Shown: piece after piece, positions 1 through 64,000 of the stretch
Position numbering within the stretch: the first letter of the stretch is position 1
Layout: every line of letters begins with the position of its first letter
Source of the DNA: Mustelus asterias
Lineage: Eukaryota
Direction: 5' to 3'
Assembly: GCF_964213995.1 (NCBI RefSeq)
Contig: NC_135808.1
Location: 25,172,001-25,236,000, forward strand
Length of the DNA: 64,000 nucleotides
Program-made: the position numbers and the translations under genes
The notes under the pieces: generated by a model
The model's input: the letters and a program-made list of their open reading frames with translations, nothing else
Databases searched by the model: none
Told to the model about the DNA's origin: nothing

Positions 1-1150
1 ATCGTATAGTTATACCCATAATGTTGCTTGGGAAGGGCGTTTCTGGATTTTGACTCAGTGAGAGTGAAGAAACGGTGATGTAGTTCACCGTCATGATGCT
101 GTGTGGCTTGGAGGGGGACTTACGGGTGCATGTGTGCCCATGTGCCTGGTGCCTTTGTCCTTCAAGATGCTAGTTGCTGCGTGTTTTGAATGTGCTGTAA
201 GGAGCCTTACTGTGTTCCTGTAGTGCATCTGGTAGACGATGCACACTGCTGCTACTGTGAATCAGTGGTGGCGGAAGTGAGTGTTTGCGAATAGTGTAGT
301 CATGAAGTAGACTGTCATGTCTTGGACGGCCTCAAGTTTCCTGAGTGTTGCTGCAGCGGCATTCATCCAGTACAGTGGACGTTAGTCCACCACACTCTTT
401 ATTTGTGCCTTGCAGAATGTGGACAGGCTTTGGGGAATCAAGAGATGAGTAATTATCACAGGATTCCTAAACGCTGTTCTGCATTTGTAGCCACAGCATT
501 TATATGGCTAGTGCACTTTCGTGATTGGTCAATGATTACCCCAAGGAGTAAGAGACGGTCATGACATTAAATGCTAATGGGCGAATATGAGACTGTCTTG
601 TTAGAGGTGGTGTTTGATGGTGGCCACAGGCACGAAGGGGCAAAGGGCTTCTTTCTGTGCTGCAAAACTCTGTGACGCGATGTTCATTTCCTGGCACTTG
701 CGTGGCATGAATATTACGTTTCATGTGTCAGCGCAAGTCTAGATATTGGTCAGATTTTGCTTGTTTAGCATTTGTGAGTTGCGAATGGCGATGAGCATTG
801 TGAAATCATCAGAGAACATACACATTTCTGACCTTACGATAGAAGTAATGTAATTGATGAAGCAATCGAAGGGGTGTGGGATTTGGATATTGCCTTGACT
901 AATTCCTGCAGTGATGCTCTGGAGTTGTGGTGACTGGCCTACAACAGCCACAGCCAACTTCTTTGCGTTATCCATTTCTACGCCATGATTTCCACTGACT
1001 TCAGATTTTTCTCGGGCTCCTTGAGGCTACATTTTGTCAAATGTGGCCTTGATTTCACAGGCAGCCACCTTTCACTCTCCTCCTAAGTGCAGACAATTTG
1101 TCCATACTTAAAGCAAGATTAAAATGAGGTCAGGAAGTGAATGATGCTGG
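1..1150 (-). mobile_element. Old degenerate LINE (CR1/L2-superfamily) 3' portion
   Basis: Homologous by eye to other decayed copies at about 27040-27290 (VMEYSPLACVSAAPTTLKKLDTIQDKAARSIG), 29550-30250 + 31340-31720 and 37570-38180. Confidence 0.6.
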
Positions 1151-1327
1151 CGGAGTCTAAATGTTACGCATCAATTGAATTTATTTCAGATGTGCTTGCA
1201 ACATAACATTAACTAGATGCAGTTTGATCCATAAGATGCACACAACAATAGTATTATTTAGATGCACATTATGAAAGTCACTATCAATGGGTACAGAGTG
1301 TTTACAAAGTTGTTCTCATAGCTCTGT

Positions 1328-2734
1328 TTATCTTGTCGCACCAATGTTCTTGTACTGACAGATAAGGAGATGCTTGAAGGTTTTCTTGAAGGAAGGGTTA
1401 CACAGGGCGTAGCATGCTGGGTTGATTGTACTGTTGATATATGCGAGCCAAAATCCAATAGTCCAGACATTGCTCGGGACACAGGTTGAACAGAAAGTGT
1501 TAATGAGCACTGTGACGAAATATGGGCTCCACGTAATGATAAATGCCAGGAGAATGGCCAAGATGGTTCGAGTCACTTTCTCCCCTCGAGATACAGCTCC
1601 CTTCTTCTTGTTCACAGGGGCATTGGCCATTATAATAATTTTATGGTCTGCTCTCTTGTCCCTTTCATTCCCATTCTTGCCTTTGAAACCTGGAACTTTT
1701 CTTTCAGCGGTATCACAGTCACTTTTCTGATATTTGCGAACAACCTTTATGAAAGTAAGTTTGGGGTAATCCATCCTGGAACTGCTTTGAGCATCACAAA
1801 TATTTCTGCACCCGTGCATGGTTCCTTCATCCTTCCCCTTTGCTGATACCACGCTGGACGATGTTGACTCTTTGGATAATTCAATCTCATCTCCTTGGCA
1901 ACAATTCTCAATTGTTATTTCGTCAGTTATTATGTCATTTTGCATTTTTACATTTGCCAACCCATTAGGAACATAGAACATGTTGCAATTATTCGGTTTC
2001 ATTATTTTGCCCTTCACCTGACTCTGAGTAGCTGTGTCTTTGCTTGACCCAGTCTCTTTATTACCCTCCTTGACACGACTTTTGCTAGCATGAGATATTT
2101 GCACATATAATATCACCATGATAGTAACAGGGAGGTAGAAGGCAACCAAGGCAGTGCCGAACGTGACAGCTGGATTGGAGAATAACTGCACATAACACTC
2201 GCCCTCACGGACTGTCCGCTCCCCTACGATGAACTGCCAGAAGAGAATGGCAGGAGCCCACATGATAAAGGACACCACCCAAACAGCTGCGATCATAATC
2301 CCTGCCACCTTGGCTGTTCTCTTCACGGGGTAGCTGAGGGGCTTTGTCACGCAGAAGTAGCGGTCAAAGCTAATGACAAGGAGGTTCATGCCAGAAGCAT
2401 TGCTAGCAACATAATCTAGAGCAAGCCACAAATCACATACAACAGGGCCCAACGGCCAGTAGCCAACAACAGTGTAAATGGTGTACAAATTCATAGAGAA
2501 CAAACCGATAAACAAATCAGCACAGGCTAAGCTGAAAAGAAAGTAGTTGTTAATGGTTTGTAAATGTCTGTTTACTTTTATAGACACAATAACGAGAACG
2601 TTTCCAATAATTGTCACCAAGCTTAAAGATCCTGTCACAATCACAATGAAGACCACTTCGACTGTATTGTAAGAACTCCCTCTTTCAGCAGTTTGATTGT
2701 TGAGAGATTCACCTATCTGTGTTGAGTTTTCCAT
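1328..2734 (-). CDS. CHRM2: Muscarinic acetylcholine receptor M2-like, copy A (468 aa, single coding exon, altered orthosteric pocket)
   Basis: Intact 7TM ORF with M2 signatures: [82 protein letters not shown] and C-terminal YKNIGATR. Splice acceptor (ttttctacatttag|) 36 nt upstream of the ATG, AG at 2771-2772. Paralog, not necessarily the 1:1 ortholog. Confidence 0.95.
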
Positions 2735-3146
2735 TATTTTACTCTGATGTGTATTTGATACTGACGAGGCCTAAATGTAGAAAATAAAATAATAAACCTG
2801 AACTAGATTTCAGATGTGTTGAAGTCAAAAGACTTGATGATTGAAGTTCTACCTGTAAGATAATAAAAGCACATATTTCCTTCGAAACTTTAATATCTTC
2901 CCGGGCCGTAATGTAATCTAATAACACATATAATGCAATTATATCTAATAGTTAGTTGCTTGTGTCAAACCTGTCCACCAGGATTTTGCTTTCAATGATC
3001 AATTTCTCATAGTTCAGAAAGTTTTGTGTTTTGCAAACTTCTAACTATTACGGTAGAATACATTTACCCTTTTTATTCATTTAAGTTCATGCATCCAGAC
3101 CACAAACACAAGTAAAAGCTGAAAGTTTCAATCACTGAGGGAAGTG

Positions 3147-3530
3147 AGTCCTCTATGACTCTATGAGGGGCATAGATCAGCTAGATAGTCAATATATGTT
3201 CCCAAAGGTGGGGGAGTCTAAAACTAGAGGGCATAGGTTTAAGGTGAGAGGGGAGAGATACAAAAGTGTCCAGAGGGGCAATGTTTTCACACAGCGGGTG
3301 GTGAGTGTCTGGAACAAGCTGCCAGGGATAGTAGTAGAGGCAGGCACAATTTTGTCTTTTAAAAAACATTTAGATAGTTACATGGGTACGATGGGTATAG
3401 AGGGATATGGGCCCAATGCGGGCAATTGGGATTAGCTTAGGGGTTTTAAAAAAAGGGCGGCATGGGACAAGTTGGGCCGAAGGGCCTGTTTCCATGCTGT
3501 AATCCTCTATGACTCTATGACTATGACTCT
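3147..3530 (+). mobile_element. 5'-truncated CR1 LINE
   Basis: CR1 ORF2 C-terminus (SKTRGHRFKVRG...FTQRVVSVWNKLP), (GACTCTAT)n tail and AAGTG flanking both ends. Absent at the homologous site of unit B (about 33760). Confidence 0.85.
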
Positions 3531-3961
3531 AAGTGTTGCACGACGAATAGATGCATTAGTGCTATCCATGCCTCACATAAATTGTAACCATGCTAGACAA
3601 TGAGCACTCAAACAGAGGCAGATAGGTGAGACAGGGTTGAAATTTCACCTCTGGGAGAGGGATATCTGGGATTGAGTCACTTTTTGTGGATATCATTCAT
3701 TTCAAAACAGATTTTTATGGGTCGCATTAAGGGGACCTCATACAGGTCTTAAATATATAATTTCAGTAAGTATATGACTAGCTTTCTTATGTGAACTGAA
3801 TTAAATAAATTACGAGGTTGTTATTTTCTCTTTATAGTATTTTAAAGCAATCGTAGGAACTGAATGGACATAGTTCAAATGACAATCCTCTCGCTGGAAC
3901 TGGTGATGGTAGTGGTCGTGGGTTTGGAACGTGCTGCCGAATAACCCTTGGTGTATCCTAA

Positions 3962-4232
3962 AGTATTTATTTATTAGTCACAAGTATGCTTACATTAACG
4001 CTGCAACAAAGTTACAGTGAAAATCTCCAAGTCGCCACACTCCAGCGCCTGTTGGGGTACACTGACGGAAAACTTAGCATGAGCAATGCACCGAACCAGC
4101 ACGTCTTTCGGAATGTCGGAGAAAACTGAAGTTCCAGGAGGAAACCAATGCCGATACGAGGCGAACGTACATTCAGGTCCACTGCTGCAGTGAGGCAGCA
4201 GTGCTAACCACTGTGCCACCTTACCGCCGCTG
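3962..4232 (-). mobile_element. tRNA-derived V-type SINE (L2-like tail variant)
   Basis: Reverse complement of GGTGGCACAGTGGTTAGCACTGCTGCCTCAC...ATTTTCACTGTAACTT...AATAAATAAA. Confidence 0.75.
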
Positions 4233-6000
4233 CCATGCCAGCAATGTAAGTTATAAAATTGTACGCACTGCTGCCATTGTTCGCTGGTGTTGGAGGGATT
4301 GAATATTTATACAGAGGATACCAATCAAGTGGACTGCTTTGTCTTAGATGGCGTGGAGCTTCTTCAATGTGATTAAAGCTGCACACGTCAGGCAGGCGAA
4401 ATTATTCTATCACACTCCTAATTTATTCCTTATAGACATTGGACAGAATTTGGGAGTCATTAGGTGAGTTATTTAACGCAGGATTCCTAAGCTAGGTCTT
4501 GGTCTTGCAGACAGAGTTTTTATATGGCTAGTCCAATTCATCTTCTCGTCAATGGTAACCCCTGGGATGTATAATATGCAACATTTTTCGGAATTATTTT
4601 GAAAATCCAGTTATATGGCATTGGTTGCATTACCATTGTCGACTTGCCCCGTCACTTCGTTAAACGAAGCGCTAAGGTCGGTCAAGGAAAAAATTCATCT
4701 TGAAGTCAATGCTGCCTATTATAGGCACACAGGGCATTAGATCAGGGGTACGACATTCGGCCTCTCCAGCCTACTCTGCCATTCAACCATCTTGTGCACG
4801 CACTCTAAAAAAGAACATTTTTCTCATTCGTATTTATTTTAAAAGCTTTGTGAATTTTTTCCTGCAGCTTTCAGATGTCCTTCCTTCTCACTGCGCCTCT
4901 CTCACTTCCTGTTCTGGACGTCATCCCATGACAGGTCCGAAAAGCTCAGAAATAGCCATTCAACCCTGCAAAGTTATTCCACAACTCAATTGTATCATGG
5001 TTGATCCGTACCTCAACACAATTAGCTGCCTTTACTGCACATCCCCTACTTTCAAAAAAGTACCGATTTCATTCTGACAAATTGAACTCTATTCCTAGAT
5101 TTTGGGCAATTTGTTTAACAAATTCTCCAATTTATGGAGAATGCAGACCGGTCTGGGGGGTTCTATTTAGATGGCGGTTTATATATGTAAAAAGGGAACA
5201 CTTTTAAAGGTTATGGAGAAAAAGCAGGTTAATGGGACCAATGTGCTAGATCATCCGAAGAGTTGACACAGGCAGGATGGGTCAAATGGCGTCCACTTAC
5301 GCTATATTATGCGATGGTTTCTACTACCTTTATGTAAAGCATACACTTTGCGATTTCAAACCCATTTCGCCATTCTGTAACTTTAATATTGTGTTCCGTT
5401 TTCCAATTGCTCCCCCAACCCCTCCCTGCCTCGTTCACCAGATGGATACTTGCATAACTGCTCCCAGAACATTGACTAATTTAGTCTGAGAAAGGGTGAA
5501 ATTAGCGAGCATGCAGTGCAGCCATTTAACATTCACGGTTTTGCTGTTAAATTTCATCATCTCAGCAAATCCTGCTCTGCAAAATTGCGAGCAAACAAGT
5601 GACTATTCTAGATGTTCTTAGTTACGCAGACACAGAGATGTAAACATGTGCAAACAGCCAGGAAGTGCCTCACCAAGAATGTGAGACACCATGAACCTGT
5701 GATTCACAGATTGCTTCAGAGAAGCTGGTTGGCCAAATTCCACTCCCCATAAAAACATATGCTGTTACACCACAGGTAATGTCATCCATCTCATACAATT
5801 CATCCCAATGTGACCTTCTTTAAAGAAAAATATCCCTTATTTTGTAAGAAATACTGGAAAGCATACATTAGTTTGAATAAGGTGTAACTGGCTTTCCAAC
5901 AAAGTGAAAAGTTTTAATCTTCTGTTACCACAGCTTCATAATTAAGGAATTACATGCTTTGTACTTCCACAATGGCAATTTTCTCCCTTAGAGATCAAAT

Positions 6001-7120
6001 AACAAAGAACAAAGAAAAGAACAACACAGGACATTTGACCGCCCAAGCCTATCCCGATGATGATGCCCTATCTAAACTAAAAAAAACCTTCCACCATTAC
6101 TCCAGTCGTATCCCGCTATTCCCTCCCTATTCGTGTAACCATCCAGATGCCTCTTAAATGTTGCTAATGTGCCTGCTTCCACCAGCTCCTCTGGCATCGC
6201 ATTCCATGCACCCACCACTCTCTGCATGAAAAAGCTCCCCCGCACATCTCGCTTAAACTTTCCCCCTCTCACCTTAAATCTGTGCCCCCTTGTAATTGAT
6301 GTGTCCAACCTTGGGGAAAGCTTCTGACTATCCATCCTGCCTATGCCTCTCATTATTTTGTAGATCTTTATCAGGTATCCCCTCAGCATCCGTCTTTCCA
6401 GTGAAAACAATCCTAGTTTATTCAACCTCTCACAATGAACACCCTCGAGATCAGGCAACATCCTGGTGAACCTCCTTTGCACTCTCTGCAAAGTTTCCAC
6501 GTCCTTCCCGTAATGTGGTGACCAGAACTGTACGCAATACTCCAAATGTGGCATAACCAAGGTTTTCCATAGGTGCAACATGATTCAACAACTGTTGTAT
6601 TCAAAGCCTCGGCTGATGAAGGCAAGCATGCCATATGCGTGCTTAATCACCTTGGCCACCTGTGTTGCCACTTTTAGGAAACGGTGGACCTGCACGACCA
6701 GATCACTCTATGTCAATGTTCCTAAGGGTTCTGCCATTTTTAGTATAATTCACACCTAAATTTGATCCTCCAAAATGCATCACCTCACATTTGTCCTGAT
6801 TATACCCCCTCTGCCATTTCTGTGCCCAGGTCTCAAATCTACCTATATCCTGTTGTATCCTCTGACAATCCCCCGCACTATCAGCAACTCCACTAATCTT
6901 CGTGTCATCTGCAAATTTGCTAATCAGACCACCCATATTTTCCTGCAGATCATTTGCATCTACTGCAAACAACTGAGATCCCAACACTGATCCTTGTGGA
7001 ACACCACTAGCTACAGATCTCCATTCTGAAAGGCACCTTTCCACCACTATTCTGTCTTACTCCTTACTTCTCTAACCTAGCCAGTTCTGTGTTCATTTAG
7101 GCAGCCCGAATTCCATGCGA
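6001..7120 (-). mobile_element. CR1 LINE 3' fragment (RT and C-terminus, frameshifted)
   Basis: SGVPQGSVLG, KFADDTK, HLEYCVQFWSPH; tail of short TTCTTTG-type repeats. Confidence 0.9.
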
Positions 7121-7286
7121 TTTTCTTTGAGTTATGACTTCAAATTATTTGTTTTATCCTATTCCGATTTCAGTGCACAACTCATGGTAGCTATCAATGA
7201 TTTACTTCCCATCTGTAAATTTCAAATTCAAAGTGAAGGGCTTTGGTTGTTTTCACATCGTGGTTTGTCTTCTGTGAGAATGGTTC

Positions 7287-7830
7287 AAAGAACAAACAAA
7301 GAACAAAGAACAATACAGCACAGGAACAGGCCCTTCGGCCCTCCAAGCCCGTGCCGCTCCCTGGTCCAAACTAGACCATTCTTTTGTATCCCTCCATTCC
7401 CACTCCGCTCATATGGCCGTCTAGATAAGTTTTAAACGTTCCCAGTGTGTCCGCCTGCACCACCTTGCCTGGCAGCGCATTCCAGGCCCCCAGAACCCTC
7501 TGTGTAAAATATGTCCTTCTGATATCTGTGTTAAACATCCCCCCCTTCACTTTGAACCTATGACCCCTCGTGAACGTCACCACCGACCTGGGGAAAAGCT
7601 TCCCACCGTTCACCCTCTCTATGCCTTTCATAATTTTATACACCTCTATTAAGTCTCCCCTCATCCTCCGTCTTTCCAGGGAGAACAACCCCAGTTTACC
7701 CAATCTCTCCTCATAACTAAGCCCCTCCATACCAGGCAACATCCTGGTAAACCTCCTCTGTACTCTCTCCAAAGCCTCCACGTCCTTCTCGTAGTGTGGC
7801 GACCAGAACTGGACGCAGTATTCCAAATGC
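7287..7830 (-). mobile_element. 5'-truncated CR1 LINE
   Basis: HLEYCVQFWSPHYEKDVEALERVQRRFTRMLPG. Same subfamily as the 3' end of the element at 13485. Confidence 0.9.
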
Positions 7831-8308
7831 AATGTGATTGGCTGCCTGAATTGCTTCATGACACCTGGAGATTGCTTTGATTGGTGCCAAATTAAAGCTG
7901 GCATAGGGAAAGAGGAAATCCAGGGCACAGTGGCCTTTGGATATTGGGGAACTGATTCCTTAGATGTCATTCTTTTCTTGGGCCAGGATTAAAACATTCA
8001 AGTCCTGTAATTACAGAGCGACAGCATGGGCCTGGGGCTGACTATCGGTAACTAACGAGCTCTTTCGGCGGAACTTGTGCTTCCGCTGGCCCCAGAGGAC
8101 TGAATTTTCAAATTTTACAACATACGATTTTGTTTGCATCCTCTGATTGGTTCACCACCATCGCTGAAGATCCCTTAAGGGGACTAGGCAAGTCATATGA
8201 AATGATTCCGAAACAAGGACCCTGGATCGCCAGATGAGATACTCAATAGTTCAGATGAATTTTTCACATGATTCATTGCGAGTAGAATGATCTCTCATTA
8301 CCCCTGTC

Positions 8309-8488
8309 CACATCAATGAAGTGGAGATGCCAGCGTTGGACTGGGGTGAACACAGTAAGAGTTTTAACAACACCAGGATAAAGTCCAACAGGTTTATTTG
8401 GTAGCAAATAATGGTATTTGCTACCAAATAAACCTGTTGGACTTTAACCTGGTGTTGTTAAAACTCTTACTGTGTTCACATCAATGAA
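8309..8488. mobile_element. Penelope-like element terminus folded into a 65-bp-arm palindrome
   Basis: Arms 8346-8410 and 8415-8479 (1 mismatch, ATGG loop). Direct repeat CACATCAATGAA at 8309-8320 and 8477-8488. Sequence shared with 63261-63352. Confidence 0.75.
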
Positions 8489-8793
8489 AGCAGTTAGGAT
8501 CAATTTCCACCCAAAATGTAATTCTTACTTTACTTTTTAATTATACCTATTGGAAGGATCCACTCCAAATTTTCCTTTGCAAACCTCGCTTTCCTGGCTC
8601 AATGTTGATTCATGTTTCTAAAGCTTTGTTTATATTCCGCCTTCTTGTTTACATGAGAACAATATAGCTTGTCCATCGTTCTCATTATGTTCTCCATGTG
8701 ATAGCAGCAAAGTTGCAGTAAGTGGAGCGAAAACTAAGCCGTTGAAAAGGCCAAGAAAGGAGGTGAGGTAAGAAAGTAGATGGAAAAACTGAG

Positions 8794-9078
8794 GGGCGGC
8801 ACCGTGGCACAATGGTTAGCACTGCTGCCTCACAGCGCCAGAGACATGGGTTCAATTCCTGGCATGGGTCTGTGAGGAGGTTGCACGTTCTCCCTGTGTC
8901 TGCGTGGGTTTCCTCTGGGTGCTCGGGTTTCCTCCCACGGTCTGAAAGACAAGCTGGTTAGATGCATTGACCGTGCTAAATTCTCCCTCAGTGTACCCGA
9001 GTGTGGCAACTCGGGGATTTTCACAGTAACCTCATTGTAGTGTTAATGTAAGCCTACTTGGGACTAATAAATAAACTT
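8794..9078 (+). mobile_element. tRNA-derived V-type SINE (L2-like tail variant)
   Basis: A-box-like TGGCACAATGGTTAG, B-box-like GGTTCAATTCC, V-domain and tail GGATTTTCACAGTAAC...AATAAATAAAC. Confidence 0.85.
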
Positions 9079-9139
9079 TTAAGAGACTGTAAAATAAATT
9101 AATTTAGTGTGGAGGGACTTGTGAACAAAATCAAGATGA

Positions 9140-9510
9140 TGAATAGAACAAGGGAAAAATAATGGTTCAAGGATTGAGTAACTTCAGATCGGAGAACATG
9201 TTGCAGAAGGTGGGGTTGTCCTCCTTGGAGTGAAGAAGGATAAGAGAAGACTTGATGAAGATTTTCAAAATTATGAGGGGGTTGAGCAGAGTAGATAGAA
9301 GGAAACTGTTCCAGCTCGTAAAATGATGAAAAACGAGAGGGCACAGATTTAAACTGATTTTTAAAAGAAGCAAATGCGATGTGAGAGAAAAGATAAAACT
9401 TCTCTGAAAGCGAATGTTCGAGGTTCGGAAAGCACTGCCTGAAAGTGTGGTGAGGCAATCAGCATTTCGACCTCAATCCCTCGATTATTTCTGTCGAGAT
9501 AGCTGTGGCT
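9140..9510 (+). mobile_element. Degenerate CR1 3' fragment
   Basis: TTGTCCTCCTTGGAGTGAAGAAGGATAAGAGAAGACTTGAT...ACGAGAGGGCACAGATTTAA, matching CR1 LFSLExRR...TRGH. Confidence 0.65.
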
Positions 9511-9753
9511 TTGAACTCGAACTAAACTCAACCGGAGGCATAATTTTCCTTTATTGCAAGATGATCGATGACCTGCCGTAAATTGTTGCTGTTCTCCGCA
9601 GTACTGACCATTTTCACAATTTCCTCTTGACAGAAATCCCCTCCAACCCCCGCCGCCCCTTTCCCCTCCCCTCCACACGTGAGTCAGTGATGCTTGTAAA
9701 AAATATGAGTACTGGATTTGCAGAGAATTTAGGACATTCTCCAGTTCTTGTCA

Positions 9754-10652
9754 TCATTTAATGAATTTAACAAGTTGAGCAAATGGATATTTGACCATAT
9801 ACTTCAACTGCTCTCTGAACTTGTTCTGAGTCACGGCATGAATACAAATATGCATGTAGCAACGCAGGAGCTGCAACATGAACCCTATTTCCTGTAGACA
9901 GTGAGACACGAATAGAGACTCATAACCTAAAAACCACATTCGAATCCATATAGAATGGAACACATGTACTGACCATAACAAGATGAAATTCCCAGAGACA
10001 ACAAACAATAAAATGATGGATTTTCTATGACTCTCCACCTCTGGGACTCTGGGACTCTCCCTACTGCTGCGATCCTGGAGTCTCCTTCGGACCCCATTGG
10101 GCAATAAAATGTGTCCAACGGTGAAAGCATTGAGAAGCAGAATCAGAAGAAAAGGGACTCCCGGTGTAAGAATGTAGTGGATGAATTCGGCCAGTAACCA
10201 GATTCGTGATTGTTTAATATTGTTTGGTATGGAACAAAGCCAGGGGGAATTCCACAGCCGAAATTCGTCTATGAGCATGAAATACCATGTGACATCCTTT
10301 AAGGAAATCAGCGCCGTCACTGTCGAAAGAGCCAAAACTGCTGTTTTCTCGGTGCAATATTTACTTTTCAGCTTCTCACAAAAAATTGCCACAAACCGAT
10401 CCATGGTGAAAGTGACGGTGAACCAGATAGAACAGTCTCTGGCTACATGAAGCAGAGTGATGTGGATATTGCATGCGTGGATGACATACACGAAAATAAA
10501 ATGTTTCTGCTCAACAATCAGAATGTGTCTTATTGCCATGTCGATAATAACAAACAGTAGATCCACTGCTGCCATGGCCACCAGATAACGTGTAACACAT
10601 TTGGAGAGACTACACTTTCCCCGGGACAGGATCACCATTGTCACTACGTTAA
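9754..10652 (-). CDS. GPR139-like orphan GPCR copy A, coding exon 2 (333 aa spliced)
   Basis: Acceptor tctatctctttctcatag|TT AAC GTA. 899-nt open frame with ILSRGKCSLSKCVTRYLVAMAAVDLL, TFTMDRFVAI and KFREQL, typical of the expanded chondrichthyan GPR139-like family. Confidence 0.9.
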
Positions 10653-10769
10653 CTATGAGAAAGAGATAGAAACATGGAGATTATATATCAGGCTTGACTC
10701 AATGCTTCCACTTCACTATGACCTTATTGAGAAGTCAACAGCTTTGACAACATCCAGTAACATATTGAA

Positions 10770-11975
10770 ATATTGCTATCCCGGTGTCTTCCTCTCTGTC
10801 CCATGGACCTATGCTTTCCTTGATTACGTGCAAGGCATCTGCTTCCACAGAGGATTGGTCATCAAATTCCTGAAACTACCAAGATGGAGAGCCCAGGAAA
10901 TGTTTTGACTGTTTTGATTAGAAACGTTCTGTATACTGATCTTGCTGCATTAGTTGGCTAGACTAACGACCAGCATCAAATATTCATGGATCATCTGTGC
11001 CATGTATATACGCTCTCCTCTCCTCAAACTCAAGAAAATCTCCAACGATATATCGAGTTCTTTCAGCTCTGATGATCTTTATTCTCCAACTGATCTGTGT
11101 TTTCCCCATCGATATGGAAGAATCTTACCTCCACACATGATCAGACTAGAAACTCTTTAACCTATCAAGCCTGAAAGGCAACAGTAAAGAGTGACATGCT
11201 CTAATCAGAAAACCTCTGTATGCTGAAGAGGCTGCACTGGTTACACAGTCAAGTAATCAGCTTCAGAGTCTCCTGGATCATCCGCACCACCTGTGCCCTT
11301 TTCACACTCTCCATCATTGTCAAGAATTCTGCAACCATGGGGCTTTTTTTTCTCTGACTGTGACCAAACTCAAAACACAATATTGAAGCAGCCAGAATGT
11401 TCTGCTTCTTTGAAACTTTGGTGACTAAAAACCAATCATTTTACTCCGAGCTCAGCACAATATATGAAATATTTATAAATGTATAATCGACTCATAAAAG
11501 AGATATTTAAAAAAAACAGATACTGACATAAAGGGCCAGAATGCTTCATTCACAAGACCTGAATCTACATGCCTTTGCGGTGTCGCTGTGAAGCATGTCC
11601 GACCTTCACCTACCAATAACAAAGGCTCAATCGTGTTTAACTTCCAAATCTGTAATATATCCATGGCATCACTTCAGAACACAAATACTTTCTGAAATAA
11701 GTGTCAGAAGCACGCTCGTGCAATTCAAGCAAATAATGATAAGCAGTGGCCTGGACATGTGTGCAGGATCTTTTGTATTCAGGATTGAAGATGGTTGCAT
11801 CCCCAAAGGTGTGCTTAATCGGGAGGAAATCGGGCAAAGTTGGCAGAGAGCACATATATCTCCGATTGTTGGAAATATTGAAAAGAGAAATGATAGCCCT
11901 CACAATGAAAGTCCAGAAGAGGGGATCTCTAGCCGACGATCAATGTAAATGGGGACATCAGCTGTGGTCAGAAAT
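10770..11975 (+). mobile_element. Ancient RTE-clade LINE RT fossil in the intron of GPR139-like A
   Basis: Translates in part as LIRKPLYAEEAALVTQSSNQLQSLLDH (YADD region) and RIEDGCIPK. A second short YADD-like segment lies at about 10915-10975. Confidence 0.65.
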
Positions 11976-13096
11976 TTGCCATCATGCCAGAGTGTTGTTT
12001 CAGAAGTTCCAGCCCTGATAATTAGGTACCGGTAGAGAAAACGCACATTTATGGGATGAAACAATTTCATGAGTGACAAATGAAGCAGACTTTTCCTTTC
12101 CAGAATCTGTTTGTTTGTCATTCAACTAAGTAAAGAAGCTCGGGAGATGGTGGCGAAGTGCCATTGTCACTGGACTAGTAATCCTGAGACTCCGGACAAC
12201 TCTCTGGGAACAGGGTCCTAATCTTACTACAGAAAAAGATGCAACTAATATTTAATAAACAGCCTGGAATCACGATTAAACCATTGTTGATCATCATCAA
12301 AACCCACCTCAAGTGCTAATGTCCATTGAGGGAAGATAATTATCTGCTCTTAGGTGGTCTGAGATATAAGTGACTCCAGGCCCAGGCAGAGACTCTCACA
12401 TCCCATGAATGAATTGGGAAACAAAAAGATTTTACTTGTTCCAGTAAAAGGGGCTGAGTGTTACAAATACTATAGACAATAAGACGATAAAGAGAAAGGG
12501 ATCGACTAGAAAGGAATTGACAGGATTCACTTAGCTACTCCCTTGACTGTATTAATCTGCATCAATTATCGAAATATAACTGTCACAATGTTATCTTCAG
12601 CAGAAAGTGATTAATATTAAATTAAAGTGATCACCAAATGGAAAGTAGTGCTTGTGTGAAGTAACAAGATCAAATATAACAGGAAGTGACCTCGATTATT
12701 GAAACTTGATCATGATTCATTAGAGCAAAATGATTCAGCGTTTATCTGTTGTCTGCCTGCACACATATAAGTTTCTATTTCATGGCATTTTTATCTCTAT
12801 CTATAGCAATCGGATTCCTGATTGATAATCTGTGTTGGAAACTCAGAAATTAAATTAATTTTAGGAAAAATAAATCAGGTAGCAGAAATGATCGCAGTGA
12901 GGGTGTGTCACTCATTGTCATCAGGATTAAAGGATTGGTTTATAGTAATCCAACAAAGTGAAATTAAAACAGCATGACAGAACAAAATAAGATCATTGAC
13001 TAAATGTAATCGCTGGAACTGCTGATTTTAAATGATGAGTCAGTGATGCACTTGAAATACATTTTGTCGAACTAAAACCACGATATTGAGACTTAC

Positions 13097-13199
13097 GTGG
13101 AACACCAATAGCAGCAAGGAGACGGTAGTAAATCTTTTCTAAGTCATTAATGAAATGAATTATCTTCAATTGGTCCATTCCCGTGGAGCTACTGATCAT
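13097..13199 (-). CDS. GPR139-like orphan GPCR copy A, coding exon 1
   Basis: 103 nt encoding MISSSTGMDQLKIIHFINDLEKIYYRLLAAIGVP plus 1 nt, followed by a consensus donor C|GTAAGT (13091-13096). The phase-1 join to exon 2 restores TM1 (GVPLNVVTMVIL). The second Met is an alternative start. Confidence 0.88.
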
Positions 13200-13385
13200 T
13201 GTTCATGTCAAAGGAGATGTTCCCGCTCACATTGAAAGGTGTCTCTCATTAATAGCAGAGTGGAGCCCTCAAGAGACATAGATCAGCTCCATGGAGACTG
13301 GTATTAATTACAGTCACGGAACAGACAGGTTCAGTTAACCATTTACAATCGAATGTCTTTATCATCACAGCATATACTTCATCAT
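13200..13385 (-). promoter_or_regulatory. Candidate 5'UTR/proximal promoter of GPR139-like A, conserved with 45582-45785 of copy B
   Basis: Colinear non-repeat homology with shared TATTAAT, TCCATGGAG, TTAACC and CAGCATATACTT motifs. Confidence 0.5.
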
Positions 13386-13484
13386 GTATGAATCATGTGC
13401 CACCCATAACCCAAAATGGCCACCATACTCCGAGGTTAAACTGATTCCATACACAAATACAACCTCCTCTCTCTTGGCCATCTG

Positions 13485-16400
13485 AACAAAGAACAAAAGA
13501 ACAAAGAACAATACAGCACAGGAACAGGCCCTTCGACCCTCCAAGTCTGCGCCGCTCATGTGCCCAACTAGACCATTCTTTTGTATCCCTCTATTTCCAG
13601 TCTGTTCATGTGGTTATCTAGATAAGTCTTAAACGATCCCAGCGTGCCCGCCTCAATCACCTTGCTTGGCAGTGCATTCCAGGCCCCCACCACCCTCAGT
13701 GTAAAATACGTCCCCCTGACATCTGTGTTGAACCTTGCCCCCCTCACCTTGAACCCGTAACCCCTTGTGTTCATCACCTCCGACCTGGGAAAAAGCTTCC
13801 CACTGTTCACTCTATCTATGTCCTTCATAATTTTATACACCTCTATTAGGTCACCCCTCATCCTCCGTCTTTCCAGGGAAAACAACCCCAGTTTACCCAA
13901 TCTCTCCTCATAGCGAAGACCCTCCATACCAGGCAACATCCTGGTAAACCTTCTCTGTACTCTCTCCAAAGCCTCCACGTCCTTCTGGTAGCGTGGCGAC
14001 CAGAACTGGATGCAGTATTCCAAATGTGGCCTAACCATCGTTCTATACAGCTGCAACATCATATGCCAACTTTTATATTCTATCCCCTGTCCAATAAAGG
14101 CAAGCATGCCACATATCTTCTTCACCACCCTCTCCACCTGTGCTGCCATCTTTAAGGATCTGTGGACTTGTACACCCAGGTGCCTCTGTGTGTTTATACT
14201 CCTGATGGTTCTGCCATTTATTGTATAGCTCCCTCTTACACTAGATCTACCAAACTGCATCACTTCGCATTTATCTGGATTAAATTCCATCTGCTATTTC
14301 TCCACCCAATGTTCCAGCCTATCTACATGCTGCTGTATTCTCTGACAATGTTCCTCACTATCCGCAACTCCAGCAATCTTCGTGTCATCCGCAAATGTAC
14401 TGATCACACCAGCTACATCTTCCTCCAAATCATTTATATATATATATATATATCACAAACAGCAGAGGTCCCAGAACAGAGCCCTGCAGAACACCACTGG
14501 TCACAGACCTCCAGCCGGAAAAAAGACCCCTCCACTGCTACCGTCTGTCTTCGATGGCTAAGCCAGTTCTCCACCCATCTAGCGAGCTCACCTTTTATCC
14601 TGTGAGATTTAAACTTTTGCACCAGCCTGCCATGAGGGACCTTGTCAAACGCTTTACTAAAATCCATATAGATGACATCCACGGCCCTTCCCTCGTCAAT
14701 CGTTTTAGTCACCTCCTCAAAAAACTCAACCAAATTTGTGAGGCATGACCTCCCTCGTACAAAACCATGCTGTCTATCGCTAATGAGATTATTCAGTTCT
14801 AAATGCGCATATATCCTATCTCTAAGAAGCTTCTCCAACAACTTCCCTATGACAGACGTCAAGCTCACCGGCCTATAATTACCCATGTTATCCTTGCTAC
14901 CCTTCTTAAATAACGGGACCACATTTGCTGTCCTCCAATCCTCTGGGACCTCACCTGTGTCCAGTGAAGAGACAAAGATTTCTGTTAGAGGCCCAGCAAT
15001 TGCATCTCTCGCCTCCCTGAGGAGTCTCGGAAAGAAGTCCTTGGCCCTGGGGATTTGTCGGTCTTAATGCTTCCGTAAAAACCTAACACTTCCTCCCTTG
15101 TAATTGAGATTTTTTCTAACGGGTCAACACATCTCTCTAAGACACTACCAGTCAACATGTCCCTCTCCTTTGTGAATACTGATGAAAAGTATTCGTTTAG
15201 GATCTCACCTACTTCCTTCGGTTCCAAGCATAATTCTCCTTCTTTGTCCCTGGGAGGTCCAATTCTTTCCCTAACAACCCTCTTGTTCCTAACGTATGCC
15301 TTAGGATTCTCCTTAATCCTGTGTGCCAAGGACATTTCGTGACCCCTTTTTGCCCATCTAAGTCCCTGTTTGAGTTCTTTTCTACTTTCTCTGTATTCCT
15401 CCAGTGCTCCATCTGTTTTTAGCTCCCTGGACCTCAGGTATACCTCTTTTTTCTTTTTGATTAGACCCACAATTTAACTGGTTATCCACGGCTCCTGAAT
15501 CCTACCTTTCCTATCCTTCCTCTTTACAGGCACATGCCTGTCCTGCAGACCTATCAACTGCTCCTTAAAAAACTCCCACATGCCAAATGTGGATTTACCC
15601 TCGAACAGCCTCTCCCAATCAACAGCCACCAAATCCTGCCTAAACCGGCTGTAGTTAGCCTTCCCCCAATTCAGCACCTTACCCATAGGACAATATTCAG
15701 CTTTTCCCATTACTGTCCTGAAGTTCACAGAATTGTGTTCACTATTTGCCACATATTCCCCCACTGCAACATTGATGAGCTGACCGGGCTCATTCCCCAG
15801 TACTAGGTCCAGTATAGCCGTCTCTCCAGTTGGACTGTCAACATATTGTTCCAAAGAACCTTCCTGTACGCATTTTATAAATTCTTCCCCGTCCAGGCCC
15901 CCAGCCCTAAGCGATTTCCAGCCTATGTGAGGGAAATTAAAGTCTCCCACTCCAACAACACTATTTCTTCTGCATCTGTACAGAATCTCCTTACATAAGC
16001 GTTCCTCAACGCCCCGTGGGCTGTTGGGAGGCCTGTAGTATACCCCGAGCATAGTGACTGCGCCCTTCCTGTTTCTGAGCTCCACCCAGAGTGACTCGTT
16101 ACCTGACCCTTCCATATTGTCCAGCCTCTGTACCGCTGTAATATGCTCCCTAACCAGCATTGCTACTCCCCCATTTCTCCTAGCCCCTCCTCTGTCTCGC
16201 CTAAAACACTTGTACCCCGGAATATTCAGCTGGCAGTCCTGTCCTTCTTTTAACCAAGTCTGCGTCACTGCAACCACATCCAAGTTCCGCACAAGCATTA
16301 AGGCTCTAAACTCATCTGCCTTGCCCGTGACGCCCTTTGCATTGAAGCAGATGCATTCCAGACCTCCAGGCCCACTGAAGTCTTCTTCCCCCACAATGTC

Positions 16401-17640
16401 CTTCCTCTTAGATAGCCTTGTCTTGGCCCCAACCTCGTCCCCAGCCTCTTTGCTTATTGACCTATTGTTTTGATCCCCACCCCCCGCCACATTAGTTTAA
16501 ACCCACCCGAACCACACTAGCAAAACTCCCAGCTAGGATATTTGTACCCCTCCAGTTTAGGTGCAACCCATCTTTCTTGTACAGGTGCCAACCTCTCTTG
16601 AAGACTTCCCAGTGATCTACGAAATCAAAACCCTCCCTCCTGCACCAGTCCTTTAGCCACATGTTCAGCCGTGCAGTCTCCCTGTTCCTAGCCTCACTAC
16701 CTTGTGGTACTGGGAGTAGTCCTGAGATCGCTACCCTCGAGGCCCTGCTTTTTAGCCTACTACCCAACTCCCTGAATTGCTCTCGCAGGACCTCCCTGCT
16801 TTTTCTGCCTACGTCATTTGCACCAATGTGGACAATGACGTCTGTCTGGTTACCCGCCTTTTTTAGGATGCTTCCTACCCACTCAGAGACATCCAGGACC
16901 CAGCACCAGAGAGGCAGACTACCATCCTGGAGTCTCGTTCACGCCCACAGAACCACCTGTCTGTGCCTCTAACCATTTCATCACCCACTACTATTGCTCT
17001 CCTGGTTCCCCTCTTTCCCTTCTGAGCCACAGAGCCCGATTCCGTGCCAGTGACCTGGTAATCGTGGCTTACCCCTGGAGGGTCATCCCCCCCCTCACAG
17101 TATCCAAAACGGTATACTTATTTTGGAGGGGGACAACCACAGGGGATCCCATCACTGACTGCTCTCTCCCCTCCTCTCTCCCGTCTGACATCCATCCCTT
17201 ACTGTTAAGGGGGACAACCACCGGGGTACTCTCTGGTACGTGACCTTTACCCTTCCTAACCGCAACCCACGTGTCTTCCTCTCCTGGCCCTGGTGTGACG
17301 ACCTGCCTGTAACTTCTATCTATTAACTTCTCATTTTCCCTGACTAGACTAACTTCATCGAGCCGCAGCTCCAGTTCCTTAACACGGTCTCTGTGAAGCT
17401 GCAGTTCGACGCACCTGGCGCAGATATGGACTTCCGGGAGGCTAGGCGTCTCCATGAACTCCCACATTCAACACCGACAGCAATAAAATGGCCTCCCACT
17501 CATAATTACCCGTTTCTTTAAATTACTGGATGAACGAAGAACAGTACCTACCCTGCCTCTGCCTGTTTATGCCGAAGCCCGATGAGCCAATGCCCTTTAG
17601 CCCTCACTCTGCTCCCTGCCCACTCCGCTGCCCGCTGCTG
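13485..17640 (-). mobile_element. Near-full-length CR1 LINE (ORF1 zinc finger + SGNH esterase; ORF2 APE endonuclease + RT), inactivated
   Basis: ORF1 HICARCVELQL and DGLHLN; endonuclease GVYYRPPN/GDFNFP; RT NYRPVSLTS, QHGFVRGRSCLTNL and DFSKAFDKV. Several frameshifts and an (AT)n expansion at about 14434-14452. Confidence 0.95.
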
Positions 17641-17659
17641 TGTGAGATCCCGGTTTTGC

Positions 17660-18590
17660 TCCTTGGCTCTCAACCTTCTGTTAAAAATTGTTTGGTTTCT
17701 TTCACTTTAATCTGTGCCACATTTGGTGCAGAAGAAGACAGGTTGAGAAGGTATATGATTGCCTGCCCTCCATATCCTCTTGCCCCTCATCTCAGCCAGG
17801 TGAATCTTTTATTTTTGATCATATGGCCCTCCAAACTATTAGTCTCCAGAGAACATGACAGCTGTCCTTGTAGTGGAGGTTTGAATGTTTAACAGGTCCA
17901 GACAAAATGGAGCAACAATGTCCAAAAAAAAAATATTCTGGATGCATAGCGGTATCCATAGTTTATGACAGATATCAGAGGCTCTGAAAACCTCATGAAA
18001 TTCGAGATGGATGTGTTTAGTCCATTTCTGAATTCGGGAAAACGTAACCAAGGCAATTATATTTCCTGCCTTTTTCGGCAAGAATGTGCTTTGATCCATT
18101 TTCAATCATCACAATTATCTGTGTTCTTATAGCGGGTCACCGTCTTTGCATCAGCCATACATTGAGGTGCTGCCTTCACCAAAGAGAGACATTTCATGAT
18201 GCTGCCGGGGTTTGTATTCCTTTCCTGATGTGGTCAAGCAGCATGGAAACATCAACTGGAACTTTGGCAATGGAAAACGAGCCTTTGCTATGCTCCTAAA
18301 CTGTTTTGAGAGTTTGGTGCTTCATGATGTACAGAGTTCCTTGTCACTGTGTTATCCCCAGAGTGCCATTAAAGGCAATGTCTCACCTATCTCATCAACT
18401 GTTTATTGGATTTGGTGATGACGTTCACTTCCTTTGTATTCAGTGGGCTTTTCCTTTGATGATATAACTGCCGGCTTTTTGATCAGCTCATAGAGCCACG
18501 ACTGTTCACGGTGTTGAATGGCATTTGGATATTCTGGCCAAGTTCGAATTGGCTGCAGCGTTGAGCAGTGCATTGGACTTTTCTTGGACA
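17660..18590 (-). mobile_element. Ancient RTE-clade LINE fragment
   Basis: Minus-strand translation includes DAKTVTRYKNTDNCDD, resembling the RTE motif DAKIVTLYKNKGDRSDC. Heavily decayed. Confidence 0.5.
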
Positions 18591-19586
18591 AACTGTGAAT
18601 GCAGTCAGTCTAATTGCATGATTCAGACGTTTTAATGAATGACAGCAGGTTACATAGCATCAAAGACACCCCAAAATGCAAAACCAGGTCTCCTTGTTAC
18701 ACCACACCCCAAAGCAAACTGTCCACCAGCTTAGACTATCGGCATACAATGAGAGACTATGGAAAAACTAAAATGTTACCATTCTTTAAAAGGAAGGAAG
18801 TGATATTACGAACATTTACAGGACTGATTTAGTAATCCCAATGGTGGAAAAATATGGGAACTAATTCTGTGAGATTGTGCAAGTTGTCAATTAGAGCGGC
18901 ATGGATTGATAAGGACAGTTGGAGTGAATTTGTCAAGAGGACTTTGGGCCTAGAAACAGGGGCACTGGAGTAGATCATTCAAACCTCTGCCTGCCTAACT
19001 CAAGTCAAAATTTGAAGAGATAATATAAAGGATAGCACACTCGATGCAGAATCACTTGTCTGTTCCACGGTCTTTGACAATGTCCCCCTTATTAGACCAA
19101 TCATGAAGAAGTAATAACTCCTGGGATCCAAGAGAAAGTTGAAAGCTGGATCTAAAAGAGGTTTAATGCAGAAAATGAGGAATTATTGCCACCCATCAGG
19201 TTGTTTCCAGTCGGGTTACAGTGGGCTTCGTAATGGATTATTGCTCTTGTGGTATTTATCAATAGTGTTGACTTGAACTTAGGTTGCTCAATTAAGAAGG
19301 TTGTGGATGATGCGACAATTGACCCTACAGTTGTTTTGACAGTTTTATAACCAATCTCCTGGCGAGTTCCACTCATTTTTTACCCTCCACCCCTCTGTGG
19401 GAAATATACGACACACAACTCAAAATTGTTACTTTACCCATGGGGTACCCCCAAGTTGTTATGCTCCTGGATGGGAAGAGATAAACTGGTTCCCTTTCAT
19501 TATTTTACTTTTTTGTTCGTCATAACCCGCTTACTTCAAGTACTCTTTCCCTTGTGAATACCCTCTCTCAGTACCATTGCATTTAT

Positions 19587-19635
19587 AAATTTAACCAGAA
19601 TTTAACCAGAATTAACCAGAATTTAACCAGAATTT
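19587..19635. repeat. Short minisatellite (TTTAACCAGAA)x4
   Basis: Directly visible tandem 10-11-bp units. Confidence 0.85.
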
Positions 19636-20509
19636 CGTAGGTTAAAATAGAGTTTACTAACTCCTAAACATGAGGAAAATAATCAACAAATATGTGCACA
19701 TACACCAGCACACTTTAGAGATGAGAAATGAGTCAAAATAAGTTGACAGAATCTACGAATTGGCCTTTTAGGGATGAGTAGAGTGTGAAACATTGCAGCT
19801 ATTTGAGTTAGTGATTCTCGCAGCGCTGACTTCCAGTGTTCAATAGTTGATATTGAGGTTCCTGGGTTCAACAATTTAATTGAGAAGCTTTGTCCTTCAT
19901 CCTTTCCTGTTGCAGCTTTACTGACTTGCCTTGCTTCAAACAATCAGAGCGAGCGAGCAAGGGAGGGAATGAGAGAGAGAGGGACAGAGAGGCATGTATT
20001 GTACCTGCCAAAGCAAGGGTGACTTCTGTCATCTTTCTGTTCCTCTGTGTCACACATTTTGTCACACTCTGACCAAGTTTGCAGCTAGGTTTTTCCAGTC
20101 TCCTATGTGTTACTGGAAAAGCAGAAAACCCATACCAGGTCGGGTACCCGAATGGCAGGACGTTATTCCTGCTGAGATTATATAACCAGATTCCATTATC
20201 TTCACAGGAGATTATGATTCGTTGCTTTGTGCCTTTGATCTGTCCCTCTCCGGAAATATGAATTGATATTCAATTTCCTCTTGGACTGTTGCATTGTCCA
20301 CGCAGGAAATGATCAGATCGTCACTGAATTTACATTCTCAGAATTTGCATGCATTGCCACCTTTGGCTTGTACGTCTAATTTTATGTTAAACATGTGTCA
20401 TTTGAAAGTTCAACATGTCTATACATAATTCACGGTTCCCAGCACCGTGGCAGTAGGAAAGCTGTGGACAGCAGGAAGGGATTAGGGGACAGGTCTTGTT
20501 AGCAAAAAA

Positions 20510-21165
20510 AAATTATTCCGTTTCAATCTGCCGAAGTTCAAGGTAATGCATTTTGGTAAAAAAAATAAAGCCAGAGAATACATATATAATTGTGTTTGTT
20601 TTAGGAATATAGAGAGACAGAGGAACTTTGTAATGTATATTCATAAATCTCTGAAGGTAGCAGAACTGATTGACAAGGGCCATGACGGCATACAGGACAC
20701 CATCCATTGTGAAAAAATGGCCTGGAGCAGGCAAGTAATGCTATAACTGTTTATGGGACACATTGAGAGACAGCAAGATAACTGCACAACTAGAAATGTT
20801 CGTGTAACAATACGAAAGGGTGTGATCATACTCTGGAGGACATGAAGGAGATTGATGAATTGAGGAAAGTTTATTTTATCCCTTTGCCTTGGGGTAGGCC
20901 TGTGTTATTTTCTTTGGAGCTGATGAATCTCGATTGTAGACTTTCTTGATATGTAAAAACAATATTTGGGGCTATGTTGAATCGGAGAGGAATGGCTCAT
21001 TTTGCATTCGGGGAAATAAGCGTGGGAAACATTTAAAATAGTTTCTCGATAGTTTCTTTCGCCCAGAAGGTGGTAGGGCGTTAGGACTCAGTGAATGAAA
21101 TTGTGATAAAGATGCAGACACTCGTTGCGTTCGAAAGTACATAGATAGGCACATTAGGCTTAATA
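20510..21165 (+). mobile_element. Highly degenerate CR1 3' fragment
   Basis: VMHFGKKNKAREY and remnants of the CR1 C-terminal sequence. Confidence 0.55.
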
Positions 21166-21169
21166 ACAT

Positions 21170-21420
21170 GGGGGCAAAGTGGTTAGCACTACTGTTTCAC
21201 AGCGCCAGGGGTCCTGTTCGATTCCCAGGTTGGTTCACTGTCTGTGTGGAGTTTGCACATTCTCCCCATGACTGCGTGGGTTTTCTCCCACATTCTGAAA
21301 GACATGCTGGTTAGGTGCATTTACCCGAAAAGATGTCAGACTGTGGCGACTGGGAGAATTTCACAGTAACTTCATTGCAGTGTTAATGTAAGCCTTACTT
21401 GCGATTAATAAATAAAATAA
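21170..21420 (+). mobile_element. V-type SINE (L2-like tail variant)
   Basis: GTGGTTAGCACTACTGTTTCACAGCGCCAGG...TTTCACAGTAACTTCATTGCAGTGTTAATGTAAGCC...AATAAATAAA. Confidence 0.8.
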
Positions 21421-21474
21421 CCTACAGGGATGCACATCAAAATTCAGAATGAACTTGGAAGATTCATATTACAT

Positions 21475-24400
21475 AGAAACATACATGGAAAATAAAAGCA
21501 TGAGTTGGCCATTCGGCCCTTTGAGCCTGCTCTGCCATTCATTATGATCGTGGTTGATCATCAAATTAAATACCCTGATCCCGCGTTCCCTCCATGTCCC
21601 TTGATCCATTTAGCCCCAAGAGTTATATTTCATTACTTCTTGAAATCACACAACGTTTTAGCATCACATTCATTCCGTGGTTGTGAGTTCCACACATTCG
21701 TCAGCCTCTGGGTGAAGACATTTTTCTGCACCTCAGTTAAACATTGAAAGCTTTTCACCATTCTGGAAGGATTCTACGTTCTAGAGGGATTACCCCCTGT
21801 CCTCAAACTGTGACCCCTAGTTCTGGCCTCCCCCACCTTCGGGAACATTCTTTCTGAATCTACCCTATCGAAACCTGCTAGAATTTTGTACGTTTCAGTA
21901 AGATTACCTCTCACTCTTCTGAACTCCAATGAATATAATCCAAACCGACTTAACCTCTCCTCATATGGCATTCCTGCCATCCCAAGAAGCAGCCTGGTAA
22001 ACCTTCAATGCACTCCTTCTGTAGCAAGAACATTCTTACTCAGATAAGGACACCCAAACTGTAAACAAAATACTCCAGGTGTCACCTCACCAGTAAAATT
22101 GTAGTAAAATATCCCTATTTCTGTATTCAAATCCTCTCGCTATGAAGGCCAACGTGCTATTTCCGTTCTTTATTCCCTGCTGTACCTGCACGCACACATT
22201 CAGTGAATGATGCACGAGGTTTTACCACGTATTCATCTTTTTTCATTCAAATAATAATCTACCATCCTGTCTCTGCTACTAAAGGCGACAACCTCACATT
22301 TATCCAAACGACCCGCTATCCCATTTGCTTTATCATTAGATAGTAAACTGCTATGTCAGACAATTTAAAAAGTATTCTGAAAATCTAAATAAACCACCTC
22401 TCTCTGGTCAACTCGATTATTTACATCCTGAAAGAATTCCAGTAGAATTTTCAAGCATGATTTCCCTTTCATAAATCCACACTGACTGTGTCGATTATAC
22501 CACTGCTTTCCACAACTGCTATGAAATCCTTGATAATGAACTCTAACGCCTTCCTTACTACCGATGTTAGGCTCACTGGTCTACACAAAGGAAGATATTA
22601 ATAACACAAAAAACGGGTGGAACTTGAATCACAGGGGGACCAATATCCTGGCCGGTAGGTTGGCTAAGGCTACTGGGGAGAATTTAAACTAGATAGGTTG
22701 GGGGGAGGGGAGCTAGAAGAGTTGACTGGATCAAGGAACTAATTGATGGGGGGGAGGATGCAGGGGTAAGGGGAATTACAAAATTAATGGTAGAGGAGAG
22801 GGTGCAAGTGAATGAAGGCGGTAATTTAGATAAGGGAGTAGAGGGAGAGGGTGTTCGTGACTCATCAAAGCGGGTCCAGATAAAAGCTGGAATAAGGACA
22901 CTTTGCCTGAATGCACGAAGCATTCGGAACAAGGTAAATGAGTTGATGGTGCAAATCAGCACAAGTGGGTACGATCTAGTGGCCATTACAGAAACGTGGC
23001 TGAAAGGTGACCAGGACTGGGAGATGAATATCCAGGGGTATCAGGCGTTTAGGAAGAATAGACAGGAAGGAAAAGGTGGTGGGGTCGCGCTATCAATAAG
23101 AGATAATATCAGGGTAGTACTGAGGGATGACATAGGCTCTGAGGAACAAAACGTGGAATCATTATGGGTAGAGATGAGGAATAGTAGAGGGAGAAAGACA
23201 CTAGTAGGTGTGGTATATAGGCCCCCAAATAATAATGTTGAGGTAGGGAGGGCTATAAACAAGCAGATAAGGGATGCGTGTAAAAACGGAACGGCAATAA
23301 TCATGGGGGACTTCAACATGCACATTGACTGGCAGACTCAAGTCGGTAAGGTTGGAATGGAGGAAGAGTTCGTAGAATGCTGTCGGGATAGTTGCCTTGA
23401 ACAGCATGTTACGGAACCGACGAGGGAACGAGCTATTTTGGATCTGCTATTGTGTAACGAGGTAGGTAGAATTAAGGATCTTATTGTGAAGGACCCTCTT
23501 GGGTCTAGTGACCACAATATGGTCGAATTTCTGATTCAGATGGAAGAGGAGAAAGTTTGGTCCCAAACCAGTGTCCTCTGTTTGAACAGAGGGAAATATG
23601 ATAGGATGAATTGGCTAAGGTAGGCTGGGAGAGCAGGCTGGCAGGTAGGATAGCTGAGGAACAGTGGAGGATTTTTAAGGAGATCCTTTTCAGTTCTCAG
23701 CAAAAATATATTCCAGCAAAAAACAAGGATTGTAAGAAAAGGGAGAACCAGCCGTGGATAACGAAGGAAATAAAGGAGAGTATTAAAATAAAAACAGCTG
23801 CGTACAGAGTGGCCAAAAATAGTGGAGAAACAAGTGATTGGGAAAAATTTAAGAAACAACAAAGAGAGACTAAGAAAGCGATAAAGAAAGGAAGGATAGA
23901 CTATGAAGCTCGGCTAGCAATTAATATAAAAAATGATAGTAAAAGTTTTTATAAATATATAAAAAGGAATAGAGTGGCTAGAGTGAATGTTGGACCCTTG
24001 GAGGACGAGAGGGGGGAGTTAATAATGGGAAATGAGGATATGGCTGAGTCTTTAAATAAGTTTTTTGTGTCGGTCTTCACGGTGGAGGACACAAATAGTT
24101 TACCAAATATTAACGATAGAGGGTTGGCAGCAGGAGAAATACTTAATACAATTAATGTTACCAGAGAGGCAGTGCTGGGTAGACTAATGGGACTGCAGGT
24201 GGACAAGTCCCCGGGTCCGGATGGAATGCATCCCAGGGTATTGAAAGAAATGTCAGAGGTAATAGTGGATGCGTTAGTGATTATTTATCAAAACTCGTTG
24301 CATTCTGGGGTAGTGCCGGTTGATTGGAAAACGGCTAATGTTACGCCGCTGTTTAAAAAAGGAAGGAGACAAAAGGCGAGTAACTATAGGCCGGTCAGCT

Positions 24401-26880
24401 TAACGTCTGTAGTAGGGAAAATGCTGGAATCCATAAATTAAGAGGAGATAGCAGGGCATCTGGATAGAAATTGTTCGATCAATCAGACGCAGCATGGATT
24501 CATGAGGGGAAAGTCGTGCTTGACGAACATGTTGGATTTTTATGAAGATGTGACTAGGGCGGTTGATGGAGGAGCACCGGTGGATGCGGTGTTTTTGGAT
24601 TTCCAAAAGGCATTTGATAAGGTGCACCATAAAAGGCTGCTGAAGAAGATTAGGGCACACGGAGTTGGGGGTAGTGTGTTAAAGTGGATTGGGGACTGGC
24701 TATCCGACAGGAAGCAAAGAGTCGGAATAAATGGGTGTTTTTCCGGTTGGAGGAAGGTAACTAGTGGCGTGCCGCAGGGATCGGTACTCGGGCCGCAACT
24801 ATTTACCATTTATATAGATGATCTGGAGGAGGGGACAGAGTGTAGGGTAACGAAGTTTGCAGACGACACAAAGATAAGTGGAAAAGTGAATGGTGTGGAG
24901 GACGGAGAAGATCTGCAGAGAGATTTGGACAGTCTGATTGAGTGGGCGAGGATATGGCAAATGGAGTATAACGTTGATAAATGCGAGGTTATACACTTTG
25001 GAGGAAATAATAACAAATGGGATTACTATCTCAATGGAAACAAATTAAAACATGCTACCGTGCAAAGGGACCTGGGGGTCCTTGTGCATGAGACGCAAAA
25101 GCCCAGTCTGCAGGTACAACAGGTGATCAAGAAGGCAAATGGGATGTTGGCCTATATTGCGAGGGGGATAGAATATAAAAGCAGGGATGTCTTGATGCAC
25201 CTGTACAGGGCATTGGTGAGGCCGCAGCTGGAATACTGTGTGCAGTATTGGTCCCCTTATATGAGGAAGGATATATTGGCATTGGAGGGAGTGCAGAGAA
25301 GGTTCACCAGGTTGATACCGGAGATGAGGGGTTTGGATTATGAGGAGAGGCTGAGGAGATTGGGTTTGTACTCGTTGGAGTTTAGAAGGATGAGGGGGGA
25401 TCTTATGGAGACTCATAAGATAATGCGGGGGCTGGATAGGGTGGAGGCGGAGAGATTATTTCCACTTAGTAAGGAAGTTAAAACTAGAGGACACAGCCTC
25501 AAAATAAAGGGGGGTCGGTTTGAGACAGAGTTGAGGAGGAACTTCTTCTCCCAGAGTTTGGTGAATCTCTGGAATTCTCTGCCCACTGAGGTGGTGGAGG
25601 CTACCTCGCTGAATATGTTTAAAACGCGGATGGATGGATTCCTGATCGGTAAGGGAATTAAGGGTTATGGGGATCAGGCGGGTGAGTGGTACTGATCCAC
25701 GTCAGATCAGCCATGATCTTATTGAATGGCGGGGCAGGCTCGGGGGGCTAGATGGCCTACTCCTGCTCCTATTTCTTATGTTCTTATGTTCTTAACATAC
25801 CGGCAGTTTTGAGAAACACATATTTTAGTGACGAGGTCACTCGCTTGTCTATATTACTCTGTTTTCACTCGACCTCAATTTTTAAACAGTAGGCTCACGT
25901 TAGCTCCTTCGATTCTGTAGGAATAATTCCAGAATCCAACGAATTTTCGAAAATAACCACCCATGCATCTATTATTTCTCGCGCCACTTTCATAAGTAAT
26001 ATGGGGTCAAGATTATCAGACCATTTATCCGCGCTTCTTCCCATTAATTTCCCCAAGCCATTTCTCTACAAATACTGATTTCCTTCAGATTCTCACTGAA
26101 ACGTGTGTTTCTCAGAACTTCTGGCACAACAGTTATGTCTTTCTTTGTGATGAGGGAAAAAAATGCGAATTTATTTCCTCAACCATTTGTTGAGACCGTT
26201 TTCTTTATTTCCACGTTTCTGATTGTAAGTGGACTATCTTCACTTTTGATTGCCCTTCCCCCTTTATATACCCATAGAAACGTTTACACTTGTTCCCTCT
26301 TAACTTACTTTCCTACTCAAATTCCCCCTTCTGGATAAATGGATTGGCCCACCTTTGCTGAATTTTAAACCATTCCTAATCTGCAGGTCTATTCCTTGTT
26401 CTTGCTAATTTGTATGCTTCTTATTTGAATCTAATATTATCTCTGATTTCCCTTGGAAGCCATGGTTTGACCTCAGTTCCATTTCCACTCTTGTGCCAAA
26501 TAGGAATAAACAACTTTTGGAGATCACCTATGTGTCTCTTGAATGCATGCCATTGCCTTTCTCCTGTTCTTCCTACAGCAGTATTTCCCAGTCCATCATA
26601 GCCAATTCGTGATTCATGAAATCATAGTTTCCTTTTATGGGATTCTGGCCCTGGTCTAAGAGCCAATTACCTCACTGTCCACGTTGATAAGGACTTCCAT
26701 CATACTATCGTCTCTCTTCCACAAGGGTTCTCTTACAACCAGTTGCCAACTAATCCTTTCTCATTGCACAATATTCAATCCAAGAATGACCTGTTGCTTT
26801 GTTGGTTCCTCAACATGTTGGTCCAGAAACCATTCGGTATACATTCCAGAAATTCCTCCTCAACTATACTGTGACTAATT
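21475..26880 (-). mobile_element. Older CR1 LINE (21475-22585 and 25800-26880) split by a younger plus-strand CR1
   Basis: YEERLSRFGLYSLEFRRVRG in the left part. The decayed minus-strand CR1 sequence resumes after 25800. Confidence 0.7.
22610..25793 (+). mobile_element. Young CR1 LINE (end of ORF1 and complete ORF2 with two disruptions)
   Basis: CLNARSIRNK, GVVYRPPN, GDFN, SDHN endonuclease motifs; RT GVPQGSVLGP/KFADDTK; frame breaks near 23610 and 24440; (TTCTTATG)n tail. Confidence 0.95.
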
Positions 26881-26892
26881 TGACTGAATCAT

Positions 26893-27036
26893 TGTCCCTT
26901 AGAGTCCTGGGATGCGTAGGTTAGAGGGATTAGCGGGTAGAATATGTGGGGGTAGGGCCTGGGTGAGATTGTGGTCGGTGCAGACTCGATGGGCCGAATG
27001 GCCTCCTTCTGCACTGTAGGGTTTCTATGTTTCTAT
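26893..27036 (+). mobile_element. HE1-type SINE 3' half
   Basis: GTAGGGCCTGGGTGAGATTGTGGTCGGTGCAGACTCGATGGGCCGAATGGCCTCCTTCTGCACTGTAGGGTTTCTATG. Confidence 0.8.
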
Positions 27037-28769
27037 GTGTGTGATGGAGGGATTGAATGTTGGCAGATGTAGTGCCAATTGAGCGGGCTGCTTTGTCCTG
27101 GATGGTGTCAAGCTTCTTGAGTGTTGTTGGAGCTGCACTCACACAGGCAAGGGGGGAGTATTCCATCACACTCCGGACTTTTGCCTTGAAGATGGTGGAT
27201 AGGCTTTGGTGAGTCAGGAGATGTCATCGCAGTATTCCTAGACTCTGACCTGCTCTTGTAGCCACAGTGTTTATGTGATATGTGTAGATGGAAAATTTGA
27301 TGGACCACATAAAGAGCGGTTGACCTTAAATTTCCCATCCCTGGGTGAGCGGGACCGGAAAATCAAGGAGCGGCAGTTTAGGTACGGAGGTACATAATTT
27401 GTGAACGAGTTTTACCATTCTTTCCTTCTCCAAAATAGGGCAGTAAATTGTACAATGACAGCGACATATTCAGCTTCCCTATTTGGGGACCTCATCGGTG
27501 GAGAAAGTTGAGTTTGTGCTGGCGAGGTTTTCGGTGAAGTTCGTTCCAATCCCCGCCAATGACTTAACGGCCGTCCCGATGTTTTGAACACATTCAAATG
27601 TAGTTTTCTGGCGTTTGGAGCTGATAAACAACAATCCCCACGAGCACACAGACACTTCACCACATCTCCGCCTGCATCTCCTCTTGCGATGATAGTTGTT
27701 TAACGTCGGCGCTGCCCGGGTATTGTCCCAGGGGTTCGGTGGGAGAGGGACGAGGTTTTGCTGGTGCCGGATGATGAGGTTGTTTGCTCACGGTTAGGGA
27801 TACGCTGGAAAGGGTGTGACGATGAGGGTCCGGCCCCCTCATTTTTTTCGGCTTTGTGGCTAAAAGACATGGCGGGGAAAGTTGCATTAGGTTCCATCCG
27901 CTTCCTCGCTGTTTTCTTTTTCTACCCGTTGCTCCACTCTGCTTATTTTTGAGAAAGTCCAGTCCTCAGAAGGTAAAAACATTGTGATTTTCCGGTTCCG
28001 CTCGCTGCCTGGATTGTCGGCACCCGACTCTTTAGGTGGCCCTGTATCCCCGTGGAAGGTCTCGTCATGGCTCATTAAACTTATATCTTAAATCTTTTAA
28101 CCATTTGAAAGAACGGGCAACAATTATTGAATAAATATTACATTTTTCATGATATATTTTCATACAATGTGATCATCTTTACCAAGGCCAGCATTTCCTG
28201 CCCATCCCTACATGCCCATAATAATATACTGGTGAGGTGCTTGTCTTGAAACATAGCCTTCCATGTGCTTGCGATAGCAAATAACCTGAAGTTAGTCTTA
28301 GATATAGCTGAGAAGGTTGTACATCTGGATTGCAGAATGTGAGTGTTTGTGGATAGCGGGGCAGTCCCGGGCAAACACATTTATTGCAAATATTGTATTG
28401 TCTAATTGCCATGCTCGTGGGGCTTCGAAATGTGGCTGAAAGATTATGCTTTTCCTGGAGGTCGAATCCGACGCTGTGGAGGGAGGTTATTAGTTTACAA
28501 GGCTGGGGAAAGAAACAAAGGGAATTCAATTCTCGGGAACATTGGACTGGCTCTGGAAAAATCAACCGAGTACTTAAGCAGCCTTCTCCACATCATGGTC
28601 TGTAGGCCGGATGTGACCAACGAAGCAACCCATATGTCCCCAGATGCAATTTCGAATATGCCGGAAAGTGGAGTGGATAATTCTTAAACAATTGACTCCT
28701 CCAAGCATAACCAAATCTGCTCCCACGTTTGCTGCTCATAGGTCACTTGTGAGCCCAACAGCAACGCAT

Positions 28770-29062
28770 GGCAGCACAGTGGCAGAATGGTTAGCACTGC
28801 TGCCACCCAGCGCCAGGACCAGGGTTCATTTCTCGGCTTGGGTCACTGACTGTGCCGAGTTCACACGTTCTCTGCTTGGGTTTCCTTCGTGTGCTCCAGT
28901 TTCCTCCCACAATCTGAAAGATGTGCTGATTAGGGGCATTGGCCGTTCTAAATTCTCCCTCGGTGTACCCGAACATGCACCGGAGTTTGGTGACTAAGGG
29001 ATTTTCACAGTAACGTAATTGCAGTGGTACTACAAGCCAACGTGTGACACTAATAAATAAAA
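28770..29062 (+). mobile_element. V-type SINE (L2-like tail variant)
   Basis: GGCAGCACAGTGGCAGAATGGTTAGCACTGC...GGATTTTCACAGTAAC...AATAAATAAA. Confidence 0.8.
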
Positions 29063-30257
29063 ATTAATAATGAAGGAGAGAAGTATACAAAGCTTCAGGG
29101 AATGTGTTGTCAGGGAAATGAAAAGAGGGTGCAGGTGGATTTGGAGAGTTTAGTGAGTGGGTACGAACTTTGCAAATGGATATATTGTCAAAAATATGAG
29201 GTAATCCGCTTTGGTAGAAGGAACAGATGTGAGCAGTATTTCCAAAAGGGTACGAAGTTAGAAACTGTGGATGTGCAAGAAAACTTTGGGGTGTTCTTGT
29301 CCATAAATCACTGAAAACTAATACGCAGTTGCCGCAGACTAGTAGGGTGGCTAAAGGGATGTTAGCCTTCATCGTAAGTGGATTTGCACACCTGATATGT
29401 AGCACGCATTTGACAAATGCCCACATGGCATATTAGTGAGAACATTAGCAGCTCCCACTATCCGCGAGAAACTGGGGAGTTGGATTTAAAAGGCTCAATG
29501 GTAGAAAATAAGGATTGACTTGTTGTGTTTAATCATTCACGGACTGTGTGCGTCCCTAGCGAGTTTAGCGGTTATTTCCCATGAGCAATTTCTCATGAGA
29601 ATGCGGGGGCGAGTTACATTCTTGAACCATTGCAACCCATGTAGTGTTGGTTCACCCACAGTGTTGTTCGAGAGGGAGGTACAAGATTTGGACTCAATGA
29701 CAATGAAGGAACGGTGATGTATTTCCAAATTAGCACGGTGAGTGGCTTGGAGCAGAACTTGAATGTGGTGGCTGCTCTTGTCCTTCTAGATAGTACTGGT
29801 TATAGGTTTGCAGCCTTGATCGGTTCCAACATGAATTTTGTAGATGGTACCCATGGCTGTTACTGTGCGTCAGTGGAGGGAGTGAACTTTTGTGATGGGT
29901 GCCAATCAAGCAAGTTGTTTTGTACTAGATGATATCGAGATTCTTGGGTATGCTAAGAGCTGTACTCCATTGGGCAATATATTCAATCACAATCCTGGCT
30001 TGCACCCTGAAGAGTATGGACCGGCTTTTGAGAGTCAGGAGGTGAGTTAATTGCGGCAGAGCTCCTAGCTGCTGAATGGCTAGTGCAGCCAAATATTTAT
30101 ATGGCCAGTCCAGTTAAGTTCCTGGTCAATAGACATCATCAGGAAGTTGATAGTGGGTGACTTGACGATGGTAATGTTATTGAATGTAAAGTGGCATTGG
30201 TTAGATTTTCTCCTGTTGGAGGTGGTAATTGCATTTGCGTGGAATGAATGATATCTT

Positions 30258-31165
30258 TTGATTTGATTTGATTTATTGTTACATGTATTTGTATATTTTG
30301 AAAGTATTGTTTGTTGCGCGCTATACAGACAAAACATACCGTTCATAGAGAAGGAAACGAGAGAGGGCAGGATGTAGTGTTACAGTCATAGCTAGGGTGT
30401 AGAGATAGATCAACCTAATGCAAGGTAGGTCCATTCAAAAGTCTGATGGCAGCAGGGAAGGAGCTGTTCTTGAATCGGTTGGTATGCGATCTCAGACTTT
30501 TGTATCTTTCTTCCGATGGAAGATGGTGGAAGACAGAATGTCCGGGGTGTGTGGGGTCCTTAATTATGCTGGCTGCTTTGCCGAGGCAGGAAGGAGTGTT
30601 GACAGAGTCAATAGATGGGGGCTGGTTTGCGTGATGGATTGGGTTACATTCACAACCTTTTGTAGTTTCTTGCAGTCTTGGGCAAAGTAGGAGCCAAACC
30701 AAGCTGAGATACAACCAGAAAGAATGCTTTCTATGGTACATCCGTAAAAGTTGGTGAGAGTCGTCGGTGAGATGCCAAAGTTCCTTACTCTTCCGAGACA
30801 GGAGGAGCGTTGGTGGGCTTTCTTAACTATAGTATCGGCATGAGGGAAGGGTGGGCATGGAAAGGGCGGGAGGGTGGGGGGGGGGGGTGTGGGTGGGGGA
30901 CCAGGGCAGGTTGTTGGTGATCTGGAACCTAAAACCTTGAAGCCCTCGATCATTTCTACTTCGTCCCCGTTTCTGTCGACAGGGACATGATCTCTAGTTC
31001 CTTCCTGAATTGATGGCTATCTCCTTCGTTTTGTTGACATTGAGGGAGAGATAATTGTCACTGCACCAGTTCACCAGATTCTCTATCTCATTCCGATAAT
31101 CAGTCTTGTCATTGTTTGAGATCCGACCCACTACGGTGGTGTCGTCAGCAAACTTGAAAACCGAG
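30258..31165 (-). mobile_element. Rex1/Babar-clade LINE 3' portion
   Basis: FKFADDTTVVGRISNNDKTDYRNEIENLVNWC, LNVNKTKE and KKAHQR...LTNFYGCTIESILSGCISAWFG; (CAAAT)n tail. Confidence 0.8.
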
Positions 31166-31167
31166 CT

Positions 31168-31249
31168 GGGGGGGGGGGGGGAGCGGGTTGGGGGGGGGGG
31201 GGGGGTTTGGGGGGCGGGGTTGGGGGGGGAGAGGGGAGGGGGGGGGGGG
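31168..31249 (+). repeat. Interrupted poly-G tract (G-quadruplex-prone)
   Basis: About 80 nt of almost pure G at the 5'-truncation point of the Rex/Babar element. Confidence 0.85.
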
Positions 31250-31884
31250 AAATCTGCCACTTCCCAACCTCAGTCCGGATATGTTTCAAGGCTGTGTGCA
31301 TTTTGGCATGGACCGTCCTTCCCATCTCAGGAGTAGCAAATGATGCAGGCGTCTGTAAATCTCCCCACATCTGACATGAAGGTGGGAGGAAAGTAAATGA
31401 TGAAACAGCTGATGGTGTTTGGACCGTGGGACAGTAAACTGAAGGAATCCTGCACTGATTTCGTCGAGCTGAGATTATTGACCTCCAACAACCACAATCA
31501 ACTTCCTTTGCGCTCTATAATGACTTCAACTAACATAGATTTTCCCCTGTGATATCCATTGGCCCCAGTTTTGTTTGAGCTCATTGATGCCACATTCATT
31601 CAAATGGGGCCTTGCTGTCAAGGGTAGTCACTTTGATCTTTCCTCCTTGGTTCAGGTCTTTTGCTTGAACTAAGGTTATAAAAGGGCCAGGAGCTGAATA
31701 AGCCTCACGGAGCCCACACATCACAGTAATGGAACATAAAGCAAATGGGCGTCTAATATTACATTTAGTACTATCAATTGACCAACAATTTTCGTAATAG
31801 CTTACATACATTTTCAAATGCAAATTACGAACGACAACAACATCAATGTGCACAGAGAAATCACAGATTTGTTTGCAGCTATCT

Positions 31885-33309
31885 CTATCTTGCTGTACGG
31901 ATGTTTCTGTACTGACACAGTAGAAGATGCTTGAAGGTTTTCTTGAAGATAGGATTACACAATGCGTAGCATGCTGGGTTGATCGTGCTGTTTACATAAA
32001 CGAGCCAGTATCCAGTAATCCAGACTGTGTTGGGGACACAGATTGAACAGAACGTGTTAATAAGCACCATGGCAAAGTATGGGCTCCAGGTGATGATAAA
32101 TGCCAGGAGAATAGCCAGGATGGTTCGAGTCACTTTCTCCTCTCGTGATCCTGCTCCCTTCTTCTTGTTGTTCAAAGGGACATTGGCCATTGTAATAATC
32201 TTATTGTCTACCCTGCTTTCTCTGTCATCCCCATTATTACCATTGAGACCTGACACTCTTCTTTCCGTAGGACCACAGTCGTCACTGGATGTAGCTTTGC
32301 TCACTATCTTTATGATCGAGAGTTCGGAGTTCTTCATTGTGAAAGTGCTCTGAGCATCATAAACATTCCTGCTCCCTTGTATGGTCCCTTCATCCTTCGG
32401 GTTTGATTGTGCAACACTGGGCGATGTTGACCCATTGGGGAGACCCTTCTCTCCTGCTTGGCCACACTTATTATTTGTTATTTCACTAATTATTTTGCCA
32501 TTTTGTACTGTGACATGTGCCAACAGATGAGGACCATTTGCTATGTTGTTCTTATTTTGTTTGAGTATTTTGCTCTTTATCAAACTGCAAATAACAGCGT
32601 ACTTGTTTGATTCGGTTTCCTTTTTATCCTCCTTTACACGACTCTTGCTAGCACGTGATATTTGCACGTACAAAATCACCATGATAATAACAGGGAGATA
32701 GAAGGCAGCTATTGCAGTGCCAAAAGTGATGGCTGGATTTGTGAGGAACTGCACATAACACTCACCATCACCAACTGTCCGCTGCCCAACGATGAACTGC
32801 CAGAAGAGAATGGCAGGGACCCACAGGATAAACGACAGCATCCAAGCCGCTGCAATCATCATCCCCGCCGTTCTCACTGTTCTATTCACTGGGTAGGTCA
32901 AGGGTTTTGTCACGCAGAAGTAGCGGTCAAAGCTGATGATAAGGAGGTTCATGCCAGAGGCACTACTGGCAACATAATCGACAGCAAGCCACAAGTCACA
33001 TACCACTGTGCCCATCGGCCAGTAGCCAGTAACCGTATAAATTGTGTATAGGTTCATAGAGAATACACCAATAATCAAATCAGCACAGGCCAAGCTGAAA
33101 ATAAAGTAGTTGTTAATGGTTTGCAAATGTTTGTTTACTTTGATTGAAACGATGACTAGAATGTTTCCAATAACTGTTACCAGACTTAAAGGTCCTGTGA
33201 CAATGACAATGAAGACCACTTCGACCATTTTGTAAGGACTCTCTCTTTCCCCACCAAACACGCCTGTTGGGTTGCTGAGAGATTCATTTGCCTCTGTTGA
33301 GTTTTCCAT
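31885..33309 (-). CDS. CHRM2: Muscarinic acetylcholine receptor M2-like, copy B (474 aa from the ATG at 33309)
   Basis: Intact ORF paralogous to copy A. The ATG (MENSTE) aligns with the copy A start, and the acceptor ttttctacatttag| (AG at 33346-33347) is again 36 nt upstream. Confidence 0.95.
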
Positions 33310-34384
33310 CAGTCCCCTCTGATGTGCAGTAAGCAATGACGGGTCCTAAATGTAGAAAAGCAAATAATAAATAAGAAACAGATTTCAAGTTTTTCGAAGT
33401 TAAAAGCTACCAATAACTCATTGAAGCTCTATCAGCAAGAACATAAAAAGCTATTGGCTTTTATCAACTTGAATATGTTTGTCAAGAGTGACTTGGTTTT
33501 AATTCAGAAGCATCTCATTGGCTTATTACTATACAATTAATTATGAATTAATAGTTAACTCCTTGTGTCGAACTCAATGACACGGCAAACATGTCTGTCA
33601 GGCTTTTAGATTCAATGATCCAGTACATCTGGTTCAGACATTTTTGAGCTCTTCAAATAATTACCTGTTAAGGGAAGAATACTTAAACTCCATTGATTTT
33701 TTAATGTTAATGCATCCATTCAACATACTCACGTAAATTATTACAATCCCTATCACTGAGGTAAGTTTTGCGAGAAGAACAAATGTTACACAGTTATCCC
33801 TCCCTCATAGAAAGAATAGCTGAAAGGTACAATTAGTAATCTAGTTGTAAAATTACCTTTCTGGTGAGTGACCACAGTATGATATAATTTGCAATGATGG
33901 TTGAGAGTGAGGAAGTTAAACATGAAACCTGGATATTAAAGTTGAATAAACTGAATTATGAAGGCAAGAGGGAGAAATTGACTCATAGGGATTGGGAAAA
34001 AAATTGAAATGCATGACAGTTCATAGGTAACGGCGAGTCTTCACAAAAGTATTACATACATTCCTTCAAGTTCCAAAAACAGAAGTTAAAAAAAGCCAGC
34101 TGACAATGGCTAACAACAAAAGTTAAGGATTCTACGATACTAACGGGAAAGGCCTAAAAAGTTGGAAGAATTAGTTGTTAACCTGATGATTGGGAGGTTT
34201 GTAGAATTAAACCAAGTACGGCAAAGAAGCTGATAAATAAAAGGGAAAACAGAATGTAAATACAGTCTCGCAAAACCCACAAGAAAACGGAACGTAAAAA
34301 ACTTCTATCGGGATGTCACAAGAAGATGTTTGACGAAGACAAATGTATGTCTCCATTACAAACTGACAATTAATAGAGCAGCAA

Positions 34385-35410
34385 CTGTAGACAAATACGC
34401 CATTCCCAGAATCGATGAATTACACGACAGGTTGGCAGCAGGTAAGTGATACATCATCTGGATATGAGTGGTGCCTATCAGCATTTGGAATCAAACAGCA
34501 CGTCAAGGGAGCATGTGGCAATCAATACCCACAAAGACATCCAACATTAGCTCCAGTTGCCTATTGGAGTTTCATTCCTACGTGCCACTTGTGCAGTAAA
34601 CCATGGAGAGTCTTCTGCAGGGACTTCCATGTGTGTTATAGAAATAAAGATGGTGTTCTCGTCACTTGACTGCCTGAAGACTAACTTTTAGCAAATGTCG
34701 TGATTGTGTTGAAATGCCTTATGACAGCAAGTGTCTGTTTGCAGTGGAGCAATGACCATATCATACATCTGAGGTAACCTACACAGAGTGGAAGATTTAG
34801 GGTTACATCCTATTTAGGACAAGGCCCAGTCAATCAAAAATGCACTCGCACGCTGCAATGCGTCAGAACTTAAGAATTCCTCGGGACAATAAACTATTAG
34901 TTATTTCTAACCTAATCTGTTCACCATGCTTGAACCACCCCACCTGTTGCTACCGAAGAAATATCAGTTACTATGGGGTTTGAAAGCAAGCACAAACCTT
35001 TACAACAGCAAATAAACTGCTTGAGTCATTGTGCTTGCTGATTCAATATGAGCCAGCTGGTGTTGACACGTGACGCTTCTAACTAGCACAGAAAGCATAT
35101 AATCCCATCGAATGGAGGACAGGTCAGAAAGGTTTATTGGTTATATTTCGAGAACACTCTCCCAGGCTGAAAAATTCTACTGTCAGCTAAAGACAGTAGC
35201 GCTGACAGTTCTATTTGTTGGAACAAGTTTCAATAATACCTACACGGGAGGTATTTTACACGTGTCTGACCGTAAACCGCCAACAAGCATCTTCCGCGAA
35301 GACAAAGCCATTCCAACTATAGTTTCAACAGGAATCCCACGTTGGGCCTTGGTACTATCAGCTTATGAGCAGACAATCATGTACTCCCCTGACTCGCATA
35401 TTGCTAATAC
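34385..35410 (+). mobile_element. Ty3/Gypsy LTR-retrotransposon pol fossil (RT-RNase H)
   Basis: EDRSERFIGYISRTLSQAEKFYCQL...SDRKP...RWALVLSAY...IAN matches the Gypsy RNase H pattern PIAYASRTL..AEKNY..TDHKPL..RWAL.L..Y..N.AD. No LTRs seen. Confidence 0.75.
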
Positions 35411-35488
35411 AGTCGTCCATCAACGGTTCCACAACAGTCAGTGTTGTCGTTAAGTTTCTTGTGTTGGTTATCTGTTAAAGGTAAAGTT

Positions 35489-35838
35489 GGCGGCACGGTA
35501 GCACAGTGGTTAGCACTGCTGCTTCACAGCTCCAGGGGCCTGGGTTCGATTCCCGGCTTGGGTCACTCTCTGTGTGGAGTTTGCACATTCTCCTCGTGTC
35601 TGCGTGGGTTTCCTCCGGGTGCTCCGGTTTCCTCCCACAGTCCAAAGATGTGCGGGTTAGGTTGATTGGCCATGCTAAAATTGCCCCTTTGTGTCCTGGG
35701 ATGCGTATATTAGAGGGATTAGTGGGTAAAATATGTAGGGATATGGGGGTAGGGCCTGGGTGGGATTGTGGTCGGTGCAGACTCGATGGGCCGAATAGCC
35801 TCTTTCTGTACTGTAGGGTTTCTATGATTTCTATGATT
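35489..35838 (+). mobile_element. HE1-type tRNA-derived SINE, full length
   Basis: GGCGGCACGGTAGCACAGTGGTTAGC, B box GGTTCGATTCC, V-domain and a CR1-like tail with (TTTCTATGA)n. Confidence 0.9.
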
Positions 35839-38184
35839 AAGAATAGATGACCTGAGGCTGTTTTTCCGTTTGAGGGGGAAAGCTAACTGGTGGTGATTTA
35901 ACCTGTGGATTATCACATCGCATGCCAGGGGCAAAGCTGAGAAGATGCGAAATTATGAACAGACTCAGCCAGATATTTTAAGAAACGTTGGAAAACATGC
36001 AAGAGCTTGAATAATGTACACATGGGCTTTCAACTGTGTACTACGTTCGTTATTGTCTGCTCCCACATCATCACTATCCCAGAAGTATCAGTTTTGTGCT
36101 TAGCCAATGACAAATTTCTCCTTTGTGATTTCAGCATATTATTTTTTCTTTCATTGCTTGTTCATATGTTACAGCCTAGGTCGTGGTAGTTCTAAATTGC
36201 GTGCTTTGCCATCTGTAAATAATACATTTAATATGAAGGGATTTTTTGCTTTTTTTTACTTCTTGGTTTGCCTTCTGTCAGAATACTTCAATGTAATTGG
36301 CCGTCTAACTTATTACATGGCACCTGGTACCAAATTAAAGTTAGTGCAGGGAAAGGGGAAATCCACGGCACAATCGTCACTGAATTCTTTGGGGTCTGCT
36401 TCCTTCGGGCTGATTCCTTCCCTAGGCCAGCATGAAAACATGCCAGTCCCGTAAATTTAGAGCAACAATATGGGCTTGAGGATGGCTGTCGGGCGTGAGG
36501 TAGCCTCCCGGGGAAAGTTCCTGCTCCTATTGGCTCCACATTATTGAATATTAAATGTTTACAATGTTAACTCTTGTTAACAGCCTCCAATTACGTCAGA
36601 GCAGTCACCAGTGATTCTCTAAAAAGACATATCAGGGCACATGATATGATTCTGAAGACTATCTTGGGAAGCTGGCAGGGATCCCAGTGAAATACCCAGA
36701 TCTTATATTCAGTGGATGTGTTTCAGACGTATTTGTGACATGGTGCATTGCTAGTGAAATAATCCCTAATTGTCCGTGTTGCACTGCAGTCAAATGTGTC
36801 CAATGAAGCACAATCTCCGTCCAAAATGTACTTTCAACGTTGCTTTTCTCATGCTCCTTTCCTTGCTGTAAGCTTGATCTCAAGTCCTGCTTCTCAGGCT
36901 CCCTTTGAATTCCACTTTTTGGGTTACTTGTGAAATATCACGCTCTCGCTTCTTCATCAATATGTTGTCAATTTGATGGCACCGGTTTTGCAGTAAGTTG
37001 ATTGAAAATTATACCGATGCGAAGGCTAAGAAAAGAGATGAGGTAAGACAGAAGAGGTACAAAACGAACAGGGTGATAGGGAGACTAAAGTGAGGGATCG
37101 GGGGTGGGGGGTCGGTGGGGTGGTGCTGTGAGAATCAAAAATTGTGAAGAGAGCAAGGCACATTTCAACTGATGTGAAACATCAGTTATGAAAAAATATT
37201 TGAAAAATTGGAACTGTTATCCCTGGAAAGAAGAAGGCTCAAACAGAGATACGATATAGGTGGTAAAAGTCATGATGTGAACTGTACAGATAGTGAGAAG
37301 TGCGGTGGTGTCAGGTTCAATCACGATATTCAAGGAGACATTAGATGATTATTTGAATATTGGCAATGTGGAGGTCTATGGGGAAAGAGGCAGGGAAATG
37401 ATGGAGCATGATGGGCCAAATGGACTCCATCTGCGCTGCAATTACAGTGTGATTCTGTGAACGGGACTGAGACAGAGAGTAGAAGTAAAAAAGGAAGAAA
37501 AGAGACCAAAGTCCTAATATCCTAGGCCCAAACATCTTCAGCTGCTTCATGAGTAATCTTCCTTACACCTTATGGTCAGAGGTGGAGATGTTCATAATGG
37601 TTGCATAAGCAGTCCATACCCAAACGCAGCAAACTGGGAAAATATCGAGTTTTGGACTGACAAGTGGTAAGTAATATTTGTGTTAGGAAAATGGCAGGAC
37701 ATGACAATCTGCAACAAGAGAAATCTAACCATCGTCAGCTGATATTCAATGGCATCACTATCGCTGGACCCACTGCTATCAACATTCTGGGAGGTTGGCA
37801 TTGAGCAGAAAGTTAACAGAGCTCGCCATCCAAATTCTATGGCTTAGAAATAAACAGGTCAAATGCTGCTAATTTATCTCTTGATTCCCAAAAGGTTGAC
37901 CGACTCCTACAGAACACAAGTTGGGCTATTATGGAAGACTCACCATTTATGAGTGAAGGCCCAAAATAAGCTCGGAACCATCGGGACTCAGCAGCCAACT
38001 TGAGTGGCACCACATCCATCAGTTCAAGCATACTCCATTCACCACAACTCATAGTGGCAGCTGTGTACCATCTACAAGATGCACTGCAGGTACTTCCCAA
38101 AGGCTCCTTAAATTGCCGCTGTCAAAGCCCTGTCCGCTACCATCTCGCAGGGCAACGTCAGCAGAGGTGTGCTAACACCACCAT

Positions 38185-38482
38185 GGGCGGCCCAGTGGCA
38201 CAATGGTTAGCATTGCTGCCTCACAGCGCCAGGCACCTGGGTTGGATTCCTGGCTTGGGTCACTGTCTGTGTGGAGTATGCACATTCTCCCTGTTCCTGC
38301 GTGGGTTTCTTCCAGGTGCTCCGATTTAGTCCCACAGTCCAAAGACGTGTTGGTTAGGTGCATTGACCGCGCTAAATTCTCCCTCAGTGTAGCCAAACAG
38401 GTGCCGGAGTGTGGCGACTAGGGGATTTTCACAGTAACTTCATTGCAGTGGGAATGTAAGCCTACGTCTGACCAATAAATAA
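38185..38482 (+). mobile_element. V-type SINE (L2-like tail variant)
   Basis: Same head and tail as the SINE at 8794-9078. Confidence 0.85.
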
Positions 38483-39000
38483 AGAGTAAATCTGGAGGTC
38501 CCCTCCAAGTCGGACAGCATCCTGATATCGACGCTCCATGACTGTCGCTGGGTGATAATCCAGAAGGATCTTCCATAACAGTACTGTGGGTGGACCTACA
38601 CCACACGGACTGCAGAAAAACGTAGGTTCCCACCACGGTCTCAATGAATTACAAAGGTTCGAGTCTTGTCATTGAAAGATGACCGAAGCTCTTATTTAGG
38701 CACGTATTCATCAGCAAATTAAGATTAAGGAAATATACAAGGGACTGGCAAGTTGCCAGGACGCTCTGATCAATTTACACCACTGTTCCCTTTGCCTCAA
38801 ACAATGAGCATCTCGCCCTCCACCCCTCTATTAGAGGTACTTGTTTTGCACTTCAAATACGAAATACACTCAAGGGCAAAAGTTACAATTCATAATAAGC
38901 ACCCTTTTAACAATGCAAATCTCCAGAAAGAATTTCCAAGCTAGAGGATTGAGACTTAATATTTTAGGTTATTCCTTGTCATTCCAAAGGTTGGTTGGTC

Positions 39001-39603
39001 AAAACGTACCCTCGTTTCATATCTATTTTTATATTATGTCGCAATGACATGGTGCCATTTGTTACCATGATAATTTCTGGCCACATGTGCTATCATTTTA
39101 AATTGAATCTAATTCAATGCTTTGAAGAGGTATTTGTTTAGCCCACATTGCATGATCTGTGCTATAGCCAGCTTAAGCTATCGGCAATGTGGTTATTTTA
39201 ATTGATAAGCATAATGCTGATTTGATGCGATAAATGTTGTGATTAGGGAACATTTTACATCGGTTGTACGACACAGGGAGTAGGTCATTCAGCCTAACCA
39301 GTCCACGTCCATGTTCCGCTCGCGTCTATATAAATATTATATATATATTATATATATATAATCACAACATTTATCGCATGAAATCAGCATTGTGCTTATC
39401 AATTAAAATAACCACATTGCCGATAGCTTAAGCTGGCTATAGCACAGATAATGCAATGTGGTCTAAACAAATACCTCTTCAAAGCATTGAATTAGATTCA
39501 ACTTAAAATGATAGCACATGTGGCCAGAAATTATCATGGTAACAAATAGCACCATGTCATTGCTACATAATATAAAAATAGATATGAAACCAGGGTACGT
39601 TTT
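39001..39603. repeat. Inverted duplication with 245-bp arms (39001-39245 and 39359-39603)
   Basis: Arms are reverse complements with about 8 mismatches counted by eye and a 113-bp spacer. The right arm is bounded by (TA)n on both sides. Confidence 0.93.
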
Positions 39604-40165
39604 ATATATATATATATATATATATTTAAATTTATATAAATTTCTACGATGTGGGTATCGCTGGATATGCTTGTATTTATTGCCCAAATCTCATTGCCCT
39701 TGAGAAGATGCATTCTTGAACCGGTGCAGTCCCTGTGATGTAGGTGCACCCACGATGCTGTTGGGGAGGGAGTTCCTGGATTTTCACTCAACGACAGTGA
39801 AGGACCCGTGATATTTTTCCAAGTCAAGATGGTCAGTGACTTAGAGGGGCGCTAGCAGGTGGTGTTGTTCCCGTGTGTCTTTAACTCTTGTCCTTCGAGA
39901 TGTTCGAGGTTTGGAAGCTGCTGCCGCAGGAGCCTTGATGAGTTCCTGCAATGCATATTCTGGATGGGAAATCTCTCCCATTCACCTCAACTCGCAGCTG
40001 TGTGTTCCACCTTGCAAACACTCTGTTCTTTTTGAATTTCTTATTGGATATGTTGCTTGATTTTTACGTCGATGCCTTGAATGCGTTTCCGTCCATGAAA
40101 TTAAACATTCACTCTGTATCTGCCCAATGACAACATTTAAGCATTTTATTTTTTCTATTAATTTC

Positions 40166-40480
40166 GGTGGCACGGTGGCACAGTGGCACAATGGTTAGTA
40201 CTGCACTGCTCTCTCACAGAGCCAGGGATCTGCGTTCGATTCCTAGCTGAGGTCAGTGTCTGTGCTGAGGTTGCACGTTCTCCTCGTGTCTGCGTGCTTT
40301 TCCTCCGGGTGCTATAGTTCTCTCCCACAGCCCAAAATATGTGCTGGTGAGGTGTATTGGCCATGCTAATTTCTCCTTCAGTGTACCCAAAAGGCAGCGG
40401 AGTGTGGTGACTAGGGGATTTTCACAGCGACTTCATTGCAGTGTTAATGTAAGCCTACTTGTGACACGGATAAGAAAACT
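40166..40480 (+). mobile_element. V-type SINE (L2-like tail variant)
   Basis: GGTGGCACGGTGGCACAGTGGCACAATGGTTAG...GGATTTTCACAGCGACTTCATTGCAGTG. Confidence 0.8.
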
Positions 40481-41152
40481 TTAAAGAGAAAAGAAGAGAA
40501 AAACGTTTTTCAATGCATTGCTGGTATGTGCAATATCTGGCAATATCAACATTAGACAGTTCAGTTCCTCTATCAACTTCCATTTTAAAAAATATGGCAG
40601 CCAGAATCGTCAGTCGCGCTCTGCATGGAGTCAACCTAACGTTCAACGCAAGTTTACCATTACTTCTCCAATTTTAAATTCATTTCCCAAGAAATAAATC
40701 CTAGCGCTTGATTTGCGTTTTTACAACCTTGCTCACCCGTGGTGCATTGGTTGCTGATGTGTGTGTGTTTGCATACTGGTAATGTGAGTGTTTCTACTTC
40801 GAGATCCCTTTGATATCTCAATAACTTCAGAGTGAAACCGATAAGTTCCATTGTCGCCTGATATATATTTCCCTCGTTGTATTTCTTTCTCAAATGAAAT
40901 TTCGTGACAATTATGAACCTACCTCGAGATCCCTCCGCCTTCTGGACTGTTAAGTTCAAATAAATTAGGGCACTCTATTTATTTAAGTCCAACTAACAAC
41001 TGCCATGCCACATTTTTCTATTTCTATTGCCAGTTATTTATCTATAGTGCAAGATTTTGAATGCCCTCCCATGATTCATTTCAGTCCACCTCAGTGTAGA
41101 ATATTGCGAACACTTCATCTTAATGCTTTCCTCACACACCCCTCACCCTGGT

Positions 41153-41194
41153 CCACCCACACACCCACACCCACACACACACATACACACACAC
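41153..41194. repeat. (CA)n-like microsatellite just downstream of the GPR139-like B stop codon
   Basis: CCACCCACACACCCACACCCACACACACACATACACACACAC. Confidence 0.75.
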
Positions 41195-41276
41195 ATTCGA
41201 AGTGGGCATGGCTGCTGTAACAAAAAAAGAAGAGACAGAATTTACTGTTAATTTTCGAAATGCTCAGTTCTTCTAA

Positions 41277-42175
41277 TCATTTAATGAATGTAAGAAGTTG
41301 AGTGACAGTACAGTTCACCAGATTCTTCAACCTCTCTCTGAACTTGTTCTGAGTCAGGGCATGAATACAAATATGCGTGCAACAACTTAGGAGCTGCAAC
41401 ATGAACCCTATTTCCTGTACACAGTAAGGCATCAATACAGACTCATAGCCAAAGAACCACACACGAACCCCTATAGAGTAGACAACATATGTTGACCATA
41501 ACAAGATGAAATTCCAAGAGAAAACAAAGAATAAAGTAATGGATTTCCTTCGACTCTCCATCTCTGGGTTCCCGGGAAGCTCCCCATTGTTGCAAACATG
41601 GAGTCTTCTCTGCGCTCTGCTGGCCAAAAAAATATGTCCAACCGTGAAAGCATTGAGCAGCAGGATTAGAAGAAATGGGATTCCCGGACTGAGAATGTAG
41701 TGAAGAAATTCGACGAGTGACCAGACCCCTGGTTCGATAATAGTGCTGGGTACGGAACAAAGCCAGCTGGCGTTCCACAGCCAAAAAGGAACTGTAAGCA
41801 TAAAATACGACATGATGCCCTTTAGACAGCTCAGTGCTGTCACAGTACCAAGAGCAAAAATTGCAGTTTTCTCTGTGCAATACCTAATTTTCAGCTTCTG
41901 ACAAGTAATTGCCACAAATCGATCAAAGGTGAAAGTGACGGTGAAACAGACAGAACAGTCTCTGGCGACATGGAGCAGAATTACGTGAACATTGCACATG
42001 GGGATGACATGCACGACAAGTAAATGCTTCTGATCAATAATCGGAATGTGTCTTATTATCATGTTGGTAATAACAAACAGTATATCCACCGCTGCCATGG
42101 CCACCAGATAACGTGTAACGCATTTGGAGAGTCTACACTTTCCCCGAGACAGGATCACGATTGTCACTATGTTAA
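41277..42175 (-). CDS. GPR139-like orphan GPCR copy B, coding exon 2 (333 aa spliced)
   Basis: Acceptor tatctctttctcgtag|TT AAC ATA. 899-nt open frame, the same length as copy A, with TFTFDRFVAI. Confidence 0.9.
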
Positions 42176-42304
42176 CTACGAGAAAGAGATACAAAGAGGG
42201 ACATTATATATCAGGCTTGGTGCAGCGTTAACAGTTAGACTCTTCACTTATTGAGATATGAAAATATTTGAAAACCTCCAGTAGCATATTAATCTGTTTC
42301 TACT

Positions 42305-42682
42305 CTGATTTGATTTGATTAGATTATTATTGTCACATGTATTAACAAACAGCGAAAAATAATGTTTCTTGCGCTATACAGACAACACATACCGTTCATA
42401 GGGAAGGAAACGAGAGAGTGTAGATTGTAGTGTGACGGTCATGGCTGGAGGGTAGAGAAAGATCAACTTAATGCAAAGTAAGTCCATTCAAAAGTTTGAC
42501 AGCAGCAAGGAAGAAGCTGTTCTTGAGTGGGTTGGTATGTGACCTCAGACTTTTGTATATTTTTCCCAAAGGAAGAAGGTGGAAAAAAAATGTCCGGGGT
42601 GCGTGGGGTCCTTAATTTTGCTGGCTGTTTTGCCGAGGCAGCGGGAAGTGTCGACAGAGTTAATGGACGGGAGGCTGGTGAC
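42305..42682 (-). mobile_element. Rex1/Babar LINE 3' end in the intron of GPR139-like B
   Basis: Highly similar to 30258-30625. Confidence 0.8.
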
Positions 42683-42899
42683 TCTGGTGTCTCATTCAGT
42701 GTCCAAAAGACTCATTCGTCCTCGTCGACATCGAAGGTGAATGCTTCCACAGACGATTCGTCGGCAAGCTACAGAAACTGTCAGGACTGGAGGCCCAATG
42801 ACTATTGTGACTATTATGATTAGTGCCCATTAGCTGTGCAGAGAGACGACCAACTCCAAACATACATGGACGGTCGATACGGTGCTGTGTCATGCTGTC

Positions 42900-43870
42900 G
42901 CTTCCTCAAACTCAAGAAAGCTTCTAGCAACATATTTCAGCCTTTCTATTCTGGTTATTTCTCATGGTTTCACTGACCTATGCTTTTCCTGCCGACACAG
43001 AAGAAGTGCAGCTCCACACTCAATCAGGCGAGAAAACCCTAAACCAATCAAGAGTGAAATTCAACGCAACAATGTGGCATATCCTGATCAGGGAATGTCT
43101 TCACACTGTAGATGTTCCACTGGTTAACCACTCATGCCATCAGCTCCAAAGGTTGATTAATCATTTATACCATTTTCACGTTCTGTTCACACTCAACATC
43201 AGAGTCCATAATTCTGCAGCTATGGGGTTCAATGCTGTCTCTCCTCCATGTGATCAAACTCAAAGCACAGTACTTAAAACAGTCAGAGTATTCTGCTTTC
43301 TTGGATTTGTGGTTACTGAAAACCAGTTGCCTAACGATGAGCTCAGCAAAAGCATTGAAAAGGCAGAAGCCAACTTTGGTCGGCTAACAAAAGAGGCACA
43401 AAAATAAACAGACTCTGACATACAGAATCAAAATGTTATTTTTTTCACAAGACCTGTACCCGCACGTCATTGTTATGTCGCTTTCAGGCATGTCCAGTTT
43501 ACAGCTACTAAGAATAAAGACTCCATACTTACTATATGCCAATCTATGCCTTATCGTTGACATCACGTCAGAAGACAAGCACGTCAATAAAGTCCATTCT
43601 CAGGCAAATATCAGACGTTTGTTGTCACAAACCATGCTAAGAAGGATATGCAGTGGGCATGTGCACAGGTTAGAAGGTTTTCACATCCCTGAGGATATGC
43701 TAGATAGGGTGAAAGCATATGCCTTCTTTACAGAGGGGGCAACTATCTCCAATTGAAGGATACTTTCAAAAAGACACGGAAGTCCTCAACATGCAAGACA
43801 AGAAGAGGGAATATCTAGCTGAAGATTGATGCAAATAGAGACATCAGCTGTGGTCAGACATTTGCCATTT
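42900..43870 (+). mobile_element. Ancient RTE-clade LINE RT fossil in the intron of GPR139-like B
   Basis: LIRECLHTVDVPLVNHSCHQLQRLINH...FCFLGFVVTENQLPNDELSKSIEKAEANFGRLTK and SGHVHRLEGFHIPEDML. Confidence 0.7.
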
Positions 43871-45478
43871 GGCAGCATGTGGTTTTAGAATCTCCAAAGC
43901 AGCCATCAGACCTGAAAAGTAGGCATCAGCAGAGGTAACCCCGCAAAAAATGGCAAGTAAGTCATCAGTGACATTTGAGGCAGACTTCCGTTTCCAGAAG
44001 CTGCTCCCTTTCTCATTCATCAAACTGCAGGGGGAGGGCAGGTACTGGAGTAGTGGCATTGTCACTGAACTAGAAACCAGAGAATCAGAACATTTCTCTA
44101 GGGAAACTGGCACGAATCATACCACAGTAGAAGTTGCAATTAAAATTCAATAGAAAATCTGGAATGAAGAGTCCGATGATGACTGTGAAGCCATTTCTAC
44201 TGTCTTTAAAACCCATCTGGTTCACTAATGGCCGGTTATGTACGGGAATCTTCTGCTCTTATCTGGTCTCAGTTATGTGTGACACTAGGCACAGGACAAT
44301 GTGCTTGACAGTTAAATGCATGTTTAATGGTCCAAGAAACAACTCAGGTAAAGGGCAATTAGGGATGTGCAAAACAATTCTGGCCCAGGCAGCGACAGTC
44401 ACTTGCCACAGAAGAATTAAAAAAGAAGACAATATTAACTGTTGTGCAGACACACTATCATCCAGAAGGACGAGAGAACAGACACATGGAAACACCACTC
44501 TCCACCCAGGCACCACTGTGCATGTACATACTTCACATGTATAGCGTTGGTTTAGAAATTCAGTCAACTTCCACTTTCACAAGGGCTATTAGTAATGTGA
44601 AATAAATGCAGACCTTGCCAGTGTCATCCACATACCACAAATGGATATTTTTAAAAAATGGTTTCATCTGACCTAACCAACTGAAATCCCATCCTTCACT
44701 GATGCAGGGATGTAAACCCAAGGTTAATTTTCAACTGTACCCGTGGCTGTGTTATCTGCTGGCGCCGTAACTATCATTAAACAGAGACAATCATTCAATA
44801 GAAATTGATGTTTGGGATGAAATAACGCATGCAGAAGCACGTTATATTTGGAACTGATAAAGGCTGTTGAGGATACAATCCTCCATGTTCCAGTTAGAGG
44901 GTTGGAGAGTTGCAAAAAAAAAAAAAAATGGATGATGAGTAAGATGTACAGTTAAAGGGAGAAGAAAATGCTGTAAAAGTATCCACAGCAATGATATACT
45001 GAGAACCTTCGCTGTGATAAGCAACATAATTTATTAAATTATAATCTGTGGCATTGTTATCTTCAGGAGGTAGTGGCTAATATTCGATGACAACAATCAT
45101 CAAATGGGAAACATCCAGAGGACTGTTGTTTAAACCATTAGAGGAAACAGGGTTCAATATTTCTCTGTGATTTGCCAGAACACACAGGTTTCTGTCACTT
45201 AGCATCTGTATATCTATCTGCAACAATCGATATCGAATTCCTAATCTGCGTCGAAAATTCGGAAGTTAATGTATCCTTCATAAAAATACATCAGGTGGGT
45301 GAAATGGTAACAGTGGGGATGTTTGAATCACTGAGATCAGAACGAATGGACTGCTTTATAACAATCAAATGCAACTAAAACAACGTTCCCGAACAAATGG
45401 AGTTCATTAAATAAATGATAAAGCAGCAATCCAGTTCGTTACAGTTTATAGAATTAATACCTGGAATTAGACACTTAC

Positions 45479-45581
45479 GTGGAGCACCAATAGCAGCAAG
45501 GAGAGGATAGTAAGTCTTTTCCAAGTCAATGATGAACTTAATTATCTTCCATTGGTCCATTGCTGTGAAGTCACTAATCAT
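45479..45581 (-). CDS. GPR139-like orphan GPCR copy B, coding exon 1
   Basis: 103 nt encoding MISDFTAMDQWKIIKFIIDLEKTYYPLLAAIGAP plus 1 nt, donor C|GTAAGT at 45473-45478. Same length and phase as copy A. Confidence 0.88.
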
Positions 45582-46859
45582 TATACATTTCAGAGGTGAT
45601 GCACCCGCTGACTGGAAGAGATATAGCACATTGAATGCTGTGCCTTATTAATATCAGAACAGAGTCCTCCAGGGACACAGATTAGTTCCATGGAGGGTGA
45701 TATTAAGTATAGTGACTGAACAAACAGATTCAATTAACCCCCTTCAATCCAAGGTCTGTGTTTGTGCAGCATATACTTGATCAGATTTGTGCCATGTAAA
45801 TCTTACAATGTCTGTCCCTCTACTGAGCAAAGCGCACCCGGTATCCAAATCAGTCGTCATTCTCAGATATCTGTCTCATGACATTGCATCATGCTTGGCG
45901 CCCAACTTTCTGTTACGCAGTCCTGGTCGGGCCCAGGAAACGTGGTCCCTGCCACATTTCATGCAGTTGAAGACACGACCGGGCGGAACATTCTAACCTC
46001 AATTTGCTCTTCGCCCTATTCACAGCTAGTTGAGACTTCCATTTATGTTCCCATGCCGCAACGTCTCTTTAAACAGTTAGCCTCCAGTTCCCATAGTAGT
46101 CAATGATTCTCTCCCAGTTGTCTGTCAATGTCCTCCATATCCATGTTCCATTTGCAGGTGCCCCATTAATGTCGGTTTGGGTGTTCATCGGGTTGTGAGA
46201 CAGTGAAAAATTCACTGTCCTGAAAGTATTTAGATATGTCATTTCTTTATGGCATTTCTTCAGCAGGGATCTTCTTGCACAGATCATGTCAATTATCTTC
46301 CATTTCACAAACTGCCCCGAAAATCCATGTGGATGCTCTGAGTCAATTCCTACAGTCTGACGAGTGTGACGTGGACAAATATCTGTTCCAGATGTTCAAC
46401 AAGGAGACTCATTGACCCTTGCAGCAATCACCACAACTGCGCTTATTCTGCGACCCGGTCTCAATGTTTGGGCAAGATTTTCCGATATTTCCGCGAAGTG
46501 TGAAGGCGGACGGAGAAACTGGATTGTTGCTGAATGGTAGTGCTGGCGGGTTTGCCGACATTTCTTTGCTCTCGCTTCTCCGCATGTTTCGCGATGGCGG
46601 CGTGATCTTATGACCTTGCCGTTTTTAACGGGGTGCTCCATTGAATGGATCCATAGCCGCTGGGAAACGTGGGTTATGCCTTCGGCGGGACCGAAGAATT
46701 CCACCGGAGTGAACGGCAGCAGGATTTTGGTGTTACACAGGAAATCTTGGGTTTTATCAGCGACAGACAGAATCTGATTACGTTGAGGCTGATTGCTTCA
46801 GTTACTGGGGGTCTCCACTCATATGCCTTCTCAGCACCTGTACAAGCTCCAACTTAGAG

Positions 46860-47555
46860 AGGAAAAAACTATGGATCCTGCTGGAAAGGCGGGATAATAG
46901 GGTGGTGAAAAAAGGCATATGGCACACTCGCCTTTATCAATCGAGATATAGATTACAAAGGCAGAGAGGTCATGATGGAGAAGTATAGATCTCTCGTGAA
47001 GCCACAGCTTGAGTATTGTGTGCAGTTCTCGTCGCCACATTAGAGGAAGAATGTGTTCGACTGGAAGGGGTGCAGAAGAGATTCACTAGAATATTGCCGG
47101 GGTTGGAATAGTTAAGTTATAAAGAGAGGTTGGATGGGCTTCTACTGTTTTTTCTGGAGCAGAGAAGACAGGTGGGCGACCGGATTGATCTGTTCAAGAT
47201 TATGAGGGGCATTGACAGGCTGGATAGGGAGCAGCTGTTCCCCGTAGTTGAAGGGTCAGTTACGAGGGAACAGCAGTTAAAAGTGACGTGTGTTAGGTTT
47301 ATGGGGGATTTGAGGAAAAAACTTTTTTCCGAGATGGTGGTGAAGGCCTGGAATGCACCGTCTGGGAGGCTGGTGGAGGAGTGATGCCTCACACCCTATA
47401 AAAAAGTACCTAGCTAAGTACTGGGCACGGCATAATATTCAGGGGTGTGGGCCAAGTGCTGGCAAGTGGGTTTAGGTGGGCAGGTCAGGACCTTTCATGC
47501 ATCGCTGAGGACAAGGTGGGTCGAAGGGTCTTTTCTGCACTGTAGTAATCTGTGA
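46860..47555 (+). mobile_element. CR1 3' fragment
   Basis: QLEYCVQFSSPH and FFLEQRRQVGDRIDLFKIMRGIDRLD. Confidence 0.8.
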
Positions 47556-47580
47556 TTCTTTACGCTCCGATCCAGAGAAT

Positions 47581-47920
47581 GGGCGGCATGGTAGCACAGT
47601 GGTTAGCACTGCTGCTTCACAGCTCCAGGGTCCCGGGTTCGATTCTCGGCTCGGGTCACTGTCTGTGTGGAGTTTGCACATTCTCCTCGTGTCTGCGTGG
47701 GTTTCCTCCGGGTGCTCCGGTTTCCTCCCACAGTCCAAAGATGTGCGGGTTAGGTTGATTGGCCAGGTTAAAAATTGCCCCTTAGAGTCTTGGGATGCAT
47801 AGGTTAGAGGGATTAGCGGGTAAATATGTGGGGGTAGGGCCTGGGTGGGATGGTGGTCGGTGCAGACTCGATGGGCCAAATGGCCTCCTTCTGCACTGTA
47901 GGGTTTCTATGATTTCTCTA
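47581..47920 (+). mobile_element. HE1-type SINE, full length
   Basis: Near-identical to 35489-35838. Confidence 0.9.
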
Positions 47921-48524
47921 TGAGAGGAGACCCTCCAAGAAGGTCACCAACCCACCATGAACGCCGTTGGCTGCACGTGATAACTGCCAACTCCCTGCAC
48001 AGTTGGAAGAGAGCGCAGTACAGGAACAGAAAGAGTGATATCCTCTGCTCAGCTAGGGTAAATCACTCTTATCATAATTATCTGTTCACCCACTCAGGTC
48101 TGCCGCATGACCTGCTTACACGCTCCCCATTTTCCCCCCTTGTTGGAAATGCTCTCTCACATTTGAAGGAGAGGCCAAAATCGGGCGGACAAATGTTCGA
48201 GTTGAAATTCCTAATGGAATTTGAGGAGAGAGCTGTCCTGCTTTCCGGGGAATGAGAGGACTGCGACTGCATTGTGTGGTGTTGTTAGGCAATTGCTAAA
48301 CGGGGAACACGTATGAAAGGAGTAGCCACCTTTCCCAATGAAATATCACGATTTTTTTCGATATTTGTGCCGGCCTGATCTCAATAGATCTCTCCATGGA
48401 TGTGCGACCTGTGCTCCCCCGCTGCTTTCCTCTGAGCCACGTGGGAGGAAACACGTTTGAATTCACTGTTCTCATCATTATCTGCTCACCCACTCTCACA
48501 CTTAGGCCCCAATTATTACCCTGC

Positions 48525-48730
48525 TAATTTCCATGACACTAAGGAACAATTAGCATGGCCAATCAAACTAACTCGCATATCTTTGGACTGTCGGAGGAAA
48601 GTGGAGCACGCAGAGGAAACCCACGAGTTCACGGGGAGAACGTTCAGACTCCACAAAGACAGTGGCCCGAGGCTGGAACTGAGCCCGGATCCCCGGCGTG
48701 GTGGGCAGCACTGCTATACACCTTGCCGTC
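48525..48730 (-). mobile_element. Degenerate V-type SINE
   Basis: Reverse-complement V-domain (GGAAAGTGGAGCACGCAGAGGAAACCCACG...GAGAACGTTCAGACTCCACA). Confidence 0.6.
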
Positions 48731-49169
48731 TGGGGTCCAGTGCTTAGCAATCAGTTCTTTTTCGCATGGAAGCAGGTCACATTGCTTCAGTCCTGGCCCC
48801 GTGGATAAAATACAACACTGCCGACTATCGAGAGTGCACGGACTATAAAACGGCTCAGATTAACCAATGTTCAGCACGGAAGAAGAGATAACTGAATACT
48901 TAGAGAGCTGAGGGCATAAGCCCAGTGGTGGAAAAATTATCAGACATCATCCTGAAAGATTCTGTACTTTACCGTTCAGAGAAACTAGATAAGTAAAATG
49001 CGTCATCGTATCATGGAATCCCTACATTTCAGAAGAGACCATTCAGCCCATCGAGTTTGCACCAACTCTCTGAGAAAGCATGTTACCCAAGCCTTATTCC
49101 CCGCCCTATTACTGTAAACCCATACATTTAGCATGGCTAATCGATTAAACTACACATCTTGGCACCCGA

Positions 49170-51305
49170 AGGCGCGTGGTGGGGAGGTGGAATTTCTTAG
49201 TTGCGCCCAGGGGGTTGCTGGGAGCAACATGTATATAGTCCAACTAGGGAGGGGCCACATGAGACCTGATTTCGGGAAATGAGCCCGGTCAGGTGATCAA
49301 CGTTTCAGTGGCGGAGCATTTTGGGAACAGTGACCATCGGTCATAAGTTTAAGTTTTTTATGGATAATTATAAGAGTAGCCCTCAGTTGAAAGTATTAAA
49401 CTGGGGGAAGGCTAACTGTGACACTATTAACCAGGAACGGGGGAAAGTAGATTGCGGCAACTGTTTGAGAGTAAATCTGCATCTGTCATGTGGGAATATA
49501 TTAAAGGCCAATTGATTCGAATTAAGGACCAGCATGTTCGAGTGAAAATAATGGATGAGAATCACATGATTCGGGAACATTGGATGATAAGAGAAATTGT
49601 GAGCTTAGGTGAAAAGGAAAAAGCGGGTGTACGTAAGGTTTGTCAAACTGAAGACAGCCAGAACCCTCGAAGAATATAAAGAAAGTAGGAACGAACTTAA
49701 ACAAGGAGCTAGTAGGACTGGACGTGGCCATAAATTATCATTAGCAAACAGAGTTAAGGAAAATCCAAAGGCATTTTATAGATATACACATTAGGAAGAA
49801 GAGGTTTGCGAGGGAAAGTTGAGGGCCACTCAAGGACAAAGGACGACATTTATGAGTGGAACAGGAGAAAGTGAATTGGGCCCCGTACTGAACATTCTGC
49901 ACCAGTATTCACAAAGGAAAAGGACATGATGGAGCGTGAATTTAGAGAGGGATACGTTGATACCGCGGCACGGTACCACCGCGGTTAGCACTGTTGGTTC
50001 ACAGCTCCAGCGACCTGGGTTCGATTCCCGGCTTGGGTCACTGTCTGTGTGGAGTTTTCACATTCTCCTCGTGTCTGCGTGGTTTTCCTCCGGGTGCTCC
50101 GGTTGCCTCTCACAGTCCAAAGATGTGCAGGTTAGGTTGATTGGCCATGTTAAAATTGCCCCTTAGTGTCCTGAGATGCGTAAATTAGAGGGATTAGCCA
50201 TTAAGTGTGTAGGGATATGGGGGTAGGGCCTGGGTGGGATTGTGGTCGGTGCAGACTCGATGGGCCAGATGGCCTCTTTCTGCACTGTAGGGTTTCTATG
50301 ATTTTATGATATTCTAGGGTATACCGACATTAAAAAAAGTATTGGGTGTTTTGAAAATAAATAGGGTCGACAGGTCCTCAGAATATGATGGGATATATTC
50401 GAGAATAATGAGAAAGGCAAGTGAGGAAATTATTGGTGCCTTGTGAGAAATCTTTCTTCTTTAGTCACAGGAGAGGTCCGAGAGAAATGGAGAATAGCGA
50501 ATGTTGTTCCTTTGTTTAAGAGGTGCAACAGTGATAATCCGGGAAATGACAGGCCAGGAGTCTTCCATCACTGGTCAGGAAATAATTGGAGAAGATTCTT
50601 ATGTACAGGATTTACTCACGTTTGAAAAAAAAATGACTCATTAGCGATAAGCAGCATGACTTTATGAGGGGGTGGTCGTGTCTCACATACTAGATTCAGT
50701 TTTTGAGGAAAGGGCAAAGATGATTTATGAGGACAGGGCGGTGGAGATTGTCTGCATGGACTTTAATAAAGCCTTTGACTAGGTCCCTCATGGCAGGCTG
50801 ATGCAGAAGACAAAGTCACATGAGACCTGCGGTGAATGGTAGGGTGGGTGCAGAACTAGTTTGGTCATAGAAGACAGAGGGTGGCGGTGGAAGAATGTGT
50901 TTGCTTTGACTGGAGATTTGTGATCAGCGGTGTTCCACAAGATTAGTGCTGGGGGTCCTGTTGTTCGTAATATACATAAATGGTTTGGAGGAGCGTGCAA
51001 GTGGTCTGATTATGTTTGCGGATGACACAGAGATCGTGGGAGCTACAAATACTAGATGGATTGCCAGATGATACAGCACGATATTGATCGGCTGGAGAAT
51101 TAGGCGGGGAAATGACAGATGAAACTTAATCGAGACAAGAAAGGGGTGATGCATTTTCGAAGGTGTAGTGCAGGAGGGAAGTATACAGTAAATGGCAGAA
51201 CCTTAGAAACATTGACATACGACAGAATCAAAACCCGCAGTTTCTGAAAGTGGCAGCACAAGTGGATAAAGTGGTCAAGAAGGTATATGGCATGCTTCCC
51301 TTCCT
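49170..51305 (+). mobile_element. Degenerate CR1 LINE containing a nested HE1 SINE
   Basis: LKVLNWGKAN, LANRVKENPKAFY, WRIANVVPLFK and MFADDT remnants. Confidence 0.8.
49965..50310 (+). mobile_element. HE1-type SINE nested in a CR1
   Basis: Similar to 35489-35838; interrupts the CR1 sequence. Confidence 0.85.
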
Positions 51306-51329
51306 GTACACTCCAGAATACTTCAGCAA

Positions 51330-52475
51330 TGTAGCCATCGAAATAATGAATGCATTGGTGGTCTTCTTCTAATGTTATTCTGAATCTGAAACAGTTGCTA
51401 CAGATTGGAGGGTAACTAATGGAACCCCACTATTTAAAAAAACAGGGGTAGAAAGAAAACAGGGAATTATAGACCCGTAAAAATTCTAGAATTGATTATC
51501 AAAGATTTCGTTGCAAGGCACTTCATAAACAATTGTAGAATCGGGCCGAGTCAGCATGCATATACAAGAGGGAGATCATTGACAAATCTGCTAGAATTCT
51601 TCGAAGGTGCAACTCGTAGACTTGAGGAGGGGGTACCTTTGGAATGGTTTTATTTGGAGAAGGCCCACGTAAGATATTAGCGTATAAAAGTAAAACACAT
51701 GGAATTGGGGGTCGTGCATTGAGATGGATACAAAACTGGTTGGCAGACAGGAAGTAAAGAGTAGGAATAAACGGATCTTCTTTTCTGAATTGCAGGCAGC
51801 GACTAGTCGAATTCTGCAGGTATAGGTGTGGGACCGCAGCTTTTCCCAATATATGTTAGTGATTTAGATGAGGAAACCAAATGTAATAGCTCTAAATTTT
51901 CAGACCACAGACACTTAGGTGGGTGGGTGAGCTATGAGGATGATACAGATATTATTCAGTTTGATTTGGACCAGCTGAGTGAGTGCGCAAATCCATGGCA
52001 AATGCAGTGTGATCTGGATAGCAAAAGCAGGAAGACATGTTAGTATCTGACCGACTATAAATTAGGAGAAATGAATGTGAAAGATACCTGGGTCTTCGTG
52101 TACACCAGTCGCTTAAGGTAAGCAGACATGAGCAACAACCGGTAAAGAAGGCTAATTTTACTTTGCCGTTCATAGCGAGAGGGTTTGAGCACAGGAACCG
52201 GGATATCTTGCTGTAGTGATATACAGCGTTGGTCAGGCCTCACGTCGAATGTAGTGTGTGGTTTCCTCCTTATCTGAGAAAGGATTGTCCTGCTATAGAG
52301 GAAGTGCAGAGGAGGTTTACCAGACTGATTGCAGAGGTGGAATGAATAACATTGAATCGGTTATGACTATATTCAAGGGACTTTGGAAGATAAGTGGGAC
52401 CTCACAGAAATGTATGAAATTCCATTAGGGCTGGACAGATTAGATGTAGGAAGGATGTTGCCAATAGTGGGATTC
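51330..52475 (+). mobile_element. Degenerate CR1 LINE (RT region)
   Basis: SQHAYTRGRSLTNLLEFFE and GPQLFPIYVSDLDEETKCNSSKFSDH. Confidence 0.75.
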
Positions 52476-54441
52476 AGGGTCAAAATAGGTTTTAATTGAT
52501 GTTTTAACGACCCCAAACAGTTCTGATTCACCTCTGTGATGGATACAAGGGAGCCCCCTATGCGTTCTAACTTCCACCGCAAGAGAATGGGACCACATAG
52601 AGATCCTGACCAATGTCAATTTCCAGGACCTTCACATCCAAATCGCCCTGAGTACGACATCCACTTGGATGGGAAACAACTGCCAATTGTTTCTGCTTCA
52701 CTTTCCGTTAATCTTGCCCGACCTGCTGAGTATTTCTAGCATTTTCCGATTTTAATTCGGATTTCTGAAATGTGCACTATCTCACTTTTGTTGAGGATCA
52801 TACTGAGAGGGAGAGGTTAGTGGAAAGGAGTCACATATCTTTGGAGCCTAGCTCATTGCGTTCTTCTGTTTCTTACTATCAATATATTGAAACCTATTCA
52901 TTTAACAGAGGAGCTTTTAGTCAAATATTTGAATGCACCAAGGTTGAGGCAGGTAGCCTCTCATTGGTATGTCAATTGGCATTCCGGAAAATAAAGTGCA
53001 ATACCCCTAACAATGGTCAATATTTTCCACAAATACTCTGGATGGGAAAGGGTATCTTATTTCCTATTGTCTTTTTATTTACTTTTTTCTCTGGTTACTC
53101 CCCTTTGATGTTTTTCTGTATTTCGGGTACTCAGCATTGTGTTTTCATATTTTACAGCTTATTTTATGACTCGGACAATGTCCACACGAATGTCTAATCC
53201 TAACGTGAAAAGGTAAGTTCTCTTCATCTCTACCGGCTCACTCAGTTAAGCACTTTGAGATGATGAACAACATTGCTAACTTGATAGACAGTGAAAACAA
53301 ATGTAAATATGCAGGAGGATTTTGTGACAAGGTTTAACGAATCCACTACACAAAGTTCTGTGCCACCACTGGAGCGCAACCAAGATTCTACACATTCTAA
53401 TTCAACGTAATTTACGGGAGCATTCTGTTACTCCCTGAACACTGACCTCAAGGCAGTTATGTTATGTTTGTTTGTGGGCACAATTGTATTATACACCAGG
53501 GAATATGGATATTGCTGGCTGGGCCAGCATTTATTGTCCATCCGTAATTGTCCCTTCAGAAAATGGTCGTGAATGCCTTCTTGATCTCTGCAGTCCACGT
53601 GATGCAGGTACACCCGCAGTGCTGAGAGGAAGGAAGTTCAGTGATTTGGACCCAATATACAGAGAAACAAAACACAGAAATTCATCAGGGCATCCAGTTT
53701 GGTGCTTTGGCATCAGCCCGGGTCATGGACGTCTGCATTGTTAGATAATCAACAACCGCCTGTAGTTCAAAATGGAAATTGTTATCTTCCCAAGAAACGT
53801 TTTTAAATAATGAATCAACTAGATCGAATCAATTCAAAAATATGTTCTGAAATGGCGATAGCTAATATTTATGTAAGAAGCATCAAATGAATGGAGGAAT
53901 CGGAATCGCTTATTACACTACGCTTCTTCAGTCCTCAACCTGAACAGAGATTATTGGCAATAATTTGGCGATCCATGATTGTTTTACTACCGTTAGCAAG
54001 CAGAGATTCCACCCACCCCTTCCCCTGCGCCCCAACCCCTGTCCGCCTCATACAGAAGTCCCCAGCCTGCTTCAGCTGGAATAGCGAAATTGCGAAATTG
54101 AGCTAATAGCCCACCGGAAGTTACATATCAGGGTTCAGTAATATTTTCTATTTTATTTAATGTTGTAAAGTGTGAACATTCCTCATTAAAAATGCTTCTG
54201 CTATATTTTCGGATGCTTACATTTCGGGCAATTGCATATTCCAGTTCATGCATACGCCACCATAAACAGCATCCCCTTTACTTATAACAGTCTTCAGAGA
54301 TTTATGGGATATAATTCAAATCTACTTTCAAGAGTGCACACAATAATGTAACAGAATGAATATACATTTTGAATGTCCATAATGGAAGTCGACATAATCA
54401 ATATACATAAATTGTTCAGAAATTGGGGCGTATGGCTGTTG

Positions 54442-55857
54442 CTATCTTGTTGCAGCAATATTATTGTACTGACATAAGAGAAGATGTTTGAACGTTTTCT
54501 TGAACGTAGCATTACATAATGCGTAGCATGCTGGGTTGATGGTACTATTGATGTAGCAGAGCCAGTATCCAATAATCCAGAATGTGTTGGGGACGCAGAT
54601 TGAACAGAAGGTGTCAACAAGTACCATGACATTGTAGGGGGCCCAGGTGATGATAAATGCCAGCAGTATGGCTAGGATGGTCTTAGTTACCTTTTTCTCT
54701 CGAGATGCAGCTCCTTTCTTCTTCTTGGCAGGGACATTGGACAACGTAACAATCTCATTGTCTGCTCTGATTTCTCTGGCATTACTATTCCCGCTGCCAC
54801 TACCTCGCATGATACCTGTTATGCTGCCACAATCATTCTTTACAGATGTTCGAGTTGTTTTTAAGCAGGAGAGTTTGGAGCTGTCCATCCTAAAAGAGCT
54901 TTGTGTAGTAGAGATGGTTGTACTCTCTTCTACCGCCCCTTTCTCCTCTTCCATTTTTTGGACCCCACTTGGAGATTTTGACTCATTGTAGAGTTCCTTC
55001 TTCTCTTGGCTACAAGTATTAATTATTATTTCTCCAGTCATTTTGCCATTTTGCAGTTTGACTTGTGACAAATGAGCCGAATTATCTGAAATGCTGTTTT
55101 TGTTCAGGTCCATTGTCTTGCCCTTCGCTGGAGTGTGTGAAATGATTTCCTTGCTTGATTCATACTCCTGTGTATACTCTTTCATTCGGCTTTTACTGGC
55201 ACGAGATATTTGCATGTATAAAATCACCATGATAACGACAGGGAGATAAAAGGCAGCCACAGCCGTGCCAAAAGTGACAGCTGGATTTGAGAAGAACTGT
55301 ATATAACACTCACCCGCAATAACTGTCCGCTCCCCTGTGATGAATTGCCAGAAGAGAATCGCAGGAGCCCACAAAACAAACGACAGCACCCAAGCAGCTG
55401 CGACCATCATCGCTGCCATCTTCGCTGTTCTATTCACTGGGTAACTCAGTGGCTTTGTCACGCAGAAGTAGCGGTCAAAGCTGATGACTAGGAGGTTCAT
55501 GGCAGATGCATTGCTGACAACATAATCTAGCGCGAGCCACAAATCACATACCACTGGACCCAATGGCCAGTAGCCCATTACAATGTAAGTGGTGTACAGA
55601 TTCATGGAGAACACGCCAATAATCAAATCAGCACAGGCTAAGCTGAAAATAAAGTAATTGTTAATAGTTTGTAAATGTCTGTTTACTTTGATAGAAACGA
55701 TGACCAGTATGTTTCCAATAATTGTCACCAAGCTTAAACATCCTGTCAAAATCACAATGAAAACCACTTCGATTGTTTTGTAATGACTTTCTCTTTCAAT
55801 ATCGAACAAGCCTGTTAGGTTGCCGTGAGTTTCATTTATTTCTGTTGAGTTTGCCAT
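54442..55857 (-). CDS. CHRM2: Muscarinic acetylcholine receptor M2-like, copy C (471 aa from the ATG at 55857, near-canonical pocket)
   Basis: Intact ORF with [20 protein letters not shown] and [31 protein letters not shown], essentially as in mammalian M2. The ATG (MANSTE) aligns with the A and B starts. Confidence 0.95.
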
Positions 55858-57199
55858 TATTCCTCTCTGAGGTGCAGTTAACACTGACGAGACATAAATG
55901 CAGAACAATAATTTTTTTAAAAAGAAACAGGTTGCAGATGTTCAAATTAAATTGGATGCTAATTGAAGTTCTACAAACAAGAACATTGAAAGGAAATTGT
56001 AAAATTCAAAATGTTTGTCAGAAAGAACTTTGTTCTAACCAGGATCTATCTCATGTGATAATTTATGAACAAATAATTATGAAATAATAGATAATAACTT
56101 GATGTTGATGAGGGTCTTTGCCAACATGTCTCCTTGTTTTATATTTATTGATCCGATTGTTCTGGGTTAATTAGCTTTGCTCTTAGTATGTTGGTAAAGC
56201 AAAGTCACCACAGCCACAAAAGTCCACAGACTGTTTTCCCCTTTGAGGGGAGAAGCTGACTGGTGGTGACTAAACCTGAGGATCACAACACCTCTGGCAA
56301 GGAGCAAGGTTGAGAAGGCTTGCCTTTATGAATTTGTTCAGCCGGTATGGGAATTGAACCCGCCTCACTAACCAGCTGGCCAGCCAACTGAGAATGCAGC
56401 GCAGGTTGCCATCGTGGGATGGCAGGATTTTTGAATGATGAGGGATTAGTTCTGACAGGCCCTTGCTTGCATTTAGAAGAATGAAAGTGGATCTAATAGA
56501 AACGTACACAATTTGGATAGGGCTGGAAAAATGTATATTTCCTCTGACTGGAATGTCTCGAACAAGGTGCAACAGTCTCAGAATGTTTGCATCGTCCTGT
56601 GAGGTAAGACAGTTTTAAATCACATCAGAGAGCACATACGCCACTCCAGATTTCTCCAACTGATTCTGCATCCTCCCACCAGAACATCACTTCCTCAGTA
56701 CTGATTATCCTGAAATATTTCCTCAATGCTGATCCTCTGATTGTGCAGCTCCTCTTAACTACACCCCCCCCACCCCCCATCCCACTACAGTCTGGTACTC
56801 CTATCCTTATGAAAGTGCAAACTATATTCAGTGATGACCATCCTTACACCACTGAAGCATTCCCTCAGTATTTGAGGGAATAGACTGTCATCAGATTCTC
56901 CACTGTTTGGGAAATCAGTGATTTGGTGGAAAAACTAGACGAAATAACTTGTCCTCTGTTAATGTACAAATGTGCATGCAATTCTAACCGCGCTGCATAA
57001 GGTTGAGGAGGGATGATGTTTCCCCTGGCTTGGACCAAACAGTCACGGTTGCAAGATACGGGGTTGGCTATTTAGGTCGAAGACAAGGAGAAACGGCTTC
57101 ACTCAGAGGGCGGTGAACATGTGGAAAGCTCTACCACTAGAGTATGAATAATCTCTGCCACAGGTTGAGTGTCTTGGGCTGCAAGAGGTAATGGTTAAA

Positions 57200-58085
57200 T
57201 GGGCAGATATGTGACAGATGGAAATTAAACTTGAAATGTGTGAGGTGATAACATAAGAATGAATAATTTGTCAAGCAATTATTCAATGAACGGCCAGACA
57301 GTAAGAACGTCCTACTGTCCCAAAGGGACCTTAGGGTATTTGTCCACAGATCGCTGAAGACGGAAAGACAGGATAGTAGGGTGGTGGAAAAGGCATACAG
57401 GGCACTTGCCTTTATCAAACGAGGCACCGATTACAAAAGCAGGGAAGTAATGTTGGAGTTGTGCAGAATTGTGGTGAGGCCATAGCTGGAGCAATATGTC
57501 CAGTTCTGTTCACCACATTATAAGAAGGACCTACTTGCACTCGATGGTGTGCAGAGGAGATTCCCCTGGATGTTGCCTGAAAGGGAACATTTAAGTTATG
57601 AAGAAAGGTTCTTTAGGCATGGGTTGTTTTCCTTGGATCAGAGAAGATTGGGTGGGGGGAGGGGCGTGGTGGGGGGGGGGGGGGGCGTGGGGTGGTGGGG
57701 CGGCTGATAGAGGTGTGCAATACTATGAGGGGCATGGACAGAATGGATAATAAGAAACTGTCCCTCTTAGTTGAAGAGTCAGTCACGAGGGGACACAAGT
57801 TCAAGATGAGGGGCAGGAGGTTTAGGTTTAATGTTAGGAAAAACGTTTCTGCCCAGAGGATGTTGAAGGCCTGGAATGTGCTGCCTGAGAAGGTGGCAGA
57901 GGCACATTTCCTCATATCCTTTAAAATGTTCCTGATGAGCACTTGGCACGTCATAACGTTCAAGGTTATGTGCCAAGTGCCCGTAAATGGGTTTAGTGAG
58001 GACAGGTGTTTCTCAGGTGTTAGTAGAGACTCAAAGGGCAGAAGGGCCTCTTCTGCACTGTATAATTCTACAATTCTGCAATTCT
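57200..58085 (+). mobile_element. CR1 3' fragment with an internal G-rich expansion (about 57649-57702)
   Basis: ESVTRGHKFKMRGRRFRFNVRKN...KAWNVLP; CTGCACTGTATAATTCT-type tail. Confidence 0.8.
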
Positions 58086-58608
58086 AAGTGATTGGAGGCT
58101 AAGTCACTGATGTGCTTAAGAAGGAAATAAAATTTCTAAACGCTAAAAATGTCGAAGGTATTGGCAGAGAGTGCAAGAGTATGGTGTTGAGAAATAGAAC
58201 ATCAGGCAAGATGACATTGAATGATAGAGCAGGATTTATGAGCTGGATGGCCTGCCCCTGCTTCTATTATCTATGTGCATGCATCCCACTCATCTCGTCT
58301 CTCTCCCCGTGCACTGCCGCCCCACGATTGCGCCCTATACACGCTTGTTTTTAATTAAAGGAATCTTTCCACTTGCAGCAACTCTTTTCCGTGGATACTT
58401 GACATTTGTAATGTTGTCTCCACGTTGCCTTTAGCATTTAACTGTCTTAAATTTATTCAGCCACGCGGCTGCACATTTTGCCAGCCTATGTTCTTTTATT
58501 ATTGCTCGCACTGAATACTGTGTTTGAATCTTGTGTCCCATTTTACCGTTTAAATTACATCTCTTGGACTCAACTCCAGATAATTAATGCATCAACTGGA
58601 ACAAGGAA

Positions 58609-59537
58609 TTAGCGTTGATGTTGGAAATTATTCACTCTTTTCACCATAAATTTCGCAATTTGAGAACAGAGATATTTGGACATATTCTTAAACTGCTCTC
58701 TGAACTTTGTCTGAGTCGCAGCATAAACGCAAGTGTTTGTGCAACAATTCAGGAGCTGAAGGTTGAATCCTATTTCTTGGACATTATCGGTCAACAGTAC
58801 TGACCCATACCCAAAAAAAGACATTTTAACCCATACATAATACATAATATATATTGAACAAGACAGGATGAAATTTCCAGAGATTAACAGCAGTAAAAAT
58901 ATATAATTTCTTCTGCTCTCTATCTCTAGGTCTGTGAGATTTTCCTTACTGCTGTGACCCTCAAGACTCCTGTGGGTTCTGTCGGAGAATAAAATATGTC
59001 CAACAGTTAAAACACTGAACAGCAGAATTAAAACATATGGGACACCCAGGGTGAGAATATCGTGAATGAGAATGACTGTGAACCAGCCTTGCAATTCCGG
59101 AACATTGTTTGGTACAGAACAAAACCAGGGGATGTACCACAGTCCATTCTGATCTGTTAATACAAAATGCCACATTGTAGCCTTTAAACAACACAAAAGT
59201 ATCACTATTCCCAGAGCTGCAACCGCCGTTTTCTCACTGCAATATTTCCTTTTCAGCTCCTTGCAGTAAATGGCCACAAATCCATTAAAAGTGAAAGTGA
59301 CAGTGAACCAGGCAGAAGAGTCTGCGGTTGCATAAAGCAGGGTGCCAAGGACATTGCACATGGGGACGTGATAGTCAAAAAGAAACTCTTCCTGATAGAC
59401 TGTCAGAATGCTCCTCATTATCAGGTTGATAATTATTACCAGCAGGTCTGCTGCTTCGATGGCCACCAGGTAGCATGTAAAACCCTTCGAGAGACCACAC
59501 TTTCCCCGCAACAGTATCACAATTGTCACTACGTTAA
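58609..59537 (-). CDS. GPR139-like orphan GPCR copy C, coding exon 2 (exon 1 not found, presumably beyond the window end)
   Basis: Acceptor ttccctctttctcgtag|TT AAC GTA. Open frame with ILLRGKCGLSKGFTCYLVAIEAADLL and NTCVYAATQTKFREQF. The DRF motif is replaced by NGF, so function is uncertain. Confidence 0.8.
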
Positions 59538-59669
59538 CTACGAGAAAGAGGGAAATGAGAATAAGAAACGAGGAATAATACATTCGGCCAAATGAAAAGT
59601 TAACATTTTCACTGAATAGTTACTGAAATCTGAAAAAAAATCAAAATATGTAGTGAAATATTGAATTGT

Positions 59670-60530
59670 CTTTTCTTAGGACGACTGACCTATACATTCC
59701 GATTGTCATAGAAGGAGTGTCCGTTCACATACGGGAATCTTCTCGATATTAGGACAGAGAATCAGAACAAAAGAGTGGTATGTCCTGATCACATAACTTC
59801 AGTAATCTTCTGATGATGTGCTTGTTTTGCAAGCGAAGATTCAGCTCCAATGACTCATGATCATGAGCAATCGTACCATGCTTGTGCCATGTACCAACTC
59901 ATTATCGGTGTCAGGAAACCGGCAGCTATTGGACAAAGAGTTGTTTCTCTACCTGTGATCAGATTCAACAACATACCTCTGGGAACACTCAGAACATTCT
60001 TCTGTCTTGAATCACTAGTGGCAGTCAACTGGTTTCCTAACGATGACCGTTTTTGCTTCACTATGAAAACGGAAATGGAAAGGCAACTAACTATCCCACG
60101 GGACAAATGCACTTTATCTATAAGCCTATATCCTCAGAAAATTGTCGATTTGCTGTGATTCCTGGACAATCTACAGCTACAAAGAGAAAAGATTCAGTTA
60201 CATCAATTTCTAACATTGGTGACACATCCTTTGCATTCCGTGCACAGCCAAAATAATCGATGAAGCAGATATTTCTTGAACAAGCATGCTGATGCTAATG
60301 AAACAATGACGTCTACAGCGACTTGGTTGTGTGCACAAGGCAGAATATGGTGACATACCCAACGGGCATGCTATTAATGGAAATAACCCTTATCAGGAAA
60401 AGCGCAAAGTTCTGATTGTCGCATACCATAGACATGGACGACCACAACATCAATCATGACAACAGGGTATCTCCAATTAGTAAGGAAGCATATAGCGGCC
60501 CAAGCTATGGGAACGAGTTGGCTCCCATGA
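59670..60530 (+). mobile_element. Ancient RTE-clade LINE fossil in the intron of GPR139-like C
   Basis: By-eye DNA homology to 11040-11975 and 42900-43870 (e.g. CTGACCTAT, TCCTGATCA, CCTAACGATGA, ATGTCCTG anchors). Confidence 0.6.
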
Positions 60531-61127
60531 GAAAATGTGGATTCTGAAATGCAAAAGCAAATGTCAACCATGCAAATAATGCATCAGCAAAGATCATGTC
60601 CATCAAAGACAACGACATCTTCAGAGTAGCCCTTGAGGTAGATTTTTTCTTGCAGAACCTGCTTGTTCGGCTACGATCACAAGTGTAACAAATCATTGCA
60701 TGAGATCTCGCCAAAGTTCTGAGGTTGCATTCTGATAAATCACTGACTAAAGGAAGAATACCAACCCGAAATAAAAATTGAATTGCACCTGCGACACACC
60801 CATCTGCTGGAGGTAAAGACTGCCATCCAATGAAAGCAATTGTTAACGGGAAATTTACATTCGGCATGAAGCACCATATGAAGGAAAGGAATTAGTTAAA
60901 AAACAGATGAAGTTTGCTGCAGGACAGGCGATCCTTTTCCTGTTGCAATGCAATGAACTGAATGTTGCAGTGAACAGTGAAGACGAAAAGAAACATTTGC
61001 AACAGACGGCAAATCGAGTTGACAGAAAGTTGCCTCTTGGAATGGTTGCAATTTTCCCTCAGCTATGGCAGGCAGCATATCAATCAATGACTTCGACATG
61101 ACGAGTGAGGAGTGAAGCAGAGTCAAT

Positions 61128-63140
61128 GGGGCGGCATATTGGCACAGTGGTTAGCACTGCTGTCTCATAGCACCAGGGTTCAATTCCAGCCCCAGGTTAC
61201 GCTCTGTGTTGAGCTTGCACGTTCTCCCCGTGTTTGCGTGGGTTTCCTCCGGTTTCCTCCCACAATTCTAAGATATGCTTTACCGAATATTAAATATAGA
61301 GGGTTGGTAGGAGGAGAGGTACTCATTACAATTAATGTTACCAGGGAGGCAGTGCTTGGTAGACTAACGGGACTGAAGGTGGACAAGTCCCCGGGCCCGG
61401 ATGGAATGCATCCCAGGGTACTGAAAGAAATGTAAGAGGTAATAGCGGATGCGTTAGTGGTTATTTATCAAAATTCGTTGGATTCTGGGGTAGTGCCGGC
61501 GGATTGGAAAACGGCTAATGTTACGCCGCTGTTTAAAAAAGGAAATAGACAAATGGCGGGTAACTACAGGCTGGTTAGCTTAACGTCTGTAGTTGGGAAA
61601 ATGCTGGAATCCATCAGTGAAGAAGAAATAGTAGGCCATCTGGATAAGAATGGTTTGATTAAGTAGATGCAGCATGGATTCATGAGGGGAAAGTCGTGCT
61701 TGATGAACTTGTTGGATTTTTATGAAGGTGTGACTAGTGCGGTTGACGGAGGGGAACCGGTGGATGCCATGTTTTTGGATTTCCAAAAGGCGTTTGATAA
61801 GGTGCCTCACAAAAGATTGCTGAAGAAGGTTGGGTCACGCGGAGTTGGGTGTAGGGTGTTAGCATGGATTGGGGATTGGCTATCCGACAGGAAGCAAAGA
61901 GTCGGAATAAATGGGTGCTTTTCTGGTTGGCAGATGGTAACTAGTGGCGTGCCGCAGGGATCGGTACTGGGGCCTCAACTATTTACCATTTATATAAACA
62001 ATCTGGAGGAGGGGACTGAGTGTAGGGTAACAAAGTTTGCAGACGACACAAAGATAAGTGGAAAAGTGAATCGTGTGGAGGGCGTACAAGGTCTGCAGAG
62101 AGATTTGGACAGGCTGAGTGAGTGGGCAAGGATCTGGCAGATGGAGTATAACGTTAACAAATGCGAGGTTATTCACTTTGGAAGAAATAATAACAAATTG
62201 GATTATTATCTAAATGGAAAGAAATTACAACATGCTGCTGTGCAGAGGGACCTGGGGGTCCTTGTGCATGAGACGCAAAAACCCAGTCTGCAGGTGCAAC
62301 AGGTGATCAAGAAGGCAAATGGGATGTTGGCCTATATCGTAAGGGGGATAGAATATAAAAGCAGAGATGTCTTGCTGCATCTGTACAGGGCATTGGTGAG
62401 GCCGCAGCTGGAATACTTTGTGCAGTATTGGTCCCCTTATTTGCGGAAGGATATATTGGCCTTGGAGGGAGTGCAGAGAAGGTTCAGCAGGTTGATACCA
62501 GAGATGAGGGGTGTTGATTATGAGGAGAGACTGGGCAGATTGGGTTTGTATTCGTTGGAATTTAGAAGGCTGAGGGGGGATCTTATAGAGACCTATAAGA
62601 TAATGAAGGGGCTGGATAGGGTAGAGATGGAGAGATTCTTTCCACTTAGAAAGGAAACTAGAACTAGAGGGCACAGCCTCAAAATAAAGTGGGGTCGGTT
62701 TAGGACAGAGTTGAGGAGGAGGAGGAACTTCTTCTCTCAGAGGGTGGTGAATCTCTGGAATTCTCTTCCCACTGAAGTGGTGGAGGCTACCTCGTTCAAT
62801 ATGTTTAAATCACAGATAGATGGATTCCTGATTGGTAAGGGAATTAGTGGTTATAGGGATCAGTGGCGGGTAAGTGGAACTGATCCACTTCAGATCAGCC
62901 ATGATCTTATTGAATGGCGGGGCAGGCTCGAGGGGCTCGATGGTCTACTCCTGCTCCTGTTCCTTATGTTCTTATGTTCTTATATGCTGGTTAGGTTAAT
63001 TGGACATGCTAAATTGACCCTTTTTTCAGGGAGAGTATCAGGGTTAATATGTGGGGTTACGGGGATAGGGCCTGGGTGGGATTGTGGTCGATGCAGACTC
63101 GATGGGTCCACTGGCCTCCTTCTGCACTTTTGGGGTATCT
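61128..63140 (+). mobile_element. HE1-type SINE (61128-61279 and 62982-63140) split by a CR1 insertion
   Basis: The two halves rejoin as CCACAATTCTAAGATATGCT|GGTTAGGTTAATTGGACATGC. Confidence 0.85.
61280..62981 (+). mobile_element. 5'-truncated young CR1 LINE with 7-bp target-site duplication ATATGCT
   Basis: RT motifs as in 24100-25793; in-frame stops near 61433 and 61664; (TTCTTATG)n tail; ATATGCT at 61273-61279 and 62982-62988. Confidence 0.93.
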
Positions 63141-63247
63141 ATGAACAAGCAATCTACAAACTGAACGTAGTAAATTAGAGACGGCAGACAATGAGAAAGA
63201 GGTGAATTCTGAGTCATTTAAGATAAATGTTCCAATGTTTCTCTGTG

Positions 63248-63481
63248 ATCCACCTGTCCATGATGTGGAGATGCCGGCGTTGGATTGGGGTAAACACAGT
63301 AAGAGTTTTAACAACACCAGGTTAAAGTCCAACAGGTTTATTTGGTAGCAAATGCCATTAGCTTTCGGAGCGCTGCTCCTTCGTCAGATGGAGTGGATAT
63401 CTGCTCTCAAATAGGGCATACAGAGATACAAAATCAAGTTACAGACTTGTTGTTAAAGCTCTTACTGTATCCACCTGTCCA
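63248..63481 (-). mobile_element. Penelope-like element terminal (pLTR) remnant
   Basis: 13-bp direct repeats ATCCACCTGTCCA (63248-63260, 63469-63481), a short inverted terminal segment (63447-63468 vs about 63296-63316), a hammerhead core and AATAAA on the minus strand. Confidence 0.75.
63355..63391 (-). ncRNA. Minimal type I hammerhead ribozyme
   Basis: Minus strand reads CCAU-CUGACGA-A-GGAGC-AGC-GCUCC-GAAA-GC-UA-AUGG: stem I CCAU/AUGG, core CUGANGA and GAAA, 5-bp stem II, palindromic AGCU in place of stem III, predicted cleavage after CUA. Confidence 0.8.
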
Positions 63482-64000
63482 GGCAGGAATCCTAAAACTC
63501 AACATAATTGTCCGTATCTCAGAGAATCAGATTTCTGATGTTTAACCTGCATTGGGGTCTCGAAAATTTGATAAATCTTAATAATAATTCTTTGGGTAGT
63601 AGACATAGTGAAAGTGAAAAAAATACGCTTTCACAAAAGTCATCGGTTTCTAGAATGAACTGTGTGGAAGTGAAGAGGAAGCAGGTTCAATAGATATTCA
63701 AGAGGACATTAAATGATTATTTGAAATAATGCGCAAGGCTACGAGTGAAGTCTGGGAAATGGCAACAAGCAAGTTTCTCCTTTGAAGATCCGGTGCAGGC
63801 ACAATGGGCCAAGTGACCTCGTTCTGCATCGTAGCAACAATTCTGCCATTCGATGAACTCAGATTCCATCTTGATGCAATTAAAAGTGGCATCACCTCCA
63901 AAATTAACGGAAATCACCGAATCACGTAATACTGATTTATCGTGTTATTTTCCAATATAGTTCATAGCATTAATCACTGGAAACAGAGACTTACCAAGGA

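Follow-up and report, generated by a model that had tools for sequence, protein, structure and literature searches.

Why should genes for a muscarinic M2-like receptor and a GPR139-like receptor alternate three times along one stretch of shark DNA? The window examined here, a 64-kb stretch of C8 in Mustelus asterias, contains six minus-strand ORFs in the order M2-A, GPR-A, M2-B, GPR-B, M2-C, GPR-C; all six frames are open (6/6), and their coordinates bear out the order given in the original prediction. The window M2 paralogs are 65–69% identical to M2-A and the GPR paralogs 50–65% identical to GPR-A. At the DNA level the units are 70–80% identical to one another, too divergent to be collapsed or duplicated assembly copies. 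The transposon insertions described as unit-specific were confirmed as such, with RT/endonuclease ORFs present and specific to units. Rfam returned no matches within the 64-kb window.

Each unit comprises, in transcription order, an upstream element, GPR139-like exon 1, GPR139-like exon 2 and an M2 coding exon. All three GPR genes have a short coding exon 1 that had been overlooked. In unit A (all features here and below on the minus strand), the conserved upstream element of the GPR139-like family, a putative promoter element, lies at 13320–13339, followed by coding exon 1 (13097–13178; 82 nt, MDQ-type, with a phase-1 GTAAG donor) and an open exon 2 that runs from the second half of TM1 through the C-terminus (9754–10652). 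An additional remnant of the last CHRM2 intron (3531–3773) matches positions -719 to -470, counted from the ATG, in C9 at 72% identity, and a polypyrimidine tract derived from the same intron (2735–2833) carries splice acceptors at both -36 and -26 from the ATG, of which the -26 site would join exon 1 in frame. M2-A itself (1328–2734) is an intact CHRM2-derived single coding exon of 468 aa. Unit B has the upstream element at 45719–45738, coding exon 1 with its phase-1 GTAAG donor at 45479–45560, an open exon 2 at 41277–42175, a CHRM2-intron-derived flank at 33310–33816 that retains the -36 acceptor alone, out of frame with exon 1, and an intact M2-B coding exon of 474 aa at 31885–33309. In unit C, the 3' end and donor of exon 1 fall inside the window (63995–64000) and the remainder, with the upstream element, lies outside it at C8:25236001-25236240; exon 2 is open (58609–59537), the CHRM2-intron-derived flank (55858–56171) retains the -26 acceptor alone, in frame with exon 1, and M2-C (54442–55857) is an intact coding exon of 471 aa. 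Strict alternation ends after these three units: 20 kb searched past M2-A yielded no M2 or GPR matches, and in the ~100 kb past GPR-C, M2 is absent and the five to six GPR139-like genes or gene fragments belong to another subfamily. Altogether, 13 units are spread over 4 Mb of C8, three of them in tandem in the window.

The M2 copies derive from CHRM2. The best PDB match is M2 (E 2.3e-187), with the ranking M2 > M4 > M3/M1/M5, and trees nest the shark M2 copies among shark M2a, apart from the M4 rows; by these similarities the extra copies are members of the CHRM2 lineage, not of CHRM4 or CHRM1/3/5. Canonical CHRM2 is single (C9:36018353) and groups in the conserved shark M2a cluster, and the extra M2 pieces are all on C8 (14/14). 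Homology between the C8 copies and C9 CHRM2 is limited to about -1150 to +2170 from the ATG, spanning part of the last intron, the coding exon and 3' flank. A comparison with 8 kb of upstream C9 DNA showed no CHRM2 upstream exon or promoter in the C8 units; the remaining matches within those 8 kb are short dispersed repeats. No GPR139-like match occurs in the 100 kb around C9 CHRM2. A retrocopy origin was rejected, as CHRM2 intron sequence is carried up to -1152. Like vertebrate CHRM2, the shark copies have a single coding exon with an upstream acceptor; they differ in being multi-copy, on another chromosome, on long branches and behind a foreign exon 1.

This homology shows that the last exon of CHRM2 was copied from C9 at the DNA level, together with about 1.15 kb of intron that includes the acceptor and with no less than 2 kb of sequence past the ATG, and that the copy went to C8, where it came to lie directly behind the terminal exon of a single GPR139-like gene. 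The GPR 3' flanks do not align past the stop codon, so the insertion junction can be placed only approximately. Trees of upstream DNA plus exon 1, of GPR exon 2 and of M2 are congruent except for one recombinant unit, in agreement with the proposal of co-amplification as one unit and birth-and-death. These trees show that the whole unit was duplicated to 13 before the catshark split from the Mustelus lineage, an amplification placed in galeomorph sharks. The expected lineage restriction is likewise seen, with 31 shark M2-like proteins forming one clade (SH-aLRT 99; quick tree). Rays and skates have M2 expansions of their own, separate from this one.

The host 5' end accompanies M2 almost everywhere. 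The same exon-1 type lies upstream of 13/14 C8 M2 pieces on the same strand, with 1,866–12,170 nt between the exon-1 donor and the M2 ATG in the 12 units that have an M2 5' end; the one piece without a host 5' end is itself a broken fragment. Among the best 40 candidates scored per search, full-length matches to exon 1 plus upstream DNA occur at the 13 unit sites only. The upstream element and exon 1 are kept in 13/13 units, including dispersed, inverted and exon-2-deleted ones, which points to promoter dependence of M2 rather than to receptor co-function. The 20-nt element is exact in 13/13 units and occurs 213 times genome-wide, mostly at GPR139-like clusters, versus 3 occurrences for a control. 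A 46-nt upstream block diverges by 0.16 between clades, compared with 0.31–0.47 at M2 four-fold sites, although its retention beside a dead GPR is statistically indistinguishable from recent death of the GPR (46 nt, block picked after the fact). DNA 300–45 nt before the M2 ATG diverges by 0.34–0.52 between clades, about equal to or faster than the four-fold sites.

These observations bear on whether each unit is transcribed as one or as two. According to the available text of PMC2198911, the human CHRM2 gene carries five untranslated exons, and its promoters are located at exon 1, intron 1 and intron 2. The M2 copy would thus have arrived without a promoter of its own, since CHRM2 transcription starts at distant untranslated exons. 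We propose, with a probability of roughly 0.62, that exon capture and promoter borrowing, followed by amplification, explain the M2/GPR units: the promoterless M2 copy would be expressed from the host promoter, with exon 1 spliced either to GPR exon 2 or past it to the M2 acceptor, as alternative terminal exons. The alternating genes are then probably one shared transcription unit, the source of a diversifying muscarinic receptor family in sharks. Alternatively, the two genes could be separate transcription units, with a proximal M2 promoter in the intron remnant (or a host enhancer), the GPR travelling along and annotated fusions being prediction artefacts. Linkage alone predicts congruent trees, and a last-intron promoter of human CHRM2, proximal to the coding exon, was once reported, unconfirmed (available text of PMC2198911). 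However, the rapid divergence just before the M2 ATG compared with the host upstream block, the survival of the host 5' end even where exon 2 is deleted or the unit dispersed or inverted, and its absence from a single broken M2 fragment all tell against separate units.

The capture model predicts a specific exon 1-to-M2 splice junction, which in the window would run from the exon-1 donors (13097, 45479 and 63995) to M2 exons whose first bases are 2760 or 2770 in A, 33345 in B and 55883 in C. An AG after a pyrimidine-rich tract is kept in 12/12 M2 copies with a 5' end. The exon 1-to-M2 join would be in frame in 6/12 units; two have a stop just before the ATG, two are out of frame, one is in frame by a weak AG only and one has a broken exon 1. 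Window unit B is one of the out-of-frame units, and there the strong ATG of exon 1 would impede translation of M2. The two M2 acceptors have been lost in a complementary way that resembles compensation (7 clades, not significant). In the 6/12 in-frame units the join predicts an M2 whose N-terminus is extended by 36 residues, partly hydrophobic; elsewhere exon 1 would act as an upstream ORF. The best 15-residue mean hydropathy of the extension is 1.0–2.0, versus 2.6 (19 residues) for M2 TM1, compatible with a signal-like segment in 5/6 units and weak in A.

Two gene models contain such a fusion. Zebra shark XP_048375722.2 (RefSeq) consists of the exon-1 type, 9 residues before the M2 ATG, and M2; the exon 1-M2 phase had been predicted from the units before this model was examined, and the model shows the same phase. 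Its predicted fold (mean pLDDT 48.5, residues 1–61 below 50) is too low in confidence for the extension to be read. Cloudy catshark GCB61165.1, orthologous to unit B, has an MDQW exon joined to M2. In unit J no exon 2 intervenes, and CHRM2-derived DNA begins 440 nt from the donor. Among 211 candidates, the one protein with a fused N-terminus was XP_048375722.2 itself. Four contig runs aligned to the unit-C stretch, with mostly repeat-derived matches, and the joints listed for them there include no exon 1-to-M2 joint; two runs from one sample, which may be the assembly source, cover most unique unit-C DNA with no differences and no spanning piece. Separate transcription units would fit three further features: most annotated shark M2-like proteins begin at the M2 ATG, the exon 1-to-M2 frames are inconsistent, and in all three window units AATAAA hexamers lie 111–296 nt past the GPR stop, so that read-through into M2 must compete with termination. 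Weighing both sides, we regard separate units as a serious but unlikely explanation.

Whatever their promoter, the M2 copies are under purifying selection, with altered ligand pockets. Core dN/dS is 0.21–0.24 among A, B and C, in line with the original prediction, with a median of 0.34 over 45 pairs (dS about 0.4–0.5). M2 is intact in 11/13 units, and catsharks hold intact M2-like orthologs of the A, B, C, D, G and K-types. This selection largely refutes the reading in which most M2 copies are unexpressed passengers, carried along by an unstable receptor cluster prone to duplication; despite a near-neutral IL3 (median dN/dS 0.88), two fragments and one piece with a stop among the 14, and ongoing rearrangement (near-identical inverted copies E/F and J/L), we consider it highly improbable.

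M2 residue numbers, including those of M2-A, were assigned by motif alignment. The pocket carries V3.40G, N6.52F, Y7.39F and C7.42A in M2-A, and N3.37S, V3.40G, N6.52F and C7.42V in M2-B; M2-C is near canonical, with V3.40A only. The Gi/o-type TM6 motif V-T-x-x-I-L is unaltered in M2-A, -B and -C and shows a conservative I-to-V change in 9/12 copies. D3.32, Y3.33, R3.50, Y6.51 and Y7.43 are unaltered in 12/12 copies; N6.52F occurs in 8/12, W6.48L/F in 5/12 and Y7.39F in 2/12. Pocket changes are present in 12/12 copies, versus 0/9 shark M2a. The set of orthosteric residues given as invariant among muscarinic receptors in the available text of PMC9126879 (D3.32, Y3.33, W6.48, Y6.51, N6.52, Y7.39, Y7.43) is intact in M2-C and three other copies, and not in window A and B.

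The partner is not what its name suggests. It belongs to a family of about 1,805 copies in the assembly, whose profile matches human GPR139 (the best PDB match) at E 2.8e-13; a single-sequence search gave no hits. Named matches among the 120 listed are all automatic ("probable G-protein coupled receptor 139"), from sharks or a skate. By similarity the partner is a distantly related member of a shark family, not a GPR139 ortholog, so the identity first assigned to it falls, and the argument that Gq signalling by mammalian GPR139 would oppose Gi-coupled M2 is not transferable. The window GPRs fit an expanded elasmobranch family (two exons, a phase-1 intron in TM1, the upstream element, 55–63% identity). 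GPR139 also has an intron inside TM1, a likeness of the shark family to GPR139/GPR142, from which it differs in copy number and in the remoteness of the similarity.

Beside M2, the host receptor is probably decaying. The TM7 motif N-x-x-x-Y is H-x-x-x-H in GPR-A and GPR-B; GPR-C has NGF in place of DRF (DRF in 113/118 family members), and its exon 2 has no Pfam 7tm_1 hit at E 0.001. Of 106 family-invariant columns, GPR-A keeps 79%, B 80% and C 71%, compared with 89% in the lowest of 118 family proteins. M2-linked exon 2 copies keep 71–91% of these residues versus 93–99% in free copies, and dN/dS is 0.69 (28 pairs) versus 0.40 (74 pairs), in a comparison biased toward consensus-like copies because the free baseline consists of top-scoring hits. 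Exon 2 is full-length in 7/13 units. In a neutral simulation, 2% of exon 2 frames stayed open at 0.14 substitutions per site; the seven observed open frames indicate constraint on the GPRs over a large part of their past evolution. A co-selected working pair, in which Gi-coupled M2 and its GPR139-like partner function jointly, would fit the open frames in 3/3 window units and 6/13 overall, unit GPR dN/dS below 1 (0.52–0.83), the congruent trees, and the co-expression that a shared promoter would give. It sits poorly with a GPR exon 2 that is missing or disrupted in 5/11 units with an intact M2 (5/13 overall, so that both partners are not retained in every unit), with the loss of family-invariant signalling motifs in the window GPRs, with about 1,800 family members that have no M2 neighbour, and with a partner that is no GPR139 ortholog by similarity. 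Co-function is not supported, and we hold a co-selected pair to be improbable. The paired-receptor reading thus survives in co-amplification, birth-and-death, M2 selection and lineage restriction, and fails in GPR139 identity, strict alternation and co-function. Under exon capture, M2 copies in the host family's cell type would have stayed Gi-type and amine-binding, with D3.32 and the coupling residues of TM6 preserved, as their pocket diversified, and host exon 2 would have become dispensable.

Chimeric genes formed by exon capture or promoter borrowing include jingwei, Sdic and TRIMCyp. There, as in the shark units, a copied coding region stands behind a host 5' exon, the downstream exon of the host degenerates, and tandem amplification of the chimera can follow. 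The shark case differs: the copy was made from DNA and brought its own acceptor, donor and host alike belong to the class A GPCRs, roughly half of the units have both terminal exons open, and the result is an old multigene family. The ChAT/VAChT cholinergic locus is single-copy and ancient, with a non-coding shared first exon and two products. It resembles the shark units in that one promoter and first exon feed two unrelated proteins through alternative splicing (proposed for the sharks), whereas the shark shared exon is coding and the unit multi-copy. The TAAR expansion, as described in the available text of PMC8890504, likewise turned a brain or autonomic amine receptor into a clustered, fast-evolving family with D3.32 kept; the shark M2 family arose via capture into another family's locus.

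An open-access literature search found no description of the alternating arrangement, nor of an expansion of M2 or of the GPR139-like family in sharks. The available text of PMC6504862 mentions no shark, and the main text of a catshark sensory-organ paper (PMC11979771) contains no occurrence of GPR139, muscarinic or chrm. The available text of PMC6298421, in which "cartilaginous" does not appear, reports no muscarinic duplicate outside tetraploidizations in any vertebrate; galeomorph sharks are an exception, having an M2 family that is old, under selection and diversified in the pocket. The unit anatomy suggests a concrete origin, in which one gene of a very large family of orphan GPCRs captured a promoterless exon. 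That GPR139-like family deserves attention in itself, having the size of an olfactory repertoire and no paper found in the search. The shark M2 copies are natural muscarinic-pocket variants for pharmacology and bear on shark cholinergic physiology. More speculatively, and in our view doubtfully, the ~1,800-copy family might be a shark sensory or immune repertoire on one promoter element, and CHRM2, once captured, might have been recruited into the same cells and become a second family. With N6.52F and W6.48L/F in its pocket, this family would sense not acetylcholine but other amines or choline-like metabolites, and exon 1 would serve as a signal-sequence-like leader. If so, promoter capture would have given rise to a new family of chemoreceptors, one that alternative splicing could switch.

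The six GPCR frames of the window alternate on the minus strand as originally predicted, and all six are open. Relative to the first of each set, the M2-like proteins are 65–69% identical and the GPR-like proteins 50–65% identical; DNA identity between units is 70–80% over the genes and mostly lost between them. The three units (A, B and C) are therefore old paralogs and not an assembly echo. Strict alternation stops after them: the DNA adjoining unit C on its far side (C8:25.245–25.345 Mb; C8 is the window's contig, NC_135808.1) holds another GPR139-like subfamily, which has a different type of exon 1 and no M2, with long open frames in two copies and the rest broken. Trees and the names of homologs put the genome among galeomorph sharks. 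LINE-type endonuclease/reverse-transcriptase ORFs (Pfam Exo_endo_phos, RVT_1) lie at window positions 14434–16496 (minus strand), 22697–25695 and 61279–63178 (both plus strand), and the LINE copies at 24099–25794 and 61279–62982 are 90% identical. An inverted repeat of 245 nt at 39001–39603, its arms 97% complementary around a spacer of 113 nt and bordered by TA-rich runs, is MITE-like in appearance.

The M2-like genes, with M2 as their top PDB match (E 2.3e-187), are descendants of CHRM2. Canonical CHRM2 is a single copy on contig C9, within the conserved shark CHRM2 cluster (M2a), and no GPR139-like match was found in the 100 kb around it. CHRM4 is present on the same contig (C9:81125186–81126589), 45 Mb from CHRM2; in human, chicken and gar the two genes sit on separate chromosomes, and their placement on C9 reflects either a fusion or an assembly join. 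Whole-genome protein searches of the 3.68-Gb genome (90 and 93 scored candidates) located 14 further M2-type pieces, all at C8 21.27–25.34 Mb. The partner is not GPR139 itself and belongs to a very large GPR139-like family: a PDB search with a single GPR-like sequence gave no match, and a 37-sequence profile reached human GPR139 only at E 2.8e-13.

Each GPR frame begins at a splice acceptor within TM1; in the window units, a coding exon 1 of 82 nt that ends in a phase-1 donor is located 2.4–4.5 kb upstream of the frame. The order of the unit in transcription is upstream element, exon 1, GPR exon 2 and M2 exon. The MDQ-type exon 1 with its upstream DNA occurs 13 times, each before an M2 piece on the same strand. 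Whole-genome DNA searches (40 scored candidates each) gave full-length matches only at these 13 places, and among the scored candidates other GPR139-like family members share only the upstream part of the unit 5′ end. The sole M2 piece lacking the upstream element and exon 1 is a broken fragment. A 20-nt upstream element, exact in 13/13 units, occurs 213 times genome-wide (versus 3 for a control), mostly at GPR139-like clusters, and so is a cis element belonging to the host family itself.

Relative to the ATG, the segment over which the C8 copies align to C9 CHRM2 runs from about −1150 to about +2170; it takes in the terminal part of the last intron with the acceptor, the coding exon and DNA on its 3′ side. 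C9 matches beyond this segment, within 8 kb upstream, are short dispersed repeats. A retrocopy origin was rejected, since the intron end, acceptor and 3′ DNA were carried along; the copy was made at the DNA level. In unit J, which lacks an exon 2 at this place, CHRM2-derived DNA starts 440 nt from the host donor, and in unit I CHRM2-derived DNA starts about 570 nt past the GPR stop. Human CHRM2 (PMC2198911) has five untranslated exons, confirmed promoters at exon 1 and introns 1–2, and a reported but unconfirmed promoter in the last intron. The sequence comparisons show the origin of the M2 copies from CHRM2 and their amplification with the GPR139-like host as one unit; in the mechanism that we propose, the CHRM2 exon captured behind this host was promoterless. 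Expression of M2 via host exon 1 is probable (roughly 60%). Exon capture, with the host 5′ end kept throughout and GPR exon 2 relaxing, replaces the co-functioning receptor pair of the original prediction.

In CHRM2, AGs precede the ATG by 36 and by 26 nt (the −36 and −26 sites), and each of the 12 M2 copies with a 5′ end retains one of the two, or has a new AG, behind a pyrimidine-rich tract. The phase-1 donor and the −26 site are in frame, and this predicted exon 1–M2 join would be free of stops in units A, C, E, F, G and I. Units K and H have a stop directly before the M2 ATG in the predicted join, in units B and D only the upstream −36 site survives, which is out of frame, unit J is in frame only via a weak AG, and the predicted join of unit L is broken. 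The zebra shark gene model XP_048375722.2 begins with 27 residues of this exon-1 type, continues with 9 from pre-ATG DNA and ends with M2, exactly the splice predicted beforehand from the units. In the cloudy catshark gene model GCB61165.1, which falls in the clade of unit B, M2 is preceded by an MDQW exon of shorter length, joined via the 36-nt site. The two gene models show this arrangement in two further shark families; among 211 candidates, no protein besides XP_048375722.2 had the fused N-terminus.

M2 is intact in 11/13 units and GPR exon 2 is full-length in 7/13 (one of the seven without the acceptor AG). Retention of both partners does not extend to all 13 units: both are intact in 6/13, and in 5/13 (D, E, F, G and J) M2 is intact and exon 2 is truncated, frameshifted, decayed or deleted. 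Two of these five, E and F, are near-identical recent copies (2.4 Mb apart, inverted, about 99.5% identical), and identity is likewise about 99.5% between the M2 genes of units J and L; both pairs represent either recent inverted duplications or assembly artefacts. At C8:21351800–21353241, a deletion leaves the last third of an M2 exon 176 nt past the stop of a GPR exon whose frame is open and whose acceptor AG is lost.

Pairwise dN/dS (Nei-Gojobori script; pairs not independent) had a median of 0.34 in the M2 core (45 pairs; 0.21–0.24 among A, B and C), and was 0.88 in M2 IL3 and 0.65 in unit GPR exon 2 (21 pairs). GPR copies linked to M2 gave 0.69 (28 pairs) versus 0.40 in 13 free copies, those with no M2 neighbour (74 pairs), and keep 71–91% of 106 family-invariant residues versus 93–99%, the free set being biased towards consensus-like hits in both comparisons. 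GPR-A and GPR-B have lost the TM7 motif and GPR-C has lost DRF. At 0.07, 0.14 and 0.25 changes/site, simulation with substitutions alone left the frame open in 16%, 2% and 0.5% of runs, respectively; the linked GPR exons 2 were therefore constrained for much of their history, which counts against pure decay. Trees of upstream DNA plus exon 1, of exon 2 and of M2 give the same groups [(A,B) with D; (G,(E,F)); C; a 21.3-Mb group] except for unit J, whose exon 1 is that of K and whose M2 is that of L. Such congruence shows that the parts were duplicated together; it does not show co-function.

In a quick tree (with long branches in two rows), 31 shark M2-like proteins taken from protein-search listings (M. 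asterias, two catsharks, and the basking, whale and zebra sharks) group in a single clade (SH-aLRT 99) that arises from within the M2a of galeomorphs, and window M2-A, M2-B and M2-C have catshark counterparts (support 99, 96 and 88). The M2-like expansions of stingrays and mantas and those of skates are separate clades, and show pocket changes of their own at positions 6.52 and 3.37. D3.32, Y3.33, R3.50, Y6.51 and Y7.43 are unchanged in 12/12 M2 copies; changes occur at V3.40 (12/12), N6.52 (to F, 8/12), C7.42 (6/12), W6.48 (5/12) and Y7.39 (2/12), and at these five positions in 0/9 shark M2a. F6.52 is typical of monoamine receptors. According to PMC9126879, N6.52, Y7.39, W6.48 and V3.40 contact the agonist or act as switch residues. 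The M2 copies may have an altered ligand preference.

Chimeric genes of the exon-capture kind are known in general, and the M2 capture unit is a variant within this class. We found no description of the GPR-M2 arrangement in the open-access literature; PMC6298421, which does not treat cartilaginous fishes, reports that none of the vertebrates it studied has a local muscarinic duplicate. A description of the GPR139-like expansion was likewise not found in the open-access literature. All 128 scored candidates of a GPR139-like protein search of the genome passed, and a 32-nt TM3 pattern of the family occurs genome-wide at 1,805 places (0 for a control), a count that unplaced contigs may inflate. 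Clusters occur on C5, C8, C11, C16–C19, C22, C23 and C72 and on many unplaced contigs; copies are often in arrays, some, on unplaced contigs, with a spacing of ~62 kb. The family matches 1,640 database proteins, the named ones among 120 listed being all shark or skate. In other sharks, a 14-residue unit containing an N-glycosylation sequon is tandemly repeated at the N-terminus of some members, so that their ectodomains vary in length. With about 1,805 pattern matches, the GPR139-like family is possibly a larger story than the M2 units.

Follow-up and report, generated by a model that had tools for sequence, protein, structure and literature searches.

Can a muscarinic receptor whose acetylcholine pocket has been rebuilt still be an acetylcholine receptor? 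The question is raised by a CHRM2-derived gene, here called copy A, in a 64,000-nucleotide stretch of the Mustelus asterias genome (the window; NC_135808.1, positions 25,172,001 to 25,236,000). Copy A is a single coding exon at 1328..2734 on the minus strand, an uninterrupted open reading frame of 468 amino acids whose best PDB match is human M2 (6u1n, E 2.6e-190) and which matches Pfam 7tm_1 (E 1.4e-65). With residues numbered by alignment to human M2 (PDB 6u1n) and by the residue labels in PMC9870890, the four pocket substitutions announced by the original prediction were all confirmed at the codon level: V3.40G (G115, GGC; 2390..2392) in the connector or pocket floor, N6.52F (F406, TTC; 1517..1519), two base changes from AAY, Y7.39F (F428, TTT; 1451..1453) in the tyrosine lid and C7.42A (A431, GCA; 1442..1444), all on the minus strand. 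E6.30G and K6.31E, which lie where TM6 begins on the cytoplasmic side (1580..1585, minus strand), had gone unremarked.

Around these changes the framework of a class A aminergic receptor is complete, with its 7TM motifs, NPxxY and TM3–ECL2 cysteines. D2.50 (2516-2518), D3.32 (2414-2416), DRY (2363-2365), W6.48 (1529-1531), Y6.51 (1520-1522) and Y7.43 (1439-1441), all on the minus strand, are intact, and so are Y3.33, S3.36, N3.37 and NPACY; the retention of the cation anchor, aromatic residues and activation motifs that had been read from the sequence is thus correct in the open reading frame. In alignment with human M2, copy A also keeps VTIL in TM6 and an M2-type ICL2, which we take to be Gi-type motifs as found in M2 and M4, and it is likely to be a Gi/o-coupled receptor.

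The same pocket narrows the list of suggested ligands. Copy A has T/A/A at 5.42/5.43/5.46, without serines, and Tyr at 6.51, where catecholamine receptors presumably combine Phe6.51-Phe6.52 with TM5 serines; the missing serines argue against catecholamines, which are therefore unlikely among the biogenic amines that had been suggested. No basic residue has been gained at any of 35 pocket and vestibule positions, which argues against TMAO and betaine and leaves both proposals unsupported. The likening of position 6.52 to biogenic-amine receptors holds for the Phe itself but not for its neighbour: copy A carries Tyr6.51-Phe6.52, as does an H2-like receptor of the same genome (L026; the label is our reading), and not the Phe-Phe pair of its 5-HT/adrenergic-like receptors. 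Identity to L026 is only ~34%, however; copy A keeps muscarinic TM3, TM5 and ECL2, and it lacks the TM5 acid that H2 receptors presumably carry.

An assembly error as the source of these changes was rejected, since read contigs match and two catshark orthologues carry the same four residues. Two DNA runs from one sample, perhaps that of the assembly itself, each yield one contig that spans 1000-2240/2250 and so covers the codons in TM6 and TM7; the 3.40 codon is uncovered among the listed long pieces of these runs, and a third DNA run covers 14 of 30 bins, with TM6 and TM7 outside its coverage. The sole mismatch, at position 1344 in the C-tail, where both runs of the one sample read C for A (I464S), is probably an allele.

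The 17 pocket positions considered here, a list that we take from M2 structures and that is partly confirmed against the literature, are canonical in 81/81 non-elasmobranch homologues, drawn from the 120 matches listed, and in the M1, M3, M4 and M5 of M. asterias. The M1, M3 and M5 labels are our reading; M4 adjoins a PTN/MK-family gene. The asserted conservation of N6.52 across muscarinic receptors is borne out by these sequences, and copy A, with 13 residues kept and four changed, departs from the otherwise invariant M1–M5 pocket. Changed sites are more frequent in its pocket (4/17) than in the other invariant core (7/116; Fisher p=0.035), a weak result, given that these very changes led to the choice of copy A and that the pocket list is only partly confirmed. 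The same excess of pocket over non-pocket changes reaches p<0.05 in 9/18 rows, which are related and non-independent, and the enrichment in the two catshark orthologues gives p=0.08. In excerpts of a vertebrate survey (PMC6298421), six acetylcholine-binding residues are conserved in all its sequences, and cartilaginous fish go unmentioned in what those excerpts say on these residues. A pocket regarded as invariant in vertebrates is broken by shark and ray M2 copies. These amount to naturally occurring mutations of the best-studied positions for activation and antagonist binding (3.40, 6.30, 6.48, 6.52, 7.39 and 7.42) and offer a test of how an aminergic pocket changes its ligand. In elasmobranchs, such receptors may also escape experiments that rely on atropine or carbachol.

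Copy A is not the canonical M2 gene of this shark. Fourteen M2-like places (11 intact, 3 broken) lie on its chromosome, C8, between 21.27 and 25.34 Mb, whereas the single-copy, slowly evolving chrm2a locus (L002) is on C9 together with M4, and copy A is its paralogue. Chrm2a and CHRM4 occupy C9 at 36.0 Mb and 81.1 Mb; synteny of chrm2a with PTN was not found, the single PTN/MK-family gene detected being beside CHRM4. Descent of copy A from the CHRM2 lineage is supported by its closest PDB chain (M2), by flanking DNA homologous to chrm2a and by its position in the tree, where 35 galeomorph M2-like rows form one clade (100/96) that is sister to galeomorph chrm2a. This 46-row tree comprises sharks with a chimaera outgroup and was built with four trait columns removed; batoid, bony-vertebrate and M4 rows were placed in separate 65-row trees. 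RefSeq already names these genes 'M2-like', as does the ESM Atlas for an 88-member cluster.

The coding exon was duplicated as DNA. A splice acceptor and a 36-nt leader inherited from the chrm2a intron precede the reading frame of copy A (2735..2790, minus strand; first exon base 2770) in the same context as in chrm2a, and a Stegostoma chrm2a isoform record (P0135) joins at that acceptor point. Both this shared context and the homology of intron-side and flanking DNA of the copies to chrm2a point to duplication as DNA, and the latter led us to reject a retrocopy origin.

Pocket change is a property of the cluster rather than of one gene. Among the 11 intact C8 copies, position 3.40 is altered in all, 6.52 is Phe in seven, 7.42 is changed in six and W6.48 in four, and Y7.39F occurs in two (copy A and L008); further variants include W6.48L/F, N3.37T/S, C7.42F/V/A and A5.46T/S/G. 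The change had been presented as a trait of copy A; it is present there, but the Phe6.52 change is a subfamily trait, common to six other copies and to other sharks. Within the window, the paralogue copy B (31885..33309, minus strand) has V3.40G, N3.37S, N6.52F and C7.42V. Copy C (54442..55857, minus strand) has a near-canonical pocket, with V3.40A only, and had been put forward as the comparator for copy A; it is itself a derived paralogue and not true CHRM2, and the true control is chrm2a on C9.

One-to-one orthologues of copy A were found in the catsharks Scyliorhinus torazame (P0002) and S. canicula (P0003), in a clade with 100/99 support; XP_038671262.1 is a catshark orthologue of copy A. 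All three proteins share G3.40, G6.30, E6.31, F6.52, F7.39 and A7.42, and 16/16 of the pocket sites tabulated on the tree are identical. Between copy A and these orthologues the core is 87-90% identical and ICL3 53-55%, compared with 97% and 88-89% for chrm2a in the same species pairs, so that core divergence is about four times that of chrm2a. In pairwise Nei-Gojobori comparisons with seven paralogues, dN/dS lies at 0.12-0.25 for the core, against 0.41-0.97 for ICL3. By these ratios the core of copy A is under purifying selection; the gene is constrained, yet faster than chrm2a, a speed that fits partial relaxation. Together with the activation motifs and the cation anchor, this selection supports the original view of a signalling-competent receptor that would bind a cationic amine.

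Phe6.52 recurs well beyond Mustelus. It occurs in 22/46 chondrichthyan rows, including lamniform (Cetorhinus, Carcharodon) and orectolobiform (Rhincodon, Hemiscyllium) sharks, and site 6.52 requires six state changes, one of them to His, on the 46-row tree. A single F6.52 clade, a grouping named after an earlier tree had been seen, was rejected by the AU test with 46 rows (p=0.004) and with 42 (p=0.04); within the M. asterias genome alone, a single origin was not rejected (p=0.13). Whale-shark and epaulette-shark receptors have G3.40, G6.30, F6.52 and A7.42 in common with copy A. Full-length proteins (p=0.007) and ICL3 taken separately (p=0.0005) both reject a grouping of copy A with this orectolobiform pair; the TM core by itself does not (p=0.51), and gene conversion or one ancient origin could therefore stand in for convergence. 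Either the shared signature evolved convergently, or it predates the galeomorph orders and gene conversion has blurred its history. CHRM2 has also been amplified separately in stingrays and a skate, many copies having Ser (stingrays) or His (skate) at 6.52. In Hemitrygon akajei and Hypanus sabinus, clusters P0074, P0086 and P0094 hold 9, 8 and 7 M2-like records, some of them isoforms; stingray M2-like records show N6.52S, N3.37Y/S, and S3.36G or A5.43G and are nested in batoid chrm2a.

What such a pocket may bind can be judged against M2 and M3. Excerpts of PMC9870890 describe D3.32 as binding the trimethylammonium group of acetylcholine in M2, Y3.33, Y6.51 and Y7.39 as forming a lid, N6.52 as reaching acetylcholine through water, and V3.40 as belonging to the P5.50-V3.40-F6.44 activation triad. 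N404 of M2 is an activation hotspot, and N404Q lowers Gi efficacy with acetylcholine binding kept or slightly better (PMC11987023, in excerpt). M3 is activated by simple alkyl-trimethylammonium ions without an ester, tetramethylammonium being ~600-fold weaker than acetylcholine, and agonists seldom hydrogen-bond N6.52 in molecular dynamics (PMC11793849). In ticks, a four-residue swap (Y3.33H, S3.36C, TM5 Ala-to-Ile and N6.52H) abolishes atropine block, and the mAChR-B that carries His6.52 with the three other pocket changes is still activated by acetylcholine (PMC13022164). Published data on 6.52 in M2 and in ticks thus favour the altered acetylcholine and atropine pharmacology that had been expected of copy A; for acetylcholine they back a change in efficacy, but, as the tick receptor illustrates, loss of N6.52 alone need not abolish the response. 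By analogy with these mutants, resistance to atropine is the most secure prediction for copy A.

The reading that we prefer, with about even confidence, starts from copy A as one of the intact and conserved extra CHRM2 genes that make up a shark-specific family. The receptor probably couples to Gi/o and responds, without being blocked by atropine, to a tertiary or quaternary amine that is small and hydrophobic; acetylcholine would be a weak agonist at most. The CHRM2 coding exon was copied to C8 as DNA together with its intron acceptor; it sits behind a GPR139-like promoter and first exon, and the three were amplified as one. In the protein, the Asp3.32 salt bridge and the aromatic cage (Y3.33, W6.48, Y6.51, F7.39, Y7.43) would still hold the ammonium head, and Phe6.52 would take away both the water-bridged acetyl hydrogen bond and the atropine/QNB bond and fill that sub-pocket. 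The polar acetyl/atropine sub-site would in this way become hydrophobic and reshaped, with Gly3.40 and Ala7.42 making room. The switches that set efficacy would be altered too, and a loss of efficacy may be compensated by E6.30G. Under its borrowed promoter, the receptor would be made in GPR139-like-expressing cells and not in classical cholinergic targets. A changed ligand is favoured over the rival explanations by the variety of pockets in the cluster, by their conservation and by the retention of a canonical gene.

The strongest of these rivals, which we consider possible though doubtful, is that copy A remains an acetylcholine receptor, retuned to low efficacy or affinity, which atropine does not block; it would then parallel, in a vertebrate, the B-type receptors of protostomes. 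M3 N507 mutants lose far more antagonist affinity than acetylcholine affinity, D3.32, Y3.33, W6.48, Y6.51 and Y7.43 are all kept, and F7.39 can still give a cation-pi contact. The tick receptor and M2 N404Q both point the same way, but Phe, unlike His or Gln, is non-polar, and it is bigger than Asn. The many different pockets among the copies are hard to explain with one ligand, and canonical M2 has been retained.

Considerably less probable is a mainly constitutively active or ligand-independent Gi modulator, in which 3.40, 6.30 and 6.52 retune basal activity and not ligand choice. E6.30 and N6.52 mutants of M1, M3 and M5 can be constitutively active, V3.40 sits in the activation triad, and E6.30G accompanies G3.40 and F6.52 in copy A, in both orthologues and in the two orectolobiform receptors. 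Most F6.52 copies keep E6.30, however (G6.30 occurs in 7/46 rows), and the retention of D3.32 and the aromatic cage in copy A and its orthologues implies a ligand. Equally improbable is a redundant duplicate under relaxed selection and birth-and-death turnover, without a distinct ligand: the three broken C8 places, the fourfold core divergence and the large-scale turnover of the neighbouring GPR139-like family are compatible with it, but the low core dN/dS, the identity of all 16 tabulated pocket sites in orthologues despite the poor conservation of ICL3, and the recurrence of the same two-base N to F change across lineages are not what it would lead one to expect.

The preferred reading, a shark amine sensor derived from M2, can be set beside several known systems. 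Vertebrate CHRM2 (chrm2a; human M2, PDB 6u1n/7t8x) is the direct parent, at 72% identity overall and 85% in the core, with the single coding exon, acceptor, D3.32, most of the tyrosine cage, DRY, NPxxY and Gi-type motifs in common; unlike chrm2a, copy A has substitutions at E6.30 and at four of the 17 invariant pocket positions, lies on another chromosome, is one of many copies and has a GPR139-like promoter ahead of it. Protostome B-type receptors, of which we take Drosophila mAChR-B to be a further example, form a separate clade with His6.52, His3.33 and Cys3.36. Like the tick member, Ir-mAChR-B (PMC13022164), copy A is a natural muscarinic receptor with 6.52 replaced; loss of atropine block is established in the tick receptor and predicted for copy A. 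By contrast, the pocket of copy A combines Y3.33, S3.36 and F6.52 with Ala at 5.43 and 5.46, Phe7.39, Ala7.42 and Gly3.40, and the gene is part of a growing tandem family nested in vertebrate CHRM2. Its family resembles the TAARs and the lamprey TARLLs (PMC8890504, in excerpt) in that the gene of a neuronal aminergic receptor was amplified in tandem, its pockets diversified and D3.32 kept, and they supply a precedent for the role proposed here. Those receptors are related to HTR4 and are shown olfactory amine sensors in that excerpt, whereas the parent of copy A is CHRM2 and its sensory role is a proposal.

The link to a GPR139-like family was seen in the DNA upstream. Upstream of each M2-like copy in the window, and on its strand, lies a GPR139-like 7TM gene, the label coming from Atlas matches of the third family member in the window; the two-exon members lie at 9754-10652, 41277-42155 and 58609-59523, all on the minus strand. 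For copy A, this upstream DNA comprises a conserved promoter element of the GPR139-like family with a TATA-like box (13245..13345, minus strand), exon 1 of 27 codons with a phase-1 GT donor (13097..13178, minus strand), which is a candidate leader for copy A, and an intact 7TM exon 2 (9754..10652, minus strand) between promoter and copy A. Genome-wide, the family has 5612 first-look candidates, of which 133 were scored, all at least 55% identical. Promoter and exon 1 sit 2-12 kb upstream of 11/11 intact and 13/14 total M2-like places on C8, associations that are not independent events because the copies share ancestry. In 5/11 intact copies, promoter and donor persist next to a GPR139-like exon 2 that is truncated or broken, or without that exon altogether. 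The promoter element is present at 3/6 distant GPR139-like loci and absent around chrm2a within the 50 kb upstream and 10 kb downstream scanned.

The duplication unit includes the promoter. As the M2 exon needs an upstream leader exon, it is likely, we infer, to be transcribed from the GPR139-like promoter; in copy A, the intact exon 2 that stands between the two weighs against such use. Exon 1 is in phase 1 and the ancestral acceptor of copy A in phase 0, so that the splice would be out of frame and exon 1 would act as a short upstream frame. In-frame fusion of exon 1 to M2 was discarded as an arrangement common to the copies, given their phases, stops and RefSeq N-termini: phase-compatible acceptors are present in copies A and C, L4-6 and L10 but missing in copy B, L8 and L13, an in-frame stop precedes the ATG in L9, L11 and L13, and the exon-1 peptide begins none of the RefSeq N-termini examined. 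Fragments of reverse transcriptase and endonuclease, in our reading CR1/LINE-like, lie between the modules (window 6072-7970, 13568-16298, 22787-25695 and 61667-63178). No paper on the GPR139-like expansion was found by title or abstract, subscription journals being outside the search. The promoter link offers a handle on this unexplained expansion, in that M2-derived receptors of guessable ligand class would share its cells.

A broader proposal, put forward tentatively and at well below even confidence, is that galeomorph sharks made M2 into a new chemosensory amine-receptor repertoire, by capture of the exon under a GPR139-like promoter and then by repeated Phe6.52 and other pocket changes, with independent amplification and remodelling of CHRM2 in rays. 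If true, the shark repertoire would add one more origin of amine sensing in vertebrates to those of TAARs and lamprey TARLLs. Searches by title or abstract, with subscription journals outside their reach, returned no paper on a shark or ray muscarinic expansion. The word 'muscarinic' is absent from the main text of the whale shark genome paper and of the catshark organ-transcriptome paper (PMC11979771), no match turned up in the 12 of 14 stingray genome supplement files searched, and a search for elasmobranch cholinergic responses that resist atropine found no paper. Copy A is, apparently, an undescribed variant that is real and conserved.

Other copies depart from the parent in different directions. 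L013 (C8:21308176-21309474, minus strand) and Cetorhinus P0011 both have T3.37, F6.48, F6.52 and S5.46, and L013 also has S5.43; on these residues they approach a catecholamine-type pocket and would be better biogenic-amine candidates than copy A. The W6.48 toggle has become Leu in several shark lineages (L009, L010 and L011; Scyliorhinus P0088, P0107, P0119 and P0146) and in a skate (P0100), which carries His6.52 as well. Cetorhinus P0010, an M2-like copy, has Gly at 3.32 and is missing the amine anchor. L005 (C8:21.93 Mb, plus strand) and L006 (C8:24.32 Mb, minus strand) are near-identical inverted duplicates, as are L013 and L014; L014 has a premature TGA, and L013 is intact.

Follow-up and report, generated by a model that had tools for sequence, protein, structure and literature searches.

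In the present study, we analysed a window of 64,000 nucleotides from the genome of the houndshark Mustelus asterias (contig NC_135808.1, positions 25,172,001 to 25,236,000) and found an M2-like receptor gene, copy B, whose ligand pocket differs from that of its parent gene CHRM2. The explanation that we favour, and to which we give about an even chance, is that copy B is an intact, selectively kept CHRM2-derived receptor with its ammonium cage retained and the ester side of its pocket rebuilt, predicted to couple to Gi/o and to respond to a cationic amine other than acetylcholine. The observation made in the initial annotation stands and extends further than was noticed there. The gene and its key codons are as follows.

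31885..33309, minus strand: copy B, an intact single-exon CHRM2-derived G-protein-coupled receptor of 474 amino acids (open reading frame, PDB match, Pfam and tree)
31999..32001, minus strand: GTT, Val437 of copy B (C7.42V)
32008..32010, minus strand: TAC, Tyr434 of copy B (Y7.39 present, tyrosine lid)
32074..32076, minus strand: TTT, Phe412 of copy B (N6.52F)
32743..32745, minus strand: CTC, Leu189 of copy B (F45.55L, the M2 F181 position)
32953..32955, minus strand: GGC, Gly119 of copy B (V3.40G, in the P5.50-V3.40-F6.44 connector, a triad named in an excerpt of PMC9870890)
32962..32964, minus strand: AGT, Ser116 of copy B (N3.37S)

The best PDB match of copy B was human M2 (E = 4e-190), and the protein contained a Pfam 7tm_1 domain. 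Alignment to M2 confirmed every residue and codon that the initial annotation had assigned to copy B (S3.37, G3.40, F6.52, V7.42 and Leu at the F181 position), as well as its remark that Phe 6.52 is encoded differently in the two copies, by TTC in copy A and TTT in copy B; the codon is AAT in copy C and in canonical CHRM2. Copy B has D3.32 and every residue of the tyrosine cage (Y3.33, Y6.51, Y7.39 and Y7.43). The DRY, NPACY (NPxxY) and TM6 VTRTIL motifs of the M2/M4 Gi/o subtype were also intact, so far as sequence can tell, and Gi/o coupling is a prediction on that basis. The VTIL residues, which form the TM6 motif VTxTIL of the M2/M4 subtype, presumably play a role in Gi selectivity. N3.37, V3.40, N6.52 and C7.42 were each unchanged in 79/79 non-elasmobranch M2 cluster representatives, including four unnamed records assumed to be bony vertebrates; thus the changes in copy B go beyond chance. 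Copy B has Ser, Gly and Val in place of the muscarinic N3.37, V3.40 and C7.42, and Phe in place of N6.52, the residue of the acetyl/water bridge and an activation hotspot. Because of this last difference, we did not class copy B as a demonstrated muscarinic receptor, though it is of the CHRM2 lineage by descent. The weakest item of the set was F45.55L, since M1, M3 and M5 of this genome ordinarily have Leu there, as do human M1 and M3-M5 according to an excerpt of PMC9870890. The CHRM4 gene of this genome (L008) has Phe, not Leu, at 45.55.

Errors of sequencing or assembly were rejected as a source of the key codons, because contigs of the public runs X1 and X2 (both from one sample, which may be that of the assembly itself) contained no alternative letter there and the orthologs have the same residues. 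Coverage by X1 and X2 was even across the gene and its flank, and that by X3 and X4, whose run kind is unrecorded, was sparse. Differing letters were observed in the X1 and X2 runs at 32870 and 32307 of the coding sequence; read by hand, these are T147M (back to the canonical M4.41) and I335L, neither of which lies in the pocket. Pseudogene status was rejected as well, given the open frame and a dN/dS of 0.12.

Genome searches, whose counts are lower bounds, located at least 14 derived M2-like copies on contig C8, at least 11 intact and at least three broken (L011 by an in-frame stop, L018 by stops, L045 as a fragment). Canonical CHRM2 (L002) and one CHRM4 lie on contig C9, and M1, M3 and M5 elsewhere. 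Two further derived copies are present in the window.

1328..2734, minus strand: copy A, 468 amino acids, with V3.40G, N6.52F, Y7.39F and C7.42A (open reading frame and alignment)
54442..55857, minus strand: copy C, 471 amino acids, with V3.40A as its only pocket change and N6.52 kept (open reading frame and alignment)

F6.52 was present in 7/11 intact derived copies, and N6.52 was retained in copies C, L005, L006 and L009. Several observations on individual loci are recorded here. L006 and L009 are nearly identical, 2.4 Mb apart and in opposite orientation, and represent a recent or an assembly duplication. L010 (G000:C8:21.31 Mb), with T3.37, S5.43, S5.46, F6.48 and F6.52, is the most catecholamine-receptor-like copy, and the basking shark protein P0016 resembles it. 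The lineage of copy D (L007, P0040, P0017 and P0145) combines A5.46G with a kept Y3.33; we take A5.46G to be one of the two engineered DREADD substitutions. CHRM2 and CHRM4 are 2R ohnologs, and their presence on one contig here (L002 and L008, G000:C9:36.0 and 81.1 Mb) possibly reflects a chromosome fusion. Fragments of LINE reverse-transcriptase/endonuclease reading frames, recognised by eye, occur in the window at 6072-7970, 13568-16298, 22787-25695 and 61667-63178 and are ordinary repeats.

Homologs were collected from the best 120 matches per search and by a cluster look-up. Among the matches listed, derived copies, automatically named 'M2-like', occurred in catsharks, basking and white shark, carpet sharks, stingrays and skates, and none was found for squalomorph sharks, Heterodontus or chimaeras. 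In the eight other galeomorph species with both genes listed, canonical CHRM2 and the derived copies were on contigs that differ in length. We built a quick IQ-TREE of 62 rows and a fast tree without the 18 pocket columns, which agreed on the main points; deep branches were weak in both. The PDB match and both trees placed copy B with CHRM2, not with CHRM4 or CHRM1/3/5, and the galeomorph derived copies formed a clade beside galeomorph CHRM2. Copies A and B were sister lineages (SH-aLRT 96 and 94 in the two trees) with copy D (L007) as their outgroup, and ortholog pairs were also recovered without the pocket columns. Catsharks have two co-ortholog pairs of copy B, 4/4 with S3.37, G3.40, L45.55 and F6.52, and with V or F at 7.42. 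The suggestion that N6.52F preceded the split of A and B was upheld, as F6.52 also occurs in six catshark orthologs, in copy D and in the lamniform proteins P0017 and P0145. Copy D and these lamniform proteins, which have F6.52 together with A5.46G, indicate that F6.52 is likely older than the lamniform-carcharhiniform split. The order of residue changes was read from tree tip states. The initial annotation described Y7.39 as kept in copy B; the Tyr is there, but it may be a reversion, because copies A and D both have F7.39/A7.42. Carpet shark copies have H or D at 6.52, and the copies of stingrays and skates fall inside batoid CHRM2, with N6.52S in 6/7 stingray rows and N6.52H in a skate. Judged from these sequences, N6.52 was replaced separately in carpet sharks, stingrays and a skate, in the stingrays and the skate within separate expansions.

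The surroundings of copy B point to the way in which the family spread. Its similarity to canonical CHRM2 spans the coding exon and continues upstream for about 500 bp (to 33816), including intron sequence; a retrocopy origin was therefore rejected in favour of a DNA-level copy. The relevant features of the window are listed below.

33310..33816, minus strand: stretch derived from canonical CHRM2 that takes in the 5' portion of the coding exon, a splice acceptor whose AG precedes the ATG by 36 nt, and intron sequence of about 470 bp
41277..42175, minus strand: GPR139-like exon 2, the cassette partner of copy B (open reading frame; family name from Atlas clusters of the A-cassette paralog)
45479..45560, minus strand: GPR139-like coding exon 1 with GT donor, giving an open frame of 328 amino acids with exon 2
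9754..13178, minus strand: GPR139-like gene of the A cassette (exon 2 reading frame 9754-10638, exon 1 about 13098-13178)
58609..59583, minus strand: GPR139-like open reading frame of the C cassette

Upstream of each M2-like copy in the window, on the same strand, is a GPR139-like gene of two exons; for the C cassette, exon 1 of that gene was not found within the window. Matches between the A unit and the B unit fall at offsets of 30.5-32.4 kb, which indicated that the duplicated unit is a cassette. In roughly 10 kb of flanking sequence on each side of canonical CHRM2, no GPR139-like gene was found. A CHRM2 coding exon was copied at the DNA level to a place beside a GPR139-like gene on another chromosome, and the two were amplified jointly. 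The retention of canonical CHRM2 would have left the copies free to change. This genome contains a very large GPR139-like family (4328 first-look candidates, many on small contigs, with 150/150 of those scored matching); our literature search found no paper on a shark GPR139 expansion, and the family may constitute a separate finding.

There is a hint that the copies use the promoter or first exon of their partner. Three of the eight long carpet shark RefSeq models inspected (P0116, P0183 and P0175; automatic models that may be artefacts) join a GPR139-like exon 1 to an M2-like exon, and at L010 such an exon 1 (L052:1342-1422) is present 1.9 kb upstream, with no exon 2 detected in the interval. 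Joining of GPR139-like exon 1 in frame to copy B was unsupported, because phase 1 at the end of that exon does not fit phase 0 at the acceptor identified before the ATG of copy B. In copy C (55858-55900, minus strand), the first acceptor AG is lost and a second AG, 10 nt downstream, is kept; the opposite holds in copy B.

To compare the pocket with its surroundings, 198 TM and ECL2 sites were used. The 18-site pocket list was one that we take to represent the M2 orthosteric positions, and its division into cage and ester side was drawn after inspection of the table. The 11-site list in an excerpt of PMC10938299 served as a check. The initial annotation had proposed that diversification was concentrated in the pocket. 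By raw variability this was not so: the family showed 4.89 parsimony changes per pocket site vs 4.23 elsewhere (48 derived rows, p = 0.26), and copies A and B differed at 4/18 pocket vs 30/180 other sites (p = 0.37), with a dN of 0.096 in the pocket vs 0.084 in TM. Such parity was the very outcome that the annotation had named as speaking against its proposal. Set against the baseline of 82 non-elasmobranch M2 rows, with 0.11 changes per pocket site vs 0.84 elsewhere, it indicates that at some point the pocket ceased to be specially protected. Against equally constrained sites, the proposal fared better. When only all-muscarinic-invariant sites were counted, the pocket had 4.94 changes per site vs 2.41 (p = 0.003; p = 0.055 with the published 11-site pocket). 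For a 31-row set the corresponding value was p = 0.014, or 0.063 without 3.40, and the pocket did not differ significantly from the invariant sites of the extracellular half (3.0 vs 2.2, p = 0.17). In copy B itself, 4/17 invariant TM sites were changed in the pocket vs 1/87 outside it (p = 0.002), so that 4/5 of its changes at such sites fall in the pocket.

The strongest test was the timing of change. Six houndshark-catshark ortholog pairs, with one catshark partner picked per copy, differed at 2/108 pocket vs 129/1080 other TM sites, which supports maintenance of the pocket changes by selection. Derived states common to both partners amounted to 24/108 in the pocket and 91/1080 elsewhere, and unique shared derived states to 15 vs 51 (p = 2e-6, a value that, like the others of this test, is optimistic because the pairs have common ancestry). 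The 11-site pocket gave 0/66 differences and 8 vs 51 unique states (p = 7e-5), and omission of 3.40 gave p = 3e-5. Simple relaxation does not predict this pattern, in which pocket residues were altered after duplication and thereafter held constant as other sites kept drifting. The cross-species tests were made on proteins, and dN/dS was calculated among the paralogs of this genome. For copy B vs canonical CHRM2 (NG86, dS 0.54), dN/dS was 0.12 in TM, 0.32 in the pocket and 0.59 in ICL3; positive selection was not directly evident, as none of the three classes exceeded 1. The pocket dN was 0.176 vs 0.063 in TM, about 2.8 times. Across the 48 derived galeomorph rows, the cage was retained in nearly all (D3.32 in 46, Y3.33 in 48, Y6.51 in 47 and Y7.43 in 48). 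C7.42 was retained in 26/48, N6.52 in 17/48 (F in 23, D in 4 and H in 4) and V3.40, the most widely changed site, in 6/48. D3.32 is lost in two derived copies, P0014 of basking shark (G) and P0180 of bamboo shark (Y).

The muscarinic cage residues are named in PMC9870890 and PMC10938299. According to an excerpt of PMC9870890, those of M2 bind the ammonium head, and N6.52 contacts the acetyl group via water. The kept cage, the loss of N6.52, the monoamine-like F6.52 and the intact DRY, NPACY and VTRTIL motifs together suggest a Gi/o receptor for an ester-less cationic amine. Pocket residues were altered after duplication and then stayed the same across species. On our favoured explanation, D3.32 with Y3.33, Y6.51, Y7.39 and Y7.43 would keep hold of the ammonium head; F6.52 would abolish the Asn-water bridge that reads the acetyl group of acetylcholine and triggers TM6 movement; and G3.40, S3.37 and V7.42 would turn the deep pocket non-polar. 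As agonists we predict ammonium or amine compounds that lack an ester, of the choline or the trimethyl/alkyl-ammonium type. Acetylcholine is predicted to be at most a weak or partial agonist of copy B and atropine a poor blocker, and copies A, B, D and other lineages would each prefer different ligands, in line with the earlier inference of receptors tuned to different ligands. In published work, the human M2 mutation N404Q made acetylcholine a partial agonist (PMC11987023), and a charge-only fragment of acetylcholine activated M3 with a 600-fold lower potency (PMC11793849).

A serious, if somewhat doubtful, rival is that copy B is still an acetylcholine receptor, in which potency, efficacy, kinetics or sensitivity to antagonists has changed, and that the paralogs form a graded set. 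It agrees with the retention of all five cage residues in copy B and of N6.52 in copies C, L005, L006 and L009. Three published results, each taken from an excerpt, also speak for it and against the favoured explanation: N404Q lowered efficacy only, with no loss of acetylcholine affinity (Kd 1.65 vs 3.62 uM, PMC11987023); N6.52 is critical for antagonists and less so for agonists (PMC10938299); and the insect B-type receptors have altered pharmacology, with acetylcholine retained and atropine block lost (PMC7203735). In addition, V3.40, changed in 42/48 rows, is part of the P-V-F activation connector (PMC9870890, excerpt), so V3.40G may tune efficacy rather than ligand choice. However, replacement of Asn by Phe is a much harsher change than the Gln substitution of N404Q and is accompanied by three further changes at invariant sites, and a graded sensitivity would not obviously call for about six distinct frozen pocket types (at most seven changes each) beside an unchanged CHRM2.

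We consider it improbable that the changes mainly set basal, ligand-independent Gi signalling or make copy B a modulator or decoy. Positions 3.40 and 6.52, with 6.44, 6.48, 5.50 and 5.58, which are changed in other copies, are activation-switch positions, and among invariant sites, those of the G-protein face have changed less than those of the extracellular half (1.1 vs 2.2 changes per site, p = 0.005); the almost perfect conservation of D3.32 and the tyrosine cage, however, argues that an amine still binds. Equally unlikely, and largely refuted for copy B, is that the copies hitchhiked with amplification of the GPR139-like cassettes and drifted under relaxed selection: the joint duplication with a huge family, the broken copies (3/14), the ortholog differences at non-pocket TM sites (12% vs 3%, 6/180, in canonical CHRM2), the median TM dN/dS of 0.23 among derived pairs and the raw pocket rate equal to that of TM fit this view, but the pocket is frozen between orthologs while the rest of TM drifts, the frame of copy B is open at a low TM dN/dS, and in several cassettes the M2-like gene is intact where GPR139-like exon 2 is broken or absent.

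The favoured reading, that copy B is a retuned amine receptor, was also considered against known receptors. Copy B is a direct descendant of CHRM2 and shares with it the single coding exon, D3.32, the tyrosine lid, DRY, NPxxY and VTRTIL, but it has N3.37S, V3.40G, N6.52F and C7.42V and belongs to a multicopy family on another chromosome, in a GPR139-like cassette. Its F6.52 and small hydroxyl residue at 3.37 resemble those of monoamine and histamine H1 receptors; 11 loci of this genome yielded eight whole monoamine receptors, and 8/8 of these, whose family labels we assigned from their motifs, have F6.52 with T3.37. Unlike catecholamine and serotonin receptors, copy B lacks F6.51 and the TM5 Ser/Thr triad (it has Y6.51, F6.52, T5.42, A5.43 and A5.46), and it has T5.39 and A5.46 where the H1-type gene of this genome (L019) has K5.39 and N5.46. 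Histamine- or catecholamine-receptor identity was thus rejected from the tree and the TM5 residues. Teleost CHRM2a/2b are likewise extra vertebrate CHRM2 copies but come from the 3R whole-genome duplication (PMC6298421, excerpt); in the same excerpt, six proposed acetylcholine residues are conserved in all vertebrates of a species list without cartilaginous fish. Compared by description, the insect B-type receptors are Gi/o-coupled with atypical pharmacology (PMC7203735, excerpt), as predicted for copy B, but constitute an ancient single subtype that uses acetylcholine, whereas the shark genes are a multicopy expansion. An analogy in mode of working is offered by the TAARs, in which a brain amine receptor was duplicated into a repertoire with diversified amine pockets; TAARs, however, are olfactory and group with HTR4/TARL (PMC8890504, excerpt), whereas the shark copies descend from CHRM2.

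A broader reading, which we offer tentatively and regard as rather doubtful, is that elasmobranchs repeatedly made CHRM2 into a TAAR-like amine-sensing family: its exon would have moved beside one gene of the giant GPR139-like family, taken over the promoter or first exon of that gene and diversified towards non-acetylcholine amines in the cells that express the family. The amines would be choline, methylamine or osmolyte-type compounds, or else cues from prey and conspecifics.

We found no description of a shark muscarinic expansion in the open-access literature, and a search of the main text gave no match for 'muscarinic' in the genome papers on the catshark and the whale shark. The orthosteric site of vertebrate muscarinic receptors is treated as invariant, and subtype-selective orthosteric drugs are accordingly hard to make. 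Dozens of pocket variants that arose naturally and passed selection occur in sharks and rays, at N6.52, V3.40, N3.37, A5.46, W6.48 and C7.42. Whichever explanation applies, the copies are a ready panel on the roles of N6.52 and the P-V-F connector in ligand choice and efficacy. If the copies bind other amines, they would represent a new receptor repertoire in a group thought, according to an excerpt of PMC8455134, to be GPCR-poor.
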